DNA of 64,000 nucleotides, taken from the NCBI RefSeq assembly GCF_009914755.1, contig NC_060943.1; one strand, given 5' to 3'. A program made the position numbers and the translations under genes. This stretch comes from the human T2T-CHM13v2.0 reference genome, Homo sapiens. This document shows positions 1 through 64,000 of the stretch, piece after piece (positions within the stretch are counted from its first letter, which is position 1; each line of letters opens with the position of its first letter). Under the pieces are notes generated by a model that made no database searches, was not told the origin of the DNA, and worked only from the letters and a program-made list of their open reading frames with translations.

Positions 1-907
1 TTGGAAAACCTCTTTTTGTAGAATCTGCAAGTGGATATTTGGACCACTTTGAGGCCTTCATAGGAAACAGTACTATCTTCACATAAAAACTAGGTAGAAG
101 CATTCTCAGAAACTTCTTTGTGATGTGTGAATTCAACTCACAGAGTTGAACCTTCCTTTAATAGAGCAGTTTTGAAACACTCTTTTTGTAGAATCTGCAA
201 GTAGATATTTGGAGCGCTTAGAGGCCTTCGTTGGAAACCGGAATATCTTCACATAGAAAGTAGATAGAGGCATTCTCAGAAACTTTTTTGTGATATGTAG
301 ATTCAACTCACAGCGCTGAACCTTTCTTTTGATAGAGCAGTTTTGAAAAACTCTTTTATCGAATCTGCAAGTAGACATTTGGAGTGCTTTGAGGGCTGTG
401 GTCGAAAAGGAAATATCTTCACATAGAAACTAGACTGAAGCATTCTCAGCAACTTCTTTGTGACGTTTGCATTCATCTCACAGTGTTGAACATACCTTTT
501 CATAGAGCAGTTTTGAAACACTATTTTTGTAGTATCTGCAAGTGGATATTTGGACTGCTTTGAGGCCTTCATTGGAAACGGGAATATCTTCACATAAACA
601 CTAGACAGAAGCATTCTCTGAAACTTCTTTGTGATGTGTGTATTCAACTCACAGAGTTGAACCATCTTTTTTATGGAGCGGTTTTGAAACAGTGTTTTTG
701 TAGAATCAGCAAGTGGATATTGGGAGCGCTTTGAGGCCTCTGGTGGAAAGGGAATGTCTTCACATAAAAACTGGACAAAAGCATTCTCAGAAACATCTTT
801 GTGATGTTTGCATTCAACTCACAGAGTTGATCCTTCCTTTTAATAGGGCAGTTTTGCAACACTCTTTTTGTAGAATGCACCAGTGGGCTTTTGGAGCACG
901 TCAAGGG

Positions 908-924
908 CTATGGTGAAAAAGGAA
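908..924 (+). other. pJ-alpha (A-type) box, monomer 5 (representative; recurs in most 17-mer units)
   Basis: CTATGGTGAAAAAGGAA at the box position of the monomer. Confidence 0.7.
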
Positions 925-1465
925 ATATCTTCACATAAAAACTAGACAGAAGTATTCTCTAAAACTCCTTTGTGATGTTTGCATTCAACTCAGAAAGTTG
1001 AACTTCTCTTTATATAGTCCAGTTTTCAAACACTATTTTTGTAGAATCTGCAAGTGGATACTGGGACTGCTTTGAGGCCTTCGTTGGAAACAGGATTATC
1101 TTCTCATAAAAACTAGACTGAAGGATTCTTAGAAACTTCTTTGTGATGTGTGCATTCAACTCACCGAGTGGAACCTCACTTTTGATAGAGCAGTGTTGAA
1201 AGACACTTGTTGTAGAATCTGCAGGTGGATATTTGGAGTGCTTTGAAGCCTTCCTTGGAAACGGGAATATCTTCACATAAAAACTAGACATAAGCATTCT
1301 CAGAAACTCCTTTGTGATCTGTCCATTCAGCTCACAGAGTTGAACCTTCCTTTTGATAGAGAAGTTTTGAAACACTCTTTCTGTAGAGTCTGCAAGTGGA
1401 TATCTGGAGCGCTTTGAGGCCTATGGTAGAAAAAGAAATATCTGCATATAAAAACTAGACAGAAG

Positions 1466-1636
1466 CATTCTGAGAAACTTCTTTGTGATGTTTGCATTCA
1501 ACTACCAGAGTTGAACCTTCCTTTTGATAGAGCAGTTTTGAAACACTCTTTGTGTAGAATCTGCATGTGGATATCAGGAGCGCTTTGAGGCCTATGGCAG
1601 AAAAAGAAATATCTGGCTCTAAAAACTAGACAGAAG
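1466..1636 (+). repeat. Extra hybrid monomer (m9 5' / m8 3') making an 18-mer HOR variant
   Basis: 'cattctgagaaac...ctaccagag' occurs twice in tandem (1466 and 1637). The first copy ends with the m8-type 'atcaggagc...ggcagaaaaagaaatatctggctct'. Confidence 0.9.
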
Positions 1637-4600
1637 CATTCTGAGAAACTTCTTTGTGATGTTTGCATTCAACTACCAGAGTTGAACCTTCCTTTTGATA
1701 GAGCAGTTTTGAAACACTCTTTGTGTAGAATCTGCATGTGGATATCTGGAGCGATTTGAGGCCTATGGTCAAAAAGGAAATATCTTCCTATGAAAAACAG
1801 ACAAAAGCATTCTCAGAAACTACTTTGAGATATGTGCATTCAACTCACAGAGTTGAAACTTTTTTTTGATAGAGCAGTTTTGAAACACTCTGTAGAATCT
1901 GAAAGTGGATATTTGGAGCTATTTGAGGGCTATGGTGGAAAGGAAAATATATTCCCATTAAACTAGACAGAAGCATCCTCAGAAACTTCTTTATGATGTT
2001 TGCATTAAACTCACAGAGTTGAACATACCTTTCCATAGAGCAGTTTTGAAACACTCTTTTTGGGGAATCCGCAAGTGGATATTTGGACCGCTTTGAGACC
2101 TTTGCTGGAAATGGGAATATCTTCACATATAAAGTAGACAGAATCATTCTCGGAAACTTCTTCCTGATGTGTGCATTCTGCTCCCAAATTTGAACCTTCT
2201 TCTTCATAAAGCAGTTTTGAAACACTCTTTTGTACAATCTACCATTGGATATGTGGAAGGCTTTGATGCCCATGGTAGAAAAGGATACATCCTCATATAA
2301 AATCTAGACAGAAGGATTCACAGAAACTGCTGTGTGATGTGTGCATCCAAATCACGGAGTTGAACTTTTCTTTTGTTAGAGCAGTTTTGAAACCCTGTTT
2401 CCGTGGAATCTGCCAGTGGACATTTGGAGCGCATTGAGGGCTATGGTGGAGAAGGAAATATCTTCACATAAAAACTAGAAAGAAGCATTCTCAGAAACAT
2501 CTATGTGAAGTGTGCATTCAACTCACAGAGTTGAACCTTCCTTTTGATAGAAGAGTTTTGAAACACTCTTTTGTACAATTGCAGGTGAATATTTGGAGCG
2601 CTTTGAAGCCTTTGTTGGAAATGGGAATATCCTCACATAAAAACTAGCCAGAAGCATTCTCAGAAACTTCTTTGTGATGTGTGCATTGAACCCAGAGAGA
2701 TGAACCGTTCCTTTGAGAGAGCAGTTTTGAAACGTGTTTTTGTAAGATCTGCAAGTGGATATTTGGGGCGCTTTGAGTCCTTAGGTGGAAACGGGAATAT
2801 CTTCGAATAAAAACTAGACAGAATTATTCTCAGAATCTTCTTTGTGATGTGGGCATTCAACTAACACAGTTGAACATTTCTTTTGACAGAGCAGTTCTGA
2901 AACACTCTTTTTGTAGAATCCGCCAGTGGATATTTGGAGCGCTTTGAGGGCTATTGTGCAAATGGAAATATCTTCACCTAAAAACTAGACCGAAGCAATC
3001 CCAGAAACTACTTTGTGATGTTTGCATTCAACTCACAGAGTTGAACCTACCTCTTCATAGAGCAGTTTGGAAAACCTCTTTTTGTAGAATCTGCAAGTGG
3101 ATATTTGGACCACTTTGAGGCCTTCATAGGAAACAGTACTATCTTCACATAAAAACTAGGTAGAAGCATTCTCAGAAACTTCTTTGTGATGTGTGAATTC
3201 AACTCACAGAGTTGAACCTTCCTTTAATAGAGCAGTTTTGAAACACTCTTTTTGTAGAATCTGCAAGTAGATATTTGGAGCGCTTAGAGGCCTTCGTTGG
3301 AAACCGGAATATCTTCACATAGAAAGTAGATAGAGGCATTCTCAGAAACTTTTTTGTGATATGTAGATTCAACTCACAGCGCTGAACCTTTCTTTTGATA
3401 GAGCAGTTTTGAAAAACTCTTTTATCGAATCTGCAAGTAGACATTTGGAGTGCTTTGAGGGCTGTGGTCGAAAAGGAAATATCTTCACATAGAAACTAGA
3501 CTGAAGCATTCTCAGCAACTTCTTTGTGACGTTTGCATTCATCTCACAGTGTTGAACATACCTTTTCATAGAGCAGTTTTGAAACACTATTTTTGTAGTA
3601 TCTGCAAGTGGATATTTGGACTGCTTTGAGGCCTTCATTGGAAACGGGAATATCTTCACATAAACACTAGACAGAAGCATTCTCTGAAACTTCTTTGTGA
3701 TGTGTGTATTCAACTCACAGAGTTGAACCATCTTTTTTATGGAGCGGTTTTGAAACAGTGTTTTTGTAGAATCAGCAAGTGGATATTGGGAGCGCTTTGA
3801 GGCCTCTGGTGGAAAGGGAATGTCTTCACATAAAAACTGGACAAAAGCATTCTCAGAAACATCTTTGTGATGTTTGCATTCAACTCACAGAGTTGATCCT
3901 TCCTTTTAATAGGGCAGTTTTGCAACACTCTTTTTGTAGAATGCACCAGTGGGCTTTTGGAGCACGTCAAGGGCTATGGTGAAAAAGGAAATATCTTCAC
4001 ATAAAAACTAGACAGAAGTATTCTCTAAAACTCCTTTGTGATGTTTGCATTCAACTCAGAAAGTTGAACTTCTCTTTATATAGTCCAGTTTTCAAACACT
4101 ATTTTTGTAGAATCTGCAAGTGGATACTGGGACTGCTTTGAGGCCTTCGTTGGAAACAGGATTATCTTCTCATAAAAACTAGACTGAAGGATTCTTAGAA
4201 ACTTCTTTGTGATGTGTGCATTCAACTCACCGAGTGGAACCTCACTTTTGATAGAGCAGTGTTGAAAGACACTTGTTGTAGAATCTGCAGGTGGATATTT
4301 GGAGTGCTTTGAAGCCTTCCTTGGAAACGGGAATATCTTCACATAAAAACTAGACATAAGCATTCTCAGAAACTCCTTTGTGATCTGTCCATTCAGCTCA
4401 CAGAGTTGAACCTTCCTTTTGATAGAGCAGTTTTGAAACACTCTTTCTGTAGAGTCTGCAAGTGGATATCAGGAGCGCTTTGAGGCCTATGGTAGAAAAA
4501 GAAATATCTGCATATAAAAACTAGACAGAAGCATTCTGAGAAACTTCTTTGTGATGTTTGCATTCAACTACCAGAGTTGAACCTTCCTTTTGATAGAGCA

Positions 4601-7040
4601 GTTTTGAAACACTCTTTGTGTAGAATCTGCATGTGGATATCTGGAGCGATTTGAGGCCTATGGTCAAAAAGGAAATATCTTCCTATGAAAAACAGACAAA
4701 AGCATTCTCAGAAACTACTTTGAGATATGTGCATTCAACTCACAGAGTTGAAACTTTTTTTTGATAGAGCAGTTTTGAAACACTCTGTAGAATCTGAAAG
4801 TGGATATTTGGAGCTATTTGAGGGCTATGGTGGAAAAGAAAATATATTCCCATTAAACTAGACAGAAGCATCCTCAGAAACTTCTTTATGATGTTTGCAT
4901 TAAACTCACAGAGTTGAACATACCTTTCCATAGAGCAGTTTTGAAACACTCTTTTTGGGGAATCCGCAAGTGGATATTTGGACCGCTTTGAGACCTTTGC
5001 TGGAAATGGGAATATCTTCACATATAAACTAGACAGAAGCATTCTCGAAAACTTCTTCGTGATGTGCGCATTCTGCTCCCAAAGTTGAACCTTCCTTTTC
5101 ATAAAGCAGTTTTGAAACACTCTTTTGTACAATCTACCATTGGATATGTGGAAGGCTTTGATGCCCATGGTAGAAAAGGAAACATCCTCATATAAAATCT
5201 AGACAGAAGGATTCACAGAAACTGCTGTGTGATGTGTGCATCCAAATCACGGAGTTGAACTTCTCTTTTGTTAGAGCACTTTTGAAACCCTGTTTCCGTG
5301 GAATCTGCCAGTGGACATTTGGAGCGCATTGAGGGCTATGGTGGAGAAGGAAATATCTTCACATAAAAACTAGAAAGAAGCATTCTCAGAAACATCTATG
5401 TGAAGTGTGCATTCAACTCACAGAGTTGAACCTTCCTTTTGATAGAAGAGTTTTGAAACACTCTTTTGTACAATTGCAGGTGAATATTTGGAGCGCTTTG
5501 AAGCCTTTGTTGGAAATGGGAATATCCTCACATAAAACCTAGCCAGAAGCATTCTCAGAAACTTCTTTGTGATGTGTGCATTGAACCCAGAGAGATGAAC
5601 CGTTCCTTTGAGAGAGCAGTTTTGAAACGTGTTTTTGTAAGATCTGCAAGTGGATATTTGGGGCGCTTTGAGTCCTTAGGTGGAAACGGGAATATCTTCG
5701 AATAAAAACTAGACAGAATTATTCTCAGAATCTTCTTTGTGATGTGGGCATTCAACTAACACAGTTGAACATTTCTTTTGACAGAGCAGTTCTGAAACAC
5801 TCTTTTTGTAGAATCCGCCAGTGGATATTTGGAGCGCTTTGAGGGCAATTGTGCAAATGGAAATATCTTCACCTAAAAACTAGACCGAAGCAATCCCAGA
5901 AACTACTTTGTGATGTTTGCATTCAACTCACAGAGTTGAACCTACCTCTTCATAGAGCAGTTTGGAAAACCTCTTTTTGTAGAATCTGCAAGTGGATATT
6001 TGGACCACTTTGAGGCCTTCATAGGAAACAGTACTATCTTAACATAAAAACTAGGTAGAAGCATTGTCAGAAAGTTCTTTGTGATGTGTGAATTCAACTC
6101 ACAGAGTTGAACCTTCCTTTAATAGAGCAGTTTTGAAACACTCTTTTTGTAGAATCTGCCAGTAGATATTTGGAGCGCTTTGAGGCCTTCGTTGGAAACC
6201 GGAATATCTTCACATAAAAAGTAGATAGAGGCATTCTCAGAAACTTTTTTGTGATATGTAGATTCAACTCACAGCGCTGAACCTTTCTTTTGATAGAGCA
6301 GTTTTGAAAAACTCTTTTATCGAATCTGCAAGTAGACATTTGGAGTGCTTTGAGGGCTGTGGTCGAAAAGGAAATATCTTCACATAGAAACTAGACTGAA
6401 GCATTCTCAGCAACTTCTTTGTGACGTTTGCATTCATCTCACAGTGTTGAACATACCTTTTCATAGAGCAGTTTTGAAACACTATTTTTGTAGTATCTGC
6501 AAGTGGATATTTGGACTGCTTTGAGGCCTTCATTGGAAACGGGAATATCTTCACATAAACACTAGACAGAAGCATTCTCTGAAACTTCTTTGTGATGTGT
6601 GTATTCAACTCACAGAGTTGAACCATCTTTTTTATGGAGCGGTTTTGAAACAGTGTTTTTTGTAGAATCAGCAATTGGATATTGGGAGCGCTTTGAGGCC
6701 TCTGGTGGAAAGGGAATGTCTTCACATAAAAACTGGACAGAAGCATTCTCAGAAACATCTTTGTGATGTTTGCATTCAACTCACAGAGTTGATCCTTCCT
6801 TTTAATAGGGCAGTTTTGCAACACTCTTTTTGTAGAATGCACCAGTGGGCTTTTGGAACACGTCAAGGGCTATGGTGAAAAAGGAAATATCTTCACATAA
6901 AAACTAGAGAGAAGTATTCTGTAAAACTCCTTTGTGATGTTTGCATTCAACTCAGAAAGTTGAACTTCTCTTTATATAGTCCAGTTTTCAAACACTATTT
7001 TTGTAGAATCTGCAAGTGGATACTGGGACTGCTTTGAGGC

Positions 7041-7057
7041 CTTCGTTGGAAACGGGA
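7041..7057 (+). other. CENP-B box (canonical)
   Basis: CTTCGTTGGAAACGGGA in monomer 6. Confidence 0.92.
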
Positions 7058-7426
7058 TTATCTTCACATAGAAACTAGACTGAAGGATTCTTAGAAACTT
7101 CTTTGTGATGTGTGCATTCAACTCACCGAGTGGAACCTCACTTTTGATAGAGCAGTGTTGAAAGACACTTGTTGTAGAATCTGCAGGTGGATATTTGGAG
7201 TGCTTTGAAGCCTTCCTTGGAAACGGGAATATCTTCACATAAAAACTAGACATAAGCATTCTCAGAAACTCCTTTGTGATCTGTCCATTCAGCTCACAGA
7301 GTTGAACCTTCCTTTTGATAGAGCAGTTTTGAAACACTCTTTCTGTAGTGTCTGCAAGTGGATATCAGGAGCGCTTTGAGGCCTAGGCAGAAAAAGAAAT
7401 ATCTGTATATAAAAACTAGACAGAAG

Positions 7427-7597
7427 CATTCTGAGAAACTTCTTTGTGATGTTTGCATTCAACTACCAGAGTTGAACCTTCCTTTTGATAGAGCAGTTTT
7501 GAAACACTCTTTGTGTAGGATCTGCATGTGGATATCAGGAGCGCTTTGAGGCCTATGGCAGAAAAAGAAATATCTGGCTCTAAAAACTAGACAGAAG
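7427..7597 (+). repeat. Extra hybrid monomer of 18-mer variant (unit 3)
   Basis: Same tandem duplication, with starts at 7427 and 7598. Unit length 3,066 bp. Confidence 0.9.
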
Positions 7598-10105
7598 CAT
7601 TCTGAGAAACTTCTTTGTGATGTTTGCATTCAACTACCAGAGTTGAACCTTCCTTTTGATAGAGCAGTTTTGAAACACTCTTTGTGTAGAATCTGCATGT
7701 GGATATCTGGAGCGATTTGAGGCCTATGGTCAAAAAGGAAATATCTTCCTAGGAAAAACTGACAAAAGCATTCTCAGAAACTACTTTGAGATATGTGCAT
7801 TCAACTCACAGAGTTGAAACTTTTTTTTGATAGAGCAGTTTTGAAACACTCTGTAGAATCTGAAAGTGGATATTTGGAGCTATTTGAGGGCTATGGTGGA
7901 AAAGAAAATATATTCCCATTAAACTAGACAGAAGCATCCTCAGAAACTTCTTTATGATGTTTGCATTAAACTCACAGAGTTGAACATACCTTTCCATAGA
8001 GCAGTTTTGAAACACTGTTTTTGGGGATTCCGCAAGTGGATATTTGGACCGCTTTGAGACCTTTGCTGGAAATGGGAATATCTTCACATATAAACTAGAC
8101 AGAAGCATTCTCGGAAACTTCTTCGTGATGTGTGCATTCTGCTCCCAAAGTTGAACCTTCCTCTTCATAAAGCAGTTTTGAAACACTCTTTTGTACAATC
8201 TACCATTGGATATGTGGAAGGCTTTGATGCCCATGGTAGAAAAGGAAACATCCTCATATAAAATCTAGACAGAAGGATTCACAGAAACTGCTGTGTGATG
8301 TGTGCATCCAAATCACGGAGTTGAACTTTTCTTTTGTTAGAGCAGTTTTGAAACCCTGTTTCCGTGGAATCTGCCAGTGGACATTTGGAGCGCATTGAGG
8401 GCTATGGTGGAGAAGGAAATATCTTCACATAAAAACTAGAAAGAAGCATTCTCAGAAACATCTATGTGAAGTGTGCATTCAACTCACAGAGTTGAACCTT
8501 CCTTTTGATAGAAGAGTTTTGAAACACTCTTTTGTACAATTGCAGGTGAATATTTGGAGCGCTTTGAAGCCTTTGTTGGAAATGGGAATATCCTCACATA
8601 AAAACTAGCCAGAAGCATTCTCAGAAACTTCTTTGTGATGTGTGCATTGAACCCAGAGAGATGAACCGTTCCTTTGAGAGAGCAGTTTTGAAACGTGTTT
8701 TTGTAAGATCTGCAAGTGGATATTAGGGGCGCTTTGAGTCCTTAGGTGGAAACGGGAATATCTTCGAATAAAAACTAGACAGAATTATTCTCAGAATCTT
8801 CTTTGTGATGTGGGCATTCAACTAACACAGTTGAACATTTCTTTTGACAGAGCAGTTCTGAAACACTCTTTTTGTAGAATCCGCCAGTGGATATTTGGAG
8901 CGCTTTGAGGGCTATTGTGCAAATGGAAATATCTTCACCTAAAAACTAGACCGAAGCAATCCCAGAAACTACTTTGTGATGTTTGCATTCAACTCACAGA
9001 GTTGAACCTACCTCTTCATAGAGCAGTTTGGAAAACCTCTTTTTGTAGAATCTGCAAGTGGATATTTGGACCACTTTGAGGCCTTCATAGGAAACAGTAC
9101 TATCTTCACATAAAAACTAGGTAGAAGCATTCTCAGAAACTTCTTTGTGATGGGTGAATTCAACTCACAGTGTTGAACCTTCCTTTAATAGAGCAGTTTT
9201 GAAACACTCTTTTTGTAGAATCTGCCAGTAGATATTTGGAGCGCTTTGAGGCCTTCGTTGGAAACCGGAATATCTTCACATAAAAAGTAGATAGAGGCAT
9301 TCTCAGAAACTTTTTTGTGACATGTAGATTCAACTCACAGCGCTGAACCTTTCTTTTGATAGAGCAGTTTTGAAAAACTATTTTATCGAATCTGCAAGTA
9401 GACATTTGGAGTGCTTTGAGGGCTGTGGTCGAAAAGGAAATATCTTCACATAGAAACTAGACTGAAGCATTCTCAGCAACATCTTTGTGATGTTTGCATT
9501 CATCTCACAGTGTTGAACATACCTTTTCATAGAGCAGTTTTGAAACACTATTTTTGTAGTATCTGCAAGTGGATATTTGGACTGCTTTGAGGCCTTCATT
9601 GGAAACGGGAATATCTTCACATAAACACTAGACAGAAGCATTCTCTGAAACTTCTTTGTGATGTGTGTATTCAACTCACAGAGTTGAACCATCTTTTTTA
9701 TGGAGCGGTTTTGAAACAGTGTTTTTGTAGAATCAGCAATTGGATATTGGGAGCGCTTTGAGGCCTCTGGTGGAAAGGGAATGTCTTCACATAAAAACTG
9801 GACAGAAGCATTCTCAGAAACATCTTTGTGATGTTTCCATTCAACTCACAGAGTTGATCCTTCCTTTTAATAGGGCAGTTTTGCAACACTCTTTTTGTAC
9901 AATGCACCAGTGGGCTTTTGGAGCACGTCAAGGGCTATGGTGAAAAAGGAAATATCTTCACATAAAAACTAGACAGAAGTATTCTGTAAAACTCCTTAGT
10001 GATGTTTGCATTCAACTCAGAAAGTTGAACTTCTCTTTATATAGTCCAGTTTTCAAACACTATTTTTGTAGAATCTGCAAGTGGATACTGGGACTGCTTT
10101 GAGGC

Positions 10106-10122
10106 CTTCGTTGGAAACGGGA
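10106..10122 (+). other. CENP-B box (canonical)
   Basis: CTTCGTTGGAAACGGGA in monomer 6. Confidence 0.92.
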
Positions 10123-10491
10123 TTATCTTCACATAGAAACTAGACTGAAGGATTCTTAGAAACTTCTTTGTGATGTGTGCATTCAACTCACCGAGTGGAA
10201 CCTCACTTTTGATAGAGCAGAGTTGAAAGACACTTGTTGTAGAATCTGCAGGTGGATATTTGGAGTGCTTTGAAGCCTTCCTTGGAAACGGGAATATCTT
10301 CACATAAAAACTAGACATAAGCATTCTCAGAAACTCCTTTGTGATCTGTCCATTCAGCTCACAGAGTTGAACCTTCCTTTTGATAGAGCAGTTTTGAAAC
10401 ACTCTTTCTGTAGAGTCTGCAAGTGGATATCAGGAGCGCTTTGAGGCCTAGGCAGAAAAAGAAATATCTGTATATAAAAACTAGACAGAAG

Positions 10492-10662
10492 CATTCTGAG
10501 AAACTTCTTTGTGATGTTTGCATTCAACTACCAGAGTTGAACCTTCCTTTTGATAGAGCAGTTTTGAAACACTCTTTGTGTAGGATCTGCATGTGGATAT
10601 CAGGAGCGCTTTGAGGCCTATGGCAGAAAAAGAAATATCTGGCTCTAAAAACTAGACAGAAG
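10492..10662 (+). repeat. Extra hybrid monomer of 18-mer variant (unit 4)
   Basis: Same tandem duplication. Unit length 3,065 bp; shares 'cctaggcag', 'ctgtatata' and 'tgtaggatct' with unit 3. Confidence 0.9.
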
Positions 10663-13169
10663 CATTCTGAGAAACTTCTTTGTGATGTTTGCATTCAACT
10701 ACCAGAGTTGAACCTTCCTTTTGATAGAGCAGTTTTGAAACACTCTTTGTGTAGAATCTGCATGTGGATATCTGGAGCGATTTGAGGCCTATGGTCAAAA
10801 AGGAAATATCTTCCTATGAAAAACAGACAAAAGCATTCTCAGAAACTACTTTGAGATATGTGCATTCAACTCACAGAGTTGAAACTTTTTTTTGATAGAG
10901 CAGTTTTGAAACACTCTGTAGAATCTGAAAGTGGATATTTGGAGCTATTTGAGGGCTATGGTGGAAAAGAAAATATATTCCCATTAAACTAGACAGAAGC
11001 ATCCTCAGAAACTTCTTTATGATGTTTGCATTAAACTCACAGAGTTGAACATACCTTTCCATAGAGCAGTTTTGAAACACTCTTTTTGGGGAATCCGCAA
11101 GTGAATATTGGGACCGCTTTGAGACCTTTGCTGGAAATGGGAATATCTTCACATATAAACTAGACAGAAGCATTCTCGGAAACTTCTTCGTGATGTGTGC
11201 ATTCTGCTCCCAAAGTTGAACCTTCCTCTTCATAAAGCAGTTTTGAAACACTCTTTTGTACAATCTACCATTGGATATGTGGAAGGCTTTGATGCCCATG
11301 GTAGAAAAGGATACATCCTCATATAAAATCTAGACAGAAGGATTCACAGAAACTGCTGTGTGATGTGTGCATCCAAATCACGGAGTTGAACTTTTCTTTT
11401 GTTAGAGCAGTTTTGAAACCCTGTTTCCGTGGAATCTGCCAGTGGACATTTGGAGCGCATTGAGGGCTATGGTGGAGAAGGAAATATCTTCACATAAAAA
11501 CTAGAAAGAAGCATTCTCAGAAACATCTATGTGAAGTGTGCATTCAACTCACAGAGTTGAACCTTCCTTTTGATAGAAGAGTTTTGAAACACTCTTTTGT
11601 ACAATTGCAGGTGAATATTTGGAGCGCTTTGAAGCCTTTGTTGGAAATGGGAATATCCTCACATAAAAACTAGCCAGAATCATTCTCAGAAACTTCTTTG
11701 TGATGTGTGCATTGAACCCAGAGAGATGAACCGTTCCTTTGAGAGAGCAGTATTGAAACGTGTTTTTGTAAGATCTGCAAGTGGATATTTGGGGCGCTTT
11801 GAGTCCTTAGGTGGAAACGGGAATATCTTCGAATAAAATCTAGACAGAATTATTCTCAGAATCTTCTTTGTGATGTGGGCATTCAACTAACACAGTTGAA
11901 CATTTCTTTTGACAGAGCAGTTCTGAAACACTCTTTTTGTAGAATCCGCCAGTGGATATTTGGAGCGCTTGGAGGGCTATTGTGCAAATGGAAATATCTT
12001 CACCTAAAAACTAGACCGAAGCAATCCCAGAAACTACTTTGTGATGTTTGCATTCAACTCACAGAGTTGAACCTACCTCTTCATAGAGCAGTTTGGAAAA
12101 CCTCTTTTTGTAGAATCTGCAAGTGGATATTTGGACCACTTTGAGGCCTTCATAGGAAACAGTACTATCTTCACATAAAAACTAGGTAGAAGCATTCTCA
12201 GAAACTTCTTTGTGATGTGTGAATTCAACTCACAGAGTTGAACCTTCCTTTAATAGAGCAGTTTTGAAACACTCTTTTTGTAGAATCTGCCAGTAGATAT
12301 TTGGAGCGCTTTGAGGCCTTCGTTGGAAACCGGAATATCTTCACATAAAAAGTAGATAGAGGCATTCTCAGAAACTTTTTTGTGATATGTAGATTCAACT
12401 CACAGCGCTGAACCTTTCTTTTGATAGAGCAGTTTTGAAAAACTCTTTTATCGAATCTGCAAGTAGACATTTGGAGTGCTTTGAGGGCTGTGGTCGAAAA
12501 GGAAATATCTTCACATAGAATCTAGACTGAAGCATTCTCAGCAACTTCTTTGTGACGTTTGCATTCATCTCACAGTGTTGAACATACCTTTTCATAGAGC
12601 AGTTTTGAAACACTATTTTTGTAGTATCTGCAAGTGGATATTTGGACTGCTTTGAGGCCTCATTGGAAACGGGAATATCTTCACATAAACACTAGACAGA
12701 AGCATTCTCTGAAACTTCTTTGTGATGTGTGTATTCAACTCACAGAGTTGAACCATCTTTTTTATGGAGCGGTTTTGAAACAGTGTTTTTGTAGAATCAG
12801 CAAGTGGATATTGGGAGCGCTTTGAGGCCTCTGGTGGAAAGGGAATGTCTTCACATAAAAACTGGACAGAAGCATTCTCAGAAACATCTTTGTGATGTTT
12901 GCATTCAACTCACAGAGTTGATCCTTCCTTTTAATAGGGCAGTTTTGCAACACTCTTTTTGTAGAATGCACCAGTGGGCTTTTGGAGCACGTCAAGGGCT
13001 ATGGTGAAAAAGGAAATATCTTCACATAAAAACTAGACAGAAGTATTCTGTAAAACTCCTTTGTGATGTTTGCATTCAGCTCAGAAAGTTGAACTTCTCT
13101 TTATATAGTCCAGTTTTCAAACACTATTTTTGTAGAATCTGCAAGTGGATACTGGGACTGCTTTGAGGC

Positions 13170-13186
13170 CTTCGTTGGAAACGGGA
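13170..13186 (+). other. CENP-B box (canonical)
   Basis: CTTCGTTGGAAACGGGA in monomer 6. Confidence 0.92.
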
Positions 13187-16064
13187 TTATCTTCACATAG
13201 AAACTAGACTGAAGGATTCTTAGAAACTTCTTTGTGATGTGTGCATTCAACTCACCGAGTGGAACCTCACTTTTGATAGAGCAGAGTTGAAAGACACTTG
13301 TTGTAGAATCTGCATGTGGATATTTGGAGTGCTTTGAAGCCTTCCTTGGAAACGGGAATATCTTCACATAAAAACTAGACATAAGCATTCTCAGAAACTC
13401 CTTTGTGATCTGTCCATTCAGCTCACAGAGTTGAACCTTCCTTTTGATAGAGCAGTTTTGAAACACTCTTTCTGTAGTGTCTGCAAGTGGATATCAGGAG
13501 CGCTTTGAGGCCTATGGCAGAAAAAGAAATATCTGGCTCTAAAAACTAGACAGAAGCATTCTGAGAAACTTCTTTGTGATGTTTGCATTCAACTACCAGA
13601 GTTGAACCTTCCTTTTGATAGAGCAGTTTTGAAACACTCTTTTTGTAGAATCTGCATGTGGATATCTGGAGCGATTTGAGGCCTATGGTCAAAAAGGAAA
13701 TATCTTCCTATGAAAAACAGACAAAAGCATTCTCAGAAACTACTTTGAGATATGTGCATTCAACTCACAGAGTTGAAACTTTTTTTTGATAGAGCAGTTT
13801 TGAAACACTCTGTAGAATCTGAAAGTGGATATTTGGAGCTATTTGAGGGCTATGGTGGAAATGAAAATATATTCCCATTAAACTAGACAGAAGCATCCTC
13901 AGAAACTTCTTTATGATGTTTGCATTCAACTCACAGAGTTGAACATACCTTTCCATAGAGCAGTTTTGAAACACTCTTTTTGGGGAATCCGCAAGTGGAT
14001 ATTTGGACCGCTTTGAGACCTTTGCTGGAAATGGGAATATCTTCACATATAAACTAGACAGAAGCATTCTCGGAAACTTCTTTGTGATGTGTGCATTCTG
14101 CTCCCAAAGTTGAACCTTCCTCTTCATAAAGCAGTTTTGAAACACTCTTTTGTACAATCTACCATTGGATATGTGGAAGGCTTTGATGCCCATGGTAGAA
14201 AAGGAAACATCCTCATATAAAATCTAGACAGAAGGATTCACAGAAACTGCTGTGTGATGTGTGCATCCAAATCACGGAGTTGAACTTTTCTTTTGTTAGA
14301 GCAGTTTTGAAACCCTGTTTCCGTGGAATCTGCCAGTGGACATTTGGAGCGCATTGAGGGCTATGGTGGAGAAGGAAATATCTCCACATAAAAACTAGAA
14401 AGAAGCATTCTCAGAAACATCTATGTGAAGTGTGCATTCAACTCACAGAGTTGAACCTTCCTTTTGATAGAAGAGTTTTGAAACACTCTTTTGTACAATT
14501 GCAGGTGAATATTTGGAGCGCTTTGAAGCCTTTGTTGGAAATGGGAATATCCTCACATAAAAACTAGCCAGAAGCATTCTCAGAAACTTCTTTGTGATGT
14601 GTGCATTGAACCCAGAGAGATGAACCGTTCCTTTGAGAGAGCAGTTTTGAAACGTGTTTTTGTAAGATCTGCAAGTGGATATTTGGGGCGCTTTGAGTCC
14701 TTAGGTGGAAACGGGAATATCTTCAAATAAAAACTAGACAGAATTATTCTCAGAATCTTCTTTGTGATGTGGGCATTCAACTAACACAGTTGAACATTTC
14801 TTTTGACAGAGCAGTTCTGAAACACTCTTTTTGTAGAATCCGCCAGTGGATATTTGGAGCGCTTTGAGGGCTATTGTGCAAATGGAAATATCTTCACCTA
14901 AAAACTAGACCGAAGCAATCCCAGAAACTACTTTGTGATGTTTGCATTCAACTCACAGAGTTGAACCTACCTCTTCATAGAGCAGTTTGGAAAACCTCTT
15001 TTTGTAGAATCTGCAAGTGGATATTTGGACCACTTTGAGGCCTTCATAGGAAACAGTACTATCTTCACATAAAAACTAGGTAGAAGCATTCTCAGAAACT
15101 TCTTTGTGATGTGTGAATTCAACTCACAGAGTTGAACCTTCCTTTAATAGAGCAGTTTTGAAACACTCTTTTTGTAGAATCTGCAAGTAGATATTTGGAG
15201 CGCTTTGAGGCCTTCGTTGGAAACCGGAATATCTTCACATAAAAAGTAGATAGAGGCATTCTCAGAAACTTTTTTGTGATATGTAGATTCAACTCACAGC
15301 GCTGAACCTTTCTTTTGATAGAGCAGTTTTGAAAAACTCTTTTATCGAATCTGCAAGTAGACATTTGGAGTGCTTTGAGGGCTGTGGTCGAAAAGGAAAT
15401 ATCTTCACATAGAAACTAGACTGAAGCATTCTCAGCAACTTCTTTGTGACGTTTGCATTCATCTCACAGTGTTGAACATACCTTTTCATAGAGCAGTTTT
15501 GAGACACTATTTTTGTAGTATCTGCAAGTGGATATTTGGACTGCTTTGAGGCCTTCATTGGAAATGGGAATATCTTCACATAAACACTAGACAGAAGCAT
15601 TCTCTGAAACTTCTTTGTGATGTGTGTATTCAACTCACAGAGTTGAACCATCTTTTTTATGGAGCGGTTTTGAAACAGTGTTTTTGTAGAATCAGCAATT
15701 GGATATTGGGAGCGCTTTGAGGCCTCTGGTGGAAAGGGAATGTCTTCACATAAAAACTGGACAGAAGCATTCTCAGAAACATCTTTGTGATGTTTGCATT
15801 CAACTCACAGAGTTGATCCTTCCTTTTAATAGGGCAGTTTTGCAACACTCTTTTTGTAGAATGCACCAGTGGGCTTTTGGAGCACGTCAAGGGCTATGGT
15901 GAAAAAGGAAATATCTTCACATAAAAACTAGACAGAAGTATTCTGTAAAACTCCTTTGTGATGTTTGCATTCAACTCAGAAAGTTGAACTTCTCTTTATA
16001 TAGTCCAGTTTTCAAACACTATTTTTGTAGAATCTGCAAGTGGATACTGGGACTGCTTTGAGGC

Positions 16065-16081
16065 CTTCGTTGGAAACGGGA
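16065..16081 (+). other. CENP-B box (canonical)
   Basis: CTTCGTTGGAAACGGGA in monomer 6. Confidence 0.92.
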
Positions 16082-18960
16082 TTATCTTCACATAGAAACT
16101 AGACTGAAGGATTCTTAGAAACTTCTTTGTGATGTGTGCATTCAACTCACCGAGTGGAACCTCACTTTTGATAGAGCAGAGTTGAAAGACACTTGTTGTA
16201 GAATCTGCAGGTGGATATTTGGAGTGCTTTGAAGCCTTCCTTGGAAACGGGAATATCTTCACATAAAAACTAGACATAAGCATTCTCAGAAACTCCTTTG
16301 TGATCTGTCCATTCAGCTCACAGAGTTGAACCTTCCTTTTGATAGAGCAGTTTTGAAACACTCTTTCTGTAGAGTCTGCAAGTGGATATCAGGAGCGCTT
16401 TGTCGCCTATGGCAGAAAAAGAAATATCTGGCTCTAAAAACTAGACAGAAGCATTCTGAGAAACTTCTTTGTGATGTTTGCATTCAACTACCAGAGTTGA
16501 ACATTCCTTTTTGATAGAGCAGTTTTGAAACACTCTTTTTGTAGAATCTGCATGTGGATATCTGGAGCGATTTGAGGCCTATGGTCAAAAAGGAAATATC
16601 TTCCTATGAAAAACAGACAAAAGCATTCTCAGAAACTACTTTGAGATATGTGCATTCAACTCACAGAGTTGAAACTTTTTTTTGATAGAGCAGTTTTGAA
16701 ACACTCTGTAGAATCTGAAAGTGGATATTTGGAGCTATTTGAGGGCTGTGGTGGAAAAGAAAATATATTCCCATTAAACTAGACAGAAGCATCCTCAGAA
16801 ACTTCTTTATGATGTTTGCATTCAACTCACAGAGTTGAACATACCTTTCCATAGAGCAGTTTTGAAACACTCTTTTTGAGGAATCCCCAAGTGGATATTT
16901 GGACCGCTTTGAGACCTTTGCTGGAAACGGGAATATCTTCACATATAAACTAGACAGAAGCATTCTCGGAAACTTCTTCGTGATGTGTGTATTCTGCTCC
17001 CAAAGTTGAACCTTCCTCTTCATAAAGCAGTTTTGAAACACTCTTTTGTACAATCTACCATTGGATATGTGGAAGGCTTTGATGCCCATGGTAGAAAAGG
17101 AAACATCCTCATATAAAATCTAGACAGAAGGATTCACAGAAACTGCTGTGTGATGTGTGCATCCAAATCACGGAGTTGAACTTTTCTTTTGTTAGAGCAG
17201 TTTTGAAACCCTGTTTCCGTGGAATCTGCCAGTGGACATTTGGAGCGCATTGAGGGCTATGGTGGAGAAGGAAATATCTTCACATAAAAACTAGAAAGAA
17301 GCATTCTCAGAAACACCTATGTGAAGTGTGCATTCAACTCACAGAGTTGAACCGTTCTTTTGATAGAAGAGTTTTGAAACACTCTTTTGTACAATTGCAG
17401 GTGAATATTTGGAGCGCTTTGAAGCATTTGTTGGAAATGGGAATATCCTCACATAAAAACTAGCCAGAAGCATTCTCAGAAACTTCTTTGTGATGTGTGC
17501 ATTGAACCCAGAGAGATGAACCGTTCCTTTGAGAGAGCAGTTTTGAAACGTGTTTTTGTAAGATCTGCAAGTGGATATTTGGGGCGCTTTGAGTCCTTAG
17601 GTGGAAACGGGAATATCTTCGAATAAAAACTAGACAGAATGATTCTCAGAATCTTCTTTGTGATGTGGGCATTCAACTAACACAGTTGAACATTTCTTTT
17701 GACAGAGCAGTTCTGAAACACTCTTTTTGTAGAATCCGCCAGTGGATATTTGGAGCGCTTTGAGGGCTATTGTGCAAATGGAAATATCTTCACCTAAAAA
17801 CTAGACCGAAGCAATCCCAGAAACTACTTTGTGATGTTTGCATTCAACTCACAGAGTTGAACCTACCTCTTCATAGAGCAGTTTGGAAAACCTCTTTTTG
17901 TAGAATCTGCAAGTGGATATTTGGACCACTTTGAGGCCTTCATAGGAAACAGTACTATCTTCACATAAAAACTAGGTAGAAGCATTCTCAGAAACTTCTT
18001 TGTGATGTGTGAATTCAACTCACAGAGTTGAACCTTCCATTAATAGAGCAGTTTTGAAACACTCTTTTTCTAGAATCTGCAAGTAGATATTTGGAGCGCT
18101 TTGAGGCCTTCGTTGGAAACCGGAATATCTTCACATAAAAAGTAGATAGAGGCATTCTCAGAAACATTTTTGTGATATGTAGATTCAACTCACAGCGTTG
18201 AACCTTTCTTTTGATAGAGCAGTTTTGAAAAACTCTTTTATCGAATCTGCAAGTAGACATTTGGAGTGCTTTGAGGGCTGTGGTCGAAAAGGAAATATCT
18301 TCACATAGAAACTAGACTGAAGCATTCTCAGCAACTTCTTTGTGACGTTTGCATTCATCTCACAGTGTTGAACATACCTTTTCATAGAGCAGTTTTGAAA
18401 CACTATTTTTGTAGTATCTGCAAGTGGATATTTGGACTGCTTTGAGGCCTTCATTGGAAACGGGAATATCTTCACATAAACACTAGACAGAAGCATTCTC
18501 TGAAACTTCTTTGTGATGTGTGTATTCAACTCACAGAGTGGAACCATCTTTTTTATGGAGCGGTTTTGAAACAGTGTTTTGGTAGAATCAGCAATTGGAT
18601 ATTTGGAGCGCTTTGAGGCCTCTGGTGGAAAGGGAATGTCTTCACATAAAAACTGGACAGAAGCATTCTCAGAAACATCTTTGTGATGTTTGCATTCAAC
18701 TCACAGAGTTGATCCTTCCTTTTAATAGGGCAGTTTTGCAACACTCTTTTTGTAGAATGCACCAGTGGGCTTTTGGAGCACGTCAAGGGCTTTGGTGAAA
18801 AAGGAAATATCTTCACATAAAAACTAGACAGAAGTATTCTGTAAAACTCCTTTGTGATGTTTGCATTCAACTCAGAAAGTTGAACTTCTCTTTATATAGT
18901 CCAGTTTTCAAACACTATTTTTGTAGAATCTGCAAGTGGATACTGGGACTGCTTTGAGGC

Positions 18961-18977
18961 CTTCGTTGGAAACGGGA
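18961..18977 (+). other. CENP-B box (canonical)
   Basis: CTTCGTTGGAAACGGGA in monomer 6. Confidence 0.92.
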
Positions 18978-21855
18978 TTATCTTCACATAAAAACTAGAC
19001 TGAAGGATTCTTAGAAACTTCTTTGTGATGTGTGCATTCAACTCACCGAGTGGAACCTCACTTTTGATAGAGCAGTGTTGAAAGACACTTGTTGTAGAAT
19101 CTGCAGGTGGATATTTGGAGTGCTTTGAAGCCTTCCTTGGAAACGGGAATATCTTCACATAAAAACTAGACATAAGCATTCTCAGAAACTCCTTTGTGAT
19201 CTGTCCATTCAGCTCACAGAGTTGAACCTTCCTTTTGATAGAGCAGTTTTGAAACACTCTTTCTGTAGAGTGTGCAAGTGGATATCAGGAGCGCTTCGAG
19301 GCCTATGGCAGAAAAAGAAATATCTGGCTCTAAAAACTAGACAGAAGCATTCTGAGAAACTTCTTTGTGATGTTTGCATTCAACTACCAGAGTTGAACCT
19401 TCCTTTTGATAGAGCAGTTTCGAAACACTCTTTTTGTAGAATCTGCATGTGGATATCTGGAGCGATTTGAGGCCTATGGTCAAAAAGGAAATATCTTCCT
19501 ATGAAAAACAGACAAAAGCATTCTCAGAAACTACTTTGAGATATGTGCATTTAACTCACAGAGTTGAAACTTTTTTTTGATAGAGCAGTTTGGAAACACT
19601 CTGTAAAATCTGAAAGTGGATATTTGGAGCTATTTGAGGGCTATGGTGGAAAAGAAAATATATTCCCATTAAACTAGACAGAAGCATCCTCAGAAACTTC
19701 TTTATGATGTTTGCATTAAACTCACAGAGTTGAACACACCATTCCATAGAGCAGTTTTGAAACACTCTTTTTGGGGAATCCGCAAGTGGATATTTGGACC
19801 GCTTTGAGACCTTTGCTGGAAATGGGAATATCTTCACATATAAACTAGACAGAAGCATTCTCGGAAACTTCTTCGTGATGTGTGCATTCTGCTCCCAAAG
19901 TTGAACCTTCCTTTTCATAAAGCAGTTTTGAAACACTCTTTTGTACAATCTACCATTGGATATGTGGAAGGCTTTGATGCCCATGGTAGAAAAGGATACA
20001 TCCTCATATAAAATCTAGACAGAAGGATTCACAGAAACTGCTGTGTGATGTGTGCATCCAAATCACGGAGTTGAACTTTTCTTTTGTTAGAGCAGTTTTG
20101 AAACCCCGTTTCCGTGGAATCTGCCAGTGGACATTTGGAGCGCATTGAGGGCTATGGTGGAGAAGGAAATATCTTCACATAAAAACTAGAAAGAAGCATT
20201 CTCAGAAACATCTATGTGAAGTGTGCATTCAACTCACAGAGTTGAACCTTCCTTTTGATAGAAGAGTTTTGAAACACTCTTTTGTACAATTGCAGGTGAA
20301 TATTTGGAGCGCTTTGAAGCCTTTGTTGGAAATGGGAATATCCTCACATAAAAACTAGCCAGAAGTACTCTCAGAAACTTCTTTGTGATGTGTGCATTGA
20401 ACCCAGAGAGATGAACCGTTCCTTTGAGAGAGCAGTTTTGAAACGTGTTTTTGTAAGATCTGCAAGTGGATATTTGGGGCGCTTTGAGCCCTTAGGTGGA
20501 AACGGGAATATCTTCGAATAAAAACTAGACAGAATTATTCTCAGAATCTTCTTTGTGATGTGGGCATTCAACTAACACAGTTGAACATGTCTTTTGACAG
20601 AGCAGTTCTGAAACACTCTTTTTGTAGAATCCGCCAGTGGATATTTGGAGCGCTTTGAGGGCTATTGTGCAAATGGGAATATCTTCACCTAAAAACTAGA
20701 CCGAAGCAATCCCAGAAACTACTTTGTGATGTTTGCATTAAACTCATAGAGTTGAACCTACCTCTTCATAGAGCAGTTTGGAAAACCTCTTTTTGTAGAA
20801 TCTGCAAGTGGATATTTGGACCACTTTGAGGCCTTCATAGGAAACAGTACTATCTTCACATAAAAACTAGGTAGAAGCATTGTCAGAAAGTTCTTTGTGA
20901 TGTGTGAATTCAACTCACAGAGTTGAACCTTCCTTTAATAGAGCAGTTTTGAAACACTCTTTTTGTAGAATCTGCAAGTAGATATTTGGAGCGCTTTCAG
21001 GCCTTCGTTGGAAACCGGAATATCTTCACATAAAAAGTAGATAGAGGCATTCTCAGAAACTTTTTTGTGATATGTAGATTCAACTCACAGCGCTGAACCT
21101 TTCTTTTGATAGAGCAGTTTTGAAAAACTCTTTTATCGAATCTGCAAGTAGACATTTGGAGTGCTTTGAGGGCTGTGGTCGAAAAGGAAATATCTTCACA
21201 TAGAAACTAGACTGAAGCATTCTCAGCAACTTCTTTGTGACGTTTGCATTCATCTCACAGTGTTGAACATACCTTTTCATAGAGCAGTTTTGAAACACTA
21301 TTTTTGTAGTATCTGCAAGTGGATATTTGGACTGCTTTGAGGCCTTCATTGGAAACGGGAATATCTTCACATAAACACTAGACAGAAGCATTCTCTGAAA
21401 CTTCTTTGTGATGTGTGTATTCAACTCACAGAGTTGAACCATCTTTTTTATGGAGCGGTTTTGAAACAGTGTTTTTGTAGAATCAGCAAGTGGATATTTG
21501 GAGCGCTTTGAGGCCTCTGGTGGAAAGGGAATGTCTTCACATAAAAACTGGACAGAAGCATTCTCAGAAACATCTTTGTGATGTTTGCATTCAACTCACA
21601 GAGTTGATCCTTCCTTTTAATAGGGCAGTTTTGCATCACTCTTTTTGTAGAATGCACCAGTGGGCTTTTGGAGCACGTCAAGGGCTATGGTGAAAAAGGA
21701 AATATCTTCACATAAAAACTAGACAGAAGTATTCTGTAAAACTCCTTTGTGATGTTTGCATTCAACTCAGAAAGTTGAACTTCTCTTTATATAGTCCAGT
21801 TTTCAAACACTATTTTTGTAGAATCTGCAAGTGGATACTGGGACTGCTTTGAGGC

Positions 21856-21872
21856 CTTCGTTGGAAACGGGT
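21856..21872 (+). other. CENP-B box (core intact, adjacent 2-bp deletion)
   Basis: CTTCGTTGGAAACGGGT keeps the nine core positions NTTCGNNNNANNCGGGN. Confidence 0.82.
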
Positions 21873-24800
21873 ATCTTCACATAAAAACTAGACTGAAGGA
21901 TTCTTAGAAACTTCTTTGTGATGTGTGCATTCAACTCACCGAGTGGAACCTCACTTTTGATAGAGCAGTGTTGAAAGACACTTGTTGTAGAATCTGCAGG
22001 TGGATATTTGGAGTGCTTTGAAGCCTTCCTTGGAAACGGGAATATCTTCACATAAAAACTAGACATAAGCATTCTCAGAAACTCCTTTGTGATCTGTCCA
22101 TTCAGCTCACAGAGTTGAACCTTCCTTTTGATAGAGCAGTTTTGAAACACTCTTTCTGTAGAGTCTGCAAGTGGATATCAGGAGCGCTTTGAGACCTATG
22201 GCAGAAAAAGAAATATCTGGCTCTAAAAACTAGACAGAAGCATTCTGAGAAACTTCTTTGTGATGTTTGCATTCAACTACCAGAGTTGAACCTTCCTTTT
22301 TGATAGAGCAGTTTTGAAACACTCTTTGTGTAGAATCTGCATGTGGATATCTGGAGCGATTTGAGGCCTATGGTCAAAAAGGAAATATCTTCCTAGGAAA
22401 AACAGACAAAAGCATTCTCAGAAACTACTTTGAGATATGTGCATTCAACTCACAGAGTTGAAACTTTTTTTTGATAGAGCAGTTTTGAAACACTCTGTAG
22501 AATCTGAAAGTGGATATTTGGAGCTATTTGAGGGCTATGGTGGAAAAGAAAATATATTCCCATTAAACTAGACAGAAGCATCCTCAGAAACTTCTTTATG
22601 ATGTTTGCATTAAACTCACAGAGTTGAACATACCTTTCCATAGAGCAGTTTTGAAACACTCTTTTTGGGGAATCCTCAAGTGGATATTTGGACCGCTTTG
22701 AGACCTTTGCTGGAAATGGGAATATCTTCACATATAAACTAGACAGAAGCATTCTCGGAAACTTCTTCGTGATGTGTGCATTCTGCTCCCAAAGTTGAAC
22801 CTTCCTCTTCATAAAGCAGTTTTGAAACACTCTTTTGTACAATCTACCATTGGATATGTGGAAGGCTTTGATGCCCATGGTAGAAAAGGAAACATCCTCA
22901 TATAAAATCTAGACAGAAGGATTCACAGAAACTGCTGTGTGATGTGTGCATCCAAATCACAGAGTTGAACTTTTCTTTTGTTAGAGCAGTTTTGAAACCC
23001 TGTTTCCGTGGAATCTGCCAGTGGACATTTGGAGCGCATTGAGGGCTATGTTGGAGAAGGAAATATCTTCACATAAAAACTAGAAAGAAGCATTCTCAGA
23101 AACATCTATGTGAAGTGTGCATTCAACTCACAGAGTTGAACCTTCCTTTTGATAGAAGAGTTTTGAAACACTCTTTTGTACAATTGCAGGTGAATATTTG
23201 GAGCGCTTTGAAGCCTTTGTTGGAAATGGGAATATCCTCACATAAAAACTAGCCAGAAGCATTCTCAGAAACTTCTTTGTGATGTGTGCATTGAACCCAG
23301 AGAGATGAACCGTTCCTTTGAGAGAGCAGTTTTGAAACGTGTTCTTGTAAGATCTGCAAGTGGATATTTGGGGCGCTTTGAGCCCTTAGGTGTAAACGGG
23401 AATATCTTCGAATAAAAACTAGACAGAATTATTCTCAGAATCTTCTTTGTGATTTGGGCATTCAACTAACACAGTTGAACATGTCTTTTGACAGAGCAGT
23501 TCTGAAACACTCTTTTTGTAGAATCCGCCAGTGGATATTTGGAGCGCTTTGAGGGGTATTGTGCAAATGGAAATATCTTCACCTAAAAACTAGACCGAAG
23601 CAATCCCAGAAACTACTTTGTGATGTTTGCATTCAACTCACAGAGTTGAACCTACCTCTTCATAGAGCAGTTTGGAAAACCTCTTTTTGTAGAATCTGCA
23701 AGTGGATATTTGGACCACTTTGAGGCCTTCATAGGAAACAGTACTATCTTCACATAAAAACTAGGTAGAAGCATTGTCAGAAAATTCTTTGTGATGTGTG
23801 AATTCAACTCACAGAGTTGAACCTTCCTTTAATAGAGCAGTTTTGAAACACTCTTTTTGTAGAATCTGCAAGTAGATATTTGGAGCGCTTTGAGGCCTTC
23901 GTTGGAAACCGGAATATCTTCACATAAAAAGTAGATAGAGGCATTCTCAGAAACTTTTTTGTGATATGTAGATTCAACTCACAGCGCTGAACCTTTCTTT
24001 TGATAGAGCAGTTTTGAAAAACTCTTTTATCGAATCTGCAAGTAGACATTTGGAGTGCTTTGAGGGCTGTGGTCGAAAAGGAAATATCTTCACATAGAAA
24101 CTAGACTGAAGCATTCTCAGCAACTTCTTGGTGACGTTTGCATTCATCTCACAGTGTTGAACATACCTTTTCATAGAGCAGTTTTGAAACACTATTTTTG
24201 TAGTATCTGCAAGTGGATATTTGGACTGCTTTGAGGCCTTCATTGGAAACGGGAATATCTTCACATAAACACTAGACAGAAGCATTCTCTGAAACTTCTT
24301 TGTGATGTGTGTATTCAACTCACAGAGTTGAACCATCTTTTTTATGGAGCGGTTTTGAAACAGTGTTTTTGTAGAATCAGCAAGTGGATATTTGGAGCGC
24401 TTTGAGGCCTCTGGTGGAAAGGGAATGTCTTCACATAAAAACTGGACAGAAGCATTCTCAGAAACATCTTTGTGATGTTGCATTCAACTCACAGAGTTGA
24501 TCCTTCCTTTTAATAGGGCAGTTTTGCAACACTCTTTTTGTAGAATGCACCAGTGGGCTTTTGGAGCACGTCAAGGGCTATGGTGAAAAAGGAAATATCT
24601 TCACATAAAAACTAGACAGAAGTATTGTGTAAAACTCCTTTGTGATGTTTGCATTCAACTCAGAAAGTTGAACTTCTCTTTATATAGTCCAGTTTTCAAA
24701 CACTATTTTTGTAGAATCTGCAAGTGGATACTGGGACTGCTTTGAGGCCTTCATTGGAAACGGGATTATCTTCACATAAAAACTAGACTGAAGGATTCTT

Positions 24801-27800
24801 AGAAACTTCTTTGTGATGTGTGCCTTCAACTCACCGAGCGGAACCTCACTTTTGATAGAGCAGAGTTGAAAGACACTTGTTGTAGAATCTGCAGGTGGAT
24901 ATTTGGAGTGTTTTGAAGCCTTCCTTGGAAACGGGAATATCTTCACATAAAAACTAGACATAAGCATGCTCAGAAACTCCTTTGTGATCTGTCCATTCAG
25001 CTCACAGAGTTGAACCTTCCTTTTGATAGAGCAGTTTTGAAACACTCTTTCTGTAGAGTGTGCAAGTGGATATCAGGAGCGCTTTGAGGCCTATGGCAGA
25101 AAAAGAAATATCTGGCTCTAAAAACTAGACAGAAGCATTCTGAGAAACTTCTTTGTGATGTTTGCATTCAACTACCAGAGTTGAACCTTCCTTTTGATAG
25201 AGCAGTTTTGAAACACTCTTTTTGTAGAATCTGCATGTGGATATCTGGAGCGATTTGAGGCCTATGGTCAAAAAGGAAATATCTTCCTATGAAAAACAGA
25301 CAAAAGCATTCTCAGAAACTACTTTGAGATATGTGCATTCAACTCACAGAGTTGAAACTTTTTTTTGATAGAGCAGTTTTGAAACACTCTGTAGAATCTG
25401 AAAGTGGATATTTGGAGCTATTTGAGGGCTATGGTGGAAAAGAAAATATATTCCCATTAAACTAGACAGAAGCATCCTCAGAAACTTCTTTATGATGTTT
25501 GCATTAAACTCACAGAGTTGAACATACCTTTCCATAGAGCAGTTTTGAAACACTCTTTTTGAGGAATCCGCAAGTGGATATTTGGACCGCTTTGAGACCT
25601 TTGCTGGAAATGGGAATATCTTCACATATAAACTAGACAGAAGCATTCTCGGAAACTTCTTCGTGATGTGTGCATTCTGCTCCCAAAGTTGAACCTTCCT
25701 CTTCATAAAGCAGTTTTGAAACACTCTTTTGTACAATCTACCATTGGATATGTGGAAGGCTTTGATGCCCATGGTAGAAAAGGAAACATCCTCATATAAA
25801 ATCTAGACAGAAGGATTCACAGAAACTGCTGTGTGATGTGTGCATCCAAATCACGGAGTTGAACTTTTCTTTTGTTAGAGCAGTTTTGAAACCCTGTTTC
25901 CGTGGAATCTGCCAGTGGACATGTGGAGCGCATTGAGGGCTATGGTGGAGAAGGAAATATCTTCACATAAAAACTAGAAAGAAGCATTCTCAGAAACATC
26001 TATGTGAAGTGTGCATTCAACTCACAGAGTTGAACCTTCCTTTTGATAGAAGAGTTTTGAAACACTCTTTTGTACAATTGCAGGTGAATATTTGGAGCGC
26101 TGTGAAGCCTTTGTTGGAAATGGGAATATCCTCACATAAAAACTAGCCAGAAGCATTCTCAGAAACTTCTTTGTGATGTGTGCATTGAACCCAGAGAGAT
26201 GAACCGTTCCTTTGAGAGAGCAGTTTTGAAACGTGTTTTTGTAAGATCTGCAAGTGGATATTTGGGGCGCTTTGAGTCCTTAGGTGGAAACGGGAATATC
26301 TTCGAATAAAAACTAGACAGAATTATTCTCAGAATCTTCTTTGTGATGTGGGCATTCAACTAACACAGTTGAACATGTCTTTTGACAGAGCAGTTCTGAA
26401 ACACTCTTTTTGTAGAATCCGCCAGTGGATATTTGGAGCGCTTTGAGGGGTATTGTGCAAATGGAAATATCTTCACCTAAAAACTAGACCGAAGCAATCC
26501 CAGAAACTACTTTGTGATGTTTGCATTCAACTCACAGAGTTGAACCTACCTCTTCATAGAGCAGTTTGGAAAACCTCTTTTTGTAGAATCTGCAAGTGGA
26601 TATTTGGACCACTTTGAGGCCTTCATAGGAAACAGTACTATCTTCACATAAAAACTAGGTAGAAGCATTCTCAGAAACTTCTTTGTGATGTGTGAATTCA
26701 ACTCACAGAGTTGAACCTTCCTTTAATAGAGCAGTTTTGAAACACTCTTTTTGTAGAATCTGCCAGTAGATATTTGGAGCGCTTTGAGGCCTTCGTTGGA
26801 AACCGGAATATCTTCACATAAAAAGTAGATAGAGGCATTCTCAGAAACTTTTTTGTGATATGTAGATTCAACTCACAGCGCTGAACCTTTCTTTTGATAG
26901 AGCAGTTTTGAAAAACTCTTTTATCGAATCTGCAAGTAGATATTTGGAGTGCTTTGAGGGCTGTGGTCGAAAAGGAAATATCTTCACATAGAAACTAGAC
27001 TGAAGCATTCTCAGCAACTTCTTTGTGACGTTTGCATTCATCTCACAGTGTTGAACATACCTTTTCATAGAGCAGTTTTGAAACACTATTTTTGTAGTAT
27101 CTGCAAGTGGATATTTGGACTGCTTTGAGGCCTTCATTGGAAACGGGAATATCTTCACATAAACACTAGACAGAAGCATTCTCTGAAACTTCTTTGTGAT
27201 GTGTGTATTCAACTCACAGAGTTGAACCATCTTTTTTATGGAGCGGTTTTGAAACAGTGTTTTTGTAGAATCAGCAATTGGATATTTGGAGCGCTTTGAG
27301 GCCTCTGGTGGAAAGGGAATGTCTTCACATAAAAACTGGACAGAAGCATTCTCAGAAACATCTTTGTGATGTTTGCATTCAACTCACAGAGTTGATCCTT
27401 CCTTTTAATAGGGCAGTTTTGCAACACTCTTTTTGTAGAATGCACCAGTGGGCTTTTGGAGCACGTCAAGGGCTATGGTGAAAAAGGAAATATCTTCACA
27501 TAAAAACTAGACCGAAGTATTGTGTAAAACTCCTTTGTGATGTTTGCATTCAACTCAGAAAGTTGAACTTCTCTTTATATAGTCCAGTTTTCAAACACTA
27601 TTTTTGTAGAATCTGCAAGTGGATACTGGGACTGCTTTGAGGCCTTCATTGGAAACGGGATTATCTTCACATAAAAACTAGACTGAAGGATTCTTAGAAA
27701 CTTCTTTGTGATGTGTGCCTTCAACTCACCGAGTGGAACCTCACTTTTGATAGAGCAGAGTTGAAAGACACTTGTTGTAGAATCTGCAGGTGGATATTTG

Positions 27801-30800
27801 GAGTGCTTTGAAGCCTTCCTTGGAAACGGGAATATCTTCACATAAAAACTAGACATAAGCATGCTCAGAAACTCCTTTGTGATCTGTCCATTCAGCTCAC
27901 AGAGTTGAACCTTCCTTTTGATAGAGCAGTTTTGAAACACTCTTTCTGTAGAGTGTGCAAGTGGATATCAGGAGCGCTTTGAGGCCTATGGCAGAAAAAG
28001 AAATATCTGGCTCTAAAAACTAGACAGAAGCATTCTGAGAAACTTCTTTGTGATGTTTGCATTCAACTACCAGAGTTGAACCTTCCTTTTGATAGAGCAG
28101 TTTTGAAACACTCTTTTTGTAGAATCTGCATGTGGATATCTGGAGCGATTTGAGGCCTATGGTCAAAAAGGAAATATCTTCCTATGAAAAACAGACAAAA
28201 GCATTCTCAGAAACTACTTTGAGATATGTGCATTCAACTCACAGAGTTGAAACTTTTTTTTGATAGAGCAGTTTTGAAACACTCTGTAGAATCTGAAAGT
28301 GGATATTTGGAGCTATTTGAGGGCTATGGTGGAAAAGAAAATATATTCCCATTAAACTAGACAGAAGCATCCTCAGAAACTTCTTTATGATGTTTGCATT
28401 AAACTCACAGAGTTGAACATACCTTTCCATAGAGCAGTTTTGAAACACTCTTTTTGGGGAATCCGCAAGTGGATATTTGGACCGCTTTGAGACCTTTGCT
28501 GGAAATGGGAATATCTTCACATATAAACTAGACAGAAGCATTCTCGGAAACTTCTTCGTGATGTGTGCATTCTGCTCCCAAAGTTGAACCTTCCTCTTCA
28601 TAAAGCAGTTTTGAAACACTCTTTTGTACAATCTACCATTGGATATGTGGAAGGCTTTGATGCCCATGGTGGAAAAGGAAACATCCTCATATAAAATCTA
28701 GACAGAAGGATTCACAGAAACTGCTGTGTGATGTGTGCATCGAAATCACGGAGTTGAACTTTTCTTTTGTTAGAGCAGTTTTGAAACCCTGTTTCCGTGG
28801 AATCTGCCAGTGGACATTTGGAGCGCATTGAGGGCTATGGTGGAGAAGGAAATATCTTCACATAAAAACTAGAAAGAAGCATTCTCAGAAACATCTATGT
28901 GAAGTGTGCATTCAACTCACAGAGTTGAACCTTCCTTTTGATAGAAGAGTTTTGAAACACTCTTTTGTACAATTGCAGGTGAATATTTGGAGCGCTTTGA
29001 AGCCTTTGTTGGAAATGGGAATATCCTCACATAAAAACTAGCCAGAAGCATTCTCAGAAACTTCTTTGTGATGTGTGCATTGAACCCAGAGAGATGAACC
29101 GTTCCTTTGAGAGAGCAGTTTTGAAACGTGTTCTTGTAAGATCTGCAAGTGGATATTTGGGGCGCTTTGAGCCCTTAGGTGTAAACGGGAATATCTTCGA
29201 ATAAAAACTAGACAGAATTATTCTCAGAATCTTCTTTGTGATGTGGGCATTCAACTAACACAGTTGAACATGTCTTTTGACAGAGCAGTTCTGAAACACT
29301 CTTTTTGTAGAATCCGCCAGTGGATATTTGGAGCGCTTTGAGGGGTATTGTGCAAATGGAAATATCTTCACCTAAAAACTAGACCGAAGCAATCCCAGAA
29401 ACTACTTTGTGATGTTTGCATTCAACTCACAGAGTTGAACCTACCTCTTCATAGAGCAGTTTGGAAAACCTCTTTTTGTAGAATCTGCAAGTGGATATTT
29501 GGACCACTTTGAGGCCTTCATAGGAAACAGTACTATCTTCACATAAAAACTAGGTAGAAGCATTGTCAGAAAATTCTTTGTGATGTGTGAATTCAACTCA
29601 CAGAGTTGAACCTTCCTTTAATAGAGCAGTTTTGAAACACTCTTTTTGTAGAATCTGCAAGTAGATATTTGGAGCGCTTTGAGGCCTTCGTTGGAAACCG
29701 GAATATCTTCACATAAAAAGTAGATAGAGGCATTCTCAGAAACTTTTTTGTCATATGTAGATTCAACTCACAGCGCTGAACCTTTCTTTTGATAGAGCAG
29801 TTTTGAAAAACTCTTTTATCGAATCTGCAAGTAGACATTTGGAGTGCTTTGAGGGCTGTGGTCGAAAAGGAAATATCTTCACATAGAAACTAGACTGAAG
29901 CATTCTCAGCAACTTCTTGGTGACGTTTGCATTCATCTCACAGTGTTGAACATACCTTTTCATAGAGCAGTTTTGAAACACTATTTTTGTAGTATCTGCA
30001 AGTGGATATTTGGACTGCTTTGAGGCCTTCATTGGAAACGGGAATATCTTCACATAAACACTAGACAGAAGCATTCTCTGAAACTTCTTTGTGATGTGTG
30101 TATTCATCTCACAGAGTTGAACCATCTTTTTTATGGAGCGGTTTTGAAACAGTGTTTTTGTAGAATCAGCAATTGGATATTTGGAGCGCTTTGAGGCCTC
30201 TGGTGGAAAGGGAATGTCTTCACATAAAAACTGGACAGAAGCATTCTCAGAAACATCTTTGTGATGTTTGCATTCAACTCACAGAGTTGATCCTTCCTTT
30301 TAATAGGGCAGTTTTGCAACACTCTTTTTGTAGAATGCACCAGTGGGCTTTTGGAGCACGTCAAGGGCTATGGTGAAAAAGGAAATATCTTCACATAAAA
30401 ACTAGACCGAAGTATTGTGTAAAACTCCTTTGTGATGTTTGCATTCAACTCAGAAAGTTGAACTTCTCTTTATATAGTCCAGTTTTCAAACACTATTTTT
30501 GTAGAATCTGCAAGTGGATACTGGGACTGCTTTGAGGCCTTCATTGGAAACGGGATTATCTTCACATAAAAACTAGACTGAAGGATTCTTAGAAACTTCT
30601 TTGTGATGTGTGCCTTCAACTCACCGAGTGGAACCTCACTTTTGATAGAGCAGAGTTGAAAGACACTTGTTGTAGAATCTGCAGGTGGATATTTGGAGTG
30701 CTTTGAAGCCTTCCTTGGAAACGGGAATATCTTCACATAAAAACTAGACATAAGCATGCTCAGAAACTCCTTTGTGATCTGTCCATTCAGCTCACAGAGT

Positions 30801-33800
30801 TGAACCTTCCTTTTGATAGAGCAGTTTTGAAACACTCTTTCTGTAGAGTGTGCAAGTGGATATCAGGAGCGCTTTGAGGCCTATGGCAGAAAAAGAAATA
30901 TCTGGCTCTAAAAACTAGACAGAAGCATTCTGAGAAACTTCTTTGTGATGTTTGCATTCAACTACCAGAGTTGAACCTTCCTTTTGATAGAGCAGTTTTG
31001 AAACACTCTTTTTGTAGAATCTGCATGTGGATATCTGGAGCGATTTGAGGCCTATGGTCAAAAAGGAAATATCTTCCTATGAAAAACAGACAAAAGCATT
31101 CTCAGAAACTACTTTGAGATATGTGCATTCAACTCACAGAGTTGAAACTTTTTTTTGATAGAGCAGTTTTGAAACACTCTGTAGAATCTGAAAGTGGATA
31201 TTTGGAGCTATTTGAGGGCTATGGTGGAAAAGAAAATATATTCCCATTAAACTAGACAGAAGCATCCTCAGAAACTTCTTTATGATGTTTGCATTAAACT
31301 CACAGAGTTGAACATACCTTTCCATAGAGCAGTTTTGAAACACTCTTTTTGGGGAATCCGCAAGTGGATATTTGGACCGCTTTGAGACCTTTGCTGGAAA
31401 TGGGAATATCTTCACATATAAACTAGACAGAAGCATTCTCGGAAACTTCTTCGTGATGTGTGCATTCTGCTCCCAAAGTTGAACCTTCCTTTTCATAAAG
31501 CAGTTTTGAAACACTCTTTTGTACAATCTACCATTGGATATGTGGAAGGCTTTGATGCCCATGGTAGAAATGGAAACATCCTCATATAAAATCTAGACAG
31601 AAGGATTCACAGAAACTGCTGTGTGATGTGTGCATCCAAATCACGGAGTTGAACTTTTCTTTTGTTAGAGCAGTTTTGAAACCCTGTTTCCGTGGAATCT
31701 GCCAGTGGACATTTGGAGCGCATTGAGGGCTATGGTGGAGAAGGAAATATCTTCACATAAAAACTAGAAAGAAGCATTCTCAGAAACATCTATGTGAAGT
31801 ATGCATTCAACTCACAGAGTTGAACCTTCCTTTTGATAGAAGAGTTTTGAAACACTCTTTTGTACAATTGCAGGTGAATATTTGGAGCGCTTTGAAGCCT
31901 TTGTTGGAAATGGGAATATCCTCACATTAAAAACTAGCCAGAAGCATTCTCAGAAACTTCTTTGTGATGTGTGCATTGAACCCAGAGAGATGAACCGTTC
32001 CTTTGAGAGAGCAGTTTTGAAACGTGTTTTTGTAAGATCTGCAAGTGGATATTTGGGGCGCTTTGAGTCCTTAGGTGGAAACGGGAATATCTTCGAATAA
32101 AAACTAGACAGAATTATTCTCAGAATCTTCTTTGTGATGTGGGCATTCAACTAACACAGTTGAACATTTCTTTTGACAGAGCAGTTCTGAAACACTCTTT
32201 TTGTAGAATCCGCCAGTGGATATTTGGAGCGCTTTGAGGGCTATTGTGCAAATGGAAATATCTTCACCTAAAAACTAGACCGAAGCAATCCCAGAAACTA
32301 CTTTGTGATGTTTGCATTCAACTCACAGAGTTGAACCTACCTCTTCATAGAGCAGTTTGGAAAACCTCTTTTTGTAGAATCTGCAAGTGGATATTTGGAC
32401 CACTTTGAGGCCTTCATAGGAAACAGTACTATCTTCACATAAAAACTAGGTAGAAGCATTGTCAGAAAATTCTTTGTGATGTGTGAATTCAACTCACAGA
32501 GTTGAACCTTCCTTTAATAGAGCAGTTTTGAAACACTCTTTTTGTAGAATCTGCAAGTAGATATTTGGAGCGCTTTGAGGCCTTCGTTGGAAACCGGAAT
32601 ATCTTCACATAAAAAGTAGATAGAGGCATTCTCAGAAACTTTTTTGTGATATGTAGATTCAACTCACAGCGCTGAACCTTTCTTTTGATAGAGCAGTTTT
32701 GAAAAACTCTTTTATCGAATCTGCAAGTAGACATTTGGAGTGCTTTGAGGGCTGTGGTCGAAAAGGAAATATCTTCACATAGAAACTAGACTGAAGCATT
32801 CTCAGCAACTTCTTTGTGACGTTTGCATTCATCTCACAGTGTTGAACATACCTTTTCATAGAGCAGTTTTGAAACACTATTTTTGTAGTATCTGCAAGTG
32901 GATATTTGGACTGCTTTGAGGCCTTCATTGGAAACGGGAATATCTTCACATAAACACTAGACAGAAGCATTCTCTGAAACTTCTTTGTGATGTGTGTATT
33001 CATCTCACAGAGTTGAACCATCTTTTTTATGGAGCGGTTTTGAAACAGTGTTTTTGTAGAATCAGCAATTGGATATTTGGAGCGCTTTGAGGCCTCTGGT
33101 GGAAAGGGAATGTCTTCACATAAAAACTGGACAGAAGCATTCTCAGAAACATCTTTGTGATGTTTGCATTCAACTCACAGAGTTGATCCTTCCTTTTAAT
33201 AGGGCAGTTTTGCAACACTCTTTTTGTAGAATGCACCAGTGGGCTTTTGGAGCACGTCAAGGGCTATGGTGAAAAAGGAAATATCTTCACATAAAAACTA
33301 GACCGAAGTATTGTGTAAAACTCCTTTGTGATGTTTGCATTCAACTCAGAAAGTTGAACTTCTCTTTATATAGTCCAGTTTTCAAACACTATTTTTGTAG
33401 AATCTGCAAGTGGATACTGGGACTGCTTTGAGGCCTTCATTGGAAACGGGATTATCTTCACATAAAAACTAGACTGAAGGATTCTTAGAAACTTCTTTGT
33501 GATGTGTGCCTTCAACTCACCGAGTGGAACCTCACTTTTGATAGAGCAGAGTTGAAAGACACTTGTTGTAGAATCTGCAGGTGGATATTTGGAGTGCTTT
33601 GAAGCCTTCCTTGGAAACGGGAATATCTTCACATAAAAACTAGACATAAGCATGCTCAGAAACTCCTTTGTGATCTGTCCATTCAGCTCACAGAGTTGAA
33701 CCTTCCTTTTGATAGAGCAGTTTTGAAACACTCTTTCTGTAGAGTGTGCAAGTGGATATCAGGAGCGCTTTGAGGCCTATGGCAGAAAAAGAAATATCTG

Positions 33801-36330
33801 GCTCTAAAAACTAGACAGAAGCATTCTGAGAAACTTCTTTGTGATGTTTGCATTCAACTACCAGAGTTGAACCTTCCTTTTGATAGAGCAGTTTTGAAAC
33901 ACTCTTTTTGTAGAATCTGCATGTGGATATCTGGAGCGATTTGAGGCCTATGGTCAAAAAGGAAATATCTTCCTATGAAAAACAGACAAAAGCATTCTCA
34001 GAAACTACTTTGAGATATGTGCATTCAACTCACAGAGTTGAAACTTTTTTTTGATAGAGCAGTTTTGAAACACTCTGTAGAATCTGAAAGTGGATATTTG
34101 GAGCTATTTGAGGGCTATGGTGGAAAAGAAAATATATTCCCATTAAACTAGACAGAAGCATCCTCAGAAACTTCTTTATGATGTTTGCATTAAACTCACA
34201 GAGTTGAACATACCTTTCCATAGAGCAGTTTTGAAACACTCTTTTTGGGGAATCCGCAAGTGGATATTTGGACCGCTTTGAGACCTTTGCTGGAAATGGG
34301 AATATCTTCACATATAAACTAGACAGAAGCATTCTCGGAAACTTCTTCGTGATGTGTGCATTCTGCTCCCAAAGTTGAACCTTCCTTTTCATAAAGCAGT
34401 TTTGAAACACTCTTTTGTACAATCTACCATTGGATATGTGGAAGGCTTTGATGCCCATGGTAGAAATGGAAACATCCTCATATAAAATCTAGACAGAAGG
34501 ATTCACAGAAACTGCTGTGTGATGTGTGCATCCAAATCACGGAGTTGAACTTTTCTTTTGTTAGAGCAGTTTTGAAACCCTGTTTCCGTGGAATCTGCCA
34601 GTGGACATTTGGAGCGCATTGAGGGCTATGGTGGAGAAGGAAATATCTTCACATAAAAACTAGAAAGAAGCATTCTCAGAAACATCTATGTGAAGTATGC
34701 ATTCAACTCACAGAGTTGAACCTTCCTTTTGATAGAAGAGTTTTGAAACACTCTTTTGTACAATTGCAGGTGAATATTTGGAGCGCTTTGAAGCCTTTGT
34801 TGGAAATGGGAATATCCTCACATTAAAAACTAGCCAGAAGCATTCTCAGAAACTTCTTTGTGATGTGTGCATTGAACCCAGAGAGATGAACCGTTCCTTT
34901 GAGAGAGCAGTTTTGAAACGTGTTTTTGTAAGATCTGCAAGTGGATATTTGGGGCGCTTTGAGTCCTTAGGTGGAAACGGGAATATCTTCGAATAAAAAC
35001 TAGACAGAATTATTCTCAGAATCTTCTTTGTGATGTGGGCATTCAACTAACACAGTTGAACATTTCTTTTGACAGAGCAGTTCTGAAACACTCTTTTTGT
35101 AGAATCCGCCAGTGGATATTTGGAGCGCTTTGAGGGCTATTGTGCAAATGGAAATATCTTCACCTAAAAACTAGACCGAAGCAATCCCAGAAACTACTTT
35201 GTGATGTTTGCATTCAACTCACAGAGTTGAACCTACCTCTTCATAGAGCAGTTTGGAAAACCTCTTTTTGTAGAATCTGCAAGTGGATATTTGGACCACT
35301 TTGAGGCCTTCATAGGAAACAGTACTATCTTCACATAAAAACTAGGTAGAAGCATTCTCAGAAACTTCTTTGTGATGTGTGAATTCAACTCACAGAGTTG
35401 AACCTTCCATTAATAGAGCAGTTTTGAAACACTCTTTTTCTAGAATCTGCAAGTAGATATTTGGAGCGCTTTGAGGCCTTCGTTGGAAACCGGAATATCT
35501 TCACATAAAAAGTAGATAGAGGCATTCTCAGAAACATTTTTGTGATATGTAGATTCAACTCACAGCGTTGAACCTTTCTTTTGATAGAGCAGTTTTGAAA
35601 AACTCTTTTATCGAATCTGCAAGTAGACATTTGGAGTGCTTTGAGGGCTGTGGTCGAAAAGGAAATATCTTCACATAGAAACTAGACTGAAGCATTCTCA
35701 GCAACTTCTTTGTGACGTTTGCATTCATCTCACAGTGTTGAACATACCTTTTCATAGAGCAGTTTTGAAACACTATTTTTGTAGTATCTGCAAGTGGATA
35801 TTTGGACTGCTTTGAGACCTTCATTGGAAACGGGAATATCTTCACATAAACACTAGACAGAAGCATTCTCTGAAACTTCTTTGTGATGTGTGTATTCAAC
35901 TCACAGAGTGGAACCATCTTTTTTATGGAGCGGTTTTGAAACAGTGTTTTTGTAGAATCAGCAATTGGATATTTGGAGCGCTTTGAGGCCTCTGGTGGAA
36001 AGGGAATGTCTTCACATAAAAACTGGACAGAAGCATTCTCAGAAACATCTTTGTGATGTTTGCATTCAACTCACAGAGTTGATCCTTCCTTTTAATAGGG
36101 CAGTTTTGCAACACTCTTTTTGTAGAATGCACCAGTGGGCTTTTGGAGCACGTCAAGGGCTTTGGTGAAAAAGGAAATATCTTCACATAAAAACTAGACA
36201 GAAGTATTCTGTAAAACTCCTTTGTGATGTTTGCATTCAACTCAGAAAGTTGAACTTCTCTTTATATAGTCCAGTTTTCAAACACTATTTTTGTAGAATC
36301 TGCAAGTGGATACTGGGACTGCTTTGAGGC

Positions 36331-36347
36331 CTTCGTTGGAAACGGGA
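36331..36347 (+). other. CENP-B box (canonical)
   Basis: CTTCGTTGGAAACGGGA in monomer 6. Confidence 0.92.
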
Positions 36348-39226
36348 TTATCTTCACATAAAAACTAGACTGAAGGATTCTTAGAAACTTCTTTGTGATG
36401 TGTGCATTCAACTCACCGAGTGGAACCTCACTTTTGATAGAGCAGTGTTGAAAGACACTTGTTGTAGAATCTGCAGGTGGATATTTGGAGTGCTTTGAAG
36501 CCTTCCTTGGAAACGGGAATATCTTCACATAAAAACTAGACATAAGCATTCTCAGAAACTCCTTTGTGATCTGTCCATTCAGCTCACAGAGTTGAACCTT
36601 CCTTTTGATAGAGCAGTTTTGAAACACTCTTTCTGTAGAGTGTGCAAGTGGATATCAGGAGCGCTTCGAGGCCTATGGCAGAAAAAGAAATATCTGGCTC
36701 TAAAAACTAGACAGAAGCATTCTGAGAAACTTCTTTGTGATGTTTGCATTCAACTACCAGAGTTGAACCTTCCTTTTGATAGAGCAGTTTCGAAACACTC
36801 TTTTCGTAGAATCTGCATGTGGATATCTGGAGCGATTTGAGGCCTATGGTCAAAAAGGAAATATCTTCCTATGAAAAACAGACAAAAGCATTCTCAGAAA
36901 CTACTTTGAGATATGTGCATTTAACTCACAGAGTTGAAACTTTTTTTTGATAGAGCAGTTTTGAAACACTCTGTAAAATCTGAAAGTGGATATTTGGAGC
37001 TATTTGAGGGCTATGGTGGTAAAGAAAATATATTCCCATTAAACTAGACAGAAGCATCCTCAGAAACTTCTTTATGATGTTTGCATTAAACTCACAGAGT
37101 TGAACACACCATTCCATAGAGCAGTTTTGAAACACTCTTTTTGGGGAATCCGCAAGTGGATATTTGGACCGCTTTGAGACCTTTGCTGGAAATGGGAATA
37201 TCTTCACATATAAACTAGACAGAAGCATTCTCGGAAACTTCTTCATGATGTGTGCATTCTGCTCCCAAAGTTGAACCTTCCTTTTCATAAAGCAGTTTTG
37301 AAACACTCTTTTGTACAATCTACCATTGGATATGTGGAAGGCTTTGATGCCCATGGTAGAAAAGGATACATCCTCATATGAAAATCTAGACAGAAGGATT
37401 CACAGAAACTGCTGTGTGATGTGTGCATCCAAATCACGGAGTTGAACTTTTCTTTTGTTAGAGCAGTTTTGAAACCCCGTTTCCGTGGAATCTGCCAGTG
37501 GACATTTGGAGCGCATTGAGGGCTATGGTGGAGAAGGAAATATCTTCACATAAAAACTAGAAAGAAGCATTCTCAGAAACATCTATGTGAAGTGTGCATT
37601 CAACTCACAGAGTTGAACCTTCCTTTTGATAGAAGAGTTTTGAAACACTCTTTTGTACAATTGCAGGTGAATATTTGGAGCGCTTTGAAGCCTTTGTTGG
37701 AAATGGGAATATCCTCACATAAAAACTAGCCAGAAGTACTCTCAGAAACTTCTTTGTGATGTGTGCATTGAACCCAGAGAGATGAACCGTTCCTTTGAGA
37801 GAGCAGTTTTGAAACGTGTTTTTGTAAGATCTGCAAGTGGATATTTGGGGCGCTTTGAGCCCTTAGGTGGAAACGGGAATATCTTCGAATAAAAACTAGA
37901 CAGAATTACTCTCAGAATCTTCTTTGTGATGTGGGCATTCAACTAACACAGTTGAACATGTCTTTTGACAGAGCAGTTCTGAAACACTCTTTTTGTAGAA
38001 TCCGCCAGTGGATATTTGGAGCGCTTTGAGGGCTATTGTGCAAATGGAAATATCTTCACCTAAAAACTAGACCGAAGCAATCCCAGAAACTACTTTGTGA
38101 TGTTTGCATTAAACTCATAGAGTTGAACCTACCTCTTCATAGAGCAGTTTGGAATACCTCTTTTTGTAGAATCTGCAAGTGGATATTTGGACCACTTTGA
38201 GGCCTTCATAGGAAACAGTACTATCTTCACATAAAAACTAGGTAGAAGCATTGTCAGAAAGTTCTTTGTGATGTGTGAATTCAACTCACAGAGTTGAACC
38301 TTCCTTTAATAGAGCAGTTTTGAAACACTCTTTTTGTAGAATCTGCCAGTAGATATTTGGAGCGCTTTCAGGCCTTCGTTGGAAACCGGAATATCTTCAC
38401 ATAAAAAGTAGATAGAGGCATTCTCAGAAACTTTTTTGTGATATGTAGATTCAACTCACAGCGCTGAACCTTTCTTTTGATAGAGCAGTTTTGAAAAACT
38501 CTTTTATCGAATCTGCAAGTAGACATTTGGAGTGCTTTGAGGGCTGTGGTCGAAAAGGAAATATCTTCACATAGAAACTAGACTGAAGCATTCTCAGCAA
38601 CTTCTTTGTGACGTTTGCATTCATCTCACAGTGTTGAACATACCTTTTCATAGAGCAGTTTTGAAACACTATTTTTGTAGTATCTGCAAGTGGATATTTG
38701 GACTGCTTTGAGGCCTTCATTGGAAACGGGAATATCTTCACATAAACACTAGACAGAAGCATTCTCTGAAACTTCTTTGTGATGTGTGTATTCAACTCAC
38801 AGAGTTGAACCATCTTTTTTATGGAGCGGTTTTGAAACAGTGTTTTTGTAGAATCAGCAAGTGGATATTTGGAGCGCTTTGAGGCCTCTGGTGGAAAGGG
38901 AATGTCTTCACATAAAAACTGGACAGAAGCATTCTCAGAAACATCTTTGTGATGTTTGCATTCAACTCACAGAGTTGATCCTTCCTTTTAATAGGGCAGT
39001 TTTGCATCACTCTTTTTGTAGAATGCACCAGTGGGCTTTTGGAGCACGTCAAGGGCTATGGTGAAAAAGGAAATATCTTCACATAAAAACTAGACAGAAG
39101 TATTCTGTAAAACTCCTTTGTGATGTTTGCATTCAACTCAGAAAGTTGAACTTCTCTTTATATAGTCCAGTTTTCAAACACTATTTTTGTAGAATCTGCA
39201 AGTGGATACTGGGACTGCTTTGAGGC

Positions 39227-39243
39227 CTTCGTTGGAAACGGGT
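39227..39243 (+). other. CENP-B box (core intact, adjacent 2-bp deletion)
   Basis: CTTCGTTGGAAACGGGT, same variant as at 21856. Confidence 0.82.
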
Positions 39244-41541
39244 ATCTTCACATAAAAACTAGACTGAAGGATTCTTAGAAACTTCTTTGTGATGTGTGCA
39301 TTCAACTCACCGAGTGGAACCTCACTTTTGATAGAGCAGTGTTGAAAGACACTTGTTGTAGAATCTGCAGGTGGATATTTGGAGTGCTTTGAAGCCTTCC
39401 TTGGAAACGGGAATATCTTCACATAAAAACTAGACATAAGCATTCTCAGAAACTCCTTTGTGATCTGTCCATTCAGCTCACAGAGTTGAACCTTCCTTTT
39501 GATAGAGCAGTTTTGAAACACTCTTTCTGTAGAGTCTGCAAGTGGATATCAGGAGCGCTTTGAGACCTATGGCAGAAAAAGAAATATCTGGCTCTAAAAA
39601 CTAGACAGAAGCATTCTGAGAAACTTCTTTGTGATGTTTGCATTCAACTACCAGAGTTGAACCTTCCTTTTTGATAGAGCAGTTTTGAAACACTCTTTGT
39701 GTAGAATCTGCATGTGGATATCTGGAGCGATTTGAGGCCTATGGTCAAAAAGGAAATATCTTCCTAGGAAAAACAGACAAAAGCATTCTCAGAAACTACT
39801 TTGAGATATGTGCATTCAACTCACAGAGTTGAAACTTTTTTTTGATAGAGCAGTTTTGAAACACTCTGTAGAATCTGAAAGTGGATATTTGGAGCTATTT
39901 GAGGGCTATGGTGGAAAAGAAAATATATTCCCATTAAACTAGACAGAAGCATCCTCAGAAACTTCTTTATGATGTTTGCATTAAACTCACAGAGTTGAAC
40001 ATACCTTTCCATAGAGCAGTTTTGAAACACTCTTTTTGGGGAATCCGCAAGTGGATATTTGGACCGCTTTGAGACCTTTGCTGGAAATGGGAATATCTTC
40101 ACATATAAACTAGACAGAAGCATTCTCGGAAACTTCTTCGTGATGTGTGCATTCTGCTCCCAAAGTTGAACCTTCCTCTTCATAAAGCAGTTTTGAAACA
40201 CTCTTTTGTACAATCTACCATTGGATATGTGGAAGGCTTTGATGCCCATGGTAGAAAAGGAAACATCCTCATATAAAATCTAGACAGAAGGATTCACAGA
40301 AACTGCTGTGTGATGTGTGCATCGAAATCACGGAGTTGAACTTTTCTTTTGTTAGAGCAGTTTTGAAACCCTGTTTCCGTGGAATCTGCCAGTGGACATT
40401 TGGAGCGCATTGAGGGCTATGGTGGAGAAGGAAATATCTTCACATAAAAACTAGAAAGAAGCATTCTCAGAAACATCTATGTGAAGTGTGCATTCAACTC
40501 ACAGAGTTGAACCTTCCTTTTGATAGAAGAGTTTTGAAACACTCTTTTGTACAATTGCAGGTGAATATTTGGAGCGCTTTGAAGCCTTTGTTGGAAATGG
40601 GAATATCCTCACATAAAAACTAGCCAGAAGCATTCTCAGAAACTTCTTTGTGATGTGTGCATTGAACCCAGAGAGATGAACCGTTCCTTTGAGAGAGCAG
40701 TTTTGAAACGTGTTCTTGTAAGATCTGCAAGTGGATATTTGGGGCGCTTTGAGCCCTTAGGTGTAAACGGGAATATCTTCGAATAAAAACTAGACAGAAT
40801 TATTCTCAGAATCTTCTTTGTGATGTGGGCATTCAACTAACACAGTTGAACATGTCTTTTGACAGAGCAGTTCTGAAACACTCTTTTTGTAGAATCCGCC
40901 AGTGGATATTTGGAGCGCTTTGAGGGGTATTGTGCAAATGGAAATATCTTCACCTAAAAACTAGACCGAAGCAATCCCAGAAACTACTTTGTGATGTTTG
41001 CATTCAACTCACAGAGTTGAACCTACCTCTTCATAGAGCAGTTTGGAAAACCTCTTTTTGTAGAATCTGCAAGTGGATATTTGGACCACTTTGAGGCCTT
41101 CATAGGAAACAGTACTATCTTCACATAAAAACTAGGTAGAAGCATTGTCAGAAAATTCTTTGTGATGTGTGAATTCAACTCACAGAGTTGAACCTTCCTT
41201 TAATAGAGCAGTTTTGAAACACTCTTTTTGTAGAATCTGCAAGTAGATATTTGGAGCGCTTTGAGGCCTTCGTTGGAAACCGGAATATCTTCACATAAAA
41301 AGTAGATAGAGGCATTCTCAGAAACTTTTTTGTCATATGTAGATTCAACTCACAGCGCTGAACCTTTCTTTTGATAGAGCAGTTTTGAAAAACTCTTTTA
41401 TCGAATCTGCAAGTAGACATTTGGAGTGCTTTGAGGGCTGTGGTCGAAAAGGAAATATCTTCACATAGAAACTAGACTGAAGCATTCTCAGCAACTTCTT
41501 GGTGACGTTTGCATTCATCTCACAGTGTTGAACATACCTTT

Positions 41542-44500
41542 GCATAGAGTAGTTTCAAAACACTATTTTTGTAGAATCTGCAAGTGGACATTTGGACTGC
41601 TTTGAGGCCTTCATCGGAAACGGGAATATCTTCACATAAACACTAGACAGAAGCATTCTCAGAAACTTCTTTGTGATCTGTCCGTTCAACTCACAGAGTT
41701 GAACCTTCCTTTTTATGGAGCAGTTTTGAAACACTGTTTGTGGAGAATCTGCAAGTGGATATTTGGAGCGCCTTGAGGCCAATGGTAGAAAAAGAAATAT
41801 CTGCCTCTAAATACTAGACTGAAGCATTCTGAGAAACTTCTTTGTGATGTTTGCATTCAACTACCAGAGTTGAACCTTCCTTTTGATAGGGCAGTTTGGA
41901 AACACTCTTTTTGTAGAATCTGCATGTGGATATCTGGAGCGATTTGAGGCCTACGGTCAAAAAGGAAATATCTTCCTGGGAAAAATAGACGAAAGCATTC
42001 TCAGAAACTGCTTTGTGATATGTGCATTCGACTCTCCGAGTTGAAACTTTTTTTTGATAGAGCAGTTTTGAAACACTCTGTAGAATCTGAAAGTGGATAT
42101 TTGGAGCTCTTCGAGGGCTATGGCGGAAAAGAAAATATATTCACATTAAACTAGACAGCAGCATTCTCAGAGACTTCTTTAGGATGTTTGCAGTAAACTC
42201 ACAGAGTTGAACATACCTTTCCGTAAAGCAGTTTTGAAACCCTCTGTTTGTGGGATCTGCAAGTGGATATTTGGACCGCTTTGAGACCTTTGCTGGAAAT
42301 GGGAATATCTTCACATATAAACTAGACAGAAGCATTCTCAGAAACTTCTTCGTGATGTGTGCATTCTACTCCCAAATTTGAATCTTCCTTTTCATGAAGC
42401 AGTTTTGAAACACTCTATTTGTGCATTCTACAATTGGATGATTGGAACGCTTTGATGCCCATGGTAGAAAAGGAAATATCCTCATATAAAAACTAGACAG
42501 AAGGATTCACAGAAAATGCTTTGTGATGTGTGCATTCAAATCACGGAGTTGAATCTTTCTTTTGTTAGAGCAGTTTTGAAACACTGTTTCTGTGGAATCT
42601 GCCAGCGGACACTTGGAGCGCTTTGAGGGCTACGGTGGAGAAGGAAATATCTTCACATAAAAACTAGAAAGAAGCATTCTCAGAAACATTTATGTGAAGC
42701 GTGCATTCAACTCACAGAGTTGAACCTTCCTTTTGATAGAACAGTTTTGAAACACTCTTTTGAACAATTGCAGGTGAATCTTTGGAGCGCTTTGAAGCCT
42801 TTGTTGGAAATGGGAATATCTTCACACACAAACTAGCCAGAAGCATTCTCAGAAACTTCTTTGTGATGTGTGCGTTGAACCCAGAGAGATGAACCTTTCC
42901 TTTGATAGAGCAGTTTTGAAACGTGTTTTTGTAAGATCTGCAAGCGGATAATTGGCTTCGCTTTGTGTCCTTTGGTGGAAACGGGAATATCTTCTAATAA
43001 AAACTAGACAGAGATATTCTCAGAAACTTCTTTGTGATGTGGGCATTCAACTAACACAGTCGAACATTTCTTTTCACAGAGCAGTTTTGAAACACTCTTT
43101 TGGTCGAATCTGCCAGTGGATATTTGGAGCGCTTTGAGGGCTATTGTGCCAATGGAAATATCTGCCCCTAAAAACTAGACAGAAGCATTCTCAGAAACTG
43201 CTTTGTGATGTTTGCATTCAACTCACAGAGTTGAACATACCTTTTCATAGAGCAGTTTTGAAAACCTCTTTTTGTAGAATCTGCAAGAGGATATTCGGAC
43301 CACTTTGAGGCCTTCATAGGAAACAGTAATATCTTCACATAAAAACTAGATAGAAGCATTGTCAGAAAGTTCTTTGTGATGTGTGAATTCAACTCACAGA
43401 GTTGAACCTTCCTTTAATAGAGCAGTTTTGAAACACTCTTTTTCTAGAATCTGCAAGTAGATATTTGGAGCGCTTTGAGGCCTTCTTTGGAAACCGGAAT
43501 ATCTTCACATAAAAAGTAGATAGAGGCATGCTCAGAAACTTTTTTGTCATATGTAGATTCAACTCACAGCGTTGAACCTTTCTTTTGATAGAGCAGTTTT
43601 GAAAAACTCTTTTATCGAATCTGCAAGTAGACATTTGGAGTGCTTTGAGGGCTCTGGTGCAAAAGGAAATGTCTTCCCATAGAAACTAGACTGAATCATT
43701 CTCAGCAACTTCTTGGTGACGTTTGCATTCATCTCACAGTGTTGAACATACCTTTGCATAGAGTAGTTTCGAAACACTATTTTTGTAGAATCTGCAAGTG
43801 GACATTTGGACTGCTTTGAGGCCTTCATCGGAAACGGGAATATCTTCACATAAACACTAGACAGAAGCATTCTCAGAAACTTCTTTGTGATCTGTCCGTT
43901 CAACTCACAGAGTTGAACCTTCCTTTTTATGGAGCAGTTTTGAAACACTGTTTGTGGAGAATCTGCAAGTGGATATTTGGAGCGCCTTGAGGCCAATGGT
44001 AGAAAAAGAAATATCTGCCTCTAAATACTAGACTGAAGCATTCTGAGAAACTTCTTTGTGATGTTTGCATTCAACTACCAGAGTTGAACCTTCCTTTTGA
44101 TAGGGCAGTTTGGAAACACTCTTTTTGTAGAATCTGCATGTGGATATCTGGAGCGATTTGAGGCCTACGGTCAAAAAGGAAATATCTTCCTGGGAAAAAT
44201 AGACGAAAGCATTCTCAGAAACTGCTTTGTGATATGTGCATTCGACTCTCCGAGTTGAAACTTTTTTTTGATAGAGCAGTTTTGAAACACTCTGTAGAAT
44301 CTGAAAGTGGATATTTGGAGCTCTTCGAGGGCTATGGCGGAAAAGAAAATATATTCACATTAAACTAGACAGCAGCATTCTCAGAGACTTCTTTAGGATG
44401 TTTGCAGTAAACTCACAGAGTTGAACATACCTTTCCGTAAAGCAGTTTTGAAACCCTCTGTTTGTGGGATCTGCAAGTGGATATTTGGACCGCTTTGAGA

Positions 44501-47500
44501 CCTTTGCTGGAAATGGGAATATCTTCACATATAAACTAGACAGAAGCATTCTCAGAAACTTCTTCGTGATGTGTGCATTCTACTCCCAAATTTGAATCTT
44601 CCTTTTCATGAAGCAGTTTTGAAACACTCTATTTGTGCATTCTACAATTGGATGATTGGAACGCTTTGATGCCCATGGTAGAAAAGGAAATATCCTCATA
44701 TAAAAACTAGACAGAAGGATTCACAGAAAATGCTTTGTGATGTGTGCATTCAAATCACGGAGTTGAATCTTTCTTTTGTTAGAGCAGTTTTGAAACACTG
44801 TTTCTGTGGAATCTGCCAGCGGACACTTGGAGCGCTTTGAGGGCTACGGTGGAGAAGGAAATATCTTCACATAAAAACTAGAAAGAAGCATTCTCAGAAA
44901 CATTTATGTGAAGCGTGCATTCAACTCACAGAGTTGAACCTTCCTTTTGATAGAACAGTTTTGAAACACTCTTTTGAACAATTGCAGGTGAATCTTTGGA
45001 GCGCTTTGAAGCCTTTGTTGGAAATGGGAATATCTTCACACACAAACTAGCCAGAAGCATTCTCAGAAACTTCTTTGTGATGTGTGCGTTGAACCCAGAG
45101 AGATGAACCTTTCCTTTGATAGAGCAGTTTTGAAACGTGTTTTTGTAAGATCTGCAAGCGGATAATTGGCTTCGCTTTGTGTCCTTTGGTGGAAACGGGA
45201 ATATCTTCTAATAAAAACTAGACAGAGATATTCTCAGAAACTTCTTTGTGATGTGGGCATTCAACTAACACAGTCGAACATTTCTTTTCACAGAGCAGTT
45301 TTGAAACACTCTTTTGGTCGAATCTGCCAGTGGATATTTGGAGCGCTTTGAGGGCTATTGTGCCAATGGAAATATCTGCCCCTAAAAACTAGACAGAAGC
45401 ATTCTCAGAAACTGCTTTGTGATGTTTGCATTCAACTCACAGAGTTGAACATACCTTTTCATAGAGCAGTTTTGAAAACCTCTTTTTGTAGAATCTGCAA
45501 GAGGATATTCGGACCACTTTGAGGCCTTCATAGGAAACAGTAATATCTTCACATAAAAACTAGATAGAAGCATTGTCAGAAAGTTCTTTGTGATGTGTGA
45601 ATTCAACTCACAGAGTTGAACCTTCCTTTAATAGAGCAGTTTTGAAACACTCTTTTTCTAGAATCTGCAAGTAGATATTTGGAGCGCTTTGAGGCCTTCT
45701 TTGGAAACCGGAATATCTTCACATAAAAAGTAGATAGAGGCATGCTCAGAAACTTTTTTGTCATATGTAGATTCAACTCACAGCGTTGAACCTTTCTTTT
45801 GATAGAGCAGTTTTGAAAAACTCTTTTATCGAATCTGCAAGTAGACATTTGGAGTGCTTTGAGGGCTCTGGTGCAAAAGGAAATGTCTTCCCATAGAAAC
45901 TAGACTGAATCATTCTCAGCAACTTCTTGGTGACGTTTGCATTCATCTCACAGTGTTGAACATACCTTTGCATAGAGTAGTTTCGAAACACTATTTTTGT
46001 AGAATCTGCAAGTGGACATTTGGACTGCTTTGAGGCCTTCATCGGAAACGGGAATATCTTCACATAAACACTAGACAGAAGCATTCTCAGAAACTTCTTT
46101 GTGATCTGTCCGTTCAACTCACAGAGTTGAACCTTCCTTTTTATGGAGCAGTTTTGAAACACTGTTTGTGGAGAATCTGCAAGTGGATATTTGGAGCGCC
46201 TTGAGGCCAATGGTAGAAAAAGAAATATCTGCCTCTAAATACTAGACTGAAGCATTCTGAGAAACTTCTTTGTGATGTTTGCATTCAACTACCAGAGTTG
46301 AACCTTCCTTTTGATAGGGCAGTTTGGAAACACTCTTTTTGTAGAATCTGCATGTGGATATCTGGAGCGATTTGAGGCCTACGGTCAAAAAGGAAATATC
46401 TTCCTGGGAAAAATAGACGAAAGCATTCTCAGAAACTGCTTTGTGATATGTGCATTCGACTCTCCGAGTTGAAACTTTTTTTTGATAGAGCAGTTTTGAA
46501 ACACTCTGTAGAATCTGAAAGTGGATATTTGGAGCTCTTCGAGGGCTATGGCGGAAAAGAAAATATATTCACATTAAACTAGACAGCAGCATTCTCAGAG
46601 ACTTCTTTAGGATGTTTGCAGTAAACTCACAGAGTTGAACATACCTTTCCGTAAAGCAGTTTTGAAACCCTCTGTTTGTGGGATCTGCAAGTGGATATTT
46701 GGACCGCTTTGAGACCTTTGCTGGAAATGGGAATATCTTCACATATAAACTAGACAGAAGCATTCTCAGAAACTTCTTCGTGATGTGTGCATTCTACTCC
46801 CAAATTTGAATCTTCCTTTTCATGAAGCAGTTTTGAAACACTCTATTTGTGCATTCTACAATTGGATGATTGGAACGCTTTGATGCCCATGGTAGAAAAG
46901 GAAATATCCTCATATAAAAACTAGACAGAAGGATTCACAGAAAATGCTTTGTGATGTGTGCATTCAAATCACGGAGTTGAATCTTTCTTTTGTTAGAGCA
47001 GTTTTGAAACACTGTTTCTGTGGAATCTGCCAGCGGACACTTGGAGCGCTTTGAGGGCTACGGTGGAGAAGGAAATATCTTCACATAAAAACTAGAAAGA
47101 AGCATTCTCGGAAACATTTATGTGAAGCGTGCATTCAACTCACAGAGTTGAACCTTCCTTTTGATAGAACAGTTTTGAAACACTCTTTTGAACAATTACA
47201 GGTGAATCTTTGGAGCGCTTTGAAGCCATTGTTGGAAATGGGAATATCTTCACACACAAACTAGCCAGAAGCATTCTCAGAAACTTCTTTGTGATGTGTG
47301 CGTTGAACCCAGAGAGATGAACCTTTCCTTTGATAGAGCAGTTTTGAAACGTGTTTTTGTAAGATCTGCAAGCGGATAATTGGCTTCGCTTTGTGTCCTT
47401 TGGTGGAAACGGGAATATCTTCTAATAAAAACTAGACAGAGATATTCTCAGAAATTTCTTTGTGATGTGGGCATTCAACTAACACAGTCGAACATTTCTT

Positions 47501-50500
47501 TTCACAGAGCAGTTTTGAAACACTCTTTTGGTCGAATCTGCCAGTGGATATTTGGAGCGCTTTGAGGGCTATTGTGCCAATGGAAATATCTGCCCCTAAA
47601 AACTAGACAGAAGCATTCTCAGAAACTGCTTTGTGATGTTTGCATTCAACTCACAGAGTTGAACATACCTTTTCATAGAGCAGTTTTGAAAACCTCTTTT
47701 TGTAGAATCTGCAAGAGGATATTCGGACCACTTTGAGGCCTTCATAGGAAACAGTAATATCTTCACATAAAAACTAGATAGAAGCATTGTCAGAAAGTTC
47801 TTTGTGATGTGTGAATTCCACTCACAGAGTTGAACCTTCCTTTAATAGAGCAGTTTTGAAACACTCTTTTTCTAGAATCTGCAAGTAGATATTTGGAGCG
47901 CTTTGAGGCCTTCTTTGGAAACCGGAATATCTTCACATAAAAAGTAGATAGAGGCATGCTCAGAAACTTTTTTGTCATATGTAGATTCAACTCACAGCGT
48001 TGAACCTTTCTTTTGATAGAGCAGTTTTGAAAAACTCTTTTATCGAATCTGCAAGTAGACATTTGGAGTGCTTTGAGGGCTCTGGTGCAAAAGGAAATGT
48101 CTTCCCATAGAAACTAGACTGAATCATTCTCAGCAACTTCTTGGTGACGTTTGCATTCATCTCACAGTGTTGAACATACCTTTGCATAGAGTAGTTTCGA
48201 AACACTATTTTTGTAGAATCTGCAAGTGGACATTTGGACTGCTTTGAGGCCTTCATCGGAAACGGGAATATCTTCACATAAACACTAGACAGAAGCATTC
48301 TCAGAAACTTCTTTGTGATCTGTCCGTTCAACTCACAGAGTTGAACCTTCCTTTTTATGGAGCAGTTTTGAAACACTGTTTGTGGAGAATCTGCAAGTGG
48401 ATATTTGGAGCGCCTTGAGGCCAATGGTAGAAAAAGAAATATCTGCCTCTAAATACTAGACTGAAGCATTCTGAGAAACTTCTTTGTGATGTTTGCATTC
48501 AACTACCAGAGTTGAACCTTCCTTTTGATAGGGCAGTTTGGAAACACTCTTTTTGTAGAATCTGCATGTGGATATCTGGAGCGATTTGAGGCCTACGGTC
48601 AAAAAGGAAATATCTTCCTGGGAAAAATAGACGAAAGCATTCTCAGAAACTGCTTTGTGATATGTGCATTCGACTCTCCGAGTTGAAACTTTTTTTTGAT
48701 AGAGCAGTTTTGAAACACTCTGTAGAATCTGAAAGTGGATATTTGGAGCTCTTCGAGGGCTATGGCGGAAAAGAAAATATATTCACATTAAACTAGACAG
48801 CAGCATTCTCAGAGACTTCTTTAGGATGTTTGCAGTAAACTCACAGAGTTGAACATACCTTTCCGTAAAGCAGTTTTGAAACCCTCTGTTTGTGGGATCT
48901 GCAAGTGGATATTTGGACCGCTTTGAGACCTTTGCTGGAAATGGGAATATCTTCACATATAAACTAGACAGAAGCATTCTCAGAAACTTCTTCGTGATGT
49001 GTGCATTCTACTCCCAAATTTGAATCTTCCTTTTCATGAAGCAGTTTTGAAACACTCTATTTGTGCATTCTACAATTGGATGATTGGAACGCTTTGATGC
49101 CCATGGTAGAAAAGGAAATATCCTCATATAAAAACTAGACAGAAGGATTCACAGAAAATGCTTTGTGATGTGTGCATTCAAATCACGGAGTTGAATCTTT
49201 CTTTTGTTAGAGCAGTTTTGAAACACTGTTTCTGTGGAATCTGCCAGCGGACACTTGGAGCGCTTTGAGGGCTACGGTGGAGAAGGAAATATCTTCACAT
49301 AAAAACTAGAAAGAAGCATTCTCGGAAACATTTATGTGAAGCGTGCATTCAACTCACAGAGTTGAACCTTCCTTTTGATAGAACAGTTTTGAAACACTCT
49401 TTTGAACAATTGCAGGTGAATCTTTGGAGCGCTTTGAAGCCTTTGTTGGAAATGGGAATATCTTCACACACAAACTAGCCAGAAGCATTCTCAGAAACTT
49501 CTTTGTGATGTGTGCGTTGAACCCAGAGAGATGAACCTTTCCTTTGATAGAGCAGTTTTGAAACGTGTTTTTGTAAGATCTGCAAGCGGATAATTGGCTT
49601 CGCTTTGTGTCCTTTGGTGGAAACGGGAATATCTTCTAATAAAAACTAGACAGAGATATTCTCAGAAACTTCTTTGTGATGTGGGCATTCAACTAACACA
49701 GTCGAACATTTCTTTTCACAGAGCAGTTTTGAAACACTCTTTTGGACGAATCTGCCAGTGGATATTTGGAGCGCTTTGAGGGCTATTGTGCCAATGGAAA
49801 TATCTGCCCCTAAAAACTAGACAGAAGCATTCTCAGAAACTGCTTTGTGATGTTTGCATTCAACTCACAGAGTTGAACATACCTTTTCATAGAGCAGTTT
49901 TGAAAACCTCTTTTTGTAGAATCTGCAAGAGGATATTCGGACCACTTTGAGGCCTTCATAGGAAACAGTAATATCTTCACATAAAAACTAGATAGAAGCA
50001 TTGTCAGAAAGTTCTTTGTGATGTGTGAATTCAACTCACAGAGTTGAACCTTCCTTTAATAGAGCAGTTTTGAAACACTCTTTTTCTAGAATCTGCAAGT
50101 AGATATTTGGAGCGCTTTGAGGCCTTCTTTGGAAACCGGAATATCTTCACATAAAAAGTAGATAGAGGCATGCTCAGAAACTTTTTTGTCATATGTAGAT
50201 TCAACTCACAGCGTTGAACCTTTCTTTTGATAGAGCAGTTTTGAAAAACTCTTTTATCGAATCTGCAAGTAGACATTTGGAGTGCTTTGAGGGCTCTGGT
50301 GCAAAAGGAAATGTCTTCCCATAGAAACTAGACTGAATCATTCTCAGCAACTTCTTGGTGACGTTTGCATTCATCTCACAGTGTTGAACATACCTTTGCA
50401 TAGAGTAGTTTCGAAACACTATTTTTGTAGAATCTGCAAGTGGACATTTGGACTGCTTTGAGGCCTTCATCGGAAACGGGAATATCTTCACATAAACACT

Positions 50501-53500
50501 AGACAGAAGCATTCTCAGAAACTTCTTTGTGATCTGTCCGTTCAACTCACAGAGTTGAACCTTCCTTTTTATGGAGCAGTTTTGAAACACTGTTTGTGGA
50601 GAATCTGCAAGTGGATATTTGGAGCGCCTTGAGGCCAATGGTAGAAAAAGAAATATCTGCCTCTAAATACTAGACTGAAGCATTCTGAGAAACTTCTTTG
50701 TGATGTTTGCATTCAACTACCAGAGTTGAACCTTCCTTTTGATAGGGCAGTTTGGAAACACTCTTTTTGTAGAATCTGCATGTGGATATCTGGAGCGATT
50801 TGAGGCCTACGGTCAAAAAGGAAATATCTTCCTGGGAAAAATAGACGAAAGCATTCTCAGAAACTGCTTTGTGATATGTGCATTCGACTCTCCGAGTTGA
50901 AACTTTTTTTTGATAGAGCAGTTTTGAAACACTCTGTAGAATCTGAAAGTGGATATTTGGAGCTCTTCGAGGGCTATGGCGGAAAAGAAAATATATTCAC
51001 ATTAAACTAGACAGCAGCATTCTCAGAGACTTCTTTAGGATGTTTGCAGTAAACTCACAGAGTTGAACATACCTTTCCGTAAAGCAGTTTTGAAACCCTC
51101 TGTTTGTGGGATCTGCAAGTGGATATTTGGACCGCTTTGAGACCTTTGCTGGAAATGGGAATATCTTCACATATAAACTAGACAGAAGCATTCTCAGAAA
51201 CTTCTTCGTGATGTGTGCATTCTACTCCCAAATTTGAATCTTCCTTTTCATGAAGCAGTTTTGAAACACTCTATTTGTGCATTCTACAATTGGATGATTG
51301 GAACGCTTTGATGCCCATGGTAGAAAAGGAAATATCCTCATATAAAAACTAGACAGAAGGATTCACAGAAAATGCTTTGTGATGTGTGCATTCAAATCAC
51401 GGAGTTGAATCTTTCTTTTGTTAGAGCAGTTTTGAAACACTGTTTCTGTGGAATCTGCCAGCGGACACTTGGAGCGCTTTGAGGGCTACGGTGGAGAAGG
51501 AAATATCTTCACATAAAAACTAGAAAGAAGCATTCTCGGAAACATTTATGTGAAGCGTGCATTCAACTCACAGAGTTGAACCTTCCTTTTGATAGAACAG
51601 TTTTGAAACACTCTTTTGAACAATTGCAGGTGAATCTTTGGAGCGCTTTGAAGCCTTTGTTGGAAATGGGAATATCTTCACACACAAACTAGCCAGAAGC
51701 ATTCTCAGAAACTTCTTTGTGATGTGTGCGTTGAACCCAGAGAGATGAACCTTTCCTTTGATAGAGCAGTTTTGAAACGTGTTTTTGTAAGATCTGCAAG
51801 CGGATAATTGGCTTCGCTTTGTGTCCTTTGGTGGAAACGGGAATATCTTCTAATAAAAACTAGACAGAGATATTCTCAGAAACTTCTTTGTGATGTGGGC
51901 ATTCAACTAACACAGTCGAACATTTCTTTTCACAGAGCAGTTTTGAAACACTCTTTTGGACGAATCTGCCAGTGGATATTTGGAGCGCTTTGAGGGCTAT
52001 TGTGCCAATGGAAATATCTGCCCCTAAAAACTAGACAGAAGCATTCTCAGAAACTGCTTTGTGATGTTTGCATTCAACTCACAGAGTTGAACATACCTTT
52101 TCATAGAGCAGTTTTGAAAACCTCTTTTTGTAGAATCTGCAAGAGGATATTCGGACCACTTTGAGGCCTTCATAGGAAACAGTAATATCTTCACATAAAA
52201 ACTAGATAGAAGCATTGTCAGAAAGTTCTTTGTGATGTGTGAATTCAACTCACAGAGTTGAACCTTCCTTTAATAGAGCAGTTTTGAAACACTCTTTTTC
52301 TAGAATCTGCAAGTAGATATTTGGAGCGCTTTGAGGCCTTCTTTGGAAACCGGAATATCTTCACATAAAAAGTAGATAGAGGCATGCTCAGAAACTTTTT
52401 TGTCATATGTAGATTCAACTCACAGCGTTGAACCTTTCTTTTGATAGAGCAGTTTTGAAAAACTCTTTTATCGAATCTGCAAGTAGACATTTGGAGTGCT
52501 TTGAGGGCTCTGGTGCAAAAGGAAATGTCTTCCCATAGAAGCTAGACTGAATCATTCTCAGCAACTTCTTGGTGACGTTTGCATTCATCTCACAGTGTTG
52601 AACATACCTTTGCATAGAGTAGTTTCGAAACACTATTTTTGTAGAATCTGCAAGTGGACATTTGGACTGCTTTGAGGCCTTCATCGGAAACGGGAATATC
52701 TTCACATAAACACTAGACAGAAGCAATCTCAGAAACTTCTTTGTGATCTGTCCGTTCAACTCACAGAGTTGAACCTTCCTTTTTATGGAGCAGTTTTGAA
52801 ACACTGTTTGTGGAGAATCTGCAAGTGGATATTTGGAGCGCCTTGAGGCCAATGGTAGAAAAAGAAATATCTGCCTCTAAATACTAGACTGAAGCATTCT
52901 GAGAAACTTCTTTGTGATGTTTGCATTCAACTACCAGAGTTGAACCTTCCTTTTGATAGGGCAGTTTGGAAACACTCTTTTTGTAGAATCTGCATGTGGA
53001 TATCTGGAGCGATTTGAGGCCTACGGTCAAAAAGGAAATATCTTCCTGGGAAAAATAGACGAAAGCATTCTCAGAAACTGCTTTGTGATATGTGCATTCG
53101 ACTCTCCGAGTTGAAACTTTTTTTTGATAGAGCAGTTTTGAAACACTCTGTAGAATCTGAAAGTGGATATTTGGAGCTCTTCGAGGGCTATGGCGGAAAA
53201 GAAAATATATTCACATTAAACTAGACAGCAGCATTCTCAGAGACTTCTTTAGGATGTTTGCAGTAAACTCACAGAGTTGAACATACCTTTCCGTAAAGCA
53301 GTTTTGAAACCCTCTGTTTGTGGGATCTGCAAGTGGATATTTGGACCGCTTTGAGACCTTTGCTGGAAATGGGAATATCTTCACATATAAACTAGACAGA
53401 AACATTCTCAGAAACTTCTTCGTGATGTGTGCATTCTACTCCCAAATTTGAATCTTCCTTTTCATGAAGCAGTTTTGAAACACTCTATTTGTGCATTCTA

Positions 53501-56500
53501 CAATTGGATGATTGGAACGCTTTGATGCCCATGGTAGAAAAGGAAATATCCTCATATAAAAACTAGACAGAAGGATTCACAGAAAATGCTTTGTGATGTG
53601 TGCATTCAAATCACGGAGTTGAATCTTTCTTTTGTTAGAGCAGTTTTGAAACACTGTTTCTGTGGAATCTGCCAGCGGACACTTGGAGCGCTTTGAGGGC
53701 TACGGTGGAGAAGGAAATATCTTCACATAAAAACTAGAAAGAAGCATTCTCGGAAACATTTATGTGAAGCGTGCATTCAACTCACAGAGTTGAACCTTCC
53801 TTTTGATAGAACAGTTTTGAAACACTCTTTTGAACAATTACAGGTGAATCTTTGGAGCGCTTTGAAGCCTTTGTTGGAAATGGGAATATCTTCACACACA
53901 AACTAGCCAGAAGCATTCTCAGAAACTTCTTTGTGATGTGTGCGTTGAACCCAGAGAGATGAACCTTTCCTTTGATAGAGCAGTTTTGAAACGTGTTTTT
54001 GTAAGATCTGCAAGCGGATAATTGGCTTCGCTTTGTGTCCTTTGGTGGAAACGGGAATATCTTCTAATAAAAACTAGACAGAGATATTCTCAGAAACTTC
54101 TTTGTGATGTGGGCATTCAACTAACACAGTCGAACATTTCTTTTCACAGAGCAGTTTTGAAACACTCTTTTGGTCGAATCTGCCAGTGGATATTTGGAGC
54201 GCTTTGAGGGCTATTGTGCCAATGGAAATATCTGCCCCTAAAAACTAGACAGAAGCATTCTCAGAAACTGCTTTGTGATGTTTGCATTCAACTCACAGAG
54301 TTGAACATACCTTTTCATAGAGCAGTTTTGAAAACCTCTTTTTGTAGAATCTGCAAGAGGATATTCGGACCACTTTGAGGCCTTCATAGGAAACAGTAAT
54401 ATCTTCACATAAAAACTAGATAGAAGCATTGTCAGAAAGTTCTTTGTGATGTGTGAATTCAACTCACAGAGTTGAACCTTCCTTTAATAGAGCAGTTTTG
54501 AAACACTCTTTTTCTAGAATCTGCAAGTAGATATTTGGAGCGCTTTGAGGCCTTCTTTGGAAACCGGAATATCTTCACATAAAAAGTAGATAGAGGCATG
54601 CTCAGAAACTTTTTTGTCATATGTAGATTCAACTCACAGCGTTGAACCTTTCTTTTGATAGAGCAGTTTTGAAAAACTCTTTTATCGAATCTGCAAGTAG
54701 ACATTTGGAGTGCTTTGAGGGCTCTGGTGCAAAAGGAAATGTCTTCCCATAGAAACTAGACTGAATCATTCTCAGCAACTTCTTGGTGACGTTTGCATTC
54801 ATCTCACAGTGTTGAACATACCTTTGCATAGAGTAGTTTCGAAACACTATTTTTGTAGAATCTGCAAGTGGACATTTGGACTGCTTTGAGGCCTTCATCG
54901 GAAACGGGAATATCTTCACATAAACACTAGACAGAAGCATTCTCAGAAACTTCTTTGTGATCTGTCCGTTCAACTCACAGAGTTGAACCTTCCTTTTTAT
55001 GGAGCAGTTTTGAAACACTGTTTGTGGAGAATCTGCAAGTGGATATTTGGAGCGCCTTGAGGCCAATGGTAGAAAAAGAAATATCTGCCTCTAAATACTA
55101 GACTGAAGCATTCTGAGAAACTTCTTTGTGATGTTTGCATTCAACTACCAGAGTTGAACCTTCCTTTTGATAGGGCAGTTTGGAAACACTCTTTTTGTAG
55201 AATCTGCATGTGGATATCTGGAGCGATTTGAGGCCTACGGTCAAAAAGGAAATATCTTCCTGGGAAAAATAGACGAAAGCATTCTCAGAAACTGCTTTGT
55301 GATATGTGCATTCGACTCTCCGAGTTGAAACTTTTTTTTGATAGAGCAGTTTTGAAACACTCTGTAGAATCTGAAAGTGGATATTTGGAGCTCTTCGAGG
55401 GCTATGGCGGAAAAGAAAATATATTCACATTAAACTAGACAGCAGCATTCTCAGAGACTTCTTTAGGATGTTTGCAGTAAACTCACAGAGTTGAACATAC
55501 CTTTCCGTAAAGCAGTTTTGAAACCCTCTGTTTGTGGGATCTGCAAGTGGATATTTGGACCGCTTTGAGACCTTTGCTGGAAATGGGAATATCTTCACAT
55601 ATAAACTAGACAGAAGCATTCTCAGAAACTTCTTCGTGATGTGTGCATTCTACTCCCAAATTTGAATCTTCCTTTTCATGAAGCAGTTTTGAAACACTCT
55701 ATTTGTGCATTCTACAATTGGATGATTGGAACGCTTTGATGCCCATGGTAGAAAAGGAAATATCCTCATATAAAAACTAGACAGAAGGATTCACAGAAAA
55801 TGCTTTGTGATGTGTGCATTCAAATCACGGAGTTGAATCTTTCTTTTGTTAGAGCAGTTTTGAAACACTGTTTCTGTGGAATCTGCCAGCGGACACTTGG
55901 AGCGCTTTGAGGGCTACGGTGGAGAAGGAAATATCTTCACATAAAAACTAGAAAGAAGCATTCTCAGAAACATTTATGTGAAGCGTGCATTCAACTCACA
56001 GAGTTGAACCTTCCTTTTGATAGAACAGTTTTGAAACACTCTTTTGAACAATTACAGGTGAATCTTTGGAGCGCTTTGAAGCCTTTGTTGGAAATGGGAA
56101 TATCTTCACACACAAACTAGCCAGAAGCATTCTCAGAAACTTCTTTGTGATGTGTGCGTTGAACCCAGAGAGATGAACCTTTCCTTTGATAGAGCAGTTT
56201 TGAAACGTGTTTTTGTAAGATCTGCAAGCGGATAATTGGCTTCGCTTTGTGTCCTTTGGTGGAAACGGGAATATCTTCTAATAAAAACTAGACAGAGATA
56301 TTCTCAGAAATTTCTTTGTGATGTGGGCATTCAACTAACACAGTCGAACATTTCTTTTCACAGAGCAGTTTTGAAACACTCTTTTGGTCGAATCTGCCAG
56401 TGGATATTTGGAGCGCTTTGAGGGCTATTGTGCCAATGGAAATATCTGCCCCTAAAAACTAGACAGAAGCATTCTCAGAAACTGCTTTGTGATGTTTGCA

Positions 56501-59500
56501 TTCAACTCACAGAGTTGAACATACCTTTTCATAGAGCAGTTTTGAAAACCTCTTTTTGTAGAATCTGCAAGAGGATATTCGGACCACTTTGAGGCCTTCA
56601 TAGGAAACAGTAATATCTTCACATAAAAACTAGATAGAAGCATTGTCAGAAAGTTCTTTGTGATGTGTGAATTCCACTCACAGAGTTGAACCTTCCTTTA
56701 ATAGAGCAGTTTTGAAACACTCTTTTTCTAGAATCTGCAAGTAGATATTTGGAGCGCTTTGAGGCCTTCTTTGGAAACCGGAATATCTTCACATAAAAAG
56801 TAGATAGAGGCATGCTCAGAAACTTTTTTGTCATATGTAGATTCAACTCACAGCGTTGAACCTTTCTTTTGATAGAGCAGTTTTGAAAAACTCTTTTATC
56901 GAATCTGCAAGTAGACATTTGGAGTGCTTTGAGGGCTCTGGTGCAAAAGGAAATGTCTTCCCATAGAAACTAGACTGAATCATTCTCAGCAACTTCTTGG
57001 TGACGTTTGCATTCATCTCACAGTGTTGAACATACCTTTGCATAGAGTAGTTTCGAAACACTATTTTTGTAGAATCTGCAAGTGGACATTTGGACTGCTT
57101 TGAGGCCTTCATCGGAAACGGGAATATCTTCACATAAACACTAGACAGAAGCATTCTCAGAAACTTCTTTGTGATCTGTCCGTTCAACTCACAGAGTTGA
57201 ACCTTCCTTTTTATGGAGCAGTTTTGAAACACTGTTTGTGGAGAATCTGCAAGTGGATATTTGGAGCGCCTTGAGGCCAATGGTAGAAAAAGAAATATCT
57301 GCCTCTAAATACTAGACTGAAGCATTCTGAGAAACTTCTTTGTGATGTTTGCATTCAACTACCAGAGTTGAACCTTCCTTTTGATAGGGCAGTTTGGAAA
57401 CACTCTTTTTGTAGAATCTGCATGTGGATATCTGGAGCGATTTGAGGCCTACGGTCAAAAAGGAAATATCTTCCTGGGAAAAATAGACGAAAGCATTCTC
57501 AGAAACTGCTTTGTGATATGTGCATTCGACTCTCCGAGTTGAAACTTTTTTTTGATAGAGCAGTTTTGAAACACTCTGTAGAATCTGAAAGTGGATATTT
57601 GGAGCTCTTCGAGGGCTATGGCGGAAAAGAAAATATATTCACATTAAACTAGACAGCAGCATTCTCAGAGACTTCTTTAGGATGTTTGCAGTAAACTCAC
57701 AGAGTTGAACATACCTTTCCGTAAAGCAGTTTTGAAACCCTCTGTTTGTGGGATCTGCAAGTGGATATTTGGACCGCTTTGAGACCTTTGCTGGAAATGG
57801 GAATATCTTCACATATAAACTAGACAGAAGCATTCTCAGAAACTTCTTCGTGATGTGTGCATTCTACTCCCAAATTTGAATCTTCCTTTTCATGAAGCAG
57901 TTTTGAAACACTCTATTTGTGCATTCTACAATTGGATGATTGGAACGCTTTGATGCCCATGGTAGAAAAGGAAATATCCTCATATAAAAACTAGACAGAA
58001 GGATTCACAGAAAATGCTTTGTGATGTGTGCATTCAAATCACGGAGTTGAATCTTTCTTTTGTTAGAGCAGTTTTGAAACACTGTTTCTGTGGAATCTGC
58101 CAGCGGACACTTGGAGCGCTTTGAGGGCTACGGTGGAGAAGGAAATATCTTCACATAAAAAATAGAAAGAAGCATTCTCAGAAACATTTATGTGAAGCGT
58201 GCATTCAACTCACAGAGTTGAACCTTCCTTTTGATAGAACAGTTTTGAAACACTCTTTTGAACAATTGCAGGTGAATCTTTGGAGCGCTTTGAAGCCTTT
58301 GTTGGAAATGGGAATATCTTCACACACAAACTAGCCAGAAGCATTCTCAGAAACTTCTTTGTGATGTGTGCATTGAACCCAGAGAGATGAACCTTTCCTT
58401 TGATAGAGCAGTTTTGAAACGTGTTTTTGTAAGATCTGCAAGCGGATAATTGGCTTCGCTTTGTGTCCTTTGGTGGAAACGGGAATATCTTCTAATAAAA
58501 ACTAGACAGAGATATTCTCAGAAACTTCTTTGTGATGTGGGCATTCAACTGACACAGTTGAACATTTCTTTTCACAGAGCAGTTTTGAAACACTCTTTTG
58601 GTCGAATCTGCCAGTGGATATTTGGAGCGCTTTGAGGGCTATTGTGACAATGGAAATATCTGCCCCTAAAAACTAGACAGAAGCATTCTCAGAAACTGCT
58701 TTGTGATGTTTGCATTCAACTCACAGAGTTGAACCTACCTTTTCATAGAGCAGTTTTGAAAACCTCTTTTTGTAGAATCTGCAAGAGGATATTCGGACCA
58801 CTTTGAGGCCTTCATAGGAAACAGTAATATCTTCACATAAAAACTAGATAGAAGCATTGTCAGAAAGTTCTTTGTGATGTGTGAATTCAACTCACAGAGT
58901 TGAACCTTCCTTTAATAGAGCAGTTTTGAAACACTCTTTTTCTAGAATCTGCAAGTAGATATTTGGAGCGCTTTGAGGCCTTCTTTGGAAACCGGAATAT
59001 CTTCACATAAAAAGTAGATAGAGGCATGCTCAGAAACTTTTTTGTCATATGTAGATTCAACTCACAGCGTTGAACCTTTCTTTTGATAGAGCAGTTTTGA
59101 AAAACTCTTTTATCGAATCTGCAAGTAGACATTTGGAGTGCTTTGAGGGCTCTGGTGCAAAAGGAAATGTCTTCCCATAGAAACTAGACTGAATCATTCT
59201 CAGCAACTTCTTGGTGACGTTTGCATTCATCTCACAGTGTTGAACATACCTTTGCATAGAGTAGTTTCGAAACACTATTTTTGTAGAATCTGCAAGTGGA
59301 CATTTGGACTGCTTTGAGGCCTTCATCGGAAACGGGAATATCTTCACATAAACACTAGACAGAAGCATTCTCAGAAACTTCTTTGTGATCTGTCCGTTCA
59401 ACTCACAGAGTTGAACCTTCCTTTTTATGGAGCAGTTTTGAAACACTGTTTGTGGAGAATCTGCAAGTGGATATTTGGAGCGCCTTGAGGCCAATGGTAG

Positions 59501-62069
59501 AAAAAGAAATATCTGCCTCTAAATACTAGACTGAAGCATTCTGAGAAACTTCTTTGTGATGTTTGCATTCAACTACCAGAGTTGAACCTTCCTTTTGATA
59601 GGGCAGTTTGGAAACACTCTTTTTGTAGAATCTGCATGTGGATATCTGGAGCGATTTGAGGCCTACGGTCAAAAAGGAAATATCTTCCTGGGAAAAATAG
59701 ACGAAAGCATTCTCAGAAACTGCTTTGTGATATGTGCATTCGACTCTCCGAGTTGAAACTTTTTTTTGATAGAGCAGTTTTGAAACACTCTGTAGAATCT
59801 GAAAGTGGATATTTGGAGCTCTTCGAGGGCTATGGCGGAAAAGAAAATATATTCACATTAAACTAGACAGCAGCATTCTCAGAGACTTCTTTAGGATGTT
59901 TGCAGTAAACTCACAGAGTTGAACATACCTTTCTGTAAAGCAGTTTTGAAACCCTCTGTTTGTGGGATCTGCAAGTGGATATTTGGACCGCTTTGAGACC
60001 TTTGCTGGAAATGGGAATATCTTCACATATAAACTAGACAGAAGCATTCTCAGAAACTTCTTCGTGATGTGTGCATTCTACTCCCAAATTTGAATCTTCC
60101 TTTTCATGAAGCAGTTTTGAAACACTCTATTTGTGCATTCTACAATTGGATGATTGGAACGCTTTGATGCCCATGGTAGAAAAGGAAATATCCTCATATA
60201 AAAACTAGACAGAAGGATTCACAGAAAATGCTTTGTGATGTGTGCATTCAAATCACGGAGTTGAATCTTTCTTTTGTTAGAGCAGTTTTGAAACACTGTT
60301 TCTGTGGAATCTGCCAGCGGACACTTGGAGCGCTTTGAGGGCTACGGTGGAGAAGGAAATATCTTCACATAAAAACTAGAAAGAAGCATTCTCAGAAACA
60401 TTTATGTGAAGCGTGCATTCAACTCACAGAGTTGAACCTTCCTTTTGATAGAACAGTTTTGAAACACTCTTTTGAACAATTGCAGGTGAATCTTTGGAGC
60501 GCTTTGAAGCCTTTGTTGGAAATGGGAATATCTTCACACACAAACTAGCCAGAAGCATTCTCAGAAACTTCTTTGTGATGTGTGCGTTGAACCCAGAGAG
60601 ATGAACCTTTCCTTTGATAGAGCAGTTTTGAAACGTGTTTTTGTAAGATCTGCAAGCGGATAATTGGCTTCGCTTTGTGTCCTTTGGTGGAAACGGGAAT
60701 ATCTTCTAATAAAAACTAGACAGAGATATTCTCAGAAATTTCTTTGTGATGTGGGCATTCATCTAACACAGTCGAAGATTTCTTTTCACAGAGCAGTTTT
60801 GAAACACTCTTTTGGTCGAATCTGCCAGTGGATATTTGGAGCGCTTTGAGGGCTATTGTGCCAATGGAAATATCTGCCCCTAAAAACTAGACAGAAGCAT
60901 TCTCAGAAACTGCTTTGTGATGTTTGCATTCAACTCACAGAGTTGAACATACCTTTTCATAGAGCAGTTTTGAAAACCTCTTTTTGTAGAATCTGCAAGA
61001 GGATATTCGGACCACTTTGAGGCCTTCATAGGAAACAGTAATATCTTCACATAAAAACTAGATAGAAGCATTGTCAGAAAGTTCTTTGTGATGTGTGAAT
61101 TCAACTCACAGAGTTGAACCTTCCTTTAATAGAGCAGTTTTGAAACACTCTTTTTCTAGAATCTGCAAGTAGATATTTGGAGCGCTTTGAGGCCTTCTTT
61201 GGAAACCGGAATATCTTCACATAAAAAGTAGATAGAGGCATGCTCAGAAACTTTTTTGTCATATGTAGATTCAACTCACAGCGTTGAACCTTTCTTTTGA
61301 TAGAGCAGTTTTGAAAAACTCTTTTATCGAATCTGCAAGTAGACATTTGGAGTGCTTTGAGGGCTCTGGTGCAAAAGGAAATGTCTTCCCATAGAAACTA
61401 GACTGAATCATTCTCAGCAACTTCTTGGTGACGTTTGCATTCATCTCACAGTGTTGAACATACCTTTGCATAGAGTAGTTTCGAAACACTATTTTTGTAG
61501 AATCTGCAAGTGGACATTTGGACTGCTTTGAGGCCTTCATCGGAAACGGGAATATCTTCACATAAACACTAGACAGAAGCATTCTCAGAAACTTCTTTGT
61601 GATCTGTCCGTTCAACTCACAGAGTTGAACCTTCCTTTTTATGGAGCAGTTTTGAAACACTGTTTGTGGAGAATCTGCAAGTGGATATTTGGAGCGCCTT
61701 GAGGCCAATGGTAGAAAAAGAAATATCTGCCTCTAAATACTAGACTGAAGCATTCTGAGAAACTTCTTTGTGATGTTTGCATTCAACTACCAGAGTTGAA
61801 CCTTCCTTTTGATAGGGCAGTTTGGAAACACTCTTTTTGTAGAATCTGCATGTGGATATCTGGAGCGATTTGAGGCCTACGGTCAAAAAGGAAATATCTT
61901 CCTGGGAAAAATAGACGAAAGCATTCTCAGAAACTGCTTTGTGATATGTGCATTCGACTCTCCGAGTTGAAACTTTTTTTTGATAGAGCAGTTTTGAAAC
62001 ACTCTGTAGAATCTGAAAGTGGATATTTGGAGCTCTTTGAGGGCTATGGCGGAAAAGAAAATATATTCA
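41542..62069 (+). repeat. 13-mer alpha-satellite HOR block (2,214 bp unit, ~9.3 copies); probably SF5, chr5 D5Z1/pG-A16-like
   Basis: GAATTC at 43385, 45599, 47813, 50027, 52241, 54455, 56669, 58883, 61097, at exact 2,214-bp spacing. Diagnostic sequences absent from the 17-mer include 'gcggataattggcttcgctttgtgtcc', 'cattcgactctccgag' and 'gtgcattctacaattggatgattgg'. Locus name from memory, unverified. Confidence 0.93.
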
Positions 62070-62084
62070 CATTAAACTAGACAG

Positions 62085-64000
62085 AAGCATCCTCAGAAAC
62101 TTCTTTATGATGTTTGCATTAAACTCACAGAGTTGAACATACCTTTCCATAGAGCAGTTTTGAAACACTCTTTTTGGGGAATCCGCAAGTGGATATTTGG
62201 ACCGCTTTGAGACCTTTGCTGGAAATGGGAATATCTTCACATATAAACTAGACAGAAGCATTCTCGGAAACTTCTTCGTGATGTGTGCATTCTGCTCCCA
62301 AAGTTGAACCTTCCTCTTCATAAAGCAGTTTTGAAACACTCTTTTGTACAATCTACCATTGGATATGTGGAAGGCTTTGATGCCCATGGTGGAAAAGGAA
62401 ACATCCTCATATAAAATCTAGACAGAAGGATTCACAGAAACTGCTGTGTGATGTGTGCATCGAAATCACGGAGTTGAACTTTTCTTTTGTTAGAGCAGTT
62501 TTGAAACCCTGTTTCCGTGGAATCTGCCAGTGGACATTTGGAGCGCATTGAGGGCTATGGTGGAGAAGGAAATATCTTCACATAAAAACTAGAAAGAAGC
62601 ATTCTCAGAAACATCTATGTGAAGTGTGCATTCAACTCACAGAGTTGAACCTTCCTTTTGATAGAAGAGTTTTGAAACACTCTTTTGTACAATTGCAGGT
62701 GAATATTTGGAGCGCTTTGAAGCCTTTGTTGGAAATGGGAATATCCTCACATAAAAACTAGCCAGAAGCATTCTCAGAAACTTCTTTGTGATGTGTGCAT
62801 TGAACCCAGAGAGATGAACCGTTCCTTTGAGAGAGCAGTTTTGAAACGTGTTCTTGTAAGATCTGCAAGTGGATATTTGGGGCGCTTTGAGCCCTTAGGT
62901 GTAAACGGGAATATCTTCGAATAAAAACTAGACAGAATTATTCTCAGAATCTTCTTTGTGATGTGGGCATTCAACTAACACAGTTGAACATGTCTTTTGA
63001 CAGAGCAGTTCTGAAACACTCTTTTTGTAGAATCCGCCAGTGGATATTTGGAGCGCTCTGAGGGGTATTGTGCAAATGGAAATATCTTCACCTAAAAACT
63101 AGACCGAAGCAATCCCAGAAACTACTTTGTGATGTTTGCATTCAACTCACAGAGTTGAACCTACCTCTTCATAGAGCAGTTTGGAAAACCTCTTTTTGTA
63201 GAATCTGCAAGTGGATATTTGGACCACTTTGAGGCCTTCATAGGAAACAGTACTATCTTCACATAAAAACTAGGTAGAAGCATTGTCAGAAAATTCTTTG
63301 TGATGTGTGAATTCAACTCACAGAGTTGAACCTTCCTTTAATAGAGCAGTTTTGAAACACTCTTTTTGTAGAATCTGCAAGTAGATATTTGGAGCGCTTT
63401 GAGGCCTTCGTTGGAAACCGGAATATCTTCACATAAAAAGTAGATAGAGGCATTCTCAGAAACTTTTTTGTGATATGTAGATTCAACTCACAGCGCTGAA
63501 CCTTTCTTTTGATAGAGCAGTTTTGAAAAACTCTTTTATCGAATCTGCAAGTAGACATTTGGAGTGCTTTGAGGGCTGTGGTCGAAAAGGAAATATCTTC
63601 ACATAGAAACTAGACTGAAGCATTCTCAGCAACTTCTTTGTGACGTTTGCATTCATCTCACAGTGTTGAACATACCTTTTCATAGAGCAGTTTTGAAACA
63701 CTATTTTTGTAGTATCTGCAAGTGGATATTTGGACTGCTTTGAGGCCTTCATTGGAAACGGGAATATCTTCACATAAACACTAGACAGAAGCATTCTCTG
63801 AAACTTCTTTCTGATGTGTGTATTCAACTCACAGAGTTGAACCATCTTTTTTATGGAGCGGTTTTGAAACAGTGTTTTTGTAGAATCAGCAAGTGGATAT
63901 TTGGAGCGCTTTGAGGCCTCTGGTGGAAAGGGAATGTCTTCACATAAAAACTGGACAGAAGCATTCTCAGAAACATCTTTGTGATGTTTGCATTCAACTC
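62085..64000 (+). repeat. Resumption of 17-mer HOR (monomers 11-17, then 1-5, truncated by window end)
   Basis: 17-mer alleles return ('gaagcatcctcag', 'ggggaatccgc', 'tacaatctaccattgg', 'gaccgaagcaatccc'), and the 17-mer-only monomer 4 ('ccatcttttttatggagcgg', 'cctctggtggaaaggg') appears at ~63,790-63,960. Confidence 0.95.

What the first reader, a model, noticed from the sequence alone, without database searches (positions are those of the whole stretch)
41483..62084. ~20.5 kb island of a foreign 13-mer HOR spliced in register into a 17-mer array
Seen: the 17-mer array switches abruptly to a sister HOR with dozens of fixed differences and four fewer monomers, runs 9 full units plus ~3.5 monomers, and switches back. 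Both switches occur at homologous monomer positions with no indel or foreign filler. The block is not a simple deletion variant of the local 17-mer, because every monomer is diverged. Inference: a double crossover, long-tract gene conversion or template switch from a separate 13-mer array. If the two HORs are the chr19 17-mer and chr5 13-mer as I recall, this would record inter-chromosomal transfer of centromeric DNA.
Basis: partly seen in the sequence, partly recalled or inferred. Interest (0 to 1): 0.8.

Follow-up and report, generated by a model that had tools for sequence, protein, structure and literature searches.

The report
Neighbour-array 13-mer block inside chr19 17-mer
A 20.6 kb block of 13-monomer alpha-satellite repeats really does sit in register inside a 17-monomer array, but it comes from the large 13-monomer array that begins only 8 kb away on the same chromosome 19, so it is ordinary mixing between neighbouring centromeric arrays and not a transfer from chromosome 5.

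Summary
A 17/18-monomer HOR array (2895/3066 bp) switches to a 13-monomer HOR (2214 bp, monomers E-H absent). The switch to the 13-mer lies between 41482 and 41542, and the switch back between 62069 and 62085. Both are in register and carry no filler. There are 122 diagnostic sites, and the two consensus units differ by 6.3%.

After the island the 17-mer continues for only 7.6 kb. A continuous 13-mer array then runs from chr19:24,684,052 to at least 24,878,000, and 13-mers are also present at 25.21 Mb. This is D19Z1, named S5C5/19H4-B in print.

The island's closest relative is a 27 kb block 28 kb further along chr19, at 0.23% consensus divergence. A sampled chr5 13-mer differs by 2.98%. Two island-type 40-mers match exactly only on chr19 (18 of 18 and 19 of 19 hits). 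The 17-mer is the minor partner, with 31 units genome-wide, all on chr19.

Most likely an in-register homologous recombination patch came from the adjacent array and was then amplified locally. Another clean hybrid unit lies nearby, so such switches recur here. This is an ordinary feature of low interest.

The parts
6..41482 (+). 17/18-monomer alpha-satellite HOR array: 14 full units plus the 17-type head of hybrid unit u15. Unit structure is ABCDEFGHI(I)JKLMNOPQ, 2894-2896 bp or 3065-3066 bp.
   Evidence: all diagnostic sites are 17-type apart from 5 scattered single sites
41048..43261 (+). Left hybrid unit (u15): A, B and the first part of C are 17-type, the rest is 13a-type, and E-H are absent. 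Length 2214 bp.
   Evidence: a 96-base sequence across the junction occurs once in the genome at up to 1 mismatch
41483..41541 (+). Left crossover interval: 59 bases with no fixed difference between the two HORs, inside monomer C.
   Evidence: The last 17-type site is 41482 and the first 13-type site is 41542. The one polymorphic column in between is shared with 17-mer units u9 and u11, so it is uninformative.
41483..62084 (+). Island of the 13-monomer HOR, haplotype '13a': 20,602 bp or 9.3 units of 2214 bp, structure ABCD-IJKLMNOPQ.
60974..63185 (+). Right hybrid unit (u24): 13a-type up to the first half of monomer K, then 17-type. Length 2212 bp.
   Evidence: an 83-base sequence across the junction occurs once in the genome at up to 1 mismatch
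62070..62084 (+). Right crossover interval: 15 bases identical in both HORs, inside monomer K.
   Evidence: The last 13-type site is 62069 and the first 17-type site is 62085.
62085..64000 (+). Resumed 17-mer array. Beyond the window it continues only to about chr19:24,683,658, which is 7.6 kb in all, before the irregular boundary with the main 13-mer array.
   Evidence: (the last monomer is E)

Best explanation
The window lies at the centromere-proximal end of a small 17/18-monomer HOR array. This array holds about 113 kb and 31 units, at chr19:24,570,75x-24,683,658. It is flanked by divergent monomeric alpha satellite on the p side. On the other side it abuts the large inactive 13-monomer array D19Z1 (the S5C5/19H4 family, shared with chr5 as D5Z1).

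The 'island' is a block of one HOR-haplotype of that neighbouring array, here called 13a. It entered the 17-mer array 7.6 kb from its end by homologous recombination in register between the two 94%-identical sister repeats on chromosome 19. The exchange could have been between sister chromatids, between homologues or within one chromatid.

The route I favour (about 0.5) has two steps. First, a single patch-type event copied at least 1.3 units of 13a in place of about 25 monomers of 17-mer. This could have been a double crossover, a long-tract conversion or a break-induced template switch. Second, unequal sister-chromatid exchange inside the patch amplified it to 9.3 near-identical units.

Shown: the anatomy, both junction intervals, the adjacent source array, and the nearest relative on chr19. 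Inferred: the type and number of recombination events and the later amplification. The DNA has no coding function. D19Z1 is reported not to carry CENP-A.
For: (1) Adjacent source. After the island the 17-mer runs only 2.4 units. An irregular junction follows, and then 13-mers run continuously from 24,684,052 to at least 24,878,000. 13-mers are also present at 25.208 Mb. The D-to-I deletion-junction 40-mer has 247 forward and 135 reverse hits genome-wide at up to 3 mismatches. Every listed forward hit is on chr19 and every listed reverse hit is on chr5 (100 of 382 listed).

(2) Nearest relative. The island consensus differs from the chr19 24.704-24.731 Mb block by 0.23%. It differs by 1.81% from the 24.684-24.704 haplotype, 2.98% from the main chr19 haplotype, 2.98% from chr5 50.914 Mb, 5.37% from chr5 50.671 Mb and 6.19% from the 17-mer. 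In a FastTree tree of 60 units, island plus block form a clade of exactly 17 of 17 tips (support 0.864). With the neighbouring haplotype they form 22 of 22 (0.995). The 3 chr5 units form their own clade (1.0).

(3) Genome-wide probes. An island 40-mer is exact 18 times, all at chr19 24.656-24.730 Mb. At up to 2 mismatches all 25 hits are on chr19, and all 22 chr5 hits need 3 mismatches. The 17-mer-specific monomer-F probe gives 31 hits, all at chr19 24,570,881-24,681,101.

(4) Junctions. Diagnostic sites switch once, coherently, within 59 and 15 bases of identity, and the hybrid units have normal length. Each junction sequence is unique in the genome.

(5) Patch into a continuous array. The 17-type head of u15 is 0-1 differences from units u9, u11, u12 and u25. 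The 17-type tail of u24 is 1 difference from u10 and 2 from u14, against 7-18 for the other 12 units. Units u13 and u14 copy u7 and u8 (9 and 7 differences per unit). The flanks therefore read as copies of u7-u8-u9...u10.

(6) Local amplification. Mean pairwise divergence within the island is 0-0.8% per monomer position. The units share one variant that is absent from the downstream block, and the island has none of that block's 10-monomer variants.

(7) Recurrence. The unit at chr19:24,702,169 is another clean in-register hybrid between two 13-mer haplotypes, with 20 sites of one type followed by 21 of the other.

(8) Print (passages read). CHM13 chr19 has a 606 kb 13-mer D19Z1 array (PMC7545148). 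Chr5 and chr19 share D5Z1/D19Z1 (PMC2853522). S5C5/19H4 is shared by chr5 and chr19 (PMC9549924). S5C5/19H4-B is D19Z1 and an -A form exists (bioRxiv 10.1101/2025.07.26.666712).
Against: Only one haplotype was examined, so the number and order of events cannot be read directly.

The colinearity argument weakens after the island. Unit u25 is 26 differences from u11, about 3 times the 7-9 seen for the u7/u13 and u8/u14 pairs, and most of these lie in its last third.

Only 20 kb of the chr5 array was fetched. Exclusion of a chr5 donor elsewhere rests on two 40-mer probes, and the tool states that its repeat counts are lower bounds.

Mammalian conversion tracts of several kb are unusual (established knowledge), so the patch may really be two crossovers.

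No reads were available to validate the assembly. The HiCanu paper noted a nanopore coverage drop over D19Z1 in an earlier contig.

Recombinant units violate tree assumptions.
Confidence: 0.82

Rival explanations
1. Two separate unequal crossovers at different times produced the island, and there was no single patch event. The first exchange ran between a 13a unit and a 17-mer unit at monomer K. It duplicated the array end and made the right junction. The second ran between a 17-mer unit and a 13a unit at monomer C. It deleted the intervening copy and made the left junction.
For: Both junctions are simple in-register switches, as single crossovers would leave. Unequal crossover is the textbook mode of HOR array evolution (PMC2853522 passages). 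Unit-number variants are abundant nearby, including 18-mers, 10-mers and 24-monomer units.
Against: It needs the two crossover points in the 17-mer array to fall in neighbouring units by coincidence, because the head and tail of the flanks match the u9 / u10 series.

The simplest one-crossover version predicts a second copy of the left junction. That sequence is unique in the genome, and monomer C of unit 68977 is 17-type (3 differences from the 17-type C consensus against 11 from the 13a consensus).
Confidence: 0.3
2. Direct inter-chromosomal transfer: the 13-mer block was copied from the chr5 D5Z1 array into the chr19 17-mer array.
For: Chr5 carries the same 13-monomer HOR with the same E-H deletion, at 50.66-50.96 Mb on the minus strand with 2214 bp spacing. 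The family is a known 5/19 shared domain, so exchange between the two chromosomes did happen at some time.
Against: The sampled chr5 units are 2.98% and 5.37% from the island, against 0.23% for the chr19 block 28 kb away. No chr5 hit comes closer than 3 mismatches to one island 40-mer or 1 mismatch to the other, while all 18 and all 19 exact hits are on chr19. The chr19 13-mer array starts about 8 kb from the island.
Confidence: 0.02
3. Assembly artefact: reads from the 13-mer array were wrongly placed inside the 17-mer array.
For: No reads could be examined here. An earlier CHM13 contig showed a nanopore coverage drop over D19Z1 that its authors said might be a misassembly (PMC7545148 passage).
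Against: Two independent misjoins would each have to fall in register inside 15- and 59-base identity tracts.

Each junction lies within a single 2.2 kb unit, so any long read across it carries both repeat types.

The island units share a variant that the 9 pure 13a units of the downstream block lack. All 8 pure island units have distinct variant patterns, so the island is not a collapsed or copied version of that block.
Confidence: 0.04
4. Mirror reading: the 7.6 kb of 17-mer after the island is the inserted piece. On this view the true array boundary is the left junction at 41483.
For: The layouts are topologically equivalent. The short 17-mer piece lies between two 13-mer haplotypes.
Against: The far end of that piece is an irregular junction. 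It consists of a D monomer 13 differences from the 17-type consensus, an odd 222 bp monomer, and a Q-like monomer 12 differences from any type. I read this as the original array boundary because it is diverged and not homogenised, which is an inference. The 17-type flanks on both sides of the island belong to the same local subfamily.
Confidence: 0.1

Closest known systems
D19Z1 / D5Z1, named S5C5/19H4-B in the T2T satellite annotation (inactive SF5 alpha-satellite HOR shared by chr5 and chr19)
   Same: It is a 13-monomer, 2.2 kb unit. It forms a large array on CHM13 chr19 next to the window and is present on chr5. The 13-mers contain no CENP-B-type box, as reported for D5Z1.
   Different: The island is one particular haplotype (13a), about 3% from the main chr19 haplotype and from the sampled chr5 one. 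It lies outside the main array, inside the 17-mer. No named reference sequence was compared, so identity with the named HOR rests on position, unit length and chromosomes.
S5C5/19H4-A, the sister form named beside -B in bioRxiv 10.1101/2025.07.26.666712
   Same: It is an inactive chr19 HOR of the same family as D19Z1. The window's 17-mer shares 13 of its 17 monomers with the 13-mer at 94% identity.
   Different: That the 17-mer is the '-A' form is my inference. The 17-mer probe found it on chr19 only (31 of 31 hits).
HOR-haplotype domains and structural-variant HORs inside alpha-satellite arrays (layered expansion; Altemose et al., bioRxiv 10.1101/2021.07.12.452052, passages read)
   Same: There are blocks of distinct HOR variants along one array and very low divergence within a young block. 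An older-looking variant lies on the flank next to monomeric alpha satellite.
   Different: The published description concerns mostly active arrays and variants that differ slightly. Here the two forms differ by 6.3% and four monomers, and the array is inactive.
D19Z1-derived insertions of 0.40-1.06 Mb inside the active D19Z3 array in some human haplotypes (bioRxiv 10.1101/2025.07.26.666712)
   Same: D19Z1 sequence is relocated within the chr19 centromere region, with junctions that mark a single ancestral event.
   Different: Those insertions are 20-50 times larger and lie in an unrelated SF1 array. Their junctions are not in register (a 108 bp monomer piece joined to inactive HOR sequence). 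Here homologous monomers recombined.
Subset domains separated by crossover or conversion hybrids in D1Z5 (BAC BX248407; PMC2853522)
   Same: There are homogeneous subsets with almost no sharing of diagnostic variants. They are joined by units read as products of unequal crossover with conversion.
   Different: That case has the same unit length in both subsets and lower divergence, on a different chromosome.

Membership tests
Alpha-satellite higher-order repeat array | Head-to-tail monomers of about 171 bp, all in one orientation | tested here: met
   376 monomers of 167-172 bp in the window. All 1524 monomer hits in 264 kb are on the + strand.
Alpha-satellite higher-order repeat array | Monomers within a unit are strongly diverged while whole units are nearly identical | tested here: met
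   Different monomer positions differ by 10-30%. Mean pairwise divergence per monomer position is 0.7-2.9% among the 17-mers and 0-0.8% in the island.
S5C5/19H4 (D5Z1/D19Z1) family | 13-monomer unit of about 2.2 kb forming a large inactive array on chr19 | tested here: met
   2214 bp units run continuously from 24,684,052 to at least 24,878,000 and are present at 25.208 Mb. At least 247 forward-strand junction hits were found. Print reports a 606 kb 13-mer D19Z1.
S5C5/19H4 (D5Z1/D19Z1) family | Shared by chr5 and chr19 | tested here: met
   The same ABCD-IJKLMNOPQ unit occurs at chr5:50.914 Mb at 2.98% from the island. The listed chr5 junction hits span 50.66-50.86 Mb.
S5C5/19H4 (D5Z1/D19Z1) family | Monomers classed as suprachromosomal family 5 (R1/R2) by the standard monomer models | not testable with these tools
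   No HumAS-HMMER models or named reference sequences are held here. SF5 is taken from print only.
S5C5/19H4 (D5Z1/D19Z1) family | No CENP-B boxes (reported for D5Z1) | tested here: met
   The motif TTCGNNNNANNCGGG, recalled from memory, has 0 matches in any 13-mer unit of the 264 kb. Its 9 matches all lie in monomer G of 17-mer units.
Inter-chromosomal transfer from chr5 | The closest relative of the inserted block lies on the donor chromosome | tested here: not met
   0.23% to a chr19 block against 2.98% and 5.37% to the chr5 samples. Exact probe hits are 18 of 18 and 19 of 19 on chr19.
Inter-chromosomal transfer from chr5 | No source array of the same kind on the recipient chromosome | tested here: not met
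   The 13-mer array starts about 8 kb beyond the island on chr19.
Homologous (in-register) recombination junction between sister repeats | A single coherent switch of diagnostic sites inside a tract of identity, with no indel or filler and homologous monomer positions | tested here: met
   Left: 12 of 13 sites 17-type, then 109 of 109 13-type. Right: 51 of 52 sites 13-type, then 70 of 70 17-type. The intervals are 59 and 15 bases, and the hybrid units are 2214 and 2212 bp.
Gene-conversion / patch insertion (as opposed to two separate crossovers) | Recipient flanks are colinear with an uninterrupted copy of the array, and the donor is retained elsewhere | tested here: inconclusive
   The donor-type block is retained at 24.704-24.731 Mb. 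The head matches u9/u11/u12 (0-1 differences) and the tail matches u10 (1 difference), but the next unit u25 is 26 differences from u11.

The most novel reading that the evidence does not exclude
The island is a base-pair-resolved record of one HOR haplotype seeding a new domain across an array boundary. A single ectopic conversion or template-switch tract of several kb passed between repeats that differ by 6%. Clonal amplification followed, and the event is recent enough (0.23% from its source) to be polymorphic among living humans. If so, the two unique junction sequences would be ready-made markers. They could date such seeding events and measure how often they occur in pangenome assemblies.
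Probability: 0.3. Interest if true: 0.35.

Novelty: new member of a known kind. Interest (0 to 1): 0.15.

Why it matters
It matters little beyond bookkeeping. It shows that the apparent 'foreign' block is the neighbouring D19Z1-type array reaching 8 kb into a small flanking 17-mer array. That removes a claim of recent chr5-to-chr19 transfer.

The modest value lies in the exact mapping. There are two unique junctions (59- and 15-base intervals), a retained source block 28 kb away, and a third clean hybrid nearby. Together they give a tidy worked example of how diverged sister HORs on one chromosome exchange sequence in register. They also provide sequence markers that could be looked up in other complete human genomes.

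Tried and rejected
(1) A whole-unit DNA search of the own genome was not scored because there were too many candidates. I used 40- to 96-base exact patterns in its place.

Single 10 kb pieces were fetched in its place, so the 17-mer array between 24.571 and 24.604 Mb is known only from the probe hits.

(3) I first read the 13-mer's fifth monomer as an E/I hybrid marking the deletion breakpoint, and I now reject that reading. The 'E-like' states in its first 58 bases are also the general alpha-satellite consensus states (TRF consensus). They are interleaved with I-type states, so the 17-mer's I monomer probably carries derived changes. The breakpoint of the E-H deletion is unresolved, as is which form is ancestral.

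(4) The one-crossover model predicts a duplicated left junction. I reject it because the junction is unique and monomer C of unit 68977 is 17-type.

(5) The B monomers of units u7 and u13 clustered with the 13-mer's B at the 3% threshold. They carry no 13-type diagnostic sites, so they are not a conversion patch.

The published Science version under PMC9233505 was not held. The preprint of that paper names no chr19 array in its main text.

(7) One literature search on HOR-name fragments returned only chemistry papers.

(8) Searches found no paper describing a 17-mer/13-mer junction on chr19. HOR tables in supplements that I could not open may list both forms.


Full report
**1. What is in the window**

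The whole window is one alpha-satellite array in a single orientation (TRF: 6..64000, period 171, 375.8 copies). GC is flat at 0.38-0.39, and no gene is annotated (hub note). Self-comparison at all lags gives two long periods. A period of 2894-2896 bp (with 3065-3066 bp in places) holds up to about 41,000. A period of 2214 bp at 99-100% identity holds from about 41,000 to 61,500.

I cut the window into 376 monomers with nhmmer, aligned them and clustered them. At 12% divergence there are 17 monomer classes, A-Q. The window then reads as follows:
- 14 units ABCDEFGHI(I)JKLMNOPQ, three of which are 18-mers with a doubled I
- 10 units ABCD-IJKLMNOPQ
- ABCDE, where the 17-mer resumes (the last, truncated monomer is an E)

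**2. The two repeats are sister HORs, not deletion variants**

Every one of the 13 shared monomers differs between the two forms, by 5-17 consensus positions. The total is 140 of 2215 (6.3%). Mean pairwise divergence per monomer position is 0-0.8% within the island and 0.7-2.9% among the 17-mers.

**3. The junctions**

I defined 122 diagnostic substitution sites, fixed in 8 pure 13-mer units and in at least 12 of 13 17-mer units.

Unit 41048-43261 is 17-type at 12 of its first 13 sites and then 13-type at 109 of 109. The odd site is also 13-type in the 17-mer unit u11. Unit 60974-63185 is 13-type at 51 of its first 52 sites and then 17-type at 70 of 70. Its odd site, 62038, is a CpG in the 13-mer and TpG here, so it may be a private mutation and not evidence of a mosaic tract.

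The crossover intervals are 41483-41541 (59 bases, monomer C) and 62070-62084 (15 bases, monomer K). The hybrid units are 2214 and 2212 bp, so there is no indel or filler. A 96-base and an 83-base sequence spanning the two junctions each occur once in the 3.1 Gb genome at up to one mismatch.

**4. Surroundings on chr19**

The own genome could be searched and sampled. I fetched the 200 kb following the window, 10 kb just before it and 10 kb at 24.561 Mb.

After the island the 17-mer continues for only 2.4 units. At about 24,683,488-24,684,051 there is an irregular junction. It consists of a D monomer 13 differences from type, an odd 222 bp monomer, and a Q-like monomer 12 differences from any type. 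From 24,684,052 the 13-monomer HOR runs without interruption to the end of the fetched DNA at 24,878,000. It is also present at 25.208 Mb.

Upstream, the 17/18-mer array begins at about 24,570,75x. Before that lies divergent monomeric alpha satellite, 19-40 differences per monomer from any HOR monomer.

A 40-mer from monomer F, which only the 17-mer has, hits 31 times in the genome at up to 3 mismatches. All hits are at chr19 24,570,881-24,681,101. The '17-mer array' is therefore a small flank of about 113 kb including the island. It lies between monomeric alpha satellite and a much larger 13-mer array. The island sits 7.6 kb from the 17-mer array's end.

**5. Where the island's haplotype comes from**

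The 13-mer array is made of several haplotypes:
- '13c' at 24.684-24.704 Mb
- '13a' at 24.704-24.731 Mb, which includes 10-monomer variants
- intermediates at 24.731-24.742 Mb
- the main '13b' beyond that

The island consensus differs from these and other samples as follows:

| Compared with | Consensus divergence |
|---|---|
| chr19 13a block (24.704-24.731 Mb) | 0.23% |
| chr19 13c | 1.81% |
| chr19 25.208 Mb | 2.76% |
| chr19 13b (main) | 2.98% |
| chr5 50.914 Mb | 2.98% |
| chr5 50.671 Mb | 5.37% |
| 17-mer | 6.19% |

I built a FastTree tree of 60 units. All 17/18-mer units, all 13a, 13c, chr5 and 25.2 Mb units, and every sixth 13b unit were kept, and the two hybrids were left out. Rooted on the 17-mer clade, island plus 13a block form a clade of 17 of 17 tips (support 0.864). 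With 13c they form 22 of 22 (0.995). The three chr5 50.914 Mb units form their own clade (1.0).

Genome-wide probes agree:
- An island 40-mer is exact 18 times, 9 in the island and 9 at 24.7035-24.7303 Mb.
- At up to 2 mismatches, all 25 hits are on chr19.
- All 22 chr5 hits need 3 mismatches.
- The 40-mer across the D-to-I deletion junction is exact 19 times, all at chr19 24.655-24.732 Mb.
- At up to 3 mismatches that junction 40-mer has 247 forward and 135 reverse hits. Of the 100 rows listed, every forward hit is on chr19 and every reverse hit is on chr5.

The same E-H deletion is thus shared by the chr19 and chr5 arrays. The island's own version, however, is local to chr19.

**6. Mechanism**

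Both ends are what in-register homologous recombination between 94%-identical sister repeats leaves. What cannot be read from one haplotype is whether one event or two made them.

Evidence for a patch into a continuous 17-mer array:
- Units u13 and u14 are copies of u7 and u8 (9 and 7 differences per 2.9 kb), a six-unit duplication.
- The 17-type head of the left hybrid is 0-1 differences from u9, u11, u12 and u25.
- The 17-type tail of the right hybrid is 1 difference from u10 and 2 from u14, against 7-18 for the other 12 units.

The flanks therefore read as u7'-u8'-u9'(head) ... u10'(tail), and about 25 monomers of 17-mer have been replaced.

Evidence against: the next unit, u25, is 26 differences from u11, mostly in its last third.

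The simplest single unequal crossover predicts a second copy of the left junction. It is rejected because that junction is unique and monomer C of unit 68977 is 17-type.

The island's units share one variant absent from the downstream 13a block and lack that block's 10-monomer variants. They differ from one another at only a few sites, and all 8 pure units have distinct patterns. This fits local amplification from a small seed.

My odds are about 0.5 for a patch plus amplification, about 0.3 for two separate unequal crossovers, and the rest for other routes. Intrachromosomal origin from the adjacent array is far firmer, at about 0.9.

**7. Such switches recur here**

The unit at chr19:24,702,169 is a clean in-register hybrid of 13c and 13a, with 20 sites of one type followed by 21 of the other. 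The 13a-to-13b transition passes through mosaic haplotypes. Unit-number variants also occur within the 264 kb: 18-, 10- and 24-monomer forms.

**8. What is in print (passages read with the find function, not whole papers)**

- The HiCanu paper reports for CHM13 chr19 a 606 kb D19Z1 array of a 13-mer, a 289 kb complex 'D19Z2?' and a 3.96 Mb D19Z3. It notes a nanopore coverage drop over D19Z1 in that early contig (PMC7545148).
- Pironon et al. state that chr5 and chr19 share D5Z1 and D19Z1 (PMC2853522).
- Shepelev et al. list two SF5 reference models shared by chr5 and chr19 (PMC4496801).
- Miga and Alexandrov name S5C5/19H4 as shared by chr5 and chr19 (PMC9549924).
- A 2025 preprint uses the labels hor(S5C5/19H4-A/B) and says the -B form is D19Z1. 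It also describes 0.40-1.06 Mb D19Z1-derived insertions in D19Z3 in some haplotypes (10.1101/2025.07.26.666712).
- D19Z1 and D5Z1 show no CENP-A enrichment, and D5Z1 has no CENP-B boxes (PMC4410388; PMC5052034).
- HOR-haplotype layers are described in the Altemose et al. preprint.

That the 17-mer is the '-A' form is my inference. Searches found no text on a 17-mer/13-mer junction on chr19.

**9. Verdict**

This is a well-resolved but ordinary example of interdigitation between two adjacent sister HOR arrays in an inactive pericentromeric region. It is a new instance of a known kind and of low interest.

Noticed in passing
window 6-3071, 5967-9032, 9033-12097; also L024 (chr19:24,604,001-24,614,000): 18-monomer variants of the 17-mer with monomer I doubled (3065-3066 bp). 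There are 3 of these among the 14 units in the window, and all 3 full units just upstream are 18-mers.
   Followed up: partly
window 17888-23676 versus 35258-41047: A six-unit (17,370 bp) duplication lies inside the 17-mer array. Units u7 and u8 match u13 and u14 at 9 and 7 differences per 2.9 kb, against 26-53 for most other pairs.
   Followed up: partly
window 7042, 10107, 13171, 16066, 18962, 21857, 36332, 39228; and L001 at about 3155: A CENP-B-box-like motif (TTCGTTGGAAACGGG, matching a consensus recalled from memory) sits in monomer G of 9 of the 16 17/18-mer units in the 264 kb. Monomer G is missing from the 13-mer, which has no such motif.
   Followed up: partly
L002:1333-3749 and L002:5964-8380 (chr19:24,689,333-24,691,749 and 24,693,964-24,696,380): Two adjacent 13-mer units each carry a 2417 bp stretch not recognised as alpha-satellite monomers, giving units of 4630-4631 bp. 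The first holds a 681-residue open frame with a partial reverse-transcriptase domain (Pfam RVT_1, E 5e-23). I read it as a 5'-truncated LINE-1 that inserted once and was then duplicated along with its unit.
   Followed up: partly
L001:5488-6051 (chr19:24,683,488-24,684,051): This is the true boundary between the 17-mer and the main 13-mer array, and it is out of register. It consists of a diverged D monomer, an odd 222 bp monomer and a diverged Q-like monomer, all unlike the homogenised units on either side.
   Followed up: partly
L003:4169-6382 (chr19:24,702,169-24,704,382): Another clean in-register hybrid unit, this time between two 13-mer haplotypes: 20 diagnostic sites of 13c followed by 21 of 13a.
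   Followed up: yes
L003-L006 (chr19:24,706,597-24,728,906); L007-L008 (24,744,402-24,752,563); L012 (24,794,625): Structural variants of the 13-mer occur here. There are four 10-monomer units lacking M-O (ABCDIJKLPQ, 1703 bp), two 24-monomer units of 4081 bp, and one 10-monomer unit lacking B-D.
   Followed up: no
L022:6490-10000 (chr19:25,214,490-25,218,000): Near the far side of the 13-mer array, some 13-monomer units have monomers B, C, K and P closer to the 17-mer's versions than to 13a. For example, C is 2% from the 17-type against 8% from 13a. One such unit joins the 17-mer side of the tree on a long branch. This may be an older layer on both flanks or another exchange.
   Followed up: no
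L023 (chr5:50,671,001-50,681,000, minus strand): Chr5 carries a 24-monomer repeat built from the same monomers, a 13-mer followed by a diverged ABCDIJKLMN-A. Probe hits recur every 4089 bp, and the unit is 5.4% from the island.
   Followed up: no
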